DNA of 64,000 nucleotides from the NCBI GenBank assembly GCA_963762255.1, contig CAVXKA010000001.1, forward strand, positions 256,001 to 320,000, written 5' to 3'. A program made the translations under genes and the position numbers. The notes below the pieces were generated by a model. That model was not told where the DNA came from. It was given only the letters and a program-made list of their open reading frames with translations, and searched no databases. Every line of letters starts with the position of its first letter. Position 1 is the stretch's first letter. This document shows positions 1 to 64,000 of this stretch, piece after piece. The stretch is from Candidatus Eiseniibacteriota bacterium. GTDB lineage: Bacteria; Eisenbacteria; RBG-16-71-46; JABDJR01.

Positions 1-1573
1 TGACCGCGTAGATGCCGTCCCCCGCCGTCTGGTCGGGCGAGACACCGTTATCGGCCATGAAGATCCCCGGGGTGGCGAAGCTCGGAAGCGGCGCCTGGTC
101 GCCGGTCACCCCTACCGTGTCGAGCGGTCCGGGCCCGAACAGGTTCGCGTTGACGCGGAAGAAAACGTCGATGGGGTGCTGGATCACGGCGTCGGGGTTG
201 TCGTCGTTCCAGAAGGCGCGCAGCGTGTCACTGCTTCCGGTGTCGCTGGTGACCAGGAACTGACGGTTGGAGCGCGGCTCGAAACCCTGCACGTGGTGGA
301 GGAATTTCCACTCGAGCGTGGCCTCCGCCTTGCCGGTCAGCGTGCTCTTCGAAACGCTCATCGGCACCGTCGTCACGTAGACCGAGTCCACGTCCGGGTC
401 CAGCATCAGCGCGTTGTCCTTGGTCGGATTGAACGTCAAGGGGACCAGGCTCCCCTCGATGAAGAAGGAGTCGGGCGGGCTCGAGTGGGTGATCATGAAG
501 ACGCTCATGTCCCCTTCGAACCGCAGGCGCTTCAGGATGAACGACTTCTTGTTCCCCACGCCGTCGTTGACGATCGGGTTCCCGGCCTGATCCTGAACGT
601 TGGTCACGGTCACGTCGTAGAAGCTCGCCGAGGGCGATGCGTTGGAGCCCAGGGTCAAGTGGACGATGGCGGCGTTGGAGCCGTCCACTACCGCACCGGT
701 CACGGTGTAGGTGGCGGGACCGGCGTGAACCGCGTAGTTCGTCGGGGTGGTGGCGCCGGTGCCCACCGGCTCATTGAACTCCACGTCGATCTTGTTGGTG
801 GACGTGGCGATCTGCTTCTGCGCGTCGACGGTGAACCCGGTCGCCTTGGCGCTCTGCAGCAGGGGCGGGGTGGTGTCGGAGGTTCCCTGCACCACAAAGG
901 TCATCATGCAGCTCATCTCCACCGGGACGGTCACGTCCCAGGTCGTGCTGCTCGGGGTGGAAAGCTGGACGGCGTCGCTGCACATGGCGTCCAGCGGGCC
1001 CTTGGTGGTGCCGTCCTGGGTGACCCAGAACTCGACGTGGAGGGTGTCACCCGCACCCACGCCCAGCGTGCTGAGAGAGATCTTCCCCTCGGTGAAGGTG
1101 CCGTCGGCCATCCCCAACCCGTTCGGCCCATCGCTCACCACGGTCCAGGCCGCGCCGCCCCATTGGTAGAGCACCTCGTAGTTGTACGAGTTGCAGGAGG
1201 TGGGGACGACGTCGTAGAGATAGAAGTCCGGCTTCTTGGGCACGGTGTTCCACGCGATCTTGCGCGAGAACGCATCGGTGGGGCCGCCGGCCACCGTGTT
1301 CTTATCGATGGCCAGTCCCAGGTTGATATCGCACCACGTGCCGTGGTCGTAGTCGAAGCCGAAGTAGAGGAAGTTGGTGTCGTTGGTCAGGTAGATGTTG
1401 CCCTGATCCAACTGGGTGAACTGGGTGTCACCCCCGTCCGCGTCCAGCAAGTTGGCGACGTTGAAGTCGTTGGTGCCGTCCACGACGATCGTTTGCGGAA
1501 CGAAAGCCCACGCCGGCGCCGCCAAGAGCAGAGCAGCGAAGAGCGGGAGCAAAGACGCGCGCAGAGTGCTCAT
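1..1573 (-). CDS. Secreted multidomain protein (signal peptide, DOMON/CBM9-like domain, Ig-like domain, CBM-like and choice-of-anchor-X-like segments); runs off the left edge
   Basis: Not in the ORF track because no stop lies inside the window. Manual translation from ATG 1573 (GGAGG RBS upstream): MSTLRASLLPLFAALLLAAPAWAFVPQTIVVDGTNDF...NIYLTNDTNFLYFGFD...; near the edge MADNGVSPDQTAGDGIYAV. Confidence 0.8.
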   Translation of the reverse strand, partial: MSTLRASLLPLFAALLLAAPAWAFVPQTIVVDGTNDFNVANLLDADGGDTQFTQLDQGNIYLTNDTNFLYFGFDYDHGTWCDINLGLAIDKNTVAGGPTDAFSRKIAWNTVPKKPDFYLYDVVPTSCNSYNYEVLYQWGGAAWTVVSDGPNGLGMADGTFTEGKISLSTLGVGAGDTLHVEFWVTQDGTTKGPLDAMCSDAVQLSTPSSTTWDVTVPVEMSCMMTFVVQGTSDTTPPLLQSAKATGFTVDAQKQIATSTNKIDVEFNEPVGTGATTPTNYAVHAGPATYTVTGAVVDGSNAAIVHLTLGSNASPSASFYDVTVTNVQDQAGNPIVNDGVGNKKSFILKRLRFEGDMSVFMITHSSPPDSFFIEGSLVPLTFNPTKDNALMLDPDVDSVYVTTVPMSVSKSTLTGKAEATLEWKFLHHVQGFEPRSNRQFLVTSDTGSSDTLRAFWNDDNPDAVIQHPIDVFFRVNANLFGPGPLDTVGVTGDQAPLPSFATPGIFMADNGVSPDQTAGDGIYAV

Positions 1574-1646
1574 TTCGAACCTCCCCCAACCGGGTCGGAC
1601 ATCCGTCCGACGGATGCGAAGCCTGCGGGTCGCTAGTGTGGCGTGG

Positions 1647-1660
1647 TTTGACCGGTCCAA
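1647..1660. promoter_or_regulatory. LacI-family operator copy 1 (TTTGACCGGTCCAA)
   Basis: Near-perfect 14-bp palindrome with central CG; matches copies at 14186 and 15347; lies downstream of a sigma70-like promoter. Confidence 0.75.
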
Positions 1661-1690
1661 CAGAGCGAGTTGGGCGACCGGTGAAGCGAC

Positions 1691-1720
1691 ATTTTACTTC
1701 ATTTGGGGGGTTCGCGTCAA
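1691..1720 (-). promoter_or_regulatory. sigma70-like promoter for the 1..1573 gene
   Basis: Minus strand TTGACG-18 nt-TAAAAT. Confidence 0.6.
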
Positions 1721-1837
1721 CGATGCAGCGCGCGCTGCCAGCGCCATAACATCATGTTAAATAATCATTTACAAGAACATGAGAGGTCGGTTCTCCCGTC
1801 CCCCGGACGAAGCCGGGGGCGAGCCTAGCGCCCTCGG

Positions 1838-2677
1838 CTAGCCCTTCACGCCGCCGAGCGTCAACCCGCTCACGAGGAAGCGATTGAGGACAAGGAACAG
1901 CACCACCACCGGGATCGAGACCAGCACGCTACCCGCCGCGTAGTTGGCCCATTCGGTCTGAAACGTCCCGGCCAGGGCCTCCAGCCCCAAGGGAAGGGTG
2001 AAGAGGTTCTGGTTGGACAGAACGACGCGGGCCACGATGAACTCGGACCATGCCGCCATGAACGAGAAGAGCGCGGTGATGGTGAGTGCGGGCAAAGAGA
2101 GCGGGAGCACGATCCTCACGAACGCTCCCATCGGCGTCAGGCCGTCGATGAGCGCGGCCTCCTCAAGATCTCGGGGTATGGAATCGTAGTACCCCTTCAT
2201 CGTCCACACGCAGAACGGCAGTGCCGTGGTCACGTAGACGATCATGAGCCCCATGAGCGAGTTCAGGAGATTCAGCTTCTGCAGCAGCAGGTACATGGGA
2301 AGGAGGAGCATCGTGGCCGGGAACATCTGGGTGATCAGGAACGACGTGAGGCCGATCCGGTGCCCGGGGAAGCGGAATCGGCTGAACGCGTAGCCCGAGG
2401 TGGCCGCCAGCGCCACCCCGATCAGGGTCACCGAAAGCGATACGATGAGGCTGTTTTTGAGCCAGAGCAGGAAGGGCTTCTCGAAGAGGATGATCCGGTA
2501 CGCCTTGAAGCTCGCTCCTTCCGGGATCAGCCGCAGCGAGGTCGAATAGAGCTGGTCCCCGGGGCGCAGGGAAATCCCGATGATCTGGAGGATCGGGTAG
2601 AGGGTGAGAAGCGTCACCACGATGAGAGTCGCGTGGACCAGCGCCCGCTGCCACCGGGGGGCCTTGATCTCCCCCAT
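1838..2677 (-). CDS. malG: Maltose/maltodextrin ABC transporter permease
   Basis: EAA loop (LEEAALIDG), QMFP and WSEFIVA motifs, C-terminal GLTLGGVKG typical of MalG. Confidence 0.9.
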   Translation of the reverse strand: MGEIKAPRWQRALVHATLIVVTLLTLYPILQIIGISLRPGDQLYSTSLRLIPEGASFKAYRIILFEKPFLLWLKNSLIVSLSVTLIGVALAATSGYAFSRFRFPGHRIGLTSFLITQMFPATMLLLPMYLLLQKLNLLNSLMGLMIVYVTTALPFCVWTMKGYYDSIPRDLEEAALIDGLTPMGAFVRIVLPLSLPALTITALFSFMAAWSEFIVARVVLSNQNLFTLPLGLEALAGTFQTEWANYAAGSVLVSIPVVVLFLVLNRFLVSGLTLGGVKG

Positions 2678-3555
2678 CAGTACACCGACTCCGTGCCCCG
2701 GGAGAAGCGCATGGTGATGAACACGAAGGCCAGCAACAGGAGGAAGATCACGATGGAAAACGCGGCGGCGTACCCGTAGCGGTACAGGGTGAATGCCTCG
2801 TTGTAGACGTAGGTGACCAGAATGTGGCTCTTATTGGCGGGCTTTCCGCCGTTGGTCACCAGCCAGATCACGTTGAGGTTGTTGAAGGTCCAGATGGTGC
2901 CGAGAACGATGGCCGGCACCAGCACCGGCTTCAGGAGCGGCAGCGTCACGTGGCGCAGCTTCCGCCACCAGTTGGCGCCGTCGATGGCGGCCACCTCATA
3001 GAGCTCGTGGGGGATCGACTGGAGCCCCCCGAGCGCAATCACCATCATGAACGGAAAGCCGAGCCAGATATTGGCGATGATGGCGGCGCTGAAGGCGCCG
3101 GTGGCGTCGGAGAGCCAGGGCACTTGCGGCAAACCGAACTTGTGGAGCCACAAGTTCACCGCCCCGTACTCGTAGTTGAAGAGTCCCCGCCAGGTCAGCG
3201 CAGAAATGTACTGCGGGATGGCCCAGGGGAGAATCAAGAGCGCCCGGTACGCCCATTGGCCGCGGATGGGGCGATTGAGCAAGATGGCCAGGGCGACACC
3301 GAAGGTGACGTGGAAGAAGAGGTTCACCACCGTCCACACCACCGTCTTCAGGAACACCCAGTACATCGGCGCGCTCGTGAAGAGTTCCACGAAGTTCCGC
3401 AATCCGACGAACTCGGGGTTGCGGAACGTGTAGAGGTTCATGTTGGAGAAGGCGATGCGGAAGTTGTAGAGGAACGGGTAGGCCACGACCAGGACCATGA
3501 CCAGGATGGACGGCAGGACGAGGGCGTAAGCGAGAGGAATGCTGCGACGGTTCAT
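2677..3555 (-). CDS. malF: Maltodextrin ABC transporter permease (MalF/MalC type)
   Basis: LILPWAIP, WLGFPFMM, LQSIPHELYEVAAIDGA, FNNLNVIWL motifs; coupled to neighbours. Confidence 0.9.
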   Translation of the reverse strand: MNRRSIPLAYALVLPSILVMVLVVAYPFLYNFRIAFSNMNLYTFRNPEFVGLRNFVELFTSAPMYWVFLKTVVWTVVNLFFHVTFGVALAILLNRPIRGQWAYRALLILPWAIPQYISALTWRGLFNYEYGAVNLWLHKFGLPQVPWLSDATGAFSAAIIANIWLGFPFMMVIALGGLQSIPHELYEVAAIDGANWWRKLRHVTLPLLKPVLVPAIVLGTIWTFNNLNVIWLVTNGGKPANKSHILVTYVYNEAFTLYRYGYAAAFSIVIFLLLLAFVFITMRFSRGTESVY

Positions 3556-4838
3556 CGCTTCATGGACTCGATCTTCTCCACCGCGTCCGCCTGCATGTCG
3601 TGCGCCGCCGCCTCGGGAGTCTTGCTCCCGTTCATCACCGCCTGCATGTTCGGGCGCATGGCGTCCCAGATCACCCGCATCTCAGGCACCACCGGCATGC
3701 GACGCCCTACCTTCCACTGCTCCAGCGATGCCAGCAGCGTTGCGTCGCCGCGAATCTCCGGCCGGTCGTAGGCGGCTTGGATGCTGGGGAGAATGCCCAG
3801 CTCGACCCCGAACCGCGCGGAAATGTCGGCCGAGGTGAGGTAGTCCAGCAGTTCTTTCACCACCGCCTCCTTGGCGGCGGGGAGGTTCACGTTCACCGAG
3901 TATCCCTTGCTCCCGATCATGGGCGCGGCCCAGGGTCCACCGGGCTCCGCGCGCGGGATGCGGGCGAGCTTGAACGGCACCCCGGCCTGCTGGTAATCGC
4001 GGAAGGACCAGGGACCGTTCACGATCATGGCCACCTTGCTCCCCTTGAACAGAGTGTCCATGAGTTGGTAGTCGCACTCCCTGGGCATGACCTCGTATTT
4101 GTCGCGCAACTCCCGGAGGAACGTCAGAGCCTTCACGGTGGCCGGACTGTCGAGGGTGGGCCGCCGCTCGGCGTCCATAACCCAGCCCCCGTAAGCCGTG
4201 ATGAAGGGAACGAGCCAGAAGGGCTCGTTGAACTCGAAGGCCAGCCCGTACACATCGACGCGTCCCGACGACTTCTTCATGGCCGCCTGGGCCGCCCGGA
4301 TCAGGTCCGCGAAGGTCTCGGGCGGGGTGCCGACCAGTTCCGTGTTGTAGAGCAGGTTCAAGTGGTTGCCGACCTGGTCGGGAAGCGCCCACACGTGTCC
4401 ATCAAGGGTATCGAGCGCGGCGGGCAGGAACCGCGCCCATGTCGCGGGGGGCAGGAACTCATCGAGCGGGCGGATGATCTGGAGAATGGAGAACGGACCT
4501 ACCTGGTCCGACGGACCGTACACGAGATCCGGTCCCCCACCGGCCAGCGCGGCGGTCTGGTACTGGCTGCGCAGGTTCTCGGTGTCGTAGTGCACGAGCG
4601 AGACCGTCAGCCCCGGGTGGCTCGCCTGGTACTCGGCGAGGATCGCCTCCATCACCGCCTTCTCCTGCGGGTCGCGCTGCTCCCAGATGACGATCTCCAC
4701 CGGGCCGGCGGGCTTGTCTCCCCCGCTCTTCTTGCCGCCGCATCCGCTAAGAAGCAGACCCGGGATCGCGGCCAGAAGCACCAGGGCCGCCGCGAACCCG
4801 TGACCGAGCCGTGACCTGTGCCGGAGTCGCATGGGCAT
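3552..4838 (-). CDS. malE: Maltodextrin-binding lipoprotein (extracellular solute-binding protein family 1)
   Basis: Lipobox LLSGC; GPDLVYGPSDQVG, AMIVNGPW, MPVVPEMRVIW motifs of the MalE/MalX family; start placed at ATG 4838 (or 4832). Confidence 0.85.
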   Translation of the reverse strand: MPMRLRHRSRLGHGFAAALVLLAAIPGLLLSGCGGKKSGGDKPAGPVEIVIWEQRDPQEKAVMEAILAEYQASHPGLTVSLVHYDTENLRSQYQTAALAGGGPDLVYGPSDQVGPFSILQIIRPLDEFLPPATWARFLPAALDTLDGHVWALPDQVGNHLNLLYNTELVGTPPETFADLIRAAQAAMKKSSGRVDVYGLAFEFNEPFWLVPFITAYGGWVMDAERRPTLDSPATVKALTFLRELRDKYEVMPRECDYQLMDTLFKGSKVAMIVNGPWSFRDYQQAGVPFKLARIPRAEPGGPWAAPMIGSKGYSVNVNLPAAKEAVVKELLDYLTSADISARFGVELGILPSIQAAYDRPEIRGDATLLASLEQWKVGRRMPVVPEMRVIWDAMRPNMQAVMNGSKTPEAAAHDMQADAVEKIESMKR

Positions 4839-4845
4839 TCCCTTC

Positions 4846-5322
4846 TTAAGGAACAACGAGCAACGAGTTCTTGCCGCCGTACCCATCGTCGGCGGACTCC
4901 GGGTTCGCGGGGTCCGTCTTCCACTCGGAGCCGTTCACCACGAACTTGTATTGGTAGCTCCCGGGATCCAGAGGCTTCACGACAAACCACACTCCACCAT
5001 CCCCCTTCGTCAAGGGATCAGCCGAGGTGTTCCAACTGTTGAAGGTCCCGGCGAGGCTCACGTTGGCGGCGCTGGGGGCACTGAGCGTGAACCGCCACCC
5101 CGCGTCGGTCTTGGTGGGAGCCTGGGCGGCGCCACCTGCTTGGGCCTGGCCCGCCGGAGCCTGTACCGCCGGGGCGGCCGGAGCCGCGCCTCCGCTCGGT
5201 TGAGCGAGGCCGGGGTACGGGCGCGTGCGATCGCAACCCGAGGCCACGAGCAGAAGGGCCAGAGCTGCCGCGATGCCCGGAAGAACGCGGCCGCTCACCG
5301 ACAAGATCGTGCGTGACTTCAT
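4846..5322 (-). CDS. CBM48/AMPK-type glycogen-binding lipoprotein
   Basis: Lipobox VASGC, Ala/Pro/Gln linker, VSLAGTFNSW...GVW...GSYQYKFVVNG.EWKTDPAN...DDGYGGKNS; ATG 5322 with GGAGG. Confidence 0.85.
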   Translation of the reverse strand: MKSRTILSVSGRVLPGIAAALALLLVASGCDRTRPYPGLAQPSGGAAPAAPAVQAPAGQAQAGGAAQAPTKTDAGWRFTLSAPSAANVSLAGTFNSWNTSADPLTKGDGGVWFVVKPLDPGSYQYKFVVNGSEWKTDPANPESADDGYGGKNSLLVVP

Positions 5323-5383
5323 GGATGTCCTCCATCGAGGCGGGGCGAGCGGCTTCATGCCGCCCACCCGCGCCGGCGAGGGA

Positions 5384-7633
5384 TCATTGCTGAGCTACGG
5401 TGAACTGCTGGCGCCGCTCGTCGAGGGTGAAGACATACGTCCCCGTCCCCGGGAACTGCACCTTGAGCGCGGTCCCTTGCCCGCTCACCGGCCGCACCGG
5501 GAACGTCCCGGGGAGCGTGAGCAGCGTGTTCTCGTCACCGCCGTAATCTGGCGGGGTGTCGAACGCGCCGTCGGTCAGGAACTTGAAGAACTTCGGCGCC
5601 CCGATCATATCCGCCGTGATCGCGAGCGTGACCGTCCACACGCAAGGCGGGGACTCGACCATCTGCGGGGCCTCGGCGGGATCCCACGAGGTGAACTCGC
5701 CGACGATCTGGATCGTGTTGAAGGCCGAAGTCCCGGCCGCCAGGGTGATGCTGCCCAGGTCCACATTGGCGCCCGCCACCGCCACACCGGAGCGGGTCTC
5801 TTTGACGAAGCAGGGAGAGGAGATCTCCACCTTGTACGTGCCGTTGGGCAGCGTCTGGAATCGGAACGTCCGCGCGGACGCGTCGCTCTTGACCGTGGCC
5901 AGCGGCGTTGTGGCCGTGCCCTGGTACAGGTCCACCGTCGCCTGCGGGTAGGGGCCGGTGGAAAGACCCGCGAACGCTACCGTCCCGGTGATCCCGCCGG
6001 TGGGCACGGTTCCCAAAAGGGTCGCGGAGAACTCGAGCCCGGACTCGTCGAGCCGGAACACGTAGTCCCCACCGGTCAGCACCGAGATCTTGAGCGCCGT
6101 CCCCTGACCGGAAACTGGCATCACGGCATAAGTCCCCGGCAGAGGCAGTGTCTCGCTCTCCGATCCGCCGTAGTCCAGCGGGCTGTCGAAGGCGCCGCCG
6201 GTGACGAACTTGAAGTTGTAGGTACCGGGTTGAATGGTGAGGGTGTCGACCCAGACGCAGTTCGGGAGTTTGGTCATGGACGGGAATTGCAGGCTCCACG
6301 CGTTGAAATCGCCCAGAACCTGGATCTTCGTGAACGCGCTCTCGCAGCCAGGCACCAGGGTGATCGTCCCGATATCGAAGACCTCGCCCCTCACGTACGC
6401 GACCGCGTTATGGCGCCCCTCGAGGTACCCCGGTGCGGTGACGACGACGTCGTAGTTCCCGCTGTTGAGCCCCTTGAAGGCGAACGCGCTGTCGGTCTCC
6501 GCGCTTGCCAGAACCGTCGTCGTTCCCGCGGTCCGGACCTTCACGGTGGCGGTGGGCCGTGTCGAAGGATGATCGGCGAACTGCACCACGCCGCTCAAAC
6601 TGCCGGTCAACTCGGCCAGGGTAATTGCGCCGAGATCCGTGTCCTGGCCGTTGGTGAAGGCCACGCCGGTTCGGCGCTCCTGCGCGAAATCGGTCGCGGT
6701 GATCACGACGTCGTAGCTGCCGGTCGCCAACCCAACGAATGCAAACGCGCTGTCGGTCTGCGCGCTCTGCACCTCCGTCGAGGATCCCGCGTTGAAGACC
6801 GTGACCGTGGCTTGCGGCCGCGGGCGCGGATTCCCCTGGAAGAGCACCACACCCTTGAGCGCTCCACCGGGCACTTCGAGCGTGACGTCACCCAGGCGAG
6901 ATTCCCGATTATGCCGGACGACGATACCACCGAGGCGCTGCGTCAGGTACCCGGGGCTCGTCACCGTGACCTCGTAGAGCCCGACCCCGACATCGATGAA
7001 GCTGAACTCGCCGGTCTGAGGATCGGTGGAGGCGATCAACGAACCCGCCTCCGCCCCCGGAGGGGTGATGGAGAACTCGCCCGTCCCCTCGTTCAGCACG
7101 ATCTGGTATTCCCCGGCGGTCTTCACCGAGATCTTGAGTGCGGTTCCCTGCCCCGAGACAGGGAGGGCGGGATAGGTTCCGGGCACGACCAGCACATCGT
7201 TTTCGCTTCCGCCGTAGTCGGGCGGACTGTCGAACGCCCCTTCGGTGACGAATTTGAACAAGTACGTGCCGGCCTGGATGGTCAGGGTGTCGATCCAGAC
7301 GCACTCCTGATCCTTGGTCATGAGCGGAGCCAGGGTCAGATCCCACGAGGTGAACTCGCCGGCGATCTGGATCTTGGTGAACTGGCTCTGACACACCCCC
7401 GCCGAGGGGGCGGCCACCACCACGCGGGCGCTGGGATAGGGCGGCGTACCGAGTCCCTGGAACACGACGCGTCCCACGATGTCCCCGCTGCCGCCGGGGC
7501 CCTCGATGCGCGTGACATCGGGGTTGTCCCCGCAGCCACCGAGCCATCCCAGGACGGCCGTCACGAGGAGCGCCGCGGCGATTCGAGTCGCCCGTCGCCG
7601 GGTCCTATGCAAAGGATCGGATGCCATCCACAT
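5384..7633 (-). CDS. Large lipoprotein with carboxypeptidase-regulatory-like (Cna-B-like) domains and three SusE/F-like starch-binding repeats
   Basis: Lipobox LGGC; three repeats IQI.G.F..W...M....CVW..TL.I...FKF.T.GAFD.P.DYGG.E...LKI; true start ATG 7633 (ORF track over-extends). Confidence 0.8.
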   Translation of the reverse strand: MWMASDPLHRTRRRATRIAAALLVTAVLGWLGGCGDNPDVTRIEGPGGSGDIVGRVVFQGLGTPPYPSARVVVAAPSAGVCQSQFTKIQIAGEFTSWDLTLAPLMTKDQECVWIDTLTIQAGTYLFKFVTEGAFDSPPDYGGSENDVLVVPGTYPALPVSGQGTALKISVKTAGEYQIVLNEGTGEFSITPPGAEAGSLIASTDPQTGEFSFIDVGVGLYEVTVTSPGYLTQRLGGIVVRHNRESRLGDVTLEVPGGALKGVVLFQGNPRPRPQATVTVFNAGSSTEVQSAQTDSAFAFVGLATGSYDVVITATDFAQERRTGVAFTNGQDTDLGAITLAELTGSLSGVVQFADHPSTRPTATVKVRTAGTTTVLASAETDSAFAFKGLNSGNYDVVVTAPGYLEGRHNAVAYVRGEVFDIGTITLVPGCESAFTKIQVLGDFNAWSLQFPSMTKLPNCVWVDTLTIQPGTYNFKFVTGGAFDSPLDYGGSESETLPLPGTYAVMPVSGQGTALKISVLTGGDYVFRLDESGLEFSATLLGTVPTGGITGTVAFAGLSTGPYPQATVDLYQGTATTPLATVKSDASARTFRFQTLPNGTYKVEISSPCFVKETRSGVAVAGANVDLGSITLAAGTSAFNTIQIVGEFTSWDPAEAPQMVESPPCVWTVTLAITADMIGAPKFFKFLTDGAFDTPPDYGGDENTLLTLPGTFPVRPVSGQGTALKVQFPGTGTYVFTLDERRQQFTVAQQ

Positions 7634-7671
7634 GCCCTGTCCCTCTTCCCGGTCCGCGCGGGACCGGTGGG

Positions 7672-8073
7672 TCAATCGACAATCAAGAGCGAGTTGAAAC
7701 CGCCGTATCCGTCGTCCTTGCGCTGGGGATTGTTGGGATCTTCCTTCCAGTTGTTCTCGTCGACGACGAACTTGTACTCGTAGCGTCCCGGCGGGAGGTG
7801 TTCGCGCCGTTCCCAGATGCCATCCCCATCCGGATCTTCCATCTTGCCCACCTGGTAGGTGCCGGTCTGCGCCTGGCCGCCGAGCCAGTTGTTCTCGGGC
7901 CAGTTGCCGGCGAGCTGAACCACACGGGCCGCCGGCGCCTGAAAGCGGAACAGTACGGTCCCGTCCGATTGACGGGTGGGAGGCGGCAGCCGCTTCTTGA
8001 TGAAGTTGAGGCCGCAGCCGGTCTGTCCCGCCGCCAGGGCGATCAGGATCAGACCGAGAACGAGCTTGCGCAT
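7672..8073 (-). CDS. Small CBM48 glycogen-binding lipoprotein
   Basis: Lipobox-like QTGC; VQLAGNW, GDGIW, GRYEYKFVVD..NWKEDPNN, DDGYGGFNS. Confidence 0.85.
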   Translation of the reverse strand: MRKLVLGLILIALAAGQTGCGLNFIKKRLPPPTRQSDGTVLFRFQAPAARVVQLAGNWPENNWLGGQAQTGTYQVGKMEDPDGDGIWERREHLPPGRYEYKFVVDENNWKEDPNNPQRKDDGYGGFNSLLIVD

Positions 8074-8090
8074 GAAAGATCACCTCTCCA

Positions 8091-10271
8091 TCAGAACTTG
8101 ATAATCGCCTCGAGCTGGAAGCGCTTCTCGTCTTCCAACTCCTGCTCCGCGCTGCGGACGGTGCCCGCCATGTTCAGGTACTGGGTCTTCGCCGCGTTGC
8201 CGTCGGCTCCCCGCTCGAAAATGAACATATCCCGGCCGATGTGCTTGTACTCGTTGGCCACCCCGTCGATCACCCACGGGTCCACTCCCCAGGACAGGCC
8301 CATCTCCATGGCCGGCGTGAACCGGTACTTGAGCTCCACGAAATGCGAGGTGAAGGTGTCCTTGAGCCGGAGCACCGGATCGTCGTAACGGACAATACGC
8401 GTGTCGGTGTTGAGACCGAGCCGCCGGGTGAGATCGAGGTGGAACGCGATCTGGTTGTCCCAGTACTTGGGCTTACGGCTCAAGCCGGTCGAATTCAGGA
8501 TTGCCCAGTACTCCACCGAGACATTGCGCGGGCGGTAGAAGGTCCACTTGGCGTGCGGCTTCCACGAGACCACGTCCTCGCCGCCCAGCATCACCAGACG
8601 GTCCACCGTGACCACGTGCTCGCCCTGCTCCAGCCAGAAGTTGTTGCTGTCGAACCAGAACTGATCGGTCCACGTCGCGCGGCGGTCGTAGCGGAAATCG
8701 TAGTAGTCCACCTTGAGCTCGGCTTCCCAGGGCCAGAGCTTCCATTCCGCTCCGTCGAACTTCACCCCGGTCCGGTACGTGGTCACCGCGTTGTAGCGGG
8801 TCTCGGGCGCGTACGTGCGATTGACGAGATCCGCGTCCTGGAACTCCATGGCGCCGGTCAGGTGCCAGCCTCGATAGGCGAAGTAGTGCACTCCGGCCGT
8901 GAACCGGCGGCTGGTGTTGAGCCGGAGGGTGCGGCTGTTCTCTCCACGCAGGGTCTGGGTGGTATCCGCGCCGGTGCCGTTGACGGAATCGATCCCGGAG
9001 TAGGTGATCTGGCGGTACTCGCCCTTGCCCGTTCCGATCCAGCTCTCGCCGCCGAGGACCTCGCCGAACAACTCGACGCCGGAGGGATCGTTCCGATAGC
9101 GGAGATCCAACCCGCCGCCGTGCCAGCTCTCCACCGTGCGCGGGAAGTAGCGGACGAAAAGACGGCGGGAATCTGCGGAGAGCGCTTGGTCGTCCACGAT
9201 CTGGACCAGCGCCCCCGGGTTCCGCCCGCGATCCACTCGGTAGGAGACTCCGGCGGTCAGACTCTCTCCGAGCGGGCGCGTCCACCGTGTGGCCAGCACG
9301 TTCTTGTTGTTGTCGGACGTGTTGACGTTGTACCGGCTGGTCCCGAACGCGGTGCCGCTCGGGGCGCCGATCACATCGCTCTTCAGGGTCTGGAGCGGAA
9401 CGTCCTGCGGGCTGTCGACGCCGCCGGTCCGGAAATCATCCGAGTACAGAAGGCGCCCCTCGAACTTGCCGAACTGCCGCCATGCCATCACTCCCTGCTG
9501 GTTGTAGCCCCAGGAGTGGTGGTACAGGCCGACGTCGCCGACCAGGTGCAGCGGATCGTCCCACACGCCCACCGAATCGTTGTCGAAGGCGACGAGGTTG
9601 ATGTCCTCGTTCTGCAGGAGGAGGCTCCCCCGGTCGAAGCGGAGGTTCGACTCCCAGAGTTGCACGTTCTGGTTCTGGTTGTTGATGTTGGTGAGAACGT
9701 GGGCGGTCAGATCTTCGTTCACGCGGATATTGAAGTCGAGGTCGATGTCGAAGTTGGGCCGGTCCAGATTCCACTCGGGGTTGCTCCCGGGGATCTTGCG
9801 GTCCTGCATGAGCACGATGTAGCGGGATCCCAGGAACACCTTGGGGGAGAGCTCGGTGTTGGAGGTGGCTTTCAGGACCACCACTTTTCCGTCCCCGCCG
9901 ATCTTCACCAGCGAGTTGCCGAAGTCGCCGCCGGTGACCGGATTCTCCGGATCCGCCACCCATTGTCCGTCGACCACGAACTTGTACTGGTGCTCGCCGG
10001 CGGTGAGCGGAACAACGACGGACCACACCCCGTCTCCACTCCGGGTCAAGGGCGCGACGGTGGCATTCCAATCGTTGAAATCGCCGGCCAGGCTTACCTG
10101 GCCCGCGTAGGAATCGGTGTAGGAGAACCGGACGCCTCCCGCCGCCGATTCGACTCCCGCCCCGGCCGGGGCCGCCCAAGGCAGCGCCAGCACCAGGACG
10201 AGCAGCGCCCATCCGATCCGCCACAGGCCCCTCGGCGGGGCCGTCCGAAACGAGGTCGGGATCGATCGCAT
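8091..10271 (-). CDS. N-terminal CBM48 domain fused to a putative outer-membrane beta-barrel
   Basis: Signal peptide, VSLAGDFNDW...HQYKFVVDGQWVADPEN, then amphipathic aromatic-rich strands ending FQLEAIIKF (BAM beta-signal-like). Confidence 0.75.
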   Translation of the reverse strand: MRSIPTSFRTAPPRGLWRIGWALLVLVLALPWAAPAGAGVESAAGGVRFSYTDSYAGQVSLAGDFNDWNATVAPLTRSGDGVWSVVVPLTAGEHQYKFVVDGQWVADPENPVTGGDFGNSLVKIGGDGKVVVLKATSNTELSPKVFLGSRYIVLMQDRKIPGSNPEWNLDRPNFDIDLDFNIRVNEDLTAHVLTNINNQNQNVQLWESNLRFDRGSLLLQNEDINLVAFDNDSVGVWDDPLHLVGDVGLYHHSWGYNQQGVMAWRQFGKFEGRLLYSDDFRTGGVDSPQDVPLQTLKSDVIGAPSGTAFGTSRYNVNTSDNNKNVLATRWTRPLGESLTAGVSYRVDRGRNPGALVQIVDDQALSADSRRLFVRYFPRTVESWHGGGLDLRYRNDPSGVELFGEVLGGESWIGTGKGEYRQITYSGIDSVNGTGADTTQTLRGENSRTLRLNTSRRFTAGVHYFAYRGWHLTGAMEFQDADLVNRTYAPETRYNAVTTYRTGVKFDGAEWKLWPWEAELKVDYYDFRYDRRATWTDQFWFDSNNFWLEQGEHVVTVDRLVMLGGEDVVSWKPHAKWTFYRPRNVSVEYWAILNSTGLSRKPKYWDNQIAFHLDLTRRLGLNTDTRIVRYDDPVLRLKDTFTSHFVELKYRFTPAMEMGLSWGVDPWVIDGVANEYKHIGRDMFIFERGADGNAAKTQYLNMAGTVRSAEQELEDEKRFQLEAIIKF

Positions 10272-11857
10272 CAGAAGGTCCCCTTCAAAGTGAGACGGAC
10301 CAGATCCTTGTTGTCGGCGCTTCCCTCGAGGTTTCCCTCGTAGACGGGGTTGCTTCCGCCGCCGATCCAGAACGGACCGTAGGCCAGGAACAGCTCCAGG
10401 TTGGGGCGGGGCCGGTACTGAAGCTCGCTGAAGAGCCCCTTCCTCACCCGGGCGGGGTCGTTGCCGAACGTGAAACGGTTGTACATCTTGACCGTGCTGC
10501 TGATGTTCACCGAGGTTTCGAACGAACCGAGTTCCTTCTGGAAGACGGTGCTGAGATCCCGGATCCGGAACTGCAAGCGCATCCAGGCCAACTTGTTCTC
10601 GACCTGCATCTCGGCGAAGACGTCGTCGTTGTCGGTGACCTGCTTGATCGTGGTGTTTCCGTCGTTCTGCCAGTCACGGGTGGTGCGCTTGCGGTAGAAC
10701 AGCTTGCTGGTGAACCCGTTCACGAACTCGACGTAGGCTTCGGAGTAGAACTCGGTGACATGCCGGCTCTGGTTCACGCGCTTGGTATAGGAGAGGTAGT
10801 TGTTCGAAAGCGTGATGGCCCGCCCCGGAACCAGGTACCAGGTGTTGACGTAGTAGCCGTTCTCGTCGCTGTTGCCGTCGCCGAGCTGGTTGCGGAACTG
10901 GGGCCCGTAGTACCAGCAACTGGGGGCGACGTTGAGATACCCGACCCGATAGTCCCCCACCCGTAGAGACCGGATCTCCGCTTTCACCACCGCGTCGTCG
11001 GGAAGCCCGTCCTCGGGGTGGCGGAGGCTGAACTTCGAGACGTCCATCGCGTCGCTGCGGTAGGGGGTGCCGACCGTGCGCTGCTGGCCTTCCGCATACT
11101 CGAGCGAGAAATCGATGTTGCTCCACGTGTAGCGCAGGTCGCCGGCCCAGACTTCGGTGACCGAAGCCTGATCCACCCCCGATCGCTTCACCGTGTTCTT
11201 GTGGTTCCAGGTGACGCCGCTACGGAGCTTGCCGCCGAAGAACTCGCGCCGGAGTCGGCCGATGTAGGCGTCGTCGGTGGCGGTCGGCTTGTCGGGAAGA
11301 GAACCGTTGGAGGGATTGCTCTGGGAAGAAAAGTCGCTCGCGATCAGGTTGATGTAGGTGGAGCCCTTGACCCCCAACATGGAATCGCGCGACCAGAGGT
11401 TAAGCCGCACGCCTTGCGCGTTGCCGCCGTCGTTGGAGGATCCCCCCTGGACGACCTGGATGAGGTGGTTGTCCACCCAGAAACGATCCTGGCGGCTGAA
11501 CAGGTAGGTCTCGATCCCCTTTCCGTTCACGTCCCGGTTGTAGCGCACGTGGGCTTCTCGGTACTGGAAGAGCGGTCTGCGGTTGCTGTTGCTCCCGGTG
11601 TTCCACTCCGCCTCGAACTTGGTGAATGCCTCCAGACCCGGGATCGGCTGGCTGAACAGCCGGAACTGCGTGTTGTTGAAGGTGTCGTTGCTGTTGCTGT
11701 CGAAGTCCCACTCGTAGCGGCGGTCCTGCTTTCGGACGTCGAGCTGGAAGACGTACTCGCCCTCAAGGCGGGTGAACGCCAGGACGGGGAGGGCCCCGGC
11801 CAGCAGGGCGGAGACGGCGAGCGCGGCAACGAGGAGGCGGGGCGAGCGCGGGGTCAT
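10271..11857 (-). CDS. Putative outer-membrane beta-barrel, paralog of the 8091..10271 barrel
   Basis: Start ATG 11857 overlaps the upstream stop; signal peptide, alternating hydrophobic strands, C-terminal VRLTLKGTF. Confidence 0.7.
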   Translation of the reverse strand: MTPRSPRLLVAALAVSALLAGALPVLAFTRLEGEYVFQLDVRKQDRRYEWDFDSNSNDTFNNTQFRLFSQPIPGLEAFTKFEAEWNTGSNSNRRPLFQYREAHVRYNRDVNGKGIETYLFSRQDRFWVDNHLIQVVQGGSSNDGGNAQGVRLNLWSRDSMLGVKGSTYINLIASDFSSQSNPSNGSLPDKPTATDDAYIGRLRREFFGGKLRSGVTWNHKNTVKRSGVDQASVTEVWAGDLRYTWSNIDFSLEYAEGQQRTVGTPYRSDAMDVSKFSLRHPEDGLPDDAVVKAEIRSLRVGDYRVGYLNVAPSCWYYGPQFRNQLGDGNSDENGYYVNTWYLVPGRAITLSNNYLSYTKRVNQSRHVTEFYSEAYVEFVNGFTSKLFYRKRTTRDWQNDGNTTIKQVTDNDDVFAEMQVENKLAWMRLQFRIRDLSTVFQKELGSFETSVNISSTVKMYNRFTFGNDPARVRKGLFSELQYRPRPNLELFLAYGPFWIGGGSNPVYEGNLEGSADNKDLVRLTLKGTF

Positions 11858-12732
11858 CGGCGGGCCCCCCTCTCGGGAAGACTCAGACGGAGCGATGCCC
11901 GGTAGGTGTTGCCCAGCATCGCGTGAGTGAGGAACGCAGTGTCGACTTCCCAACGCGTTCCCTTGACGCCGATGCCGCCGGCGAATTCCTCGTCGTAGAT
12001 CCCGGCGCGGACGGCGAAAACATCGTAGAACCAGATCTCCCCCGCATAGTTCCACGTGGGATGATCGCCGAGGTCGGACCGGCTGCACATGATCGTCGAT
12101 TCCGGACGCCAGCGATAGGACGCCGACAGCTCCACCCCGCCGGGAACCTTGTCTCCCCCGCTGTCCCCGATGAAGTTGAACTCCGGCTCGCCGAGATTTC
12201 GCAGCACGGCGCCGAATCGCCAGTTCGTCCGTTCTTGCCACAGGAGTCCGAGATCCCCGGTGAACTTGGTCTTGGATCCGAAATCGCGGTCGGGCCCACC
12301 CGCGTGACTGTCGAAGGATACGGCGGCGAGCTTACCGGTGGCGCCGAGGTGAACGGCCCGGTTGTTGTCGCGATATACCCAGCGCCCGTAGGAGAGACCG
12401 ATCAGATCCTCGGACACCACCCCATCCAGAGCCAGTCGGTGCCAGGATAGAGCCGTTCCCCCTCCGGCGAAGGGGAGCCCGGCGACCACGGACCCCGAGG
12501 TGAGATCCTCGACCATATAAGGACGCGAGTAGGTGAATAGACCCTGGGGCTGAGCGAGGACCGACAGCGCTGCGGGATTCCAGTGAGCGGCGGAAACGTC
12601 CTCGACGGCAGCGCCGAAGCTCCCGGCCAAGGCAAGTCCCCGCGCATCCACGTCAACACGTTCGAAGTAGGCACCGGCCGGAGCCGCGAGAAGAAGCACG
12701 GCTAGAAGCGCAAGCGGCAGCGCGCGCGTCAT
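11854..12732 (-). CDS. PorV/PorP-like (T9SS shuttle-type, FadL-like) beta-barrel
   Basis: DARGLALAGSFGAAVEDVSAAHWNPAAL N-terminal motif typical of the PorV/PorQ family; C-terminal LGNTYRASL; start ATG 12732. Confidence 0.75.
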   Translation of the reverse strand: MTRALPLALLAVLLLAAPAGAYFERVDVDARGLALAGSFGAAVEDVSAAHWNPAALSVLAQPQGLFTYSRPYMVEDLTSGSVVAGLPFAGGGTALSWHRLALDGVVSEDLIGLSYGRWVYRDNNRAVHLGATGKLAAVSFDSHAGGPDRDFGSKTKFTGDLGLLWQERTNWRFGAVLRNLGEPEFNFIGDSGGDKVPGGVELSASYRWRPESTIMCSRSDLGDHPTWNYAGEIWFYDVFAVRAGIYDEEFAGGIGVKGTRWEVDTAFLTHAMLGNTYRASLRLSLPERGARR

Positions 12733-12772
12733 CTCATCGCCCTCCCGCCGTTGGAACGATCCGGCGCCCGCA

Positions 12773-14131
12773 TCACCGGACCACCGCGATGCCGCGCCGG
12801 GCCTGGTCCTGGTCGGGCTCCAGGACGATCTGAAGGACGTAGATGCCGGCCTTGAGCAGCATCCCGTCGTCGTCGCGTCCGTCGAAGACGTTGGCCACAT
12901 GGGGTTCCGGAGCCTCCAGCTCGGCGGGCGTGAAGGCGTAGCTGTCATAGATCGTCCGCACGCGCTCGCCGTTCATATCGAAAACCCGCGCGGTGAACTT
13001 GATGCGCCGGGTGCGCCGCAGGTTCTCGTCGGTGATCCGCGGCGTCACGGTGAACCGGAATCCAAGGACATCGCCGAGCTCGGGAGCGATCGCCTTGGGC
13101 ACCGCCGTGAACTGATCGATCTGCAGGGCTTGCCCACGCACCGGCGGCGGCACGAAGAAGTAGCTCTCGACGTAGGCGGCATACTCCTCGGGAGTCTGCT
13201 GCGCGGAGGGCACCCGAACCGGAACGCCGAAATCGGCCACATGGTCCGGCGTGGCTCCCCCCGCAGCATTCACACGGTCGAGGGGGATGCGCACGAAGTT
13301 GTCCAGCACCACCGGGACCGCCGAGTCGACTTGCGTACCGCTGATGTTGTCGGGAGCGGTGTCGGGCCCGCCCCCGCCGTCGCCGCCGGTCGTGACCCAC
13401 GCGGCGAGCCGGATCTCCGTGACATCCGTGGGCATGACATAGACCGAGTCGCCGTAGTCGGCGCTGTACTCCCATGTCCCCTTGCCGAGGAAGATCGTAT
13501 CCCAGGGGATCGCCGCCTCCATGGCCCGGTTGGGAAGATCGCCGTTGAAGTTGGCGACGGTGAGGAAGCTCTCGGTAGCGACCTGGCTGTCCCGATTGGG
13601 CCCGGTGTAAGTCCAGAGCTGGGGAACGGTGTTGCGGTCCCAGGTGGCAAGGAAGACCTCGGGATTGAATCCGTTGTCGAACGAGACCGAGCGCCGCCAC
13701 CCTCCTTCGATCGACGAGAACGAGGTCCACCCCGGGTTCTGGCGGTCGGGCAGGGTGTCGAAGAAGATCATGATGTTGTTGTTGAAGCTGTACCCCTCGA
13801 CCGCCACATAGAGAAAGCGTGCGTCCCACGTGATGCGAATGTTGTTGATGTCGTTGAAGCGGCCCCACTGGGAGTCGATCGCGCTCTCCTCGGGCGCCCC
13901 ATTCGGCGTGCGCTGAAAGATCGTCTCGTCGTCCAAATAATCCGCGGTCGACCCGTCGATGACGATTCGATCGGTGAGGTCGATCGCGGTGCCGGCGCGA
14001 GCGATCGGAGCGGACAAGAAGAGAGCGAGAATGACCACCGCCGGAAGTGCCCGGCAGGCGGGCAAACCGCCGCGCAGCGCACTCTGCGAGGCCGTTCGCA
14101 GCCAAGAGCGGAGGGACGAATGGAGGTTCAC
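12773..14131 (-). CDS. Secreted DOMON-like protein with FlgD-Ig/T9SS-like C-terminal sorting domain
   Basis: Signal peptide; IVIDG...DINNIRITWDARFLYVAVEG; C-terminal VFDMNGERVRTI...FDGRDDDGMLLKAGIYVLQI. Confidence 0.75.
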   Translation of the reverse strand: MNLHSSLRSWLRTASQSALRGGLPACRALPAVVILALFLSAPIARAGTAIDLTDRIVIDGSTADYLDDETIFQRTPNGAPEESAIDSQWGRFNDINNIRITWDARFLYVAVEGYSFNNNIMIFFDTLPDRQNPGWTSFSSIEGGWRRSVSFDNGFNPEVFLATWDRNTVPQLWTYTGPNRDSQVATESFLTVANFNGDLPNRAMEAAIPWDTIFLGKGTWEYSADYGDSVYVMPTDVTEIRLAAWVTTGGDGGGGPDTAPDNISGTQVDSAVPVVLDNFVRIPLDRVNAAGGATPDHVADFGVPVRVPSAQQTPEEYAAYVESYFFVPPPVRGQALQIDQFTAVPKAIAPELGDVLGFRFTVTPRITDENLRRTRRIKFTARVFDMNGERVRTIYDSYAFTPAELEAPEPHVANVFDGRDDDGMLLKAGIYVLQIVLEPDQDQARRGIAVVR

Positions 14132-14185
14132 GCGTTCAAGCCTTCCGAGTGAGGGCGAGCCTGATGCGGAGAGGATAGGGTCCCG

Positions 14186-14199
14186 TTGGACCGCTCCAA
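14186..14199. promoter_or_regulatory. LacI-family operator copy 2 (TTGGACCGCTCCAA)
   Basis: Palindrome abutting the -10 box of the operon promoter. Confidence 0.8.
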
Positions 14200-14228
14200 A
14201 AACTAGTGGAGAGGTCGCCGGGTGTCAA
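14200..14228 (-). promoter_or_regulatory. sigma70 promoter of the glucan-uptake operon
   Basis: Minus strand TTGACA-17 nt-TAGTTT. Confidence 0.75.
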
Positions 14229-14268
14229 GCCATCGGGGACATCGGAGGAGGATCCGTGCGCCGACCGG

Positions 14269-15309
14269 TCAGGGTTGGGACACGGGCGGTGGGCCGCTTG
14301 ACTCGCGCGCCACCAACCGGGTGGGAACGACCCGCTCCACCGGTTCCGGATCCCGGAGTTCGAGGATCTCGAGCAGGAGCTGGGTGGCCATGCGGCCGAT
14401 GTCGTAGATGGGCTGCGAGAGGGTCGTCAGACGGGGGCGCACGTAGGTGGTCAGCCGGATGTCGTCCGCTCCAACGACCGTCAAGTCCTCTGGGACGTGC
14501 AGTCCGAACTCCTCCTGCGCCACGCGGAGCGCTCCCAGGGCCATCATGTCGTTGGCCGCCATCAGCGCCGTCGGGCGAGGGCGACGTACGAGAAGCGCCC
14601 GCGCCGCCTCGGCCCCACTCGATTCTGAAAAATTTCCCCAAAGACGAAGGTCGTCCTCCATGGCGATTCCCGCTTCGGCGAGGCCGTCCAGAAATCCGAG
14701 GCTGCGGTCCTGCCCCACCGTCGTGTTCTCGAGCCCGCCGATGAACGCGATGCGGCGGTGCCCGAGCGAGACGAGGTGACCGACCATCTCGCGGGCCCCG
14801 GACCGGTTGTCCGCGTAGACCGCGCTCGCTCCCGGCATGCGGGTGTTGACCAGCACCAGCGGCGTCCGCAATTCGATCAACTCGCGGACGTAGGCATCCT
14901 CCTTGATCGTGCCGAGCAGCAGCATGCCGTCGGCGGCGCCCTGCCGAAGCAGGCGGCGATGGGTCGCGTGTTCGAGGAAGCGCGCGTTGGCCATTTCGAT
15001 CACGAGTCGATACCCGGCCTCGGAGAGCACGTCGGAAATGCCGCTGATGGCCTCGGCGAAATAGACGTCGGCGAGCACGTGCGATCCGGTGGCGGGCAGG
15101 ATGACCGCCGCGGCGTTGGCGCGCCGGCGCGCGAGGCCGCGGGCCATGGTGTTGGGCTGGTAGCCCGCTGTCTCGATCACTTCGAGCACGCGGTCCCGGG
15201 TCACGGCGGTGATGCGCGGGTCGCCGTTGATGACGAGCGACACCGTCGAGCGCGAGACGCCGGCCAGGCGCGCGATGTCCCGAATGGTGGGCTTCGCAGT
15301 TTCGTGCAC
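14269..15309 (-). CDS. LacI-family transcriptional regulator
   Basis: PTIRDIARLAGVSRSTVSLVING HTH, YQPNTMARGL hinge, VPEDLTVVGADD, LTTLSQP; GTG 15309 with GAGAGG RBS. Confidence 0.92.
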   Translation of the reverse strand: MHETAKPTIRDIARLAGVSRSTVSLVINGDPRITAVTRDRVLEVIETAGYQPNTMARGLARRRANAAAVILPATGSHVLADVYFAEAISGISDVLSEAGYRLVIEMANARFLEHATHRRLLRQGAADGMLLLGTIKEDAYVRELIELRTPLVLVNTRMPGASAVYADNRSGAREMVGHLVSLGHRRIAFIGGLENTTVGQDRSLGFLDGLAEAGIAMEDDLRLWGNFSESSGAEAARALLVRRPRPTALMAANDMMALGALRVAQEEFGLHVPEDLTVVGADDIRLTTYVRPRLTTLSQPIYDIGRMATQLLLEILELRDPEPVERVVPTRLVARESSGPPPVSQP

Positions 15310-15346
15310 GAGAATCCTCTCCGAAAAACCGCGGGGATTCGTTGCG

Positions 15347-15365
15347 TTGGATCGGTCCAATTATA
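15347..15365 (-). promoter_or_regulatory. LacI operator copy 3 (TTGGATCGGTCCAA, 15347-15360) overlapping a perfect TATAAT -10 (15360-15365); probable autoregulation
   Basis: Palindrome directly upstream of the LacI gene. Confidence 0.75.
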
Positions 15366-17394
15366 CGCCTCGGCCTCGTCCAAGCCGAGCCATCGCCACG
15401 AGGGCGACCACGCCCACGGCAAGGGCCCCGATCAGGATCCCGAGCGGGGGGACCGCGTCCTCCGCTAGCCAGGGAATCCGCCCCACGACCGCCGTGTTCG
15501 TGGCCAGGACCGCGATCGCGTTGTTGGCCGCGTGGAGCACGATCGAGGGCCAGAGGCTCCCGGTCACCAAGGCCACCCAGCCAAGGACGAGCCCCAGCAC
15601 GGCGGTGGGAAGGAGGCGGTACAGATCGAAGTGGAAGGCCCCGAACAGGAGCGCCGACCAGAGGACAGCCTTGGCGGGGGAGACGCGCTGGAGCAGCCCC
15701 CGGAGCACGTAACCGCGGAAGAGAGTCTCCTCGCACAGGGCAGGCAGGACGGCGAAGACGAGGATTGCCAGCGCGAGCCCTCCCCCGCTCTCTGTGGTGA
15801 CGAGACGGTGCATGATCTCCCGATAGGACTCGGGGATCTGGACCACGACTCCCTGCAGGATCGCCGCCAACGCGGCGAGGCCGGTGGCGACCGGCGCGGC
15901 GAGCAGAGCCAGGAGCGGGAGCGCGGCGGGTCGGGGGCGACCGAGCCGAAGCGTGCGCACGATCGGGATGCCCAGCATGCGCAGTGAAATGAGCGGAATC
16001 CCGGCGATGACCGCGAGTTGGGTCACGGCCAGCCCGAGCTTCACGCCGTGCATCTGGAGCGGCGTGCCGACGTAGAAGAAACCGAGGAGCACGAGAAGGA
16101 AGACGGGGGCCACCACCGAGGGAGTGAGCACGCCTTCCCGCGTGCGCTCGGCGCGGGGGAGAAGGCTTCGCCACGAGAATCGCATCGCACCGCCGCCGTC
16201 CTCCAGCATGGTCTCGGCGCCGAAGAGGCTTACTGCGCGATGCAGCAGCAGGAGTGCGAGCCCGGTCATGACGGCCATGGTCACGACCAGGAAGGGACCG
16301 GGCACGTTCCCGAGGAGGAACTCGCGAGAGAGAAGAACGACGTTGGCCACCGGCACCAGGGCCAGGGTCGGGCTCAGCTCGATCCCCGGCAGCATGGTGA
16401 CGTAGGCGGGAGCCACGCAGGCCAGCACGAGCGGCGACAGATAGTTCTGCGCCTCCTTGAACGATCGTGCAAATGACGCCACCAGGACGGACAGCGCGCT
16501 GAAGAAGAGCGCCATCGGGATCATGATCGCGAAGATGAGGAGGATCGCCCGCCAATCCACGAGAGAGACCAGTCCCTGCGCGGCTGACCCGCCCAACTTG
16601 GCGCTCCCGATGAGAAAGAAGATGGTGAAGGCGATCGAGACGAGGTTGGCCAGCGTGGTGACCAGCGACGCGATGAACACGGTCAGGAACTTGCCGAGGA
16701 CCAGATTGAAACGGCCGGCGGGGGTCACGAGCAGGGTCTCGAGCGTTCCCCGCTCGCGCTCTCCCGCGGTCACGTCGATGGCGGGATAGAACGCCCCGGT
16801 CATCATCATGATCACGAGGATGACGGGGAGGAATCGCCCCACGAACGAGCCGCCCATCTGGCGTGCGTCAGCGGCGTTGTCCACGCGCACGTCGAAGGGA
16901 CGGGTGAAGGTCTCGGGGAGGCTGCGCTCGGCCAGCCGCCGGGTCACGACCCGGTCACGCCAATCGAACAGGAAGTTCTCCATACGGTCGCGCATTTCCG
17001 TCCCGCGATCGCGCGAGAGGTCGACGCGCACGACGGCCTCGGCGCTGTCCTGGCGCGCGATCCGCGATTCGAAGTCGGCGGGGAGCTCCACGATGACATC
17101 GATGTCGCGCGCCTTGAGAGCGGAATCGGGCTGAGCGGGCTGGAGGAGGACGAAGGTGGTGTCCGCGGCGAGCGCCTGCGCCAGCTCAGGGGCCGCGTCG
17201 GCGGGTACGAACGCCACCCGCGCGCGGCTCTGGCGAAGCTTCTCGACCTGCTGGAGCCCCAACTGGGAGATCACGATGATGAGGAGCGGGTAGATGAGCA
17301 GCGGCAGCACCACCATGGCGAGGATCGTGCGCCGGTCGCGCAGCGTGTCGAGGGTTTCCTTGCGCCAAACGAGAAGGATCTCAGCCCAGCTCAC
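15361..17394 (-). CDS. natB: NatB-like ABC-2 permease fused to a CPBP (CAAX/Abi) intramembrane protease
   Basis: AGERERGTLETLL, ARSFKEAQ; C-terminal EETLFRG, FGAFH, LHAANN; GTG start 17394. Confidence 0.85.
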   Translation of the reverse strand: MSWAEILLVWRKETLDTLRDRRTILAMVVLPLLIYPLLIIVISQLGLQQVEKLRQSRARVAFVPADAAPELAQALAADTTFVLLQPAQPDSALKARDIDVIVELPADFESRIARQDSAEAVVRVDLSRDRGTEMRDRMENFLFDWRDRVVTRRLAERSLPETFTRPFDVRVDNAADARQMGGSFVGRFLPVILVIMMMTGAFYPAIDVTAGERERGTLETLLVTPAGRFNLVLGKFLTVFIASLVTTLANLVSIAFTIFFLIGSAKLGGSAAQGLVSLVDWRAILLIFAIMIPMALFFSALSVLVASFARSFKEAQNYLSPLVLACVAPAYVTMLPGIELSPTLALVPVANVVLLSREFLLGNVPGPFLVVTMAVMTGLALLLLHRAVSLFGAETMLEDGGGAMRFSWRSLLPRAERTREGVLTPSVVAPVFLLVLLGFFYVGTPLQMHGVKLGLAVTQLAVIAGIPLISLRMLGIPIVRTLRLGRPRPAALPLLALLAAPVATGLAALAAILQGVVVQIPESYREIMHRLVTTESGGGLALAILVFAVLPALCEETLFRGYVLRGLLQRVSPAKAVLWSALLFGAFHFDLYRLLPTAVLGLVLGWVALVTGSLWPSIVLHAANNAIAVLATNTAVVGRIPWLAEDAVPPLGILIGALAVGVVALVAMARLGRGRGV

Positions 17395-18155
17395 CGTGCC
17401 GCCTCCCCCTCGGCGAGCAGCGCCAGAAACACGTCCTCGACCATGCTCTTCCCGGTGCGGCGGCGGAGATCCTCCACCGTCCCCGCGGCGACGATCCGCC
17501 CCTGATGAAGGATGGCGATCTCGTCGCAGAGCCGTTCCGCCTCGCTCATGATGTGGGTCGAGAAGAGGACGCACTTGCCCTCATCGCGTGAGCCGAGGAT
17601 GAACTCGACGAGATGCCGGCTGGCGAGCACGTCGAGGCCGGTGGTGGGTTCGTCCAGGATAAGCACCGGCGGGTCGTGCACGATCGCGCGGGCGATCGAG
17701 ACCTTTTGCTTCATGCCGGTGGAGAGATCGCCGCACCGCTTGTGCTGGAACGGGGCGATCTGAAGGCGATCGAAGAGGAAGTCGATCCGGCGTTCCGCGA
17801 TGCCGGGTTCCATGCCGTAGAGACGGGCGAAGTAACGCACGGCTTCCCGCGCGGTCAGCCGCGGGTAAAGCCCCGTGGAGCCGGTGAGAAAGCCGATCCG
17901 GCGTCGGACCTCCGCCGGCGCCCCCGTCACGCTGAAGCCGCCGACCTCCGCGGTTCCCCCGGTGGGGGGGATGAGGGTCGAGAGGATGCGCAGCGTCGTG
18001 GTCTTCCCCGCGCCGTTCGGGCCCAGGAGCCCGAAGATGCGGCCGGGCCCCGCATCGAAGGAGATGCGGTCGACGGCGAAGAAGGGCGCGCCATCGGGCG
18101 AGGAATAGGCCTTCGAGAGCCCCTCGACGTGAATCGCCCCGGAGATGCCGGTCAT
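17391..18155 (-). CDS. natA: NatA-like ABC ATP-binding protein
   Basis: [36 protein letters not shown]. Confidence 0.9.
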
Positions 18156-18382
18156 CGGTCCTTGGGCGCCGCGTCGCGGTGTTCGGTGTAGTCGACGTCG
18201 ATCACCCGGCCGCTCTCTTGCGGAGCCTCTGCGCGTGTGCCGCGCCGCACCTCGGGTCGGCCGCCGGGTTGCCCCTGCCCCGCCAGTGCCCGCACGACAA
18301 CGAGTACGAAACGCACGAAGACCACGATCAAGACCGCAATCAGGATGCGCAGCAGCATACGGCCGATACCCCCGACATTCAC
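18152..18382 (-). CDS. Small hypothetical membrane protein
   Basis: Single hydrophobic helix; C-terminal VIDVDY motif; overlaps natA start. Confidence 0.55.
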   Translation of the reverse strand: MNVGGIGRMLLRILIAVLIVVFVRFVLVVVRALAGQGQPGGRPEVRRGTRAEAPQESGRVIDVDYTEHRDAAPKDR

Positions 18383-18404
18383 CCCGGTCCAGGCCGGTGC
18401 CCGA

Positions 18405-18758
18405 TCAGTGAAAACTCGTCCCCGAGGTCCGCATGTAGTCCTCGATCGCCATGCAGGCCCGGCTCTCCTGGTCCTCGAAGACCAGCACTCGGCCCCAGTA
18501 GCCGTCGATGAGTCGCAGCAATCCCTCGTGCCCGGGCACCTGGAGAGACTGCAGCCACGCTTCGATGCCTTCAGCTTCGAGAATCTTCTGCACGGTGAGC
18601 GCGGCGATCTCGTCGGGAGCCAGGAACACCGTCTTCGTGCGGAGTTCCCGATCGCGGATATCCGGCGGGGGCTCGTGATGCGGGGCGACCTTCACCCCGC
18701 AGTCCGGGCAGAACTCCTCGCAGATTTCTCCCATCCCGCAGTTCGGGCAGGTATGCAT
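18405..18758 (-). CDS. Zinc-ribbon + DUF2007-like (putative signal-transducing) protein
   Basis: CPNC..CPDC N-terminus; AL.VQKILEAEGIEA..GRVLVFEDQ pattern. Confidence 0.65.
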   Translation of the reverse strand: MHTCPNCGMGEICEEFCPDCGVKVAPHHEPPPDIRDRELRTKTVFLAPDEIAALTVQKILEAEGIEAWLQSLQVPGHEGLLRLIDGYWGRVLVFEDQESRACMAIEDYMRTSGTSFH

Positions 18759-18823
18759 GTCGACCTCCGTCCACCGATCCCAGCACCGCCTCGACCCGCG
18801 CGAATCCTAGCACAGCGGAGCTG

Positions 18824-18863
18824 AAAAAATGGGCGCCCCTCGCCGCGAAGGCGAAGGGCGCCC
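18824..18863 (-). terminator. Rho-independent terminator after the PorV-OmpA gene
   Basis: GGGCGCCC/GGGCGCCC stem with inner CGCC/GGCG followed by a T-run on the minus strand. Confidence 0.75.
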
Positions 18864-18898
18864 AAGGAGGTAAAGATGCGCCGTCTAGAGGACGGTTG

Positions 18899-20518
18899 TT
18901 ACTTGATGACCACGAACTCGATGCGGCGGTTCCGCGCGCGACCGAGGTCGGTGTCGTTGCTGTCGATCGGCCGAGACTCGCCGAAGCCGCGCGTCTGCAG
19001 GCGGCTTGCGTCGATTCCGCGGTTCACCAGGTAGGTCTTCACCGTTTCACCCCGGCGCTCGGACAGCTTGAGATTCGACTCGTCGCTTCCGATGTTGTCG
19101 GTGTGACCCTGGATCTCGACACGGATCTTCGGGTTCTCCTTCATGATCCGGACCACTTCCTCGAGCACGGGGATAGGATCGGCCCCGCTGATCTCGGCGG
19201 TCGCGAACTTGAAGTTGATGTAGGCCAACGGGAAGTAGATCGGGGCCTCGTCCGGGCATCCGTCCGAGTCCTCGAACCCGTTCACCGTCTCCGCCTCGTT
19301 CGGGCACTTGTCGTTGACGTCAAGGATGCCGTCACCGTCGTTGTCCAGATCCGGGCAGCCATCCTGATCCTCGAACCCGTCCATGTCCTCGGCCTGATCC
19401 GGACACTGGTCGTTGACATCGAGGATGCCGTCCCCGTCGTTATCGAAATCGGGGCAGCCGTCGGTGTCCTGATAGCCGTCGAAGTCCTCGGGCTGATCGG
19501 GGCACTGATCGCTGACGTCCGGGATGCCGTCCTGGTCACGGTCCTTCATCCCGCCCGACCGATACAGGTCGCGGCGCTCGCCGAAGTCCAGACCGAGCGA
19601 GAACCGGTGGTTCTCGTCCATGAACTTCTGGGGCTCCACCACGTACGCGTAGTCGAACTTGAAGAACTTGACTCCGAGGCCGAAGCCGCCGGCGAAGTTC
19701 CCATCGTCCACGCCCAGACGGAGAGCACCCGAGAAGTCCTCACTCAGAGGCACCCAGTACTCCGCGCCGCCGTGGAAACGGTAGTTCTCGTCGTCGCGCG
19801 TCTTCTCGACATCCGCACCCAACGTCAGGCCGTCGACCGGCGACAGCGCCGCGCCGAAGCGCAGGTTGGACGGGACGTCGTTGACGTCGCCCTGGTCCTG
19901 GTCTCCGACCTTGGTGAACAGATCCTGAACGACGATGCCCAAGCGGGCATACTCGGTCAGTGCGAACTGCGCACCGAGATCGAAACCGATACCGTTGGCG
20001 CCGTCATCGCTGACGCTGCTGGCACCGATGCCTTGGGTCACCAGCTTGCCGGTGATTCCCAAGTTGACCGGACCCGCAGCGGTGGCCGCGGAGAGCATGA
20101 TCGCGTTGTCGTTGAAGTCGTAGAGACCCTCAGCGGCTCCGGTGCTCCCGGTTTGACGGATGTCGGTCATGTTGGCGTTCACCCAGCCGAGTCCGAGAGC
20201 GAATCTCTCCCAGCCGTAGGCAGCGCCAACGTAGTTGTGATTGCGATCCACGGTCATCCCGCCGGTAAACATCCCGGACAGGCTGAATCCGCGGAGCAAA
20301 GAAAGGCCGGCCGGATTCCAGTAACCGGCTGCCACATCGTTGGCAACCGCGCTTCCGGTACCGCCCATGCCATAGTATCTAGCCCCAATCCCGGCCCGCA
20401 AGAACGGAGCCAAGTGGTTGCTCTGCTCCTCGACAGCGTAAGACGCCGCGGGCGCCACTGCCGTCAGGAGGAGGCCGATCAGGGCAACGGCCCATGCGCC
20501 TCGGTTCCTACGAAACAT
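18899..20518 (-). CDS. PorV-like barrel + thrombospondin type-3 Ca-binding repeats + OmpA peptidoglycan-binding domain
   Basis: GARYYGMGG..AVANDVAAGYWNPAGL; repeated D.D.DGI.D..DQCP....ED.DG..D.DGCP; GHTDNIG, NLKLSERR, GRARNRRIEF; ATG 20518 with AAGGAG. Confidence 0.85.
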   Translation of the reverse strand: MFRRNRGAWAVALIGLLLTAVAPAASYAVEEQSNHLAPFLRAGIGARYYGMGGTGSAVANDVAAGYWNPAGLSLLRGFSLSGMFTGGMTVDRNHNYVGAAYGWERFALGLGWVNANMTDIRQTGSTGAAEGLYDFNDNAIMLSAATAAGPVNLGITGKLVTQGIGASSVSDDGANGIGFDLGAQFALTEYARLGIVVQDLFTKVGDQDQGDVNDVPSNLRFGAALSPVDGLTLGADVEKTRDDENYRFHGGAEYWVPLSEDFSGALRLGVDDGNFAGGFGLGVKFFKFDYAYVVEPQKFMDENHRFSLGLDFGERRDLYRSGGMKDRDQDGIPDVSDQCPDQPEDFDGYQDTDGCPDFDNDGDGILDVNDQCPDQAEDMDGFEDQDGCPDLDNDGDGILDVNDKCPNEAETVNGFEDSDGCPDEAPIYFPLAYINFKFATAEISGADPIPVLEEVVRIMKENPKIRVEIQGHTDNIGSDESNLKLSERRGETVKTYLVNRGIDASRLQTRGFGESRPIDSNDTDLGRARNRRIEFVVIK

Positions 20519-20580
20519 CTCCTTTACCTCCTTGCTCATCCCTGCAGCGCTTCCAGTCTGAGTGCCGCACAGCGAGAGAG

Positions 20581-20608
20581 CCGTGGGGCCGGAAATCCGG
20601 CCCCACGG
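20581..20608. terminator. Strong intergenic hairpin between the giant gene and the PorV-OmpA gene (no U-tract; stabiliser or partial terminator)
   Basis: CCGTGGGGCCGG-AAAT-CCGGCCCCACGG perfect 12-bp stem. Confidence 0.55.
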
Positions 20609-20615
20609 TCCTCGA

Positions 20616-23600
20616 TTACCTCTCGTTCCAGATCGCGAGCTTCATGACGCGCGGCTCCTGGCGCGAACCGTCGTCCACAACGATGCGGACGATGTACATG
20701 CCGTTGCCGAGCGCCCGGCCGTCATCGGTCTGGCCGCCCCACTCGATCATCACAGGACCCACGCCCTTCGTGCCCTTGAAGGCCGTCGCGACGTAGTCAC
20801 CCGCCCAGTCGTAGATGGTGACTTCGACGTCCGCCGGCTTGTTCAGCACGAAGGAAATCGTGGCGTTGCCCACGAGCGGGTTGTACGGGTTCGGGATCAC
20901 CTTCGCATCCATCACCTGGATGACGCCGCCGCCCACCGTGAAGCTGCAGATGGTGCTGAACTTGTTGCCCAGCTTGTCCTCTCCGCTTAGCTGCACGAAG
21001 TACGTGCCCGTTTCCAGGAGATTGCCCTCGTTGGTGATCGCGAACGAGACCCCGTTCTCAGTCACGTCCATGTTCTGGATGTTGTTCTCGCCCACAACCG
21101 CGCCGGTCGGGCCGGTGACCCGGACCTGGATGCTGTTGACGTCGATCCCAACACCCTCGTCCGTGAAGGACGCGGAGAACACGTACCGGTTGGTCTGGCC
21201 GACCGGATCGGGGGTCGTGCCATCGCAGACCACGCCAGGCGACGAGGGGAAGACCTCCGGCGCCACGGTGTCGACGATGAAGCGCTGCTCCACGAACCGG
21301 CTGCCCGCGTTGAACACGTTGTCCATCGGACCGGTCAGGTAGACCACGTAGACGGGCGTTTCCGAGCCGACCTCGTAGGTCTTGGTCACCGGCGCACCGA
21401 TGCCCAGGAAGAACTTGATCAGATCGAGGATAGACGCGTCGTCCAGGTGGTACGCCAGCGGGTCGAGGACCAGACGGTGGGTGTAGAGAGTGATCTCCAT
21501 CACCGTGCCGTTCTCGATCGTCCGGCCGCCGGTCAGCACCGCCAACGGAACGTTCAGCGTGTCTTCGGGCGAGTACTCGCTCAGCGAAGGCGTCACGTAG
21601 GGCTCCAGCGCGTTCGCGGTACCCGTGTAGATCAACGTCCGGGTCTCGATGTCGTCCGGATGACCGAGGTTCTCACCACCGGCCTCGTTGATCGTCCACA
21701 CGTCGTACTTGAACCCGTCGTCGCCGAACATGAGCTTGCTGTCATCGCACAGGATGCCGTACAGGTTGAAGATATCGCCGTAGCGCTCGCACAGAGCCTC
21801 GGCGGTCTCCTCCTCACAGCTATCGTCCTTCCAGTCATGGGCGATGGCGATGTCGTCGATACGGTCTTCCTTGAAGAGGATGCCCGAGCCGCCGTCGAAG
21901 AGACGGACGCCGAGGATGTCCTCTTCCAGGTTGATGTAGCCGGCGACATTGCTCAGCTTCGGACTGCCCACGAATCCGCCGTGGAACTCCACGTAGGGAG
22001 CGGTCCGATCGACCCAGAACTCGTACGTGAAGTCGGCCCCGTAGACCGAGAACTCGTTCTCGTCCTGGAACTCGAAGCGGAGCGTGTGCATCCCTTCCTT
22101 CAGCGCTTCGTTGTTCGCGCAGCTGTGACGGTAGTCCCACGCGATGGTCTGGTTTTCGTTGGTCACGTAATCCCAGTCGAACTCCGAGCCGGGATACATG
22201 AACCAGTCACTGTACGAGCTGTACGCGAGCTTGTTGTCGATGTAGAGCTCGAACGAGTCGGTGTCGATCTCGTCGCTGGAGGTCCGGATCACGCCGCGCA
22301 GGATCGGATCCTGATCGGTGTAACCGTTCCACTCGGGCGACATCGAAACCTCGACCGGGGCCTTCTCGTCGGTGGCGACCACCGTCCAGACGGTACCCGA
22401 GATTTCCATCGTGTTGAAACGGATCACGTTGGCTTCGGTATCGACCTGGATGTGGTTCACGTCCGCACGAGTCCACTGGTCGCCGTCCCACCAGCGGACG
22501 GAGAGCTTGGATTCGTCGTACGAGCCGCCGGTGGTCTTGACCAGGTCGGACTCCTTGTAGCGGATCCACCCCTTCGCCTGCCAGCCGTTGTCCGTGTCAC
22601 GCGTTGTGACGTCCCAGTCGGACTTGTGCAGCGTGGACAGGTACGACGGACCGATGGCCTCGACGTACTTGTCCTGCCACTCCGGCGTGACCGGGCGATC
22701 GGTGCGCTTGATCAGGAACCCGCGCTGCGAAGTCACAGCACCGGCCGGGATCTCCATCGCGAAGTCGTCGGTCGGGTAGCCGTCGGCCGCGAGATACCCG
22801 CGCCCGTCGACACCGGCGACGCCGTTCGTGCCGCGATCCATGGTCGTCTGGTAGAAGTAGAGGTACATCATCTTCATCTCGGTCTTGGGCGCAGGGGCGT
22901 CGATCGACGTGCGCTTCTTGCTGGCCGAGACGTAGAGACCCACCTTGGCGCCTTCGGTCGGGTTGACACCCTCGAACGCGCCTTCCAGGGTCGGAATTTC
23001 ACCCACCCACACCTTGCTGTCGTCGATCTTGGTGTTCATCTCGGGAACGAACTCGTCGATCGCGCCCAAGCCGTCCTCGGCAACCATGACCACGAACGGA
23101 GCCAGGGTCGCGTCGGTGGTCGCAGCTTCGACCCGACCGCCGGTGCCCTCGATATCCGCGGCCGAGGTCAGGCCGTTCGTCTCGGGGGCCGGCAGGCTCC
23201 CACCACCGTTCCAGTAGCCACCGAGGTTCCCCGTCATGAAGAACTTCGGAGCCAGCAGGTAGCCGAGGTTGTCGACCGGCGTGAACACCGTGCCGCCGTT
23301 CTCCGTCCGGTCAACCCGGACCGTGAGGATCGGCGTGTTGGGCAGGTCGTAGAGCCCGCTGAAGATATTCGGATCACCGTCGGCCGGCGTAACGCCGCCC
23401 TGACCGATGATGCCACTCTTCATCGTCAGCGCACCCTCGTCGGCCTTGGCCGGGAGGGTGGGGAGCTCATCGCTGGCAACCGCGCGCAGCTCGAGGAGCT
23501 GGCCTGCGGTGAACGTCGAGGTGACGAGTTCCGAGAACCACAGATCCTGCGGCTTGAGCCAACCGCTAGGAGCGTTCGGTTGCACGTCCAGACCCTCGCC

Positions 23601-26600
23601 GGTATCCGTCGAGGTTCCGATGGTCGTCCACTCGGCGTCGTTCACCTTGCGGTACTGGAAGAAGACCGTAGAGGCCTCCTTCTCGCCGAAGGTGAGACCG
23701 TAGACGCGGTCGATGATGCCCTTGGTGATCAGATCCTTGAAGTGCGGGTTGAAGGCCGACACCTGAGCCAGCGGAACCGCCACGTTCTCCACCGTCACGA
23801 CGACGATGTTGTGGCTGTCGCCGCAGTTGGCCGCCGTGTCGGTGGCCCGTGCCACCAGCAGATAGTCGCCGTCGGCGAGGCCACTGGTGTTCCAGAGAAT
23901 GCCCCACAGCCCGAGCGTGGCATCGTAGCCGGCGGTCCCGAGGAGCCGCCACACAGGCGCGTTCTCCCCTGTCGGGACGCTGGCGAGGAAGAACTGGACC
24001 TCCTTGACGTCGGTCAGGTCCTTGCCGCCGGTGCCGGTGTTCGGGATGTTGGGTTCGTCGTCGTTCACGGTCGCGTAGATGCGGACCTGGTCGCCGGCGG
24101 ACACATCGGTGATCTGATCGTTGTCGATCGGATCGATCGTCGTGTCGACGGTCTTCAGGGCCACGTGCGTGATCTCGATGTTCGGGTCGACGTTGTCCAC
24201 CACGGTCTTCTTCGCGAGGACGTTCTTGGTGGTGTTGCCGGCCACGTCGGTGGCGACCAGGCGCCAGTCGACAAGTGCCCCCGTCGCACCGAACTCATCG
24301 AGCAGGTCGACCGTGCTGCTGAAGCGCGTCGTCTTCCCGTCGAACATGGTCATGGAGCCGAACGAGGTCCAGTTGAGGTCAACGTCCTCGTCCGCGGACC
24401 ACTTCCACTGCCAGCTCAGGCAGTTCTCCCAGGAGTTCTTGTACGCGACATCAGTGTCACTGCTGGTGGCGATAAGGTCGGCAACCCGCTTGTCGGGGCT
24501 GCAAACCACATCACCCACGTTCTCCGGCACCAGAACCTTGTTGTCGGTCGGGTTGACCGCCGCGAAGGCAGGACCGGTGCGGTCGATGATGATCCGCGTG
24601 ATCGCCGGGCTGGCATCGCTGTTGCCCGCGTCATCGGTAGCGATGGCGGCGAGTTCGTACGATCCGTCGGCGAGCGGGGCGGTGGCCCAGCTGTAGATGA
24701 CCCAGGTCTGGATGTTGTCCAGGTCCTTGAGCCAAACATCGGCGTTGATCATCGTCCACGTGCTGGTTCCGGCCTTCCGATACATGAACTTCACGTCCTG
24801 CGTATCGGTCGCGCCGTCCAGGATGCGGGCCCAGAGCTGGCTCACACCGTTCACGCGGATGTTGTCAGGATTCTCGATCAGCACGTTCTCGGCCACGTTG
24901 CAGTCCGCGCCCGAGTAATCACGCATGATGTGGGTGATGGTCGCCTTCGGGGCGATGGTGTCGACGAACTTCACCGGGGCGGTTCCGCCCGCCGTGAAGT
25001 GCTCCACCACGTCCGTCGTGTTGCAGACCAGATCGCCCACCTCGACCGAGATGTTGTAGGTCTCGTTCGGGATCAACGGCTCCCCGTTCATGTCCCGGTA
25101 CTCATTCGTGTTCCAGTGGAACGCGTAGGGCCGGGTGTAATCGGGGTTGTCGTTGGTCGGCGGGACGCCGAACTCCTCGTCGAGCGCGACCCACGAGCCG
25201 AACTCGTTCAGATCCGTCGCGAGCTTGTAGTAGTAGGTCACGTGCAGATCGTCGTTGACGAGCACGCTGCCGCCGCCGGTGGCCTCGATGAGGACGCCGT
25301 CAAGGGAGTTGCGCTCGACCTGAGTGACAACCGCACCCGTCTTCGGGTTCTTCAGCGCGATGGCCATCTTGGGGGCCGTGTTGTCCACGATGAGGTGGTA
25401 GATCGCATCGTTGATGCTGACCTCTTCGTTACCCCACACGTCCACCGAGCGGACACGGACCTGCACCGAGTTCCCGTCAAGCGCGTCGTTGTACCAGATG
25501 TAGGAGCCATCCGGGTACTGCGCGAGGGTGTTCCACTCAGCCGACCAGATCGGGCCGAGGTGCGTGCCGGCGGCGCCGGTCACACCAGAAGCCTGACCCA
25601 GGATGAGGTCGCCGCCGCAGTTCATGTAGCACGAGCCCTCGGCGATGAGGATCCACGGGCCGGTGACGTTCGGCTTGCTCGGATCAACCCGGCGTCCTTC
25701 GAAGAACACCCGGCCGCCGAACATCGAAGCGTCGCCCTGCGGCGTGGAGGCGTAGAGATAGATATCACGCGCCACCGTCCCCAGCGCCCTGGCTCCGGTC
25801 AGATCCTGGGCAAGGACGTTGTCGTCGATGCCCATCAGGTACATGGGCTGCTCCGAACCAGCAAGGCCCTGGATCGGTTCCGGCTTGGTGACCATCAGGT
25901 AATCCAGCGCAGTCCGCGGATAGGTCGCGCACTCGTCATCGCGACCACCAGCCACCGCGATCAGCTTCGTGTCCTGCGGAGGCGTGTGATCCTGAACGAT
26001 CACCGCATCGAAGGACACGATGCCTGAGCAGTTGCCGGCATTGTCCCGCGCCACCACCTCGATGGTGTAGACGCTGTCGGTCGACGTCGGCAGGTTGGCC
26101 GGGGTCACCCAGTCGATCTTCCAGAGGTCGTCTTCGCTGGTCGCGGTGCCCGCGTCGTCGAGCGTCCCGAGACCGATGATGTTCCGGTTGTCGTCGCCGT
26201 CGTAGTAAGCGAACTGGACGGCGTAGATGCCGGAGGACTGATCCTGGAAGTCCTGGTAGTCGATCGTCGGCCAGTTCCCGTAGCTGTACCAGAGACCGTC
26301 GTTGACACGCACGGCCAGCGGGACGGTGTCACCGCCCGCGACGTGCACCGGCTCCGTGCCAGCGCCCGCCTCGAACTGACGATCGCCCGCGTACAGGTAG
26401 GTCAGGTCGGGGCTGTACGGATCGACCCGCAGCAGGATGCCCTCGTTGGCTTCGTTGGTGTTGCAGGCGTAGTCCACCGCGCGTACCCGGAAACGGTACT
26501 CCTTGGCGGGCAAATCTCCGTAGATAACCGCCTGTCCGCGTGGCATGAGGTCGGACATCGTGTCAGCCAGAGCTTCCAGGCTCGGGATAACGAGCTGCCA

Positions 26601-29600
26601 CTTGCCGTCGGGATTCAGGTTGTTCCCGACCGCATCGCGATACTGGAAGTAGCCGAAGTCGCCAGCAAGGCTGATCCAGGTCGGGTTCTCCGGGTCGGAG
26701 AAGTCGTCCAGGAACTCGAGCCACATCTGGTTCACGACCTCGGTGTCGTTCGCCGGATCCGTCACCGACGCGTAGAAGGTGATCGCCGGCGAATGCTCGG
26801 GGCAGATCGCCGTCTCGGCGGGGAGGAGGTCGGCGCGAATGATGTCGTGATCCTCGAGCGTCGTGCCGCCCACGCCCTCAGGACCCACGCGCGTGAGCAT
26901 GAAGTCAGGCGCGATGTGATCGATGATGACGGGGAAGCTCGGAACGTCCTCGGGGACGCCGTCGCCATTCGTGTCGCTCTGGACGTTACCGTCCGCGTCG
27001 GTCGCATAGGCCCGCACGTAGTACGTGCCGTCCGCGATCGGATCGGTGTCCCAAACGATATCCCACTGGGCCAGCGCCGGCCCCGGCAGGACGGTGAAGT
27101 TATAGTCGACGTCGATCGTCGTCCAGGGACCCGCACTGCTGGTCGCGTACTGGACGATGACCGTAGCCACGTCGAATCCGTTCCAGCCGGTGGCGACACC
27201 GAAGATGCCGATCTCGCCGCTCAGGGCTAGCGTCGGATCGAACGGCTTCTTGCAGTGGTCGTCGATGAAGCTGGCGTCGGGCCAGCACTCGGCGCAGAAG
27301 CGCGCGATCATCGCGACCGGACCGGTGGTGTCGTTCAACAGGATGTTGACGTTGCAGTCGAGCGCCGCGTCCTCCGCCTGATTGTTGTCGACCATGTCGA
27401 CCGCACGGGCCCTGATGCTGACGTAGAAGTCGCTCGCCAGGTTGGCGGCCAGGAAGCCGGTATCCCACGAGCAGTGATACATCCCGTCTTCGCCGACCAC
27501 TTCAACCCACGGGTCGTCGTCGTCGTTCAGAGGCGTGCAGTCGATCGGTGTCCAACTGGACATGGAATCCCATTCCATGCCGCCATGGAGGCTGTACTCG
27601 AACTGGACGTAGGCCACGTCAGTGTCGGTCGTGCTGGCAGTCAGCTCGATCACGTCGCCGATCGGGAAGATCGTTCCGTCCGTCGGCTCCGTGATGCACG
27701 CCTGCGGGATGTCCGCGTCCACCGTGATCTCGGCGCACACCTCGGGCGACTGTGCCCGCGGGTGACCGCACGAGTAACCCCAGTTGAAGCAATCGTCGAT
27801 CGCTACGACCCGGAGCTTGTAGGTGTAGACGGACTCGGCGGCGTCGTCGGTGATGCCGTCGAGGTTGTTATCGATCCCGTCCGTGAGCGGGTTCATCCAG
27901 CCGGGCAGCGAGAAGGTTCCGCCCCACCCGCCGTTCAGCGTCCAGATGAAGATCTTCCACGAGTCAAACCCGTCCTCGAAGATCGTCCGCCAGCGCGTCT
28001 CGGTGTCGTCCACCGAGGCCTGCAGGATAATCCCCGTGAGCTTGACGATGTCGCCGGTGGCCGGGACAGGGTCGCGGATCTCCACGTTGACCTGCACGTC
28101 GCCTTCGGGGGCAACCATGGTCTCGCTCAGCCAGATGCTGTTGACAATCGGCCGGGTCGGGTCGTAAGTGACCCAGATCTGACCGAGAACGCCCGAGACC
28201 CCGCCCGACACGAGGTTCGTGGTCGAGTTGCCGGCCTCGTCGACGACCGTGATCAGAACCTGCTTCAGCATATTGACGCCGAACAGGGCCGCCGGGTCGT
28301 CGGTGCTGTACACCCACACGTCCGACGGGAGCACGATCGTGGAAGAGCTGAAGCGCGGATCCGGAATGTTATCGACCTGGTTGTCACCAATCATGTCCAC
28401 GCTGAAGGAGTAGCCGTAGCTACCACCCAGCGGCAGGACTGCGTTGTACTGATAGATCCCGTCACCCAGGTTTGTCATCTCGACGTTGTAAGCCAAGATG
28501 CCGGGGATCGTGATGGTGACGTTTTCGACCGAGTCGGGATTGATGGCCTGGAAGCTCCAGCTATTCGCCGTCACGTTGGCCAGGTCATCGATGTAGAACG
28601 TGATCGGGATCGTGATCAGCGAGTCGTCTTCCGCCGTGTAGTGCGTGAAGTCGATCGCGGTTCCGCCCGCGATATTCATGAACACGCGGACGACGTCGTC
28701 CTGAGTGGTCACGAAGAACTGGTGCTCGATCCCGGTCAGCTTCGACTTGCAGGACCCGAAATCACCGCTAATGTCGCTGCCCCCGTAGGTCTCGCAGAGG
28801 GGGTTCCCGGGGTAGTTCGGGTTGAGGTGGCAGGAGTCGAGACCATAGACCGTGAACGTCGGCGCATCCGTGTCGTTGATCGGGAGCGCGAAGCCCTCGG
28901 TCAGACAGAGCTCGGAGCACGGACGGGAGCTGATGAACACCGAGTCCCAGACGCGGTAGGCCACTGCGATGATGTCGTAGTGGGTCACGTCGGAGTACGT
29001 CGGCTCCGGGACCAAGCCGTTGAAGGTGTCGGCATCCCAGGCCACCGAGTACGGGTACTCGTTGTCGCCGGCACCGATCGGCTTACAGTCCGTGACGTTG
29101 TAGTCGATCGTGACCACGTCGTCCACCGCCATGCCGCTCCCGAAAGTGATCGTGCTGGTTCCGGTGATCGTGTAGTCGAGCTTGGTCGGCGCGACCAGCG
29201 CGGCGAAGTCCGCCGGGCTGTACCACGTGGCGGCGACACCGCCCACCCAGACCGTCTCACTACCGTGCTCACCGACGGCGCCCGCCGCCCAGATCGAGTG
29301 ATTGGTCGTGGCGCTGTACGGATAGACCGTCGCAACGTCCAGGATCTCACCCTCGATCCGCTCAGCGTAGTAGAACTGCACCGTGATGCCGGTGTAGTCG
29401 CCGGCCACGTCCACGTCGGCCCTGATCACCACTTCCTCACCGGGGGTGAGGCTGTCGGCGTCGACACCGATTCTCGTGACGGACGTCACATGTGCTGTCT
29501 GGCGATTCAGGCTGAACCGATAGGGGTTCCCGAAGATCGGCGTGATGTTCCCGTTGACGTCGGTCGCCCGCGGGAAGAACTGGTACACGCCGTCCGTCAG

Positions 29601-32600
29601 GCCCGCGATGTTCCAAGCCGGGGCGTCGCCGGGCGGGTTCGGACCCGCGGCGCCGTCCAGGTCACCGAAGATGTAGGGATAGGTGGTATCCACCATGCCC
29701 GGCACGACCATCCACGCCGTCGTATCGTACGGCGCGGCGCCGCCGGCCTTGCGGTACCAGATCTCCACCTTCTCGATGTTCGTGTTGTCTTCGGCGGTAA
29801 CCAGCATCGAAAGCGTGGTCGGCTCGAGGCAGTAGGTCTCGAGGTTGCCACGGAGAACCGTGTTCGCCTCGAGCGTGTCCACCTCGGCAGTGACCACCAT
29901 CACGATGTCGGTCTCGGGACCCACGTTTTCGCCGAGAACCACGCACGCCTTGCAGGCGTCGGGATCGATGTCGAAGTTTCCGTTCGTGTCGTACGCGACA
30001 GCCCGGAAGTTCGTCTCGGTGTCGGTCGTGATCGCGAGATCCCCGTACAGGAACTTCGCCGTCCATCCGTCCACCCTCACCATGTCGGTGGAGATGTAGA
30101 CCCAGGTCGAGTCGACGCCGTTCCGCCAGTAATAGAACCGAACGGAATCAACGTCAGCGTCACTCGCTCCGCCCATAGGCTCGGCGATCAGGGTCAGGAA
30201 GTCCTGCGGGAAGATGTGCAGGCAAGGCGGACCGGTGGGCAGAACCACCGGATCGCCGCCAGCCGCCGGGATGTAGGACACCACGCAGAACTGCGGAGCC
30301 TCACTGTCGATGCAGTACTGCTCGAACCAGATGCGCGTGTTGCTGTCCGGAATCCCGTCACGCGGCGAAACGTCGTCATCCGTGTTGCCGAGAATGTCGG
30401 TCGCCACGGCACGGACGATGTAGCAGCCGCTGAGGCCGGTCACATCCCAATCCATGGCCCACAGGTCGAGATCGTCGTCCGAACCGTCGGCCGGGTTGTC
30501 CTTGAGGATCCAATCCGCCAGATCGAACGCGCTGTTGTTGTTCACGTCGCCGATGTACTCGTCGGCCGCGAAGTTCGTCAGCACCGTCCCGGGGGACATC
30601 CCGGCCTGGGTGACGACGACGATCACATCGGTGGCCGGCTGGAACGTGCCGTTGTTGTTCACGTCACGCACGATCGGGTCGACGGGGTTGTACCCGTCGC
30701 CGTCGACGTCCCAGTACCGGTAGTACTTGCCACCGATGGCCGCATCGAGTGCCCGGGCAGGGGCGTTCTTCAATACGCGCTCGGCACCCGTGCCGGCGCG
30801 GAGGATGACGTCGCCCTTGTAGCCGCGCTTGTCGGGAACCAGACCGTCCACGCCGATCGTGATCCAGGGGCCGCCGTCCGGCTGGCCGTCGGAGTTGGCG
30901 TCCGCGGTGTACTGGAACTCGACCTTGTTCACGGCGAGGTCGTGGATGTAGACGTTCGCGAACAGGCTGTCCACGTTGCCGGCCACGTTCACGACGGGCT
31001 GGATGTAGGCGCGCAGGCCGAGTATCGTCCAGCGTCGCGGTGGCCGTGCAGGTCATGTCCGGCATGCCGTTGCCTTCGATGTCGTAGGCGATGGCGCGCA
31101 GATCGTAGCTACCCGCCACGAAGCCGCGCGTGTCCCACGTCACCGTGGCCACCCACTCATCCGGACCGACGCTGATGATCGGGTGCTTGACGCCCGTCGG
31201 ATCGTCGAGGACGTCGGGAATGCCGTCGCCGCTCGTATCCGCGGGCACGCCGGTGATGGACACCAGCGGGAACCAGGTCAACGTACCCACCGGGCGGTAC
31301 TCGAACTCGACGCGGACCACGTCGTTGGTGGTCGGGTCGCCGTCGCCGTCGGTGAAGCACGCCGAGATGTCGACCGCGCTCTCCACGGGGACGAACGCGC
31401 CGTCAGACGGGTCGTAGTCGGACCCGATCTGGCAGAGGCACGCCATCGGCGGAGTGCAGTCGACGATGATGAGTTGCAGTTCGTAGCAGGTCGCGTCGAG
31501 CACGCCCGGCGAGACGAAGAGGCTGTCGCAAAGCGACTGCGGCTCCACGTTGCCGAAGTTGTCGGTCGCGATCGTGCGGAAGTAGAGCGTGTCCTGGGCC
31601 GCAGGCGGGTCGTTCGTCATCGGGCCGGCGGTGGTCCAGTCCCAGGTGAACGGCGCGCTGACGTCGGTCCCGAGGGCCGCCCAAGCCGTGCCGGTCCAGT
31701 ACTGGAATTCCACCGTGGCGACGTCGTTCACGTCACCCGCGATGTCGGCTTCCAGCGTGTAGGTTGCCGCATCCAGGAACCCGTCGTCGTCGTTGTCCGT
31801 CGAGATGACGTCGCAGACCTGGGTGCCGGCGGCATCCGGGTTGATGTCTGCCACGCCGTCAAACGGCGGAGGAGGGATGGTCGCGATGGGCGCCACGCTG
31901 TCGATCGAGAAACGCAGCGGCACCGCCCAGTTGGCGTTGCCCTGGTAGGCGTGGTCGAAGGCCACCGCGCGGATCCGGTACTCGGCTCCGTCGGCGAGGC
32001 CGTACAGGCTCTTGATCACCTTCATGTTCAGGTTGCGCACGTTCTGCGTCGGTAGTTGAACGCGAAGGAGGTGCTGTTGTTGTTCAGCGGCACGACCGGC
32101 GAATCGCCGGACGCGTTGAATGCGAATCGCGTAGCTGATGATGTTCGGGCGCGCCCAACGCAAAGTCCGCGTCGGCCAGGTTGTCCGAGCCCTTGGTCAC
32201 CGCGGAGTTCCGGTCCTTGTTCCCGAAGACCCCGTCGTTGGCCGTCAGATCGTCGAGGGTCAGGTTGAGATCCTTGGGCTTGGAAGCCGCCGGGGTGCCC
32301 TTGTACTTGGCAATGGCGGTCGGATCGCTGAACCCGGCCACGTAGATGTATCCACCGTAGGTCAGGTCGGACATCAACTTGCCGGCATCGACATCGATCA
32401 CGACCGCGCTGGCGTCCACGATGCCGTCTTCGTCGTCGTCCGACGCCGCGGTGTAGGTCTCGACTTCGCTCGCGTCGTCGATGACGCCGTTGCCGTCGTC
32501 GTCCACGCCGTTCGTGTCCGACTCGTCGATGTTGAACCAGATGTAGCCGCCGCTAATCCCGTTGATACGGAAGAAAGCGTCGTTGTCGTTGTCGATGCGG

Positions 32601-35600
32601 TCGTTGAGACGATGCACGCCGTTGGCGTTGCCGAGGACATCGGCGTTGCCGTCGGCCTCGATGGCGTTGGCCACCTCGGGATCGAGGAGGTCGGCAAAGC
32701 CGTCGTTGTCGTCGTCACCGTTCGTCACGCCGAGGACGTTCCGGATGCCCGGATACCCGTCGGCGTTGGCGTCCCCGGTCGGGTCGAAGTTCAACCACTG
32801 GAAGTCGGCGTTGTTCGAGGTGTTGGGCGTCGCATCGATCTGCAGGGCGACGAAGATTACGTCGTCGTCCGACAGGGTCGAGTCGGCCAGGTTGAAGAAC
32901 GGCGCCACTTCGCCGGCGGGGAGCTTATAGACATGGTCCCCGGGCTCGATGATGTTCGCGGCCCCGGAGCTCGTCCAGGTGCTCTCGCGAGCCAGGAACG
33001 AGATCTCGGAAACCGTGGGGGCCTGGCTGTCCTCGGTGCCGAGGAAGGACTCATCGTCCACCAGCCGGTGCTCCATGCTCCACGACGGAACGTGGGCGTG
33101 CAGCGGCATCGGATAGCTGGCCGCCTTCCCCTCGGTGATCTTGTTGATGAAGTCGGCGTAGACGGTCGAGGCGGTGCCGCTGTCCCAAGCCGCGTTGTAG
33201 TTGCGGTTCGAGCGAACGGCGTTGTCCTCGACGGTCAGCACGACCGGGACATCCTCGAGGACCGCGAAGTTGTCGACGCCCTCCGGATCCGCCACGAGCT
33301 TGGTCGCGTCAAGGTAGTACCCGATCAGCAGGTACCGACTGTTCTCGTCGACGTCGTTGCAGTCGAGGTTCGCATCTCCACCTGTGTAGATCTTGTCGCC
33401 GTTGCGGTCCAGGAACGTCTCGCCCTGGTCCCACCCTGCGTTTCCGTTCTCGTTCACGTAGGGCTCGGGGTAGTCCTTGACCCCGTCGGCGTCGGTGTCG
33501 ATCCAGTCGTTGTCGTCGTCCACCATGTTGGCGCCGAGCGAGGTCAGGAGAACGGAGTCGGCGCCGGTGGTCGTGACGTAGCCGGTCAGGTCCGCCCAGA
33601 TGTAGAGCAGGTTGTTGACCGCGTTGTTGTTGACGACGGAGATCACACCGTTGGTCCCGTCGGAGATCGCCACGGTGGGATCGTAGACCCGGCTCTCGAC
33701 CCGCAGCGTGTCGCCACCGGAGTAGATCCGATCGGCGTTCGTAGGATCGAACGCGTTGGCGATCCGCTCCAGGCCGTTGTCGTTGATGATCGGCGTCGAG
33801 TAGAACGACTCGACCTCCAGCACGCCCGTCCCCTGCGTGCTCACGAAGTAGAGCACGTTGTAGGAGGTGTTGATGGGGTTGAGGGCGATCGGGCCGAAGG
33901 AGCCGTCGACGCCGGGCGTGTGGTCGATCAGGCCCGACCCCAGCCAGATGTACCCGCCGTCGCCGTCACTCTGGCCGACGACACCGTCGCCGTCCGTGTC
34001 GGCATAGACGCGTACCGAGTCCGCGTCGACCGGGGCCGAGCCCGGGTCGCCGCCGGCGAAGTGCAGGCCGGGACCCACTGAGGGATGCTGGACGCCGAAG
34101 ATGTGGATCATGTCGTCGTCCACACCGTCGACGAAGTCGACCGGCCGAGACAGCGGACCTGCTACCAGCCGCCCGAGCGGAGTGAGGTCCGACGGGTCGT
34201 AGTTACCCTCGAGGTCCACCACCACGGCGGCGAAGATACACATTGTCGCCAAGGGCAAGCGTCTCGCCCTTGGTGTCGGTGTCGCCGGCGTTGATGAGGT
34301 AGGTAGCGATCAGATCGCTGTCGAGGGCGAGCAGCATCGGATTGGTCAGCGCCTCGGCGAACTCGACGTTGTCCGTTACGTACTGCGCATCCACCGGGAG
34401 GCTGCGGCGCGCATAGAAGAGGACATAGGTCGCATCGTCGACGCCGGTCTCGTCGTAGCCGACGAAAGCCGTATCGTTGCTGTCATGGGTGAGACCTGGG
34501 TCAGCGGCCAAGATCAGCTTCCGAGGCGGCGAGAAGTCGCGAATCCACGAGTTCTGCGTGCTCGGAGTGGCATTGGTGCCGCTGGCGTAGGTGATCGAAA
34601 CGGAATTCAGGAAGATCCGGTCGCCCTGAGTCCACGCCTCGGAAAGATCGGAGATCTGAACCTGCGGACCGGTCCCAGGGAGGGTGACCGTGATACCGGC
34701 CGGGTTCATTCCCTTCATACCGAAGTTGGCGGCACCGGGAGCGGCCGAGAAGTCGACGTCGAACCAGACGTTGATGCGGTCGTCGGTCAGATCGTCGGTG
34801 CCGCTATCCCGGTAGTTGGCCAGGATGATGATGGGCGACGCCACGACGGTGACCGTGGCCCCGGCCTGGGTCTGGTTACCCTGGTAGTCCAGGATGACGG
34901 CCGGTGTCGAGGTCGAGACCGTCTGGCCGACGGGGCTCCCGCCGCCGATGCCGTCGAGGCGCAGGACGTTGTCGCCGTCATCCGAGCCGATCGCGGTGTA
35001 GGTGCGCCCTGTGATGGCGAAGACGGCGGCGCCGGGAGCGGCGAACACCCCGCTCTGGATATCGTCGGAGAAGACCAGCGTGATCCGGTTGAGGCTGGCG
35101 TCATAGCCCGCCTGCAAGAGGATCGGCCCTTCGTTCTGGGTGATTTCCCAGCGCAACGAAGTGCTGGGCTGGACCGGGCTGGTGGCGGTGCCGCTGCGGC
35201 GACCGCTCAGCACGCCGGCACCGGTCAGGCGGAGCGAGGTGATGCCCTCGCGGATCTTGCCCTGGTCGGTGTCGTTGTTGAAGGTGATGTCCACGAACCG
35301 GTTGTTGACCGCGAACCCGTTGATGACGGGGTTAACACCCGTGGTCGCAAGCTCGGGCGCGGTGAAGTAGGTGCGGGCGTTGGCGCCGGCGGCGATGGCG
35401 GTCGTGATCTGGTGGGTGAAGTACACCCGCATCACATCACCGACCGTCGTGTTCATGCCGTCTTCGGTGCCGTTGGTCACCACAACCCGGGTGATCGCGG
35501 GGCCCGTGGTCACCTTGATTCGGGAGGCGTCCGTCCAACCCAGGTGGTCCTTCGGGTTGCGCAGCGCCACCTTGTCGGTCGTGGTGAGCGCCGTCGCAAG

Positions 35601-36026
35601 TCCCGGATTCGGGACGGTGCCGTTGAGGCCGGTCACCGCGATGACGTTCTTGTACATGTTCAGCGTCGGCGCGTCCGCGTCAGCCTCATGCTGGGCAAAG
35701 GAGAGGTTGCTGATGGTGATCGGCGGGTTCGCGCCGCGGAAGATCAGAAGGTCATCCGCGGTGAAACTACCGGGCGCCACGGCCTCGTTGAAAACGAGCC
35801 AGAGGACGTCGTCCGCCGTTCCGGCCGCAGGACCGGCCCAATAGACCGCGTCCGTCAGCGCGGGCAGTTGCCTGGTGGGGAGCGCATCCGGACGCTTGTT
35901 CGTTCCGGTGAGCCCCAGCTTCTCAATCGGCGGAGCCGGCGCCGCGCCCGTGAACGTCGCGAGGCCGAAGGCCACCGCAACCGCCACGAGAGCAAACGCC
36001 ATCGTGAGCCTTACTCTCCAACTCAT
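20616..36026 (-). CDS. Giant secreted surface protein (~5,100 aa; many bacterial Ig-like domains, Asp-rich Ca-binding repeats, FlgD/T9SS-like CTD), split by indels into ORFs 34203..36176, 32084..34258, 30664..32163 and 20616..30992
   Basis: ATG 36026 with AAGGAGG and signal peptide; sequence style continues across frame switches near 34235, 32050-32165 and 31020; recurring V.F.Y...W..I..D...P...W.T...DG.Y..RA.A.D..GN Ig motif; C-terminal IPNPYNP..IYDWAG..WGGQTDDGRALGNGMYIVRI. Confidence 0.8.
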
Positions 36027-36526
36027 TCCAGCACCCTCCTTCTTGGACACCTGACCGGCGCTCAGCTTCATGCTTCTTCCGAAACCCAGAAGATGAGTCA
36101 TTGTTCTCCGCTTTCCCGGTTTCATCCGTTGCACTCGGACCTCCCTCCGGCTGAACGCAGGCGTTGACGCATACATTCCGTCAAAACCGTCTTCGAGCTG
36201 TTCGAACCAAGGTCTTTCTTCATGTTCCTACAAACGCAAAAAAGGAATCAGCGCATAGCTCTCTTCCATCGCTATTGGCGCTGTCCGTCCACTCCAGGCC
36301 GACACGATTCCGAAAGTAACGCAGATCCCTTTTTGATCGAGGCGAGTCTGCCGTCTGTCTCTACTTCGGTCAAGTCGCTTTGCGTGCCGTTACCCTCCGC
36401 CCTCGAAGATCGCGTAAGCGCTCCGAGGAGCGGCGCCGCGATCACAGGTCCGGCCTGTTACTCACCTCCGTAAGTCGAGTGAACTAAACGGTCTTCCTCA
36501 TGAAAACCGCAAGCACAAGCGCCGGC

Positions 36527-36556
36527 AATGTCCCACACCCTGTTTTGGACTGTCAA
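36527..36556 (-). promoter_or_regulatory. Possible sigma70 promoter for the giant-protein operon
   Basis: Minus strand TTGACA-18 nt-GACATT, about 500 nt upstream of the ATG. Confidence 0.4.
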
Positions 36557-36871
36557 CACAAAACGGGCCGCTTGGGCCTGGTGGTAAGGAAGGCGGGACC
36601 GGACACGTTTCGGCACGTGCCGAGAATATGACCGGCTGCATCAGGATGGACCTGTGCACAACCCTCCTTGTGCTGAGTAGTCCTATGTGACCAGTTCGGA
36701 TTTCCCCCCCCAGGGGAAGTGCGGAACGGTCGGCTTCAGGGTGCCGGAACACTTCGCGAACCGCATCGCGGCTCACGAGCCTACGGTTTCGGCACCCCGA
36801 CCGGGGAAGTTGAGCCCGATCGCTCGGCACGTCAAGAAGAAAAATGAAACAAAGGTGCTCTGCTGAAAAAG

Positions 36872-37939
36872 CTACACGCTGAATCGGATATTGAGAACGT
36901 CCCCGTCGCCCACAACGTAGTCCTTTCCCTCCAGCCGCAGCAGGCTCGCAGCCTTGGCTTCCGCGAGCCCTTTCGCATCCAGAAGTTCTTTCCATCCAAC
37001 GACTTCGGCGCGGATGAAGCCGCGTTCCAGGTCGCTGTGGATCTTGCCTGCGGCCTGGGCCGCCCGGGTCCCGGAGGTGATGGTCCAGGCCCGCACCTCG
37101 TCCTCCCCCACGGTGAAAAAAGATTGCAGGCCCAGAAGGAAATAGGTGGTGCGAATCACCCGATCGAGTCCCGACTCGCCGATGCCGAGGAGTTCCATGA
37201 ACTCCGCCGCCTCGGTTTCCGTGAGATCGGCGATCTCCATCTCCGCGCGGCCGCAGATTTCCACCGCGGCGGCGCCCGGACGCGCGGCAAACGCCTCGGC
37301 GAGTCCCGCGCCGCGCGCGCGATCTTCGTCCACGTTGAACACCACGAGCAGCGGCTTCGCCGTCACCAACTGAAAGCCGCGCAGCGCGCGCTCCTCCTCC
37401 ACGGCCAGGTTCATCTCGCGCATGGGCGTGCCCGCTTCCAGGCTTGCATAGCATCGCTCCAATAGCGGGAGTTCCTCGGCGTCCTGCTTCGCGCCCACCT
37501 GCTTCCCCTTGCGTAGCTTCTGGAGCTGCGCGTCGAGCACCGCCATGTCCTTGAGGATGAGCTCGTCGAGGAAATCTCCGAGATCGCGCATCGGGTCCAC
37601 GGTGCCTCGCGGGTGGGGCACCGAGGCGTTCTCGAAGGCGCGCACGACCACGAGGATGAGGTCGGAGATCGTGATCTGCTGGGGGAGCAGGGCGTCGGCT
37701 TTCTCCTTGCCGCCGGCGGGCCCGGCGAGGTCCACATATTCAATACGAGCCGGCGTGTACTTCTTGGGATGGAAGAGATCGCGCAAGCTCTCGAGCCGCG
37801 CGTCCGGCACCTGGACCGCCCCGATGTTGACACCACCCGAAGCAGAGGCGAACGCTCCCGTGGGCGCGTGCGCCCGGGCCAGGATGTTGAAGAGCGTGGT
37901 CTTTCCGCTCTGCGGATGGCCGAGTATTCCGGTTCTCAA
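36872..37939 (-). CDS. ychF: Redox-regulated ATPase YchF
   Basis: G.PQSGKTTLFN, VPDARL, FFTVGEDEVRAWTI, IHSDLERGFIRAEV, RLEGKDYVVGDGDV. Confidence 0.93.
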   Translation of the reverse strand: MRTGILGHPQSGKTTLFNILARAHAPTGAFASASGGVNIGAVQVPDARLESLRDLFHPKKYTPARIEYVDLAGPAGGKEKADALLPQQITISDLILVVVRAFENASVPHPRGTVDPMRDLGDFLDELILKDMAVLDAQLQKLRKGKQVGAKQDAEELPLLERCYASLEAGTPMREMNLAVEEERALRGFQLVTAKPLLVVFNVDEDRARGAGLAEAFAARPGAAAVEICGRAEMEIADLTETEAAEFMELLGIGESGLDRVIRTTYFLLGLQSFFTVGEDEVRAWTITSGTRAAQAAGKIHSDLERGFIRAEVVGWKELLDAKGLAEAKAASLLRLEGKDYVVGDGDVLNIRFSV

Positions 37940-37963
37940 ACGCGGTCCTCCGGGACGAAGGGG

Positions 37964-38039
37964 TGGTGAGCCGTGCTGGAATCGAACCAGCGACCCTCTG
38001 CTTAAAAGGCAGATGCTCTACCGACTGAGCTAACGGCTC
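37964..38039 (-). tRNA. tRNA-Lys(TTT)
   Basis: 76 nt GAGCCGTTAGCTCAGTCGGTAGAGC...CTTTTAA...GGTTCGATTCC...ACCA. Confidence 0.95.
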
Positions 38040-38076
38040 GAAACGTGATGCGGGGCGCGGACCGTCCGCACCGCTT

Positions 38077-39351
38077 TCATGAACGCCGGGCGTCCACGGT
38101 CTGCTCGCGCGCCTGCCCCACCGAGACGAGACCCACCGGCACGTCGGCGATCTCCTCGATGCGGCGAAGGAACCGCCGCGCGGTCGCTGGCAAGTCCTCC
38201 ATGCGCCGCGCAGCGGCCAGATCCTCGGTCCAGCCCTCCAATTCCTCGTACACCGGCGTCGCGCGCTCCAGAGCGCTCACCCGCGCCGGGAACTCGGTCA
38301 GGAGGTCGTCGCCCACACGATACGCCACGGCGATCCGGACCCGGTCCTGGCCGGTGAGAACATCCAGTTTGGTCACGGCCAGGATGTCGAGCCCGTTCAC
38401 CCGGGCGGCATAGCGCAAGGCGACGCCGTCAAGCCATCCGCAGCGGCGCGGGCGGCCCGTGGTCGCGCCGAACTCCGCTCCCTGGTCGCGCAGGAGACTT
38501 CCCGCCTCGTCGTGCAGCTCGGTGGGGAACGGCCCGAGGCCCACCCGAGTCGTGTAGGCCTTGGTTACCCCGATGACCTCGTCCACCCGGCGCGGGGCCA
38601 GCCCGGTGCCGGTACATGCGCCTCCCGCGGCCGCACTCGAGGACGTCACGAACGGATAGGTGCCGTGATCCACGTCCAGGAGCGTCCCCTGGGCGCCCTC
38701 CAGAAGAAGCCGCCTTCCTTCACGGGCGGCACGATCGAGGAAGAGCGCGGTGTCACGGGCCAGGGGCTCGAGTCGGCGCCGGTAGGGGCCAAGCTGCTCC
38801 TCGACCGCGTCGGCGTCGATAGCCTCCGGGGGAAGCGCCGGCACGAACCGCTCCCGCCAGGCCCGCTGGCGCGCGAGAGCTTCCCGGAAGCGGTCCCGCT
38901 CCAGGAACTCCCCCACCGTGACCCCGATCCTCGCCATCTTGTCCCGGTAGGCGGGCCCGATGCCCCTCAGCGTGGTCCCCACCGCTCCCGGCCCCTTCTC
39001 TTCCTGCTCTTCGATGGCCCGATGCGCGGGGAGGATGATGTGGGCGCGTTCGCTCACCCAGACGCGATCGGCCCAGGCAACACCCTTGCCGGCGAGGCTA
39101 TCCAGCTCGGAGAAGAACCCCTCCAGGTTGATGACGACGCCGTTTCCCACGACGCAGGTCCGGTCGGGGTGGAGGATGCCGGAGGGGACGAGATGGAGCA
39201 CGGTCGTCTCGCCGTTCACCACCACCGTGTGTCCGGCGTTGGGCCCTCCCTGGTAGCGCACGACAAGGTCGGCCTCGTCGCTCAGAAGATCGACGATCTT
39301 TCCCTTGCCTTCGTCGCCCCATTGGGCCCCGACCACCACGCGAACCGACAT
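38077..39351 (-). CDS. purA: Adenylosuccinate synthetase
   Basis: GAQWGDEGKGKIVD, GGPNAGHT, EGAQGTLLDVDHGTYPFVTSS, GATTGRPRRCGW. Confidence 0.97.
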   Translation of the reverse strand: MSVRVVVGAQWGDEGKGKIVDLLSDEADLVVRYQGGPNAGHTVVVNGETTVLHLVPSGILHPDRTCVVGNGVVINLEGFFSELDSLAGKGVAWADRVWVSERAHIILPAHRAIEEQEEKGPGAVGTTLRGIGPAYRDKMARIGVTVGEFLERDRFREALARQRAWRERFVPALPPEAIDADAVEEQLGPYRRRLEPLARDTALFLDRAAREGRRLLLEGAQGTLLDVDHGTYPFVTSSSAAAGGACTGTGLAPRRVDEVIGVTKAYTTRVGLGPFPTELHDEAGSLLRDQGAEFGATTGRPRRCGWLDGVALRYAARVNGLDILAVTKLDVLTGQDRVRIAVAYRVGDDLLTEFPARVSALERATPVYEELEGWTEDLAAARRMEDLPATARRFLRRIEEIADVPVGLVSVGQAREQTVDARRS

Positions 39352-39443
39352 TGACAACCCTCTCTGCTAAGTCCCGGAAACCACGATCTCCCAATCTTCG
39401 ACCATGAGCGAAGCAGTATACCGGCCGGGCGGGGCAATCACAC

Positions 39444-39475
39444 AAAAAGGGCTCCGGACCGGAGTCCGGAGCCCC
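39444..39475 (-). terminator. Rho-independent terminator after the PEP-CTERM gene
   Basis: GGGCTCCGGAC stem/GTCCGGAGCCC followed by TTTTT on the minus strand. Confidence 0.8.
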
Positions 39476-39510
39476 AATGATTAATTTCGGCCAGGGGGAT
39501 CGAGTCGTCG

Positions 39511-40230
39511 CTACTTCCGGCGACGCTTCGCGCTCATCGCACCCCCACTGAGGAGGCCGAAGCCCAGCAGCAGCAGCGTGGCCGGCTCGGGGACGCCACT
39601 TATAGGGGCCTTCACATCCCCGGTGCCGAATCCGGTGAAGCGAGAGAGATACTCCCCGTCACCGTCCACGCCGGCAAGGTTCGGCGGCTGAAACGTCCCG
39701 TAGTCCGTCACCAGAATGTCAAACCCAAAGTCAACCGGCGCCCCGATCGTGATCCCGAAAGGAAGGGCCTGCCCCTGGATCAACTCGGTCCTGGCGCTGC
39801 CCTTGACCGCGAGTTGGTTTGGGCTCCACGCATACTCAAGAGGAGTGTCGAAATTGAGGGCCAGGATCGTCGAGCCGATGAAAAGGTCGAACCCGAAGCT
39901 CGGGAACGGGCCCACGCTCTTCAGGCCGAAGCCGCCGGCGGCGGGGATGTTGAATACGCCTGGGATGTAGATGTCGGCGTAGATGTTGTTGTAGAAACCG
40001 CCGAGGTGGTTACCACTCGGCATATCGAAGAAGTCCATGGTTGTCAGCGCGTCTGCGAGTGACGTGTCACCGGGCCGGGTGGAGTTGGCGCCGCCGCCGT
40101 CAGAGATGACCCCAGTCGTACCGTCGTACATCAGGTTCAGGCCGGTGAACGAGATCTGGAGCGAGTTCGCGGAAACAGGCCCCGCAACAAGCAGCGCCCC
40201 CACGGCGAGAACGGCCAATACCTTTTTCAT
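39511..40230 (-). CDS. PEP-CTERM exosortase-target surface protein
   Basis: Signal peptide MKKVLAVLAVGALLVAGPVSA; C-terminal VPEPATLLLLGFGLLSGGAMSAKRRRK; ATG 40230. Confidence 0.9.
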   Translation of the reverse strand: MKKVLAVLAVGALLVAGPVSANSLQISFTGLNLMYDGTTGVISDGGGANSTRPGDTSLADALTTMDFFDMPSGNHLGGFYNNIYADIYIPGVFNIPAAGGFGLKSVGPFPSFGFDLFIGSTILALNFDTPLEYAWSPNQLAVKGSARTELIQGQALPFGITIGAPVDFGFDILVTDYGTFQPPNLAGVDGDGEYLSRFTGFGTGDVKAPISGVPEPATLLLLGFGLLSGGAMSAKRRRK

Positions 40231-40317
40231 TTCAATGACCCCCTTGGCTGTCGTGACGCAAACGTTTCCAATACGCACACCACCACGCTGGGGTGGTGTG
40301 CTCCTGGGGGAGAGTTG

Positions 40318-40333
40318 TGCAGGATCCATGCCC
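40318..40333 (-). promoter_or_regulatory. sigma54 (-24/-12) promoter
   Basis: Minus strand GGGCATGGATCCTGCA vs consensus TGGCACG-N4-TTGCW; GG-N10-GC spacing correct. Confidence 0.6.
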
Positions 40334-40444
40334 GCGGTGCATCCTCTCCTCGCTCTCCAACACAACTGATTATAGGTGATTGGATTCGTGCATTGCAAGC
40401 AACAAGAGAGTTTTCCTTCACTTCGTATCGGATCCGACGCGTCT

Positions 40445-40461
40445 TGTCAAATCCGCCGACA
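40445..40461. promoter_or_regulatory. TGT-N11-ACA enhancer (bEBP/PrsR-type site)
   Basis: TGTCAAATCCGCCGACA about 110 bp upstream of the sigma54 site. Confidence 0.55.
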
Positions 40462-40649
40462 TCATCGCGAAGTCAGCGTGGAATCCCAAGGGGAGAAAGC
40501 GTTAACGGATGCGGATCGTCAGGGGTTTCTTCGGTCCAGCCACCGCGGGCGCACGACTCAGGATAACTCGCTCAAGCAATAGTGATTAGCGACGGTTTTA
40601 CGGATTTCACGGCGCGTTCCCGTCGGGAAACATAACACTTTCTGTTGGA

Positions 40650-43065
<2,416 letters not shown>

Positions 43066-43071
43066 CGTTGT

Positions 43072-44325
<1,254 letters not shown>

Positions 44326-44378
44326 CCGTTCCTCAAAGAGACCCTTGGTGCCGTCGATGCCGTCTTCCGGTTATCGGC

Positions 44379-44969
<591 letters not shown>

Positions 44970-44974
44970 GAGGG

Positions 44975-46270
44975 CTATTCCTCCACGGGATGGTGGCCGA
45001 CCACGGCCACGGTCACTTGGGCCTTCTCCACCAGTCTATCGAGGACCCGGCGCCGGAACAAATCGTCCCGCAGCCGCTCCAGCGACCCATCCTTCTTCAA
45101 TTTGGCCTTCACCTGAGCCACCTGCTGATTCTCCTGCTGGGCGAACGACTCGAGTTCCTTGTCGAGGTCGGCGTCGGTCACCTCGATCCCCTCCTGCCGC
45201 GCCACCGAATCCATCAGGATGTCGATCCTGTAGTGCTGGCCGATCTGGTCCCGGTAGTGATCCCGCACCTTCGATTCCTCGTCGGGGGGCATGTCCGGGT
45301 GCTCTTCGCGGGCCCGTTCCACGATGCGGGCCACGGCCCCGTCCACCACTCCTTCGGGGAGATCGAACGGGTTGAGTTCCAGGAGCCGGTGTACCAGCTT
45401 GTTCTCCAGGTGCTGCATCGAGTGCATCCGCGCCTCCGCCTCGAGATTGAGCCGGATACGCGACTTGAGATCGTCGAGTCCGACATCCTCGGCACCCAGC
45501 ACCTTGCGGGCGAAGACGTCGTCGAGGGGGAGCCACACCTTTTCCTGCACCTTGGCCACGGTGACGTGGAACGTGCGGGTGCCCCCGGCCAGCTTGTCAT
45601 CGGGATAATCGGGAGGGTACGTGAGCGGAATCCGTTTCATGTCGCCCAGGACCACGCCCAATAGCTCGTTGTTGAAGACCTCCGGGGTGTGGGGGCCGCC
45701 CAATTCCAGCGAGACCTCGGTGGGCTCCTTGTCGGCGGGGGGATCGCCCAGGGCGCTTAGCTCAAGATAGCGGATCACCACGACGTCCCCCTTGTGAGCG
45801 GGGCGGTCCACGTCTTCCAGGTCGGCGTTCTGGTCGCGGAGCCGGTCGAGAACCTTCTGCAGATCCTCCTCGGTCACCTCCGGTTGCTCGCGGGTCAACG
45901 CGAGCCCCTCGTACCCCTCGACTTTGATCTCCGGCATCACCTCGACGGTGGCCGTGAACGCCAGGGGCTGCCCGGACTTGAACATCAGGTTCGAGACCCG
46001 CGGATCCCCGAGAGGTTTGAGTTCGTGGTCGCGGAGCGCTTGATCGATGGCCTCGGGGAGCAGGCGCCGAAGCACCTCTTCCTCGACGTCCTCGCCGAGA
46101 TGCCGCTTGGCGAGCTCCACCGGGACTTTGCCCTTGCGGAATCCGGGGAGCACCAGCCGGCGGCGGTATTCCTCCACCACCCGATCCAGCTCCTCGTTCA
46201 CCACGTCCGGCTCGATTTCGATTTCGAGCACTCGCTTCCAGGCCGGTTCTTCCCTGACGGTCACCTTCAT
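44975..46270 (-). CDS. tig: Trigger factor
   Basis: [10 protein letters not shown] ribosome-binding motif; tig-clpP-clpX-lon synteny. Confidence 0.93.
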
Positions 46271-46361
46271 GAGCGTGGACTTCTCCTCAGTATGTTTCCG
46301 GGGGATTCATGGCGCGGAACGCCCGGCGCGACGCCGGGCTGCCCGCCCGTTTCATCGGGGC

Positions 46362-46446
<85 letters not shown>

Positions 46447-46510
46447 GCCCACAGGTGTGACGGAGGACCGGCGAGTATACCACCAAAGCCGCGGGTCATC
46501 CGCCGGGGGG

Positions 46511-47574
46511 CTAGCCCCGCACGTGAGCCGCCAGGAGATCCCCGATCTGGCTCGTGGAAAGGCCGCAGTTAGCGGAGAGGCTCGGGATGCGTTTGGCGCG
46601 CAGGTTGGCGGCGATGGCCTCCTCGACCGCGCGCGACGCGTCCTTCTCTCCGATGAAATCGAGCAGGAGCTGAGCCGAGGCGACGGCCGCCACCGGGTTG
46701 GCCACGTTCTTTCCGGCGTACTTGGGTGCCGAGCCGTGGATCGGCTCGAACATGCCGGCCCCGCCGGGGTGGATGTTCGCGCTGGCCGCCGATGCCCATC
46801 CCGCCCTGGATCATCGCGCCGAGGTCGGTGATGATGTCCCCGAACATGTTGCGGCACGACCACCGACGTCGAACCACTCCGGGTTCTTCACCATCCACAT
46901 GCAGGCGGCGTCGATGTAGGCGTGGTCGCGCTCGATGTCGGGGTACTCGGCCCCCACCTCCTCGAAGGTCCGCGTCCAGAGATCCGTGGCCCGCATCGCG
47001 TTGGCCTTGTCGACCAGGGTGAGCTCGCTTGCGCTTGCGCTTGCGCGCGAGATCGAAGGCATAGCGGATCACGCGCTCGTCCCCTTGCGGGTCAGGATCA
47101 TCTCCTGGATGGCGACCTCGTCGGGGGTCCCCTTCTTGAAGAACCCGTCGATGCCGACGTAGAGGTCTTCCGTGTTCTCGCGCACGAAGACCATGTCGAT
47201 GTCGGTCGTCACTTGTCCTTCAGCGGGCAGAGGTGCTCCGCGTAGAGCTTGATCGGACGGAGGTTGATGTAGAGGTCGAGCCCGAAGCGGCACCCCGCCG
47301 ACGATCGCGCGCTCGAGGAGTCCCGTCTCGACCCGCGGATCGCCGATCGCGCCGAGGAGGATGGCGTGGTGCTGGCGGAACTCGTCGAGGGCGGACGGCC
47401 GGCATGAGCTCGCCGGTCTTCAAGATAGTGCTCGGCGCCCCATGGATAGTCGGTGGGCTTGAACTGGAGAACCTCGAACTTGTCGCCCGCGGCACGCAGG
47501 ACCTTGAGAGCCTCCGCCGTCACTTCCGGGCCGATCCCGTCGCCGCCGATGACCGCGATGTTGTAGCTCTTCAC
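46511..47574 (-). CDS. leuB: 3-isopropylmalate/tartrate-family decarboxylating dehydrogenase (multiple indels)
   Basis: GDGIGPEV, FVRENTE, VDKANA, NMFGDIITDLGA, FEPIHGSAP distributed over several frames. Confidence 0.75.
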
Positions 47575-47629
47575 GTTTGACTCCGTCTTCGCGGCGCTCT
47601 CGCCGCGGTGCAGGGATCCGCGGGCCCGA

Positions 47630-49634
<2,005 letters not shown>

Positions 49635-49650
49635 CGGGACGCTCTCCTGT

Positions 49651-50535
49651 TCAGACCAGTCCTTCGGTCGGCGTGGGTGGATCGACGCTGTAGTCGTAGA
49701 AACCGATCCCCGACTTCTTCCCGTGATAGCCGGCCATCACCATGCGCTTCAAGAGCGTGGGCGCCGCGTATTGCGGCTGCTTGAACTCGTCGAACATGAT
49801 GTTGGCGATGTAATAGGTGGTGTCGAGACCGACGAAGTCGAGAAGCTTGAAGGGACCCATCGGATAGCCGGCGCCGAGCCGCATGGCGCGGTCGATGTCC
49901 TCGACCGAGGCCACGCCCTTCTCCAGAGCGCGCACGGCGTCGAGGATATAGGGCACCAGCAAGAGGTTCACCACGAAGCCCGGGCTGTCCTCCGCCAGAA
50001 TCGGCTCCTTGCCGAGAGCGCGAGCGAAGGCCATGCCGGCCTCGACGGTCTCCGGCGCGGTCCGCACGGACTTCACCACTTCCACCAGCTTCATGAGCGG
50101 AACCGGGTTGAAGAAGTGAAGACCGATGAAGCGATCGGGGCGCTGTGTGAAGGCGGCCATCTCGGTGATGGAGAGACTCGATGTGTTGCTGGCGAAAATC
50201 GTGTGCGCGGGGCACACCCGGTCGAGCGTGCCGAACACCTCGCGCTTGAGGTCCATGTTCTCGGTGACCGCCTCGATCACGAGATCGCAGTCCTTGAGTC
50301 CCTCTAACGCCGTCACGCCGCGGATGCGGCCCCAGACGGCGGCGGCTTCCTCCGCGGGCATCTTCCCCTTGGCCGCGCGGCCGTCGAGGAAACCCTTGAT
50401 GCGGCCGAGACCCTGGTCGAGGAGCTGCTGGTCGAGTTCACGAACCGTGACTTCGAGGCCGGACTGGGCGGCGACCTGAGTGACACCGGAGCCCATGAGT
50501 CCGCAACCCACCACGCCGACTTTCTTGATCTCCAT
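49651..50535 (-). CDS. hbd: 3-hydroxybutyryl-CoA dehydrogenase
   Basis: VVGCGLMGSG, IEAVTE, SNTSS, HFFNPVP, GYPMGPF; ATG 50535. Confidence 0.92.
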   Translation of the reverse strand: MEIKKVGVVGCGLMGSGVTQVAAQSGLEVTVRELDQQLLDQGLGRIKGFLDGRAAKGKMPAEEAAAVWGRIRGVTALEGLKDCDLVIEAVTENMDLKREVFGTLDRVCPAHTIFASNTSSLSITEMAAFTQRPDRFIGLHFFNPVPLMKLVEVVKSVRTAPETVEAGMAFARALGKEPILAEDSPGFVVNLLLVPYILDAVRALEKGVASVEDIDRAMRLGAGYPMGPFKLLDFVGLDTTYYIANIMFDEFKQPQYAAPTLLKRMVMAGYHGKKSGIGFYDYSVDPPTPTEGLV

Positions 50536-50643
50536 GGGGAGGCACTCCTTAGGGGGCGGAACCAAACGCAGGGAAGCGCCGCGAAGCATCGGATCGGCGG
50601 CGCCGAAGCGAGGGGCGTAGGCTAGCACCCGGCCGGAGGCGGG

Positions 50644-50683
50644 GGCAAGGCAAGGGCGAGCGGCAAGGCAAGGGCGAGCGGCA
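50644..50683. repeat. 18-bp tandem repeat (GGCAAGGCAAGGGCGAGC x2 plus partial), intergenic
   Basis: Directly visible in the sequence. Confidence 0.7.
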
Positions 50684-50691
50684 GAGAAGGG

Positions 50692-51645
50692 CTATTTCTT
50701 CTTGGGGTGCGCCGCTTCCCACTTGGCCACGTCGGGGGCGAAGGCGGGATCCTTCTGGATGGCGTCGCCGAGGGGCTTCCCCTCCCCCTTGGCCTCGACG
50801 ATCGAGCCGTCACTTCCCACGGTGATGTCGAGTACCGACATGTACTGCCCGCGGTTGCCGGCCCGGATGATCACGGTCTTGCCCAGCCGCTCGGGCTCGA
50901 ACTCGTACCCGGGGCTGTGCCCCACGACGAGGACGTCGATCCCCGACACCTCGGCCAACAGCCGCTTCGCGTCGCCGGGCCCCTCATGAAAGAGCACGAC
51001 CACGACATCCGACTGTCGGCGCAGCTCGGGGAGGACGCGGAGCAGGGCCGTCTTGGAATCCTCGAACGTGAAGTCGTCCTTCTTCTGGACGCCCCGGGTC
51101 TTGTTGAAGGCGTAGTACGAGCCGCCGGTCACGCCGGTCACGCCGACTCGGACGCCTTCCTTGTCGAAGACCGCGTATTCGGGAAACACGAGCGCCCCGG
51201 CCGAGTCCTTCACGTTCGCGGAGACCATCTTCACCTGGGGGTTGCGGGCCGCCAGCGCCTTCAACGCCGTCAGCCCCTCAAGCAGCTCCAAGTCCCCGGG
51301 AGTGACCGCCTCGTAACCCATCCGGCCCATCAAGTCCCAGATGAACTCGGTTCTCTTCCAGGAGTCCGGGGGCTTGTCGTCGCCGAAGTTGCCGGCGTCC
51401 ACCACGAGCACGGGTCTTCCCATTGCCCGCTCCGCCTTGATCACGGTCGGCCTCTTGTCCAAGCCCCCCAGCATCTTCTTGCTGCAACCGCAGGTGATGA
51501 CTTCACCCACGCTGGATGCGGTGGCGACGATGGTCACCTTGCCGCCGGACGCGCGGGCGGCGGTCGCGAGGCCGAGGGGAAGAAGAAGACCGGCGGCGGC
51601 GATGAGAATGACCGGCCGGCGCTGCGCGAGGTTCAGGATCGACAT
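50692..51645 (-). CDS. Secreted UshA/5'-nucleotidase-like metallophosphoesterase-fold protein with CGC motif (degenerate metal ligands)
   Basis: ATG 51645 with GAGGAG; GEVITCGC..MLGGLDKR, VVDAGNF, IDVLVVGH. Confidence 0.7.
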   Translation of the reverse strand: MSILNLAQRRPVILIAAAGLLLPLGLATAARASGGKVTIVATASSVGEVITCGCSKKMLGGLDKRPTVIKAERAMGRPVLVVDAGNFGDDKPPDSWKRTEFIWDLMGRMGYEAVTPGDLELLEGLTALKALAARNPQVKMVSANVKDSAGALVFPEYAVFDKEGVRVGVTGVTGGSYYAFNKTRGVQKKDDFTFEDSKTALLRVLPELRRQSDVVVVLFHEGPGDAKRLLAEVSGIDVLVVGHSPGYEFEPERLGKTVIIRAGNRGQYMSVLDITVGSDGSIVEAKGEGKPLGDAIQKDPAFAPDVAKWEAAHPKKK

Positions 51646-51722
51646 CGTGGGCTCCTCAAGGATGTGAGACGGCGGGGATACCTGTCCCCGGCGGTCCGTA
51701 TTCCTGCGGGGCAAGGCCCGAA

Positions 51723-52461
51723 CTACTTCGTGCGAATGAAGATCCAGTACCCGATGGCCACGAACAGGGCGCCCACCATGACCGCCGTGATCTCGGGTCC
51801 GTACCGGTCCACCACCGGCTGGAACACACCCCCCAATGTGGGAATGTGCAGGTTCGATACCGCTTGCTTGGCGGAGTCCGTGGCCCGGCCCACCGTGCCG
51901 CCCAGACCTGTCCGCGTCGGGGTGCGCGTTGAGTCCGACCCGCTCCCACGGGAAGTAGCGAACGACCACCCAGGCCGCCACCACCAGCACCGCCAGCCGC
52001 ACCACGAACCGGAAGAACCACCCGAAGAACGGAAAGCGCGGTCCGAATCGCGGCGCGGGTATGCTCACCGGCCTCGCGGCCGCACCCAGCGGCTTGGCGT
52101 CCTTGCGTGCCGGCATCCCCTTCAACTTGTTGAGAAAGAGGAAGAGCCGGTGCCACTCCCGCTCGAACTCCTCGCGCTCGCGGTCGGATCTTGCGTTGGG
52201 GGCGGCCAGCGTGGGGTACCGGGTCATGAACTCGCCGAGGCTGCGCTGATGCGAGAGCAACTCCTGCAACCCTCCACCACCGCCGTTGTGCACGACCGCC
52301 GTGAGGTCTTCCGCGATCTTCCCCTTGAGAGCCAGGAATCGGTTCTCCTCCTCCGGAGAGACGTCGGTCGCGCCGTGCCTGTTGGACACCAGGTTCCGGT
52401 ACTCGACCCACTCGCGAATCAACCGATCCAGCCGGCTCTTGTATCGCTGCTCGGCGAACAT
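51723..52461 (-). CDS. Hypothetical membrane protein (frameshift near 51900-51930)
   Basis: Helical N-terminus and TM helix; the shifted frame ends ...PEITAVMVGALFVAIGYWIFIRTK* (TAG 51723). Confidence 0.6.
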
Positions 52462-52518
52462 GGCAATCACCTCACCGCAGCGCGGCCGGGTTCCTCGAAT
52501 TGGGACCCGGGGCCGGCG

Positions 52519-53586
52519 CTACTTTCGCTTGAGACCCTTGAGCTTCTCCGGATCCTGAATGCGCGTGACCACATCCACGTAGTCCACGAAGCCCTGCTCG
52601 TAGAGGCTGAGCAGCGCGTCGTCCAGCAGCATCATGCCCTCCCGGTAGTGGGTGGCGATGGCGTTGTTGATCTGGTGGACCTTCCCCTCGCGGATGAGGT
52701 TCGAGATCGGCGAGTTCACGAACATGACTTCACGAGCGCAGACACGGCCCTGGCCGTCCGTGCGCCGCAGAAGCGTCTGAGAGACCACCACCTTGAGGGT
52801 GAGGGAGAGGCGCGTGCGGATCTCCGCCTGATGCTCGAGCGGAAACACATCGATGATGCGGTTGATGGTCTTGGCCGCGGATTGGGTCGAGAGCGTCGAG
52901 ATGACGATGTTGCCGGTTTCGGCCGCAGTGAGCGCGATCTCCATGGTGTCCCGGTCGCGCATCTCTCCGACGAAGATGATGTGGGGCATCTGGCGGAGCG
53001 CGGCTTTCAGCCCCCGCGGATAGGACATGGTGTCGAAGCCCATCTCGCGCTGGTCGATCACGCAGACGTTGCTCCGGAACATGAACTCGATGGGGTCCTC
53101 GATGGTGATGATGTGCTTGGGGACCCCGTGCAGGGTGTTCAGGTGCTCGATGTAGGAGGCGATGGTGGTGGACTTCCCCGCTCCGGTGGGCCCCGTGATG
53201 AGCAAGAGCCCGCTGGGAACGTTCACCATCTGCATGAGCACGCGCTCGGACAGCCCGAGCTGCTGATAGGGCGGGATCTCCAGGGGCACCAGCCGCAGGA
53301 CGGCGGCTATGGTGCCGCGCTGCTGGTAGACGCTCACGCGGAATCGGGCGAGATCCGGCACGTGGTAGCCCACGTCCAGCTCCCGCTCCATCTCGAAGGT
53401 CTTCCGCTGCTCCATGGTCAGGAACTGGTAGACCAGGTTCTGGGTCTCGCTCCCGCTGAGGATCCAGTCGGGGTCGAGCGCATGGAGCGCGCCGTGGATG
53501 TGAAGCGTGATGGGTGCGCCGGCGGAGATGAGAATGTCGCTCGCGCTGCGGTCGACCGACTCGCGGAGGATCTCCATCACGTCCAT
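52519..53586 (-). CDS. pilT: Type IV pilus retraction ATPase PilT/PilU family
   Basis: GPTGAGKSTT, ITIEDPIEF, VGEMRD, ISNLIREGKVHQI. Confidence 0.88.
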   Translation of the reverse strand: MDVMEILRESVDRSASDILISAGAPITLHIHGALHALDPDWILSGSETQNLVYQFLTMEQRKTFEMERELDVGYHVPDLARFRVSVYQQRGTIAAVLRLVPLEIPPYQQLGLSERVLMQMVNVPSGLLLITGPTGAGKSTTIASYIEHLNTLHGVPKHIITIEDPIEFMFRSNVCVIDQREMGFDTMSYPRGLKAALRQMPHIIFVGEMRDRDTMEIALTAAETGNIVISTLSTQSAAKTINRIIDVFPLEHQAEIRTRLSLTLKVVVSQTLLRRTDGQGRVCAREVMFVNSPISNLIREGKVHQINNAIATHYREGMMLLDDALLSLYEQGFVDYVDVVTRIQDPEKLKGLKRK

Positions 53587-53592
53587 GGCTGG

Positions 53593-54868
53593 TTACCTCT
53601 GATCGCGGATGATGGTGGGGGTCACCTCGATGAGAAGATCGGTCTGGGTCTTCTCGATCCGGTAATGGCGGAAGAGATAGCCGATGACCGGAATGTCGCC
53701 CAAAAGCGGCACCTTCTTGACCGCTTCCTTGGTCTCTTCGTTGAGGAGGCCGCCCAGGAAGAACTTCTGCCCGTCCCGCACCCGCACGACCGAGGTCGCG
53801 CGGCGGGTCGAGGTCTGGGGCAGGTCGTTGTCGGGACCCACGAAGGCCACGATGGTGGACACTTCGGGGCTCACCAGGCTCGTGATGAAGCCGTCATTGG
53901 AGATGCGCGGGGTGATGTTGAGCTTCACGCCGACGTCGATCTTCTCGAGCTGCACGCTCTGGAACGCCCCACCCTGCACTCCCCCGGACTGAAGGCTGGT
54001 GATGACCACCGGCACCGTCTGGCCGATGAAGATCTCCGCCGGTTGGTTGTCCATGGTGGTGATCTTGGAGTTGGCCAGCAGCTTCGCGTTGCCGTCGGTG
54101 ATGAGGGCGTCCAGGGTGATCTCGAACGCCTCGACCTGCCGGTACCAATCGTCTGTCTTGCCGTACTTCACGAAGGGCAACTCGCTAGGAAGCGCATCGT
54201 TGCTGGAGGAACCCGGGTCGCCCTCGGTGACGATCTGCGTCCAATTGGTGATCTTCGCCCAGTCGATGCCCAGCTCCTTGAGCGTGGTGGTGTTCACTTC
54301 GACCAGGCGCGCCTCCAGCATGACCTGGGCCGGCTTCGCGTCGAGCTGGCGGACGATGCCGTCGATCTCCTCGATGATCGACTGCGGCGCCTTGACGATG
54401 AGCCGGTTGCCGGAGCCGTAGGAGCGCATGTCCTTGGACACCACCGCCAGGGCCTCGGTCACCTCGTCCGCGTTGGCGTATTGAAGCTCGAAGACGCGGG
54501 TGGTGAGACCGGTCTGAGTGGCGAGCCGCTGGAGATCGGCGACAAGGATGGAGTTGCCCACCCGTTCGTAGCCGAGACCGGCCGCGCGCACCACGAGGTT
54601 CAACGCCTCGATGAACGGGGTGTTGGTCAGGTGGATGCTGATCGTGCGCCCCTGGACCTCGGGGCTTGTCACGATGTTGAGCTGGCTCCGGTCGGCCAGG
54701 ATCTCCAGCACCGTGATCACCGGGGTGTTGTCGGCGTCCAGGCTGATGAGCTGGCTCTGCGCGGCCTGCGTGGCCGCCTTCCTGCGCGAGGACGGGCGAT
54801 GCCGCCAGCAGCAGGGAGGCGATCAACAGGCCCGCGAACCGGCCCGTTCTCCAGTGTCCCGCCTTCAT
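53593..54868 (-). CDS. pilQ: Secretin (PilQ/GspD family, short form; frameshift near 54778)
   Basis: QVMLEARLVEV, VGVKLNITP, KVPLLGDIPVIGYLF, LLIEVTPTI; signal peptide in an upstream frame. Confidence 0.85.
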
Positions 54869-54873
54869 GGCTC

Positions 54874-55362
54874 TCACGGCTGTCTCCTTAGAGTGAGTGT
54901 GTGCGTAACTCCATCCTTCGTCACGACGACCGCGCTCTGGCTGATGGAGGTGATCGTCCATCCCTCGAAGGACTGCCCCACGCGCAGGCGGCCGGATATG
55001 CCTCCCTCCGACGAGAGCTGAACCTCGGGGTCCACTTGATCGAACAGTACCAAACGTACGTCGGGAGGGGTGTCCGACCGGGTCTGCGCATCGGGCCGCT
55101 GCGTTGCGGCGGCCGGTCGCGCGGGCAGGTGGAACGGATCGCGCGACGGCGTCCCGACGTCGCGGAGCGCATCGTCGCGGGCCTTGGCCTCTGCCGCCGG
55201 CGAGGTGCCGACTCCGGGGGACGAGGCGCGGGGCCCGACCACCGGTGAGAGAACCGCGTCCGCGGCGGCCAGGGACCGCACGACGAGATAGATCCCCGCC
55301 GCCAGCAAGAGCACTGCGGCAAGAGAACCCATCCCGTTTCGGCTCTTGCGTCGCGACCTCAC
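54874..55362 (-). CDS. PilP-like alignment protein
   Basis: TM anchor, RDPF motif, LRVGQSFEGWTITSISQSAVVV; position between pilO and the secretin gene. Confidence 0.6.
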   Translation of the reverse strand: MRSRRKSRNGMGSLAAVLLLAAGIYLVVRSLAAADAVLSPVVGPRASSPGVGTSPAAEAKARDDALRDVGTPSRDPFHLPARPAAATQRPDAQTRSDTPPDVRLVLFDQVDPEVQLSSEGGISGRLRVGQSFEGWTITSISQSAVVVTKDGVTHTLTLRRQP

Positions 55363-55898
55363 GGTCTTCCCTCCGGGTTCAAGGTCAACACCGAGACGTC
55401 GAGGTTCAGGGTCACGCCGGGATCGTCAAGCCCCGTGCCCATGGTGAACGAATCCACGATGACCAGCGGGGCGGCCAGCTCCAGAGCCTGGAGGAAACGT
55501 ATCTGCTGGGTGAAGCTCCCCTGCACGGACATGAAGTAGGTCGTCCGGGTGAAGGGGGGCGTCTCCGTGCGGGCGCCCAGACGCAGGTCCAAGCGCCGCA
55601 ACCGAGCTTGCGCGCGAATCCGCTCCAGTATCCGGAGCGGGTCCGCTTCCCGATAGGCATCCAGCCACTGCGCTGCCCCCTCCGCCTCACCGGATACATA
55701 CTCCGCCAGGGCCGTGGCTTCAAGCCGCTTTCGATCCGCCTCGAGGGCGCTCTTCTCCACCACGGCGCGGCGCGCGAGAAGCCGGCCCAGCTCCCGCTCC
55801 TGGGGACGGACCCAGAGCAAATCCACCCCGAGCGCGGCCACGATGACCAGCACCGCCAGGATCAGCTCGGGGGTCTTGCCGCGCCAGAACCGGCTCAT
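55359..55898 (-). CDS. pilO: PilO-like protein
   Basis: TM, coiled coil, GSFTQQIRFLQALE; synteny. Confidence 0.7.
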   Translation of the reverse strand: MSRFWRGKTPELILAVLVIVAALGVDLLWVRPQERELGRLLARRAVVEKSALEADRKRLEATALAEYVSGEAEGAAQWLDAYREADPLRILERIRAQARLRRLDLRLGARTETPPFTRTTYFMSVQGSFTQQIRFLQALELAAPLVIVDSFTMGTGLDDPGVTLNLDVSVLTLNPEGRP

Positions 55899-56479
55899 GG
55901 TGCAGGCTCCGTCTTAGGGGCAGCCTTGGGCGGTGTCTTGCGCAGCACGACCTCGAAATCCTGGAGGCCCACGCCGCTGGCTGTTCCCAGGTCGATTCTC
56001 GGGTATTGGCGACCCACCGTGGGGCTATCGCGCAGGGTCTGCATGAAGACGATCACGGGGTTGAGATCGAGCGAACCTCCGAGGATGCTCCCCTCCAGGT
56101 TCAATCCGTCCAGATTCCCCCGCCCGCGGCCGGAGGCAGCGTCGATCTTCGCGAGGATGAGGTCGTTGGGCAGGGCCCTCGCCACCGCCGCGACCGTCGT
56201 GGCCCAGTCCACCCGATCGAGACGCGCCTGGACGAGCTGTTGCGCGAGTCGGGCCTGTGAGGTCTCGGGGGCTTCGTGCGTGTGCGCTTCCAGGGCGACG
56301 ATCGAAGCGCGCAGATCGCTGACGCGCCCGCGAACCTGAAAGCCGGAGATGACGAGAAAGCCTATGAGGAGGAGATCGACGCCGACCACGATCCCCAGGA
56401 TCGATCCGCGAAGAATGCCCCGACGCACCACTGCGGCGCGCTGCAGCCGCTCCGGGTACAAGTTGACTTGGTACTTCAC
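55895..56479 (-). CDS. pilN: PilN-like protein
   Basis: N-terminal VNLYP (INLLP-like), TM, coiled coil, LPNDLIL. Confidence 0.75.
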   Translation of the reverse strand: MKYQVNLYPERLQRAAVVRRGILRGSILGIVVGVDLLLIGFLVISGFQVRGRVSDLRASIVALEAHTHEAPETSQARLAQQLVQARLDRVDWATTVAAVARALPNDLILAKIDAASGRGRGNLDGLNLEGSILGGSLDLNPVIVFMQTLRDSPTVGRQYPRIDLGTASGVGLQDFEVVLRKTPPKAAPKTEPAP

Positions 56480-56486
56480 CCGATCC

Positions 56487-57437
56487 TCACCATGCTGCCA
56501 ACCCGACCGCGCTCACCAGCCGGACCCGATCTTCGGCGGGCGGAGCATCTCCCTGGATCTGGATGTTCGTCAGCGGATCGACCGGCACGAGTTCGGTGCC
56601 CAGGATGGCGGCCGTGCGTTCCTTCAGCCCGGCAACCAGCGCCCCGCCGCCGCACACGTACACACGCGCGACCTGACGGATACGCTGGCGGACGGCCAGA
56701 AAGCGGAACGTCTCTTCGAGTTCGAACGCGAGGTTGCGCGCGCAATCCTCCGGGGAGCGCTCGGCGGGGCCCTCGCAGGTGAACTCCATCGCGCGCACGT
56801 AGAGATCCCCGCCGGGTGCGACTGCGGCCAGTACGCTCGACTCCGCGCCAAGATCCAGGACCACGCGGGCACCATCCCCCGCTTCCAGGGGATAGGCGTC
56901 GAGCACGGCGTTCACGACGGGGAGAGGCTCGGCTCCCAGCGCCATCGGATCGATGCCCACCGCGTCCAGGATCCGTAGCACCTCGTCGCGCTGGGCTCGG
57001 GGCGCGGCTACCAGGACCACTTCCTTGCCGGGGGCCCCTCCTCCTTCGACGGCGGGTGCGTCTCCCACGATCTGGAAATCGAGGCACGGCTCCTTGAGGC
57101 TCTCGAGCGGGAGGTGTTTGCGCGCCTCGAAGGGGAGCGCCCGGCGCAGTTCGTCTTCGGTCAAGGCGGGGAGGACGACCTGGCGCACGCACACGTCCCG
57201 ACCCCCGACCGCGGAATACACGGAGCCGAGCTGGCGGGACTTGAGACCGACACGCCGCAACAATGCGGACAGCGCGCTCGCGCGCGCTCGCATACGATCG
57301 GGAACGGACCGGTCCACCGGCTCCATTCCCCAATGGCTGAGAACCGGCCGGTCGTCGGCACCGGGCTCGAGTCGAACGAGCTTCACGGTGTGACGGCCGA
57401 GATCGATTCCCGTTGTGGCTGCACGACGCGACAGCAC
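56487..57437 (-). CDS. pilM: Type IV pilus assembly protein PilM
   Basis: GIDLGRHTVKLV, FEARKHLP, LDLGAESS, VYVCGGGA. Confidence 0.85.
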   Translation of the reverse strand: MLSRRAATTGIDLGRHTVKLVRLEPGADDRPVLSHWGMEPVDRSVPDRMRARASALSALLRRVGLKSRQLGSVYSAVGGRDVCVRQVVLPALTEDELRRALPFEARKHLPLESLKEPCLDFQIVGDAPAVEGGGAPGKEVVLVAAPRAQRDEVLRILDAVGIDPMALGAEPLPVVNAVLDAYPLEAGDGARVVLDLGAESSVLAAVAPGGDLYVRAMEFTCEGPAERSPEDCARNLAFELEETFRFLAVRQRIRQVARVYVCGGGALVAGLKERTAAILGTELVPVDPLTNIQIQGDAPPAEDRVRLVSAVGLAAW

Positions 57438-57488
57438 GTGCCCTCCTTGGCTGCTGCGCCCTCAGGGCGACGGGCTATGGTACGACGT

Positions 57489-58825
57489 TCAGCTTCCGAC
57501 CGCCACCTCGCGCCAGTCCAGCAGTTCGGTGACGCCGGACTTGCCTCCGAAGGGGAATCCCTCGAGGTACGGCGGCAGGTCGGGGATGAACCCCGGGTCG
57601 AAGGTAATGTCCGGGTTGCCATGGTTCGTCCAGTTACCCAGGACGACCACCGTTCCGGTCACGGAGAACTGCCCCTGGACGTCAACCACATCTCCGGTCA
57701 CGTAAAACAGGGCCGGGTACGCGGGTGTGCCTACCGTTGTTTGCGCGTTGGACTGGTCGACATTGTGGACGATCGCGGCAATCCCGTTCCGGGGTTCGAA
57801 AACGACATCGGTCTTGAGACGAAGGGTTCCACCGACCCATCTCTCAGTCTTCAACCTCTCGCCCGGGACCCCCATGTAGCGAGTATTGATGATGGTGGCA
57901 GTGAGGGACGGGGATCCGGGGGTTTGCTTGAGGACGATATCTGCCTTCGTGCTCCCGGAGTACGCGCCGAAATTCACCACGACCGAAGTATTCCCGGCGG
58001 CGGTGTTCAGGGGGAAGATTGTGGATCCGTCCCCGAAGAAAGTCTCCGGCGAGCTGGATAGATCAAAGCTAAACGTGGTGTCGCCGAAACGTCACCTGCA
58101 TGCCGACCTTTCCGGAGAACGGGTTGGTGGCGGGGGTGATGTCGATCCCGTCCCGGTCGTAGATGCGCGCCACGTTGGTGCCGCCATGGGCACCGTGCAA
58201 GTTCGTGGCGAGGACGTAGTAGTAGGTGGAGCTGGGGTAGTACTCCGGCTCGGTGTAGATGACGGGTGGAAAGATGTCGAATTCGTCGCTGTAGGTGCCA
58301 CCGCAGTCCAAGTGCACGTCGTGCTTCCCGAAGTCGGCCACGTCGTTGACGTGGATGTGGCCCTAATGCAGAGCTTTCCTTTAGCTTCGATGTCCCCATC
58401 ACCACCATCGCGGTCGCTTGCTCCGGGGGCTCCACGTTGAACCACGCCTCCACCGCGCGGGTGGCGCGCCGGACATGCCCCTCGGAGTAGACGTACAGCG
58501 CGGAATCGCCGGTGACTGCGTACACGCTGTCCACGGTGGTGACAAAGAAGGTGCCCGCGCCCAGGGCGGTCGACGCCACCGGTCCTCGCCACGTCCCCTC
58601 GTTCAGGAGTTTGGAACGCGCCAACTCGATCCCGGCATCGGCCAGGTAGAAGGCTTCGGCGGTATCCTCCCCGTAGATGGCGGCCTTGGTCTCGTACGAG
58701 GCCATCGCGAAGAAGGCCATGCCGGTGATGACGACGAGGAACGAGAAGACGACGACGGTGAGCAGCGCGAAGCCACGTTCGTCACCGAGCGATGGCCGGC
58801 GGGTATCGATTCTTGCGGTCCTCAT
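57489..58825 (-). CDS. PilX-like minor pilin (several indels)
   Basis: ERGFALLTVVV..., AFYLADAGIE PilX N-terminus; C-terminal LLDWREV; ATG 58825. Confidence 0.7.
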
Positions 58826-58860
58826 AGTTGCCTTCTTCCTCCGAGCGATACCGCCAAGGG

Positions 58861-59371
58861 TCAAGGGGTGGCCTTGTCCGGGAAATTGCGGTTGCGGATG
58901 GCCGCGGTCGTCTCCATCTTAACCCGGTTATCGGCCGCATCGCGCAGCTCCAACACGATGAAGACGGAGGTGGTGTCCTCGTTGGTCTCGAACGAAGAGC
59001 TCCGTGCACTCCTGATCCGCGAGCGGCGCATAGCTCTGCTCATCGCTGGACTGGAGCACCTTCTGGACCCCGTCCGACACATCCCGCTTGTAGGCGCGGA
59101 ACTCGGTGCTGTCACGGAGAGCCAGCCGGTCGGGGTTCGCGCTGTCGACGTCGATCCATCGCGCGCGGCGAACGTCGCGGGCGATCTGCTCGACGGCCCG
59201 CGCCGCCTCCTGTTGCATCACCAGTTTCCTCTGTCCCTGGCGAAAGGACCGCTGATTGGTCAGGACGATGGTGCCCGCGGCCAATGCGACCAGCAGCGTG
59301 AGCATCAGGGCGATGACCAGCTCGATCATCGTGTAGCCGGCTAGCCGGCGCGCGCGGGGAGCGGCTCTCAC
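58861..59371 (-). CDS. PilW-like minor pilin (indels)
   Basis: AGYTMIELVIAL prepilin motif, IARDVRRA, C-terminal TTAAIRN. Confidence 0.7.
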
Positions 59372-59814
59372 GGGTACCGCCTTCCCACAAGCGTGGTGAG
59401 CCAGAGCGTGTCCGGCACGACCGTACCTGCGTCCAGCGTCCTGCGATCCCAGATGACCCCTACCTTCACCACCGAGATATCGTCGTTGGCAGGCGGCGGT
59501 TCGTCGTCCGGGTTGACGGCCAGGGAGACCTCGTAATGTTGCCCGTCCACGATCACGGTGGAGTTCACCACTGTGCCGTCGAGGGAATCCAGATGGGCGT
59601 ACGTCCACCGACGGGCCTCTTCGATCCGTTGCTCTCCCACCGCGGTCGCCTTACGGCGGTCCTCCTCGAAGTCAATCTGCGTCCGGCCTCGCGCGTAGAA
59701 CTGCGCGAGGCCAAAGAAGACGAGGATGAGGATGACGGCGGCGATCATGACCTCGAGAAGGCTGAAGCCTCTCTCGGCGGACATGGGAAACCGGCGCGGG
59801 ACGCGACGGGTCAT
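59368..59814 (-). CDS. PilV-like minor pilin
   Basis: RGFSLLEVMIAAVIL class III signal. Confidence 0.8.
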   Translation of the reverse strand: MTRRVPRRFPMSAERGFSLLEVMIAAVILILVFFGLAQFYARGRTQIDFEEDRRKATAVGEQRIEEARRWTYAHLDSLDGTVVNSTVIVDGQHYEVSLAVNPDDEPPPANDDISVVKVGVIWDRRTLDAGTVVPDTLWLTTLVGRRYP

Positions 59815-59886
59815 GGTGTTCTGTCTATTCCTTCCGAAAGAGCGCAGAGGCTGCCCGGCCAGGGGGGACCGGGCAGCCGAAGCGAC

Positions 59887-60309
59887 TCAATCCCCGATAT
59901 CGGTCTTGATCACCCCGTTCTTCGTGATGTCGGCTACCTCAAGAACCAAGGTTGTGTTAGCCCCCCCTACCTTGGCCGTCAGACCGGTCGCAGTGACAGC
60001 GAACGGTTCGGTCTTCGCTTCTCCCGCCCCGTCTGTGATCTCATACTTGAAATTCTCCGAAGATGTGAGGTCCACCACACCGAGGCTGTCCGGCGCCACA
60101 GGCCACTTATCGTTCTCTATGGCATACGCCTTCGATGCCGTGATGATCTCACCCATGCGCCCGCTGGCCTCGGTCATGCGCGCGTTCTTGATGTACTTCC
60201 CGTAGATCGGGATCGCGATGGCGGCGAGGATCCCGACGATCACCACCACCACCATGAGCTCGATCATGGTGAAGCCCTTCTGGTTCTTGTTCTTGCGGAA
60301 GCGGTTCAT
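59887..60309 (-). CDS. pilA: Major type IVa pilin
   Basis: [27 protein letters not shown]. Confidence 0.9.
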
Positions 60310-60410
60310 TGCGAAACCTCCATACGTTCACGGTTGTCGATCCTGAAGCTGCGTCCCCACCCCACCCCGTCCGGGCCCCCCTTGGCCCGCGCTTTGAGAA
60401 AACCCGCGTC

Positions 60411-61661
60411 TCAGTAGTTGTCGCCGCCCTTCATGATGGCATCGCCGAGATAGAAGATCGGAAGGAACATCGTCACCACCACCGTCCCCACGATGATGCC
60501 GACCAGGACGATGAGGATCGGCTCGATGAGGCTCGTGAGCCCCTGCACCGCCGCCTCCACCTGCCGGTCGTAGAACTCGGACGACTTGAGCAACATCGAA
60601 TCCAACTGGCCGCTCTCTTCACCGGTGGCCATGAGCTGGAGCACCATCTCCGGCATGCGCCCGGTGGCGCGGAAGGCGTTGGTCAGCTCCTCGCCCTTGC
60701 CCACCCGGTCCTTCACCTGGTCGAGGGCGCGAGAGAGCACCGCATTGCCGGTCGCCCCCTTGGTGAGTTCCATCGCGTCCAGCACGGGAAGGCCGCTCTG
60801 GAGGAGGATGCCCAGCGTGCGGTTCATCCGCGAGATGGTGGCCTTGCGGATGATGGGGCCGAAGACCGGCGCGCTCAGAAGGAACGAGTCCTTCATATAG
60901 CGTCCGGCGGCGGTCTTGGACCAGAGCCAGAACGCGAGAAAGACGAGGACCGCGATCCCGAGCGCAACGAGCGCGTTGTCGCGGATGAGGTGACTCACGT
61001 TCACCACCGCGCGCGTGGGCCCTGGAAGCTGCTGCCCGAAGTCGGCGTAGATCTCCTCGAAGGTCGGCACGATCTTCAGGAGCAGGAAGAGGGAGATCGC
61101 GATCGCGAAGACGAGCACGAAGACCGGATAGCTCATCGCGGAACGGACCTTTGTCTTGATCGCGTCGAGCTTCTCCAGGTAGATCGCGAGTTCGCCCAGG
61201 ATCTTGTCGAGGGTGCCCGCGCCCTCTCCCGCCCGCACCATGCTCACGTAGAGGCCGTTGAAGATGCGCGGGTGTTCGGCGAGAGCGTCGGCGAGGCTGT
61301 TGCCCTGCTCCACCGTCTCCGCCACCCGGGCCACCGTCCGGGACAGGGTGCGATTGCTCTCGTCCTTGGAAAGCCCGCGCAGGCCGCGCACGAGAGGGAT
61401 GCCCGCCTCGAAGAGCGTCGAGAGCTGCCGGGTGAAGAGAGCGAGATCGCGAGTGGAAACGCCGCCCGACAGGACGGGGCGATTGATCCGCTCCTTCCAG
61501 CCGGTGGCCCGACCCCTGAAGATCGCGTCCTCGGCGACGTGCAGAACGATGAGCCCACGCCGGTGCAGGTCGTCCACGACCTGATCGACGCTGGCCCCGC
61601 TCATCACGCCGGCCTGCTCTTCACCGGTATGCGTCTTGGCGACGTATGCGAAGTTAGGCAT
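60411..61661 (-). CDS. pilC: Type IV pilus platform protein
   Basis: FTRQLSTLFEAGIPL, MVRAGE, TGEESGQLD, MFLPIF. Confidence 0.92.
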   Translation of the reverse strand: MPNFAYVAKTHTGEEQAGVMSGASVDQVVDDLHRRGLIVLHVAEDAIFRGRATGWKERINRPVLSGGVSTRDLALFTRQLSTLFEAGIPLVRGLRGLSKDESNRTLSRTVARVAETVEQGNSLADALAEHPRIFNGLYVSMVRAGEGAGTLDKILGELAIYLEKLDAIKTKVRSAMSYPVFVLVFAIAISLFLLLKIVPTFEEIYADFGQQLPGPTRAVVNVSHLIRDNALVALGIAVLVFLAFWLWSKTAAGRYMKDSFLLSAPVFGPIIRKATISRMNRTLGILLQSGLPVLDAMELTKGATGNAVLSRALDQVKDRVGKGEELTNAFRATGRMPEMVLQLMATGEESGQLDSMLLKSSEFYDRQVEAAVQGLTSLIEPILIVLVGIIVGTVVVTMFLPIFYLGDAIMKGGDNY

Positions 61662-61663
61662 GT

Positions 61664-63376
61664 CTATTCCTCCGCGAGACACACGCGGAGTACCTCCTCA
61701 ATCGTAGTCTGACCGCGGGAGGCCTTGGCCAACCCGCTCTGCTTGAGCGTCTGCATGCCCTGGGCCATGGCCTTCTCGCGGATCGCGTCGGCGGGCAGGT
61801 TGCGGGCCACCAGGTCGCGCAACCCCGCGTCCATTCGCATGATCTCGAGGATGGCCATCCGGCCTCGGTAGCCGCGGTCCTTGCACTCGCCGCACCCGCG
61901 CCCTTTGCGGAAATCCGCGCCCTTCAAGTCCTTTTTGTGGAGGCCGAACGCAAGGAGCATGTCCTCGGGCGGCTCGTACGGTTCCGCGCAGTACGGGCAC
62001 ACCCGTCGCACCAGCCGCTGCGCCGCCACCAGCGTCATCGCGCTGGCTGCCTGGAACGGCTCCACCTTGAGCGAGAGGAGCCGGACCGCGGTGGACGGAG
62101 CGTCGTTGGCGTGGATGGTGGAGAACACCATGTGCCCGGTCATGGCGGCGCGCACCGCGATGTCGGCGGTCTCGCCGTCGCGGATCTCCCCTACCATGAT
62201 CACGTCCGGATCCTGGCGGAGAAAGGTGCGCAGAGCGGAGGCGAAGTTGACCCCCTTGCGCTCGTTCACCTGCACCTGATTGATGCGGTCCATGTGGTAC
62301 TCGACCGGATCCTCCACCGTCATGATGTTGATGGTGGGGTTTCGGATCTCCAGGAGCCCCGCGTAGAGCGTGGTCGACTTCCCCGATCCGGTGGGGCCGG
62401 AGAGGAGCACCATCCCGTAGGGCTGCTTGATCGCGTCGCGGAACAGGCGGAGATCGTCGCCCTCGAAGCCGAGGCTGTTCAGGTCGTAGTTGAAGTCGGT
62501 CTTGTCGAGAAGCCGGAGCACGGCTTTCTCGCCGTGCACGGTGGGGAGCGTGGACACGCGGATGTCCACTTCCTTGCCCGCCGCGCGGACGGTGAAGCGC
62601 CCCCCCTGAGGCGCGCGGCGCTCGGCGATATCGATGTCGGCGAGGATCTTGATGCGGGTCATGACGCCGGTGTAGACGGTGCGGGGCGGCGTCACCGCAT
62701 CGTAGAGGAGCCCGTCCACGCGATAGCGAATGACGAGCTGGCGCTCGTGCGGCTCGACGTGGATGTCGGTGGCGCCCTCCTTCAAGGCCTGACCGATCAC
62801 CTGGTTCACCAGGTTGATGATCGGCGCGTCCTCGGCGCGGCGCTTCGCCTCGTCGGCGTCAAGATCCTCTTCCTCGGTCATGTCCTCGCCGAGGACGATC
62901 GCCGCCTGGGCCAGGGCCTCCTGCACCTCGCGGGAACCCTCCAGCCTCCCGTAATGGCGCTCGCGGGCCTCTGTCACCACCGACTCGGGGCCTATCACCG
63001 GGTCCACGCGGCGGCGCGTGATGACGCGCAGGTCGTCGAGCGCGTCGAGATTGAGGGGATCGGCCATCGCCACGCGGATGTTACCGTTGTCGATGCTGAG
63101 CGGCAGGACGTTGTACTTGCGGGCAAGATCGGCCGGCACGATCGCCAGCGCCTCGGGGGCGACCTTGTCCTTGCCGGGATCGAAAAGCGGGATACGAAGT
63201 TGCGCGCTCAGGATCCGGGTGACCTCATTCTCGGTTACGATGCGCAGGCGGACGAGCACCTGGCCGAGGCGCTCATGGGTACGCACGTGCTCCTCGAGCG
63301 CGTGCCCGAGCTGCGCCTCCTGAATGAGGCCCGCCTCCAGAAGGAGACTGCCGAGACCCCGAGGGTTCGTACTCAC
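61664..63376 (-). CDS. pilB: Type IV pilus assembly ATPase
   Basis: MshEN-like LGSLLLEAGLI/RLGQVLV, GPTGSGKSTT, LRQDPDVIMVGEIRD, CxxC...CxxC; GTG start 63376. Confidence 0.92.
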   Translation of the reverse strand: MSTNPRGLGSLLLEAGLIQEAQLGHALEEHVRTHERLGQVLVRLRIVTENEVTRILSAQLRIPLFDPGKDKVAPEALAIVPADLARKYNVLPLSIDNGNIRVAMADPLNLDALDDLRVITRRRVDPVIGPESVVTEARERHYGRLEGSREVQEALAQAAIVLGEDMTEEEDLDADEAKRRAEDAPIINLVNQVIGQALKEGATDIHVEPHERQLVIRYRVDGLLYDAVTPPRTVYTGVMTRIKILADIDIAERRAPQGGRFTVRAAGKEVDIRVSTLPTVHGEKAVLRLLDKTDFNYDLNSLGFEGDDLRLFRDAIKQPYGMVLLSGPTGSGKSTTLYAGLLEIRNPTINIMTVEDPVEYHMDRINQVQVNERKGVNFASALRTFLRQDPDVIMVGEIRDGETADIAVRAAMTGHMVFSTIHANDAPSTAVRLLSLKVEPFQAASAMTLVAAQRLVRRVCPYCAEPYEPPEDMLLAFGLHKKDLKGADFRKGRGCGECKDRGYRGRMAILEIMRMDAGLRDLVARNLPADAIREKAMAQGMQTLKQSGLAKASRGQTTIEEVLRVCLAEE

Positions 63377-63476
63377 GAGCACCTCAAATTGATTAGCAGA
63401 TACGTAAGGTCCAAGTTGATCCCGCCTACCGCATGGGGGATCGGCAATCGACGCGGCTCGATGAAAGAACAGCACA

Positions 63477-63505
63477 ATGTTAGGGTGGGGTTCCAGTCCA
63501 GTCAA
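63477..63505 (-). promoter_or_regulatory. sigma70-like promoter of the pil operon
   Basis: Minus strand TTGACT-17 nt-TAACAT. Confidence 0.55.
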
Positions 63506-63601
63506 CAAAGATATGATGCAAAGTGTATTTCATGCACCAAACACGGTAAAAAGAGTCGACAAACCTTACAATCCCACACAAGTGGGTGGAAAGAAAAGCG
63601 C

Positions 63602-64000
63602 ATGAGGCTCAACCGGTACCTCGCCATGAGCGGCGTGGCCAGCCGTCGCGGCGCGGAGAAATTGATCGCCGAAGGGCTCGTGCAGGTGAACGGTAAGACC
63701 GTCACCGAACTGGCCACGTTCGTCGAACCCGGGGTGGATCGCGTCCAGGTGGACGGGCGCCGGTTGAATCCTCCGCGGACGTTCACCTATCTCCTCCTCA
63801 ACAAGCCGGAGGGGCTGGTGACCACCGCCCGCGATCCGCAGGGGCGATCGACGGTGATGGAACTCGTGCCGGCGCGGCCGCGCGTCTTCCCGGTGGGTCG
63901 ACTGGATCAGGACACCTCGGGGGCGCTCCTCTTCACCGACGACGGATCCCTTGCTCACGGGCTCCTCCACCCGCGCTTCAAGATGGAGAAGGAGTACGAC
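63602..64000 (+). CDS. rluB: rRNA pseudouridine synthase (RluB/RsuA family), partial
   Basis: MRLNRYLAMSGVASRR S4 domain, LLNKPEG, PVGRLDQDTSG catalytic motif; runs off the right edge. Confidence 0.9.
   Translation, partial: MRLNRYLAMSGVASRRGAEKLIAEGLVQVNGKTVTELATFVEPGVDRVQVDGRRLNPPRTFTYLLLNKPEGLVTTARDPQGRSTVMELVPARPRVFPVGRLDQDTSGALLFTDDGSLAHGLLHPRFKMEKEYD

Follow-up and report, generated by a model that had tools for sequence, protein, structure and literature searches.

Two routes of alpha-glucan uptake frame this comparison: Bacteroidota use SusC/SusD TonB systems, and enterobacteria use LamB together with MalEFGK. The locus described here occupies positions 1-15365 of a 64,000-nucleotide stretch of Candidatus Eisenbacteria DNA (the window) and consists of a LacI repressor gene and a tightly packed operon on the minus strand. 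It is best explained as a LacI-repressed locus for the utilization of an alpha-glucan (starch, glycogen or maltodextrin), and we give this explanation, with the uptake mechanism included, a probability of roughly 50%. On sequence evidence, the alpha-glucan role is well supported because clusters of relatives carry CBM48-rich GH13, GH57 and a MalK/UgpC-type ATPase. The proposal of a preliminary description that the locus constitutes a "third architecture" of glycan harvesting is a reasonable hypothesis.

Gene order and regulatory sites

The operon begins with a secreted protein, followed by a PorV-like barrel, barrel A, the CBM48-bearing barrel B, a CBM48 lipoprotein, a triple-CBM lipoprotein, another CBM48 lipoprotein and a MalE/F/G-like importer; a second secreted protein comes next. 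The genes are as follows.

14269..15309, minus strand: LacI-family repressor (Pfam LacI 63.9 bits, Peripla_BP_3 124.9 bits)
12773..14131, minus strand: first secreted protein, 452 aa, with a signal peptide and a C-terminal FlgD-Ig-like tail (earlier the "DOMON/CTD" protein)
11854..12732, minus strand: small outer-membrane barrel resembling PorV/PorQ, 292 aa (NCBIfam PorV_fam 63.5 bits, cut-off 90; Pfam TraF_2 34-35 bits)
10271..11857, minus strand: barrel A, 528 aa, outer-membrane beta-barrel whose family has no name; it starts with a signal peptide, ends in Phe and lacks a plug
8091..10271, minus strand: barrel B, 726 aa, N-terminal CBM48 and large beta-barrel (CBM_48 43.3 bits, AMPK1_CBM 52.4 bits)
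7672..8073, minus strand: small CBM48 lipoprotein, 133 aa (AMPK1_CBM 29.0 bits)
5384..7633, minus strand: 749-aa lipoprotein with three CBM48/X25-like repeats (AMPK1_CBM 35.6, X25_BaPul_like 26.2, CBM_48 21.7 bits)
4846..5322, minus strand: CBM48 lipoprotein, 158 aa (CBM_48 48.4 bits, AMPK1_CBM 43.1 bits)
3552..4838, minus strand: MalE-like solute-binding lipoprotein of a CUT1 sugar ABC importer (SBP_bac_8 105.5 bits)
2677..3555, minus strand: MalF-like permease, short form (BPD_transp_1; best NCBIfam match MalF, 182.9 bits, cut-off 392)
1838..2677, minus strand: MalG-like permease (BPD_transp_1; best NCBIfam match MalG, 193.9 bits, cut-off 261)
2..1573, minus strand: second secreted protein, whose gene continues past the left edge of the window (first 524 residues inside)

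These coordinates bear out the gene order and the partial translational coupling that had been claimed: start and stop codons overlap by 4 nt between the PorV-like and barrel A genes and between malE and malF, and by 1 nt between the barrel A and B genes and between malF and malG. Pfam and NCBIfam likewise confirm the LacI, CBM48/AMPK1_CBM, SBP_bac_8 and BPD_transp_1 domains.

The preferred start of lacI is the GTG at 15309, within a reading frame open to 15360. The best NCBIfam matches of the repressor are CytR, CcpA and RbsR, all under their equivalog cut-offs. An operator-like palindrome of 14 bp, TTGGAsCGGTCmAA, occurs at three sites with 0-1 mismatch, and at up to 2 mismatches the pattern gives 10 strand-matches versus 1.28 expected. 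Its three sites precede lacI, the operon and the second unit, in agreement with the LacI control and second operator-bearing unit put forward earlier.

15347..15360, no strand: operator-like palindrome upstream of lacI, a putative autoregulation site (1 mismatch)
14186..14199, no strand: operator-like palindrome TTGGAGCGGTCCAA before the operon (0 mismatches)
14200..14228, minus strand: promoter-like TTGACA, 17 nt, TAGTTT, read from the sequence, immediately before the operator; its second hexamer falls short of what the promoter scanner detects
1647..1660, no strand: operator-like palindrome TTGGACCGGTCAAA before the second unit (0 mismatches)
1691..1720, minus strand: promoter-like TTGACG, 18 nt, TAAAAT, of the second unit (promoter scan, 10/12 matches)

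In the close relatives L001-L007, the palindrome upstream of lacI stands at the same place in 7/7, and the one upstream of the operon stands before the orthologous gene in 7/7; L001, L002 and L007 also have an equivalent of the second-unit site before the orthologous gene. Among related loci, palindromes are confined to those carrying a lacI gene. Loci with no adjacent lacI have none at up to 2 mismatches before any cluster gene, and their few stray matches lie away from gene starts.

Glycan-binding proteins, importer and conservation

The operon encodes six CBM48-type modules, and four proteins match CBM48 or AMPK1_CBM above cut-off. The small CBM48 lipoprotein, found in 56 of 63 related loci, is the best conserved protein of the cluster (mean column identity 64% over 27 aligned sequences) and carries an invariant K-x-R-L-x-P-P motif right behind its lipid cysteine. 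In the 749-aa lipoprotein, three repeats are visible in the translation and give internal tblastn matches, and four CarboxypepD_reg-like Ig domains part them (Pfam CarboxypepD_reg 81.3 bits, 4 stretches); the label "SusEF-like" for this protein expresses an analogy, with no family match to SusEF. The 158-aa lipoprotein combines the lipobox LLVASGC with a long Ala/Pro-rich tether. The best NCBIfam match of the solute-binding protein is MalE (130.4 bits, cut-off 291).

Pfam and NCBIfam find no Plug, TonB_dep_Rec, LamB, SusD, glycoside hydrolase or MalK-type ATPase in the operon, and likewise none of the TonB-type, LamB, SusD, glycoside hydrolase or MalK-type families in the 40 other open reading frames of at least 250 aa in the window. 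The claimed absence of a TonB receptor, LamB, glycoside hydrolase and MalK thus holds within the window. The clusters of relatives include a GH13 that bears CBM48s at its N-terminus (defined in L037), and tblastn detects it in 27/63 loci at 46-86% identity over ~530-560 residues. A GH57 flanked by CBM48s is present in all three distant-branch loci that reach that far. Additionally, the cluster is bordered by a UgpC/MalK-type ATPase gene: nine of ten reading frames scanned score above the subfamily cut-off, the tenth being cut by the locus end, and tblastn finds the ATPase at 52% identity or more in 15 loci. Together with the six modules and the MalEFG-like importer, these linked genes favor the alpha-glucan assignment made at the outset.

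The 63 loci, nearly all from Eisenbacteria metagenome-assembled genomes, were retrieved with barrel A as the query, and barrel B is present in 63/63. In 60 of them the PorV-like, A and B genes sit side by side on the same strand, and a contig end interrupts the remaining 3; a five-gene core of secreted protein, PorV-like barrel, A, B and small CBM48 lipoprotein is found in 46. The cluster is therefore kept in relatives, with its outer-membrane core conserved across the phylum, as the gene-neighborhood check suggested earlier now shows, and it is a real, conserved type of glycan-utilization locus of uncultured Eisenbacteria. The preliminary description had named three findings that would speak against it, namely barrels of TonB-dependent or LamB families, a cluster not conserved in relatives, and glycan-binding modules and a binding protein that do not bind alpha-glucans; as far as examined here, none of these was encountered.

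Surface proteins and large barrels

The two secreted proteins have an N-terminal domain in common (hhalign between families, 96.5% probability). The first has no Pfam or NCBIfam family match. The type IX-style C-terminal domain ascribed to it finds sub-threshold matches, with FlgD_ig at the C-terminus of 5/17 homologues and FlgD matching the family profile at E 0.006. The second has a signal peptide, the common domain and an Ig-like domain (Big_5 22.6 bits, slightly below the cut-off of 23.6). Its orthologues of full length carry a type IX-style domain at their C-terminus, with FlgD_ig above cut-off in 11/11 and Por_Secre_tail in several as well; profile comparison links the family to FlgD (1e-7) and to the C-terminus of PorU (1.7e-5). 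The sole tool support for the "DOMON" label of these proteins is a language-model lead. Another such lead, Glucodextran_C for the first protein (Atlas, 0.92), received no backing from hhalign. Each of 24 PorV-like orthologues hits PorV_fam, PorVQ2 or both with E <= 1e-8, one of them at the cut-off or above. A tail-bearing cargo gene paired with a PorV-like gene is seen again 5 kb farther upstream, in the form of a 3458-aa FlgD_ig protein and, behind it, a PorV-OmpA fusion.

Even with the limit at E <= 10, neither barrel A nor barrel B matches Plug, TonB_dep_Rec or LamB, and a profile search of the PDB gave no barrel match. Barrel A matches nothing in Pfam or NCBIfam at E <= 10, and a Pfam domain is found in 0/120 of its homologues among the matches listed. 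The sequence searches thus uphold the view that neither barrel falls into a TonB-dependent or LamB family, and no other family of Pfam or NCBIfam takes in either barrel. The AF2 models of both are large barrels of roughly two dozen strands (an estimated 22-26). In that of barrel A (pLDDT 83.3), strands span residues 28 to 527, beginning right behind the signal peptide, with no N-terminal plug domain. Barrel B (pLDDT 83.6) comprises a CBM48 at ~40-124 and a barrel at ~144-725 that includes a helical insert (679-714), and its last residue is Phe. Unlike TonB-dependent receptors, which carry a plug domain, barrel A has none and barrel B has its CBM48 at the plug's place.

The CBM48 of barrel B matches the glycogen-binding domain of AMPK beta at E 1e-16 by profile, and in the residue alignment the Trp, Lys, Trp and Asn at W68, K97, W104 and N119 are invariant in 30 sequences. 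When relatives are retrieved by the barrel part alone, 47/50 carry the CBM48; the remaining 3 are probably partial sequences, because they are 508-593 aa long and lie on contigs of 1.8-5.9 kb. In the structural check, Foldseek yields nothing but generic large barrels (TM 0.20-0.49, 6-12% identity), TonB-dependent ones and pilus ushers included, and therefore the fold does not say "porin." One homologue of barrel A has a UniRef name starting "Alginate expo...".

Proposed mechanism and alternatives

In the mechanism we favor, the two secreted proteins, with their type IX-style tails, would be displayed on the cell surface, where the neighboring PorV-like barrel would hold one of them. Barrel A, barrel B or both would then let alpha-glucan chains or long maltodextrins through the outer membrane; passive passage is proposed because the barrels are large and lack a recognizable plug or TonB-type domain. 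The usual barrel topology would put the N-terminal CBM48 of barrel B on the periplasmic side. There it could catch the chain and bias its movement inward, jointly with the tethered CBM48 lipoproteins, which may be periplasmic relays, as suggested earlier, or else surface proteins. A periplasmic GH13 or GH57, in this genome presumably encoded outside the window, would shorten the chain; this placement is proposed because L037's GH13 and L058's GH57 each carry a signal peptide and show neither a lipobox nor a C-terminal sorting domain. The lipid-anchored MalE-like protein would pass the products to MalFG, energized by a MalK/UgpC-type ATPase presumably encoded elsewhere, and some sugar would lift LacI repression at the three operators. 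Barrels A and B may thus represent undescribed families replacing the known sugar gates, a candidate route which, if they are the import pore, would be a new way to take up sugar chains.

A plug-less barrel of ~24 strands would leave an unusually wide hole unless occluded, which counts against the sugar-pore reading; in the model, the helical insert at 679-714 of barrel B is a possible lumen plug. The favored explanation is also weakened by the lack of a hydrolase and of MalK in the window and by the two observations, given below, of a TonB-dependent receptor in L012 and of a DUF6029 lead for barrel A. In an alpha-glucan system of the same kind, the barrels might instead form an assembly or anchoring platform, either a dock that holds the two tail-bearing proteins on the surface with the PorV-like barrel or a translocon that flips CBM48 lipoproteins to the cell surface, with maltodextrins crossing via a porin or TonB-dependent receptor encoded elsewhere. 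We regard this as a tentative alternative, rather unlikely on balance. The first two operon genes form a cargo and PorV-like pair of the kind that recurs upstream, barrel A's top fold matches include usher translocation domains (FimD, TM 0.45/0.49), and the invariant motif of the small lipoprotein could be a docking or export signal. However, neither barrel resembles any known type IX or lipoprotein-export component by family match, and the constant fusion of CBM48 to barrel B is easier to explain if the barrel handles glycan. A TonB-dependent receptor does lie directly upstream of the cluster in L012, but among the 18 loci with flanks scanned this is the only one where such a receptor was seen.

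It is very unlikely that the barrels export or handle an alpha-glucan made by the cell, for instance a capsule or a glycogen-like polymer of the envelope, organized by the CBM48 proteins, in the manner of the polysaccharide porins AlgE, Wzi and PgaA. Language-model features (Atlas) place barrel A beside DUF6029 clusters (0.96), and a passage in one paper likens DUF6029 to the Wzi barrel and suggests a role in polysaccharide secretion (PMC9603273). The alginate-type UniRef name and an AlgE match among the generic Foldseek matches of barrel B (TMt 0.43) point the same way. Nevertheless, DUF6029 or Alginate_exp is matched by 0/52 distant barrel A relatives in Pfam, the operon and scanned flanks contain no glycosyltransferase, synthase, Wzx/Wzy or OPX gene, and the linked genes (binding-protein-dependent importer, LacI repressor, GH13 and GH57) are catabolic. 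CBM48-like modules also occur on esterases of xylan systems, and the least probable reading is that those of this locus bind something other than alpha-glucan and that it targets another glycan. L013, L018 and L029 have PF00756 esterase genes close to their clusters, ferulic acid esterases are weak matches of the CBM48 profile (E 0.2), and a galacto-oligosaccharide binding protein is a further match of the MalE-like protein (102.8 bits). Against this, the nearest relatives of known structure that the modules have are glycogen-binding domains, and the aligned binding residues are invariant; GH13 and GH57, two different families active on alpha-glucans, accompany this core in separate lineages; and the importer's best matches are MalE, MalF and MalG.

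Gene order and regulation of the locus

What is new in this stretch of DNA is a glycan-utilization locus with a new outer-membrane module. The locus occupies positions 1-15365 and consists of lacI and then eleven genes, all on the minus strand:

14269-15309, minus: lacI, LacI-family regulator (Pfam/NCBIfam: LacI and Peripla_BP_3)
12773-14131, minus: first secreted protein, 452 aa, with signal peptide
11854-12732, minus: PorV-like barrel, 292 aa
10271-11857, minus: barrel A, 528 aa
8091-10271, minus: barrel B, 726 aa
7672-8073, minus: small CBM48 lipoprotein, 133 aa
5384-7633, minus: triple-CBM lipoprotein, 749 aa
4846-5322, minus: CBM48 lipoprotein, 158 aa
3552-4838, minus: MalE-like solute-binding lipoprotein (SBP_bac_8)
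2677-3555, minus: MalF-like permease (BPD_transp_1)
1838-2677, minus: MalG-like permease (BPD_transp_1)
starting at 1573 and running out of the window past position 1, minus: second secreted protein, after a 264-bp gap

Stop and start codons overlap at four junctions (PorV-like/A, A/B, MalE/MalF, and MalF/MalG). The three importer proteins are of the same transporter class as MalE, MalF, and MalG, with top NCBIfam matches of 130.4, 182.9, and 193.9, respectively, all of which lie below the equivalog cut-offs (291, 392, and 261). Neither a glycoside hydrolase nor a MalK-type ATPase was found in the window by scanning the 40 other ORFs of at least 250 aa or by tblastn with the genes of relatives; these 40 ORFs, which make up the rest of the window, are housekeeping and pilus genes. 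A preliminary description made from the sequence alone had given the same gene order and had likewise seen no hydrolase or MalK in the window, and the gene coordinates and Pfam/NCBIfam matches bear it out on both counts.

A 14-bp palindrome (TTGGAsCGGTCmAA) occurs with zero or one mismatch before lacI (15347-15360), before the operon (14186-14199), and before the gene of the second secreted protein (1647-1660). At up to two mismatches, the pattern yields 10 strand-matches, compared with 1.28 expected. As read from the sequence, the operon site directly follows a promoter-like TTGACA, 17 nt, TAGTTT arrangement, and the site ahead of the second secreted protein is preceded by a promoter-like TTGACG, 18 nt, TAAAAT. 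Among the 63 related loci retrieved with barrel A (L001 to L063), the seven closest (L001-L007) all carry lacI, and the palindrome lies before lacI in 7/7 and before the operon in 7/7; L001, L002, and L007 have it ahead of the second secreted protein as well. Near the cluster genes of loci without an adjacent lacI, the palindrome was not found. This distribution of the palindrome is good comparative support for the cluster as a putative LacI-controlled regulon, in line with the LacI-controlled operon and second operator-bearing unit proposed earlier.

Outer-membrane barrels, binding modules, and secreted proteins

Barrels A and B, the two large outer-membrane beta-barrel proteins of the operon, both end in a C-terminal Phe, as is usual for outer-membrane barrels. 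In the AlphaFold2 model built with its family alignment (pLDDT 83.3, pTM 0.75), barrel A forms strands from residue 28, right after the signal peptide, to residue 527, comprising about 24 elements and no separate N-terminal domain. The corresponding model of barrel B (pLDDT 83.6, pTM 0.73) contains a CBM48 sandwich (residues ~40-124), a low-confidence linker, and a barrel (~144-725) with a helical insert at 679-714 before the last strand. Foldseek comparison of both models with the PDB returns hundreds of barrels, including TonB-dependent transporters, FimD/PapC ushers, porins, and AlgE; with TM-scores of 0.20-0.49 and 6%-12% identity, the resemblance is therefore one of generic fold only. A PDB sequence profile search gives nothing for barrel A and only the CBM48 for barrel B. 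The idea that A and B are paralogues is unsupported (hhalign probability of 5%), and no paralogue of either occurs elsewhere in the window.

By every defining feature tested, the barrels are not TonB-dependent receptors, since Plug and TonB_dep_Rec have no Pfam/NCBIfam match in the 12 proteins of the region or in the 40 other large ORFs (for the barrels, none at E <= 10) and barrel A has no plug domain. SusD-family proteins are likewise not matched among the proteins of the region. Nor are the barrels LamB relatives; LamB gives no match to them at E <= 10, and the PDB profile search finds no porin. The preliminary description had placed them in neither the TonB-dependent nor the LamB families, and this placement stands after searches of Pfam/NCBIfam and PDB profiles.

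Judged by sequence comparison, A and B represent two small, phylum-restricted barrel families without a characterized member. An exhaustive profile search for the barrel A family retrieves only 178 clusters. Barrel A itself, like the first secreted protein, has no Pfam/NCBIfam match even at E <= 10; a Pfam domain is present in 0/120 of its homologues among the matches listed, and none of 52 distant full-length relatives drawn from the 178 clusters matches a barrel family in Pfam. Atlas, a source of language-model feature leads, pointed to a DUF6029/alginate-export barrel for A (0.96), but this remains a lead only, with Pfam (DUF6029 and Alginate_exp) giving nothing in A or in the 52 distant relatives. 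For barrel B, CBM_48 is found on 118 of 120 homologues among the matches listed. A search with the barrel part only yields 50 relatives, 47 of which carry CBM48, the other three being short proteins on short contigs. The CBM48-barrel fusion thus appears to be a constant feature of the barrel B family.

The operon encodes six CBM48-type modules: one in barrel B, two in the small lipoproteins, and three in the repeats of the 749-aa lipoprotein. In relatives, CBM48 arrays reach up to seven in a row. Matches above cut-off are obtained for barrel B, at its N-terminus only (CBM_48, 43.3 bits; AMPK1_CBM, 52.4 bits), for the 158-aa lipoprotein (48.4 and 43.1 bits, respectively), and for the 133-aa lipoprotein (AMPK1_CBM, 29.0 bits). 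The 749-aa lipoprotein scores 35.6 bits with AMPK1_CBM over the whole protein, with no single stretch passing; it has four CarboxypepD_reg domains and weaker CBM48/X25 matches, and its translation displays three clear repeats. None of these three lipoproteins matches the SusE/F family. When the barrel B module is aligned with AMPK beta1/beta2, FNDW falls on FNNW and HQYKFVVDGQW on HQYKFFVDGQW. W68, K97, W104, and N119 of barrel B are invariant in 30 family sequences; they align with the Trp, Lys, Trp, and Asn that hold the sugar in the AMPK beta glycogen-binding domain. The module is thus a CBM48 with conserved predicted sugar-binding residues.

Of all cluster members, the small CBM48 lipoprotein is conserved best, with 46%-88% identity where barrel B has 32%-83%. 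Its lipid cysteine is invariant and is followed a few residues later by K-x-R-L-x-P-P (K26, R28, L29, P31, and P32) in 27/27 aligned sequences, a motif that could be a docking or sorting signal. A predicted complex between this lipoprotein (residues 20-133) and barrel B (38-726), built from the alignments of the two families, scored 0.00 with a mark of 0.32 and is evidence neither for nor against their association.

The two secreted proteins, which the preliminary description had called DOMON proteins, have a common N-terminal domain (hhalign, 96.5%). When a DOMON/CBM9-like fold was looked for in this domain, neither Pfam (at E <= 10) nor the PDB profile search gave a match. Atlas suggested Glucodextran_C for it (0.92), and hhalign against the Glucodextran_C proteins of the distantly related loci L055, L057, and L058 gave a probability of less than 3%. 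In the second secreted protein, FlgD_ig is above cut-off in 11/11 full-length orthologues, with FlgD_ig/Por_Secre_tail at the C-terminus; the copy in the window ends short of the C-terminus, and the profile of the protein matches the C-terminus of PorU. The window copy of the first secreted protein has no tail match, while 5 of 17 orthologues have sub-threshold FlgD_ig matches (16.6-20.8 bits; cut-off 27) and its profile matches FlgD at E 0.006. The 292-aa barrel scores 63.5 bits with PorV/PorQ (NF033709), below the curated cut-off of 90, and each of its 24 orthologues matches PorV_fam and/or PorVQ2 at E <= 1e-8, with only one of them reaching 90 bits. Such scores mark a distant PorV/PorQ relative rather than a certified member.

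Relatives of the cluster and its proposed function

A barrel A profile search of one-genome-per-species contigs, with flanks of up to 10 kb per locus, retrieved the 63 related loci. Nearly all are from Candidatus Eisenbacteria/Eiseniibacteriota MAGs, and a few bear the labels Gemmatimonadota, Krumholzibacteriia, or Effluviviaceae. The closest loci have 74%-88% protein identity to the window, which places the window in the Eisenbacteria. By tblastn, the PorV-like gene, A, and B are adjacent and on the same strand in 60/63 loci, the other three beginning within barrel A at a contig end, and barrel B is present in 63/63. The five-gene core, with the first secreted protein at one end and the small CBM48 lipoprotein at the other, is found in 46/63 loci, and the second secreted protein in 39/63, mostly divergent from the core. 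MalE (31 loci), MalF (34), and MalG (30) lie on either side of the core, and lacI is present in 8/63, all by tblastn. Conservation in relatives, on which the preliminary description had staked its reading, is therefore evident for PorV-like, A, and B in 60 of the 63 loci. When the common locus type was searched for a conserved gene separating malG from the second secreted protein, only close relatives proved to share one. In L012, a TonB-dependent receptor (CarboxypepD_reg, Plug, and barrel) and a 440-aa protein without a family lie directly upstream of the core (3302-7600); among the 18 loci whose flanks were scanned, this is the one with such a receptor beside the core. Genes for a PF00756 "putative esterase" also occur near the cluster in L013 (1428-2606), L018 (1307-2731), and L029 (20695-21474).

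The enzymes missing from the window are encoded beside the cluster in relatives, as seen in a Pfam scan of 80 flanking ORFs from 18 loci. In L037, a 900-aa protein consists of CBM48 modules, Alpha-amylase_N, and a GH13 catalytic domain. By tblastn, the catalytic part is matched in 27/63 loci at 46%-86% identity over ~530-560 residues, with a weak match in L049 and none in the window. In the most distant branch (L055-L063; barrel A identity 26%-31%), a GH57 with CBM48 modules on either side comes after the same core and importer, and this GH57 is present in all three loci of this branch long enough to reach its place. A UgpC/MalK-type ATPase lies at the edge of the cluster, with nine of ten scanned ORFs above the subfamily cut-off and the tenth truncated; by tblastn, it is found at an identity of at least 52% in 15 loci. 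Both the L037 GH13 and the L058 GH57 carry a plain signal peptide but neither lipobox nor sorting tail and would therefore act in the periplasm. Also in the distant branch, a ~1780-aa protein with Glucodextran_C, CarboxypepD_reg, and an FlgD_ig/CHU_C tail replaces the small secreted protein (L055 3671-9007; L058 3691-9042), and a separate 258-aa Glucodextran_C protein is encoded ahead of the GH57 in L058 (17527-18303).

Besides being a LacI-type regulon, the locus combines predicted alpha-glucan-binding modules with a maltodextrin-type importer; its outer-membrane module is conserved and, in relatives, linked to GH13, GH57, and MalK. We put the probability of an alpha-glucan role at about 85%. 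Most persuasive for a core that works on alpha-glucan is that two different alpha-glucan-active hydrolase families, GH13 and GH57, are joined to it in separate lineages. That the locus serves a different glycan is accordingly given very little weight.

For the passage of large glycans through the diderm outer membrane, two solutions are chiefly known: TonB-powered SusC/SusD pairs and small specific porins such as LamB. SusCDEFG with SusR is the model polysaccharide utilization locus for starch in Bacteroidota. Like Sus, the locus is a single regulated unit with predicted surface or lipid-anchored tandem-module starch binders, an outer-membrane barrel step, and alpha-glucan hydrolases, in a host of the same FCB superphylum with predicted type IX-style sorting tails. 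Unlike Sus, it has no SusC-type TonB-dependent transporter and no SusD, uses a binding-protein ABC importer at the inner membrane and a LacI-type regulator, and has binding modules of CBM48 type rather than SusE/F modules. With the enterobacterial LamB-MalE-MalFGK2 system it would have in common a TonB-independent logic of passive maltodextrin passage, periplasmic capture, and a MalEFG-type importer. However, a LamB-family porin is lacking: the barrels, far larger at 528 and 726 aa, belong to unnamed families and are modelled with about two dozen strands, compared with 18 in LamB. Moreover, MalE is lipid-anchored, the operon has no MalK, and a LacI-type repressor takes the place of MalT. The cym system of Klebsiella oxytoca, in which the CymA cyclodextrin channel goes with an ABC importer and its binding protein CymE, is similar in having a dedicated TonB-independent barrel for bulky alpha-glucan-derived sugars encoded with a binding-protein importer. 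CymA, however, is a small monomeric barrel of 14 strands without a carbohydrate-binding module, and no sequence or specific fold match to A or B was seen (Foldseek and PDB profiles). By analogy, the logic of the locus would be closest to LamB-MalEFGK and CymA, passive passage followed by capture, with what looks like Sus-like decoration by multi-module binding lipoproteins and FCB-type surface display. The locus is a member of neither the Sus nor the LamB system, as the defining outer-membrane components of both were tested for and are absent.

In the mechanism we propose, surface proteins held by the PorV-like barrel would meet the polymer, and chains would cross one or both of the large barrels without TonB. 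The chain would be captured by the N-terminal CBM48 of barrel B, expected on the periplasmic side from the way barrels usually insert, and by the tethered CBM48 lipoproteins; periplasmic hydrolases would trim it, and the lipid-anchored MalE-like protein would feed MalFG. Whether the barrels are the sugar conduit is, in our estimate, an even call. A stronger version, in which A and B would together form a TonB-independent machine that threads long alpha-glucan chains, with a wide plugless conduit, a CBM48 ratchet in place of TonB energy, and hydrolases bearing only a signal peptide that cut after entry, is speculative and on balance doubtful.

The main rival explanation is that the barrels form an anchoring or export platform for surface proteins or lipoproteins, sugar entering elsewhere. 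As in type IX secretion, a distant PorV/PorQ relative stands beside a secreted protein with a putative FlgD-Ig-like tail, and orthologues of the second secreted protein carry FlgD_ig/Por_Secre_tail. Unlike that system, the PorV-like score stays under the family cut-off in the window protein and in 23 of the 24 orthologues, type IX core genes are absent from the window, and A and B have no known counterpart in that secretion system. We consider such a platform unlikely, if still a serious contender. Export of a polymer through the barrels is far less probable. AlgE, Wzi, and DUF6029 porins are also large, monomeric barrels through which a linear polysaccharide chain is proposed to pass, but they act in export, within biosynthetic loci; PMC9603273 refers to DUF6029 as a Wzi-like barrel. 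Neither the locus nor its barrel families are described in passages of PMC9603273 and PMC11495043, and the titles and abstracts found by literature searches revealed no paper on the locus or on either barrel family.

Eisenbacteria are an uncultured phylum of soil, sediment, and wastewater. In their locus, familiar periplasmic and inner-membrane parts are kept, and the outer-membrane module is made up of two uncharacterized barrel families, one of which invariably carries a glycogen-binding module. Should the barrels be the conduit, import of long chains would be energy-independent and driven by binding modules, two protein families comprising a few hundred sequence clusters would gain names and functions, and carbon use by Eisenbacteria could be better predicted from metagenomes. 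The threading machine, if real, would be a third solution to outer-membrane glycan uptake beside SusC/SusD and LamB-type porins, and phylum-wide in Eisenbacteria. If the barrels are instead an anchoring platform, the locus would still define how glycan-binding proteins are displayed in this phylum.

Neighboring features of the window

Directly upstream of lacI (15361-18155, minus) lies a 737-aa ORF joining an ABC-2 permease to a CAAX/Rce1-like protease domain, together with its ATPase. This pair, found likewise upstream of lacI in L001, L003, L005, L006, and L007, has no relation to the sugar importer. A second pair of a tail-bearing protein and a PorV-like protein is located 5 kb upstream of the cluster. 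It comprises a 3458-aa protein with Ig-like domains and FlgD_ig (20616-30992, minus), then a PorV-OmpA fusion (18899-20539, minus) that has an OmpA peptidoglycan-binding domain and matches PorV_fam above cut-off (100.3 bits). Upstream of their clusters, L001, L002, and L004 have comparable pairs. Three successive long ORFs (657, 724, and 499 aa; 30664-36176, minus) without a Pfam/NCBIfam match are found upstream of the 3458-aa protein.

Elsewhere in the window, Lon protease is split into two overlapping minus-strand ORFs, one with the substrate-binding N-domain (41881-43065) and the other with the AAA and proteolytic domains (40650-41906), which suggests a frameshift or sequencing error near 41.9 kb. 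A thiolase ORF (47630-48487) appears N-terminally truncated. Finally, TIGR02595 identifies a PEP-CTERM sorting domain in a 295-aa protein (39511-40398, minus) at 28.1 bits, against a cut-off of 16.

Follow-up and report, generated by a model that had tools for sequence, protein, structure and literature searches.

We identified two adjacent genes, A and B, that encode large, distantly related outer-membrane barrels of no described family in an uncultured soil bacterium of Candidatus Eisenbacteria (contig CAVXKA010000001.1; all positions refer to the window, the stretch of 64,000 nt that was analyzed). Since both genes are always part of a cluster devoted to the binding, cleavage and import of starch-like sugars, they probably represent a new outer-membrane gate for such sugars. 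In a locus for the utilization of alpha-glucan (starch, glycogen, pullulan or maltodextrin), A and B would thus let chains across the outer membrane independently of TonB, and tethered periplasmic CBM48 modules would capture these chains as they come in, a reading to which we assign a probability of roughly one half. We give the same even odds to the view that this locus is specific to Candidatus Eisenbacteria and that its outer-membrane part consists of A and B together with a dedicated barrel of the PorV/FadL type and a small CBM48 lipoprotein on a tether.

A and B overlap stop to start, as the preliminary description had stated, with one base common to the TGA of A and the ATG of B (TGATG). 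The PorV-like gene, whose probable start is Met73 of the ORF at 11854-12948, overlaps the start of A by ATGA. These overlaps point to translational coupling of all three genes.

Features of the A/B locus, with positions in the 64,000-nt window
Feature	Position	Strand	Description
PorV/PorQ-like (FadL-superfamily) small outer-membrane barrel	11854..12732	minus	NCBIfam PorV_fam, Pfam TraF_2, Toluene_X
Barrel A	10271..11857	minus	528 aa; signal peptide residues 1-27; 24-stranded beta-barrel; C-terminal Phe; no known family
Gene B	8091..10271	minus	726 aa; N-terminal CBM48 and barrel; signal peptide; C-terminal Phe
CBM48 / AMPK-beta-type glycogen-binding module of B	9900..10163	minus	about residues 37-124; Pfam above cut-off
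Barrel of B	8094..9842	minus	residues 144-726; 24 strands; ends in Phe
Small CBM48-like lipoprotein P0333	7672..8073	minus	133 aa; lipobox Cys20; tether, then CBM48-like domain
Large lipoprotein	5384..7633	minus	lipobox LGGC; three CBM48-like and four CarboxypepD_reg-like domains
Small CBM48 lipoprotein P0334	4846..5367	minus	lipobox ASGC
CUT1-type sugar ABC importer	1838..4886	minus	Pfam SBP_bac_8/SBP_bac_1 and BPD_transp_1
Importer solute-binding protein	3552-4886	minus	Pfam SBP_bac_8/SBP_bac_1
Importer permeases, two	2677-3555 and 1838-2677	minus	Pfam BPD_transp_1
Secreted protein P0335, 5' part	1..1660	minus	837 aa; T9SS-type C-terminal sorting domain; gene continues past window start

Barrel fold and family membership

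The AF2 models of A (pLDDT 86.1, pTM 0.77) and B (pLDDT 86.8, pTM 0.75) each contained a barrel of the outer-membrane type, with strands counted in the DSSP strings of the models. Short connections of 2 to 4 residues alternate with long ones, as in classical outer-membrane proteins, and hydrophobic and polar residues alternate strongly, by 2 Kyte-Doolittle units or more, in 19 of the 24 strands of A and likewise in 19/24 of B. Signal peptides, amphipathic strands in even number, short turns on the periplasmic side and a C-terminal aromatic residue all characterize A and B as classical BAM-assembled barrels, in agreement with the outer-membrane barrels proposed from the sequence. In the models, the barrel of A begins directly after the signal peptide, and a low-confidence linker of ∼19 residues separates the CBM48 module of B from its barrel, which carries a helical insert (residues 662-716) ahead of the last strand. 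Long loops of both proteins contain conserved aromatic residues: Y48, W50, F52, F126, W127 and W497 in A, and in B two conserved aromatic-rich loops at 231-258 (W237, Y250, Y256) and 528-565 (Y528, W534, W539, F540, F545, W546).

No described family suits either barrel. Neither matched Pfam, NCBIfam or, by sequence, any solved chain, and Pfam searches with 51 A and 50 B family members gave no barrel match even at E 1. A TonB plug was absent from both, with no match to Plug or TonB_dep_Rec in Pfam; on these two points the preliminary description was correct. Fold searches with A and B retrieved only generic large barrels. We rejected assignment to TonB-dependent transporters of the SusC type (no plug, a CBM48 as the pre-barrel domain of B, generic fold matches) and to maltoporins or other sugar porins such as LamB and ScrY (no family HMM match; 24 rather than 18 strands), the maltoporin-type fold matches being generic as well (Z 13.3 for 1mpr against A, Z 13.2 for 1a0s against B). 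The best structural neighbors of A were the 24-stranded usher pores PapC/FimD (Z 17.9, 16.9 and 16.2; next match, 14.3). This match reflects barrel size only: A is not a fimbrial usher, having no usher match in Pfam and, at 528 aa, no room for the plug or terminal domains.

Synthase-dependent exopolysaccharide porins (AlgE, PgaA, BcsC) have a barrel of 16 to 18 strands and are encoded with a synthase and a TPR-type periplasmic partner. We rejected this assignment also, since A and B matched neither Alginate_exp nor related Pfam families and the fold match to AlgE was generic (Z 13.6 and 14.6 in the A and B searches). DUF6029 (PF19494) clusters were among the nearest named neighbors of both barrels in a protein language-model search (0.96 and 0.94). 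Nevertheless, neither A nor B matched the DUF6029 HMM, and hhalign against six DUF6029 proteins of the phylum yielded probabilities of 1.4% and 0.5%. The Pfam model had zero matches in the source genome at E 10 and none among the 51 A members, 50 B members and 86 distant A-like proteins. A and B may still be related to DUF6029 very remotely.

The conserved alpha-glucan locus

The conserved gene neighborhood of A and B, with its CBM48 lipoproteins, MalEFG-like importer and GH13/GH57 enzymes, lends strong support to the proposed alpha-glucan or maltodextrin context. We compared 68 related loci, 30 of them full 21-kb loci, taking as denominators the loci with room for the gene in question. The PorV-like gene lies directly upstream of A in 60/60 loci, a CBM48 is found downstream of A in 64/64, the B barrel is present in 60/61 and a small CBM48 lipoprotein follows just after B in 57/58. 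The core order is invariant: PorV/FadL-like barrel, A, CBM48-B and the small lipoprotein with its conserved tether, which reads C-x2-3-L-N-F-[IV]-K-[KR]-R-L-P-P-P from the lipobox Cys. The small lipoprotein of the window has a mean column identity of 65% over 40 orthologues.

This core adjoins multi-CBM48 lipoproteins and the MalEFG-type importer, together with GH13 or GH57 amylases in other genomes. Among the 30 full loci, a solute-binding protein gene was detected in 24 and was missing from 6, and a relative of P0335 was present in 23; equivalents of the large CBM48/CarboxypepD_reg lipoprotein also occur in related loci. One locus (L025) encodes a 2xCBM48-GH13 amylase that also bears Malt_amylase_C; a MalK-type ATPase is encoded there and in L027, and another locus (L070) has a CBM48-GH57 enzyme and Glucodextran_C proteins. 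No amylase is encoded in the window's own locus; the 4xCBM48-GH13 gene of the same genome is on another contig. The PorV-like gene is related to the PorV/PorQ family but, at 62 bits (40.6 bits when the genome was scanned), falls short of the curated PorV_fam cut-off of 90; it also matched TraF_2 (34.4 bits) and, weakly, Toluene_X. Both domains matched in P0335 scored under cut-off (FlgD_ig, E 1.9e-5; Por_Secre_tail, E 2.8e-4). Only 16/54 CBM48 lipoproteins have D/E at positions +1 to +6 relative to the Cys. The acidic surface-export motif of the Bacteroidota type is thus not evident, and exposure of these lipoproteins at the cell surface is only putative.

The CBM48 fused to B, already recognized in the preliminary description, matched both families tested (PF02922 and PF16561), with 52.4 bits for AMPK1_CBM (cut-off, 26.8) and 43.3 bits for CBM_48 (cut-off, 22.4), and is carried by 50/50 B-family members. 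Its profile aligned with AMPK beta glycogen-binding domains (E 9e-17) across the FN-x-W, YKF and GQW stretches, and its fold matched solved CBM48 structures (4aef_B, Z 12.9, rmsd 1.6 Å over 87 residues; 1m7x_A, Z 11.5; 8xxa_A, Z 11.1). Residues W68, K97, W104 and N119, which are invariant in the 50 sequences and sited in the stretches aligned to AMPK beta, are candidate sugar-contact positions of the module. Standard barrel topology (N terminus of an even-stranded barrel) and the low-confidence linker suggest a periplasmic position for this module.

The A/B pair is almost confined to Candidatus Eisenbacteria, where it occurs in 59/201 genomes of the phylum (41/121 high-quality genomes), in all 7 genomes of one family (f1) and in none of the 41 of another (f5). 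It is single-copy in its own genome. Such an accessory, single-copy distribution fits a nutrient-acquisition locus rather than a housekeeping machine.

Proposed function and alternative readings

In the mechanism that we propose, multi-CBM48 lipoproteins, the T9SS-delivered protein and CBM48-bearing GH13/GH57 enzymes would bind and cut the alpha-glucan, presumably at the cell surface. A and/or B would let the resulting chains through the outer membrane along a path without a TonB plug, which may be lined by their conserved loops rich in aromatic residues. Once in the periplasm, a chain would be caught by two CBM48 modules, the one on the flexible tether of B and the one of the lipoprotein encoded by the adjacent gene, which would hinder its back-diffusion before it is passed to the MalE-like binding protein and then to the MalFG(K)-like importer. 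The analysis establishes the barrel folds, the identity of the CBM48, the gene module with its alpha-glucan context and the accessory, single-copy distribution, and we infer that A and B conduct sugar, that transport is inward, that the CBM48 modules are periplasmic and that A and B physically associate. A more far-reaching version, in which A and B constitute a new class of TonB-independent glycan importer, with two-barrel hetero-oligomeric pores of 24 strands and the periplasmic CBM48s as a ratchet or gating plug, is offered only tentatively. If true, a two-barrel importer would reel in long alpha-glucan chains without TonB energy, and an alternative to SusCD would have evolved in a sister lineage of Bacteroidota.

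An unplugged 24-strand barrel would leave a very wide hole, so A and B may instead be occluded and act as platforms rather than channels. They would then anchor and organize a starch-binding and -degrading assembly at the cell surface, made up of CBM48 lipoproteins and of T9SS cargo retained by the PorV-like barrel, and other porins would serve for the oligosaccharides to cross the outer membrane. Consistently, the genome encodes a T9SS (SprA_N, 137 bits) and, elsewhere, at least 7 PorV/PorQ-family paralogues above cut-off; the locus contributes a protein with a T9SS-type C-terminal domain and several lipoproteins, and the high conservation of the tether next to the lipid anchor of the small lipoprotein hints at a specific contact with another protein. 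The PorV-like protein and B also co-vary in their distance matrices (r 0.93; partial r with A taken into account, 0.69), a weak signal confounded by phylogeny. We nevertheless consider a platform unlikely, because two 24-strand barrels would be a costly anchor, the aromatic-rich loops and the adjoining importer suit a sugar path, and the module lacks any other sugar porin.

A role of A and/or B in exporting the CBM48 lipoproteins or T9SS-type cargo, or in exposing them at the surface, is less probable still; the small lipoprotein would then sit inside the lumen as LptE does in LptD. The layout of B (an N-terminal beta-sandwich and a large barrel, with the small lipoprotein gene right after) resembles LptD/LptE in outline, the near-constant position of this gene and its conserved tether motif would fit such a partner, and usher pores, the best structural neighbors of A, pass folded proteins. 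However, neither A nor B is related in sequence to ushers, LptD, Slam or T9SS components, a T9SS is already present in the genome, and a distribution that is accessory and follows alpha-glucan genes would demand a private translocon for a single locus.

We regard as very improbable the secretion of alpha-glucan or another exopolysaccharide by A and B, after the fashion of porins of the AlgE, PgaA, BcsC or Wzi type that have their N-terminal domain in the periplasm. Conserved alongside A and B are hydrolases and an importer that depends on a binding protein, and Pfam revealed no synthase, glycosyltransferase, Wzx/Wzy, OPX or PCP in four loci (the window, L025, L027 and L070). These observations outweigh the label "Alginate expo..." given to one A homologue in one source and the appearance of AlgE, Wzi and PelBC in the fold lists, though only at generic Z values of 12 to 15. 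DUF6029, which the language model places near both barrels, is linked to polysaccharide export as a proposed barrel in a passage of PMC9603273; its absence from the genome and the low hhalign probabilities given above speak against transferring that role to A and B.

The preliminary description had further claimed that A and B are paralogues sharing ordered motifs. All the motifs listed are present in the translations, including EWDFD (A49-53)/EWNLD (B166-170), NAQGV (A145-149)/NQQGV (B256-260), SDF (A174-176)/SDDF (B277-280), DLRY (A240-243 and B389-392) and the C-terminal stretch ELQYRP.../ELKYRF... ahead of the terminal Phe. The EW motif, however, aligned only in the pair from a divergent clade. 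Full-length hhalign of A against B (probability 14%, E 0.0019, 112 columns) brought NAQGV/NQQGV, SDF/SDDF and DLRY into register, and barrel-only profiles gave two collinear matches, one scoring 40.6 (E 4e-4), the other 36.7 (E 1.3e-3). With reversed controls the scores were 20.5 to 21.2, none of 40 window-shuffled controls reached 36.7 (39 at or below 23.6, one at 33.6), and DUF6029, another barrel family of ∼500 aa from the same phylum, scored 26.2 and 22.7. In the divergent clade, BLASTP aligned A and B over 197 collinear residues (E 0.007) and hhalign scored 38.7 to 39.8, compared to 13.3 to 18.1 for reversed profiles. Because the collinear scores exceed the controls and were repeated independently in this clade, we conclude that homology is probable rather than proven and that A and B are probably distant paralogues.

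That they are two unrelated general porins that came to lie in a sugar locus by chance, with motifs that are alike through shared beta-barrel composition, we hold to be most improbable: BLASTP of A against B was non-significant beyond the C-terminal stretch (E 0.017), hhalign probabilities were just 14 to 36% and none of the 147 matches listed for the A-family profile among 1.84 billion proteins fit the B-barrel HMM, but the collinear matches recur above all three kinds of control in four profile combinations, strand count, long-loop positions and the strands bearing the aligned motifs (6-11 and 22-23) agree, and A-B adjacency is as strict as the synteny above shows.

Comparison with known systems

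A shares its strand number with PapC/FimD (Z 17.9 at an rmsd of 5.7 Å over 370 aligned residues), but identity is 7 to 10%, A lacks the usher Pfam match, the plug and the usher N- and C-terminal domains, and no pilus genes are present. In LptD/LptE, the very large barrel follows an N-terminal beta-sandwich domain that lies in the periplasm, and it has a small lipoprotein as its partner. This outline is like that of A/B without any sequence similarity, and the fold match is generic (Z 11.0 to 11.2 for A); furthermore, the domain before the barrel of B is a carbohydrate-binding module, and the A/B locus is accessory, not essential. DUF6029 and Wzi-like barrels are, like A and B, outer-membrane barrels of ∼500 aa with a terminal Phe found in the same phylum. 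DUF6029 occurs in 68/151 genomes of the phylum and, unlike A/B, is encoded at other loci.

As proposed here for A and B, maltodextrin in E. coli passes the outer membrane independently of TonB through LamB and feeds a MalE/MalFGK-type importer (MalEFGK2), and in both cases aromatic residues are expected to guide the sugar. LamB, however, forms trimers of 18-strand barrels of ∼420 aa and has a Pfam family to itself; A and B fall outside this family, are much larger and paired, and one of them is fused to CBM48. With the Bacteroides Sus system (SusC/SusD, SusE/F/G), from the same superphylum (FCB group), the locus shares the clustering of an outer-membrane barrel with starch-binding CBM-like surface lipoproteins and a CBM-bearing GH13 amylase, and hence the logic of bind, cut and import. 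SusC is a 22-strand TonB-dependent barrel with an N-terminal plug and SusD as its lid. In contrast, A and B have no plug, TonB box or SusD-like partner; here, barrels of ∼24 strands, one of which carries a CBM48, are combined with inner-membrane uptake by a binding-protein ABC importer.

Reading frames, predicted fold and families of A and B

The barrel gene A and the CBM48-barrel gene B lie on the minus strand and code for 528 and 726 aa, which confirms the frames of the preliminary description (coordinates in the table); every motif pair that it had listed was found in the translations, in the order given. A and B alike carry a signal peptide at the N terminus and end in Phe. The stop codon of A and the start codon of B have one base in common (TGATG), the gene for the PorV-like barrel overlaps the start of A by ATGA, and the small lipoprotein gene begins 17 bases past B; given these overlaps and the 17-base gap, we regard the four genes as tightly coupled. 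A promoter and terminator scan of window positions 1-15000 gave no excess over the shuffled expectation. In one metatranscriptome library, contigs of a ∼91% identical relative span the 3' third of B together with the lipoprotein gene; short contigs of a second library lie over stretches of these two genes, and a third library contained no contigs matching the module. Since such libraries may contain DNA, these contigs are no proof of transcription.

AlphaFold2 models, computed from family alignments of 51 (A) and 50 (B) sequences, reached pLDDT values of 86.1 and 86.8 and pTM values of 0.77 and 0.75, respectively. Counting from the DSSP strings gave 24 strands for A (residues 28-527) and 24 for the barrel of B (residues 144-725), which is preceded by a beta-sandwich (residues 40-124) and a linker with confidence below 50 at residues 138-140. 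In both proteins, turns of 2-4 residues alternate with long loops, the classical outer-membrane pattern, and family-averaged hydrophobicity alternation reached at least 2 Kyte-Doolittle units in 19 of the 24 strands of A and in as many of B. Aromatic residues are clustered and conserved within the long loops of both. The proposed fusion of a CBM48 to B was borne out by the Pfam/NCBIfam match and by superposition on solved CBM48 modules (Z 12.9, rmsd 1.6 Å). This domain aligns with AMPK beta glycogen-binding domains via the FN-x-W, YKF and GQW stretches, and residues W68, K97, W104 and N119 are invariant in the 50-sequence alignment of the B family.

A had no match in Pfam or NCBIfam, where B was matched only in its CBM48/AMPK1_CBM module and not in its barrel; Pfam scans at E 1 of all 51 A and all 50 B members likewise returned no barrel family. 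In sequence profile searches of the PDB, A matched only ribosomal L6, at chance level, and B matched only CBM48 proteins. Foldseek against the PDB returned generic barrels only, with TM scores of at most 0.48 (A) and 0.31 (B). An exhaustive structure aligner placed the 24-strand ushers PapC/FimD on top for A (Z 17.9, 16.9 and 16.2; next 14.3) and gave a tie among 22- to 24-strand barrels for B (SusC-like, 16.2; FyuA, 15.8; FimD, 15.0; BtuB, 14.9). Sequence identity is 5-11%, and A and B lack any accessory usher or TonB domain; the resemblance lies in barrel size alone. A and B are outside the Sus and LamB families, and also outside the ushers, LptD, AlgE-type porins and DUF6029. No description of a CBM-fused outer-membrane barrel was found in Pfam, NCBIfam, the PDB or searches of the openly accessible literature, and none of the module itself (PorV-like barrel, A, B and lipoprotein) in those literature searches.

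An outward search from P0312, a distant A-like protein, yielded one more relative, without annotation. The protein P0285 (698 aa) joins a CsgG-like lipoprotein domain at its N terminus (PF03783, E 1.9e-7) to a distantly A-like barrel at residues 177-698 (E 5e-14); thus, A-type barrels are also joined to other periplasmic N-terminal domains. P0273 (682 aa) has an unexplained N-terminal extension of 240 residues. In P0237 (5047 aa), A-profile positions 466-501 were matched in 15 separate stretches (E 1.9e-29), a repeat which, judged by its sequence, looks like the conserved loop preceding the last strand of A.

Probable common ancestry of A and B

We consider a distant common ancestry of A and B likely, if unproven. 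BLASTP aligned the two over a C-terminal stretch only (E 0.017), and a profile-profile comparison gave a probability of 14% with E 0.0019 over 112 columns. Barrel-only profiles produced two collinear matches, scoring 40.6 (A 146-304 with B 257-455) and 36.7 (A 476-494 with B 644-662), against 20.5-21.2 for reversed-profile controls; of 40 window-shuffled controls, 39 scored at most 23.6 and one 33.6. In a divergent clade of the module, whose A is ∼28% identical to that of the window, a BLASTP alignment of A with the B beside it starts at strand 1 and covers 197 residues (E 0.007). The profile of this divergent A scored 38.7 against divergent B and 39.8 against main-clade B, with reversed controls at 13.3-18.1, and main-clade A reached only 27.0 against divergent B. 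The aligned motifs of A and B share strand numbers (6-11 and 22-23), long conserved loops follow strands 5 and 7 in both, and a long insert precedes the last strand. Against paralogy counts a search with the A profile over 1.84 billion proteins: it returned 176 relatives, of which the 147 new ones listed all failed to match the B-barrel HMM. Mirror-tree style correlations are taken as a weak hint only, being confounded by shared phylogeny.

DUF6029 (PF19494), another family of ∼500-aa outer-membrane barrels, had been a language-model lead for the family of A and B and was not upheld, hhalign scores of its barrels from the same phylum being low (26.2 with A, 22.7 with B). The DUF6029 tally of 68 in 151 genomes includes one genome flagged as unpublished (G015), on which no conclusion depends by itself.

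Composition and distribution of the module

Word-indexed searches returned 153 proteins related to A and 60 related to B. The named ones come nearly all from Candidatus Eisenbacteria MAGs, and relatives of B are annotated only as "glycogen-binding domain-containing protein." Scanning one genome per species gave 68 loci, almost all labelled Eisenbacteria or Eiseniibacteriota and a few Gemmatimonadota, Krumholzibacteriia or plain "bacterium." The genome containing the window (93.6% complete) has a single copy each of A and B. A was present in 59 of 201 sampled genomes of the phylum (41 of 121 among high-quality ones), including every genome of two families (f1, 7/7; f8, 5/5) and none of the 41 in another (f5); the module is an accessory trait.

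Features of the module and its surroundings in the window
Order	Feature	Position	Strand	Length (aa)
	Very long protein with Ig-like repeats	20616-30992	(-)	3458
	PorV/FadL-like barrel with OmpA domain	18899-20539	(-)	546
	ABC ATPase	17391-18155	(-)	
	ABC-2 type permease fused to CAAX-protease domain	15361-17574	(-)	
	ORF without family	12945-14105	(-)	386-452
1	PorV-like barrel	11854-12732	(-)	
2	A	10271-11857	(-)	528
3	B	8091-10271	(-)	726
4	Small CBM48 lipoprotein	7672-8073	(-)	133
5	Lipoprotein with three CBM48-like and four CarboxypepD_reg-like domains		(-)	749
6	Second small CBM48 lipoprotein		(-)	
7	Solute-binding protein		(-)	
8	Two permeases		(-)	
9	Protein with T9SS-type C-terminal domain		(-)	837

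HMMs built from the window's genes were run on six-frame ORFs of the 68 loci. A PorV/FadL-like barrel gene lies directly upstream of A in all 60 loci with room for it, and CBM48 follows A in each of 64 loci. The B barrel was found in 60 of 61 loci, the exception being L071, a locus of the divergent clade with a weak match only, and a CBM48 lipoprotein comes directly after B in 57 of 58. Among the 30 full-length 21-kb loci, a solute-binding protein was present in 24, a permease in 23 and a relative of the 837-aa protein in 23.

Upstream of the PorV-like gene, the ORF without family is kept among close relatives only and resembles the C-terminal end of PorU, the T9SS sortase, at chance level (E 0.066). 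The permease gene, with its Rce1-like CAAX domain, and the ATPase gene next to it are retained upstream of the module in close relatives (L010 and L012-L015).

Of all the proteins of the module, the small lipoprotein shows the strongest conservation (65% mean column identity, n = 40). Right after the lipidated Cys it carries a near-invariant tether, C-x2-3-L-N-F-[IV]-K-[KR]-R-L-P-P-P (orthologues in loci L010-L077), which in the divergent clade reads ...V-I-E-D-R-L-P-P-P, with the charges switched. A linker so conserved points to a fixed contact with another protein, most simply one of the barrels. Acidic export signals of the Bacteroidota type were sought in the CBM48 lipoproteins and were not evident; we take this as evidence neither for nor against exposure at the surface. 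In many loci (L023-L064), repeat-CBM48 lipoproteins have a conserved C-A-G-G-W-R-[GN]-G after the lipobox, and lipoproteins like P0004 open with C-G-R-N-R...L-L-x-P-[ST]; going by these motifs, both leaders may be sorting or docking signals other than the acidic one of Bacteroidota.

A possible role in alpha-glucan utilisation

The best-supported reading is a locus for alpha-glucan utilisation in which A and/or B serve as outer-membrane passage. The earlier account of new barrel families with a CBM48 in an alpha-glucan uptake context holds in outline: the barrels match no family, the CBM48 is confirmed and alpha-glucan genes adjoin; the hetero-oligomer and the inward pull on substrate that it proposed are conjectural. 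The related locus L025 encodes a secreted 2xCBM48-GH13 amylase (Alpha-amylase 1.4e-61, Malt_amylase_C), a MalK-type ATPase and a lipoprotein in which CBM48 is repeated four times; another, L070, has a CBM48-GH57 enzyme and Glucodextran_C proteins. A frame of four CBM48 repeats followed by a GH13 catalytic domain also occurs in the window's own genome on another contig (C2:747464-750492); this architecture lies within the module in L025 and away from it in the own genome.

In an even-stranded barrel the N terminus is on the periplasmic side; this should place the CBM48 of B, on its flexible linker, in the periplasm, and a second could come from the adjacent lipoprotein. These domains would catch incoming chains at the pore exit and hand them on to a MalE-like protein, and a sugar path would be in keeping with the aromatic clusters of their long loops, conserved in A as in B. 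Conduction by the barrels, its direction, the place of the CBM48 and the contact of A with B are all four inferred.

SprA is present in the own genome, together with at least seven genes of the PorV/PorQ family that score above the curated cut-off and several that score lower; PorV paralogues in such numbers are unusual. The module's PorV-like gene is a divergent family member below the cut-off, and its product may hold T9SS-type cargo of the locus at the surface. Further upstream, the 546-aa protein has a PorV/FadL-like barrel at its N terminus (PorV_fam 100.9 bits) and an OmpA peptidoglycan-binding domain at its C terminus, as well as thrombospondin type 3 repeats; the 3458-aa protein, with its FlgD_ig-type C-terminal domain, is by its sequence probably a very large T9SS cargo. 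A platform for a surface assembly, with the barrels as scaffolds, is an unlikely alternative to alpha-glucan passage, and a private translocon for proteins is more doubtful still. Should either hold, the module would nonetheless amount to a new envelope assembly, marked by the conserved tether of the lipoprotein and by a PorV-like barrel of its own. An exporter is the least probable of the three: in the flanks of four loci scanned with Pfam, there were no synthase, glycosyltransferase or OPX/PCP genes.

Outside Bacteroidota and Proteobacteria, little is known of how bacteria bring fragments of polysaccharides through the outer membrane. Here, a strictly conserved module with a carbohydrate-binding module fused to an outer-membrane barrel occurs in a soil/sediment candidate phylum. 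If the barrels conduct alpha-glucan chains, they would make up a third design of outer-membrane starch uptake, beside LamB and SusCD, add two new barrel families to the targets of structural work and open a concrete way into carbon turnover by Eisenbacteria. The locus is alike in function to Sus of Bacteroides and to LamB-MalEFGK of E. coli, but A and B belong to the family of neither.
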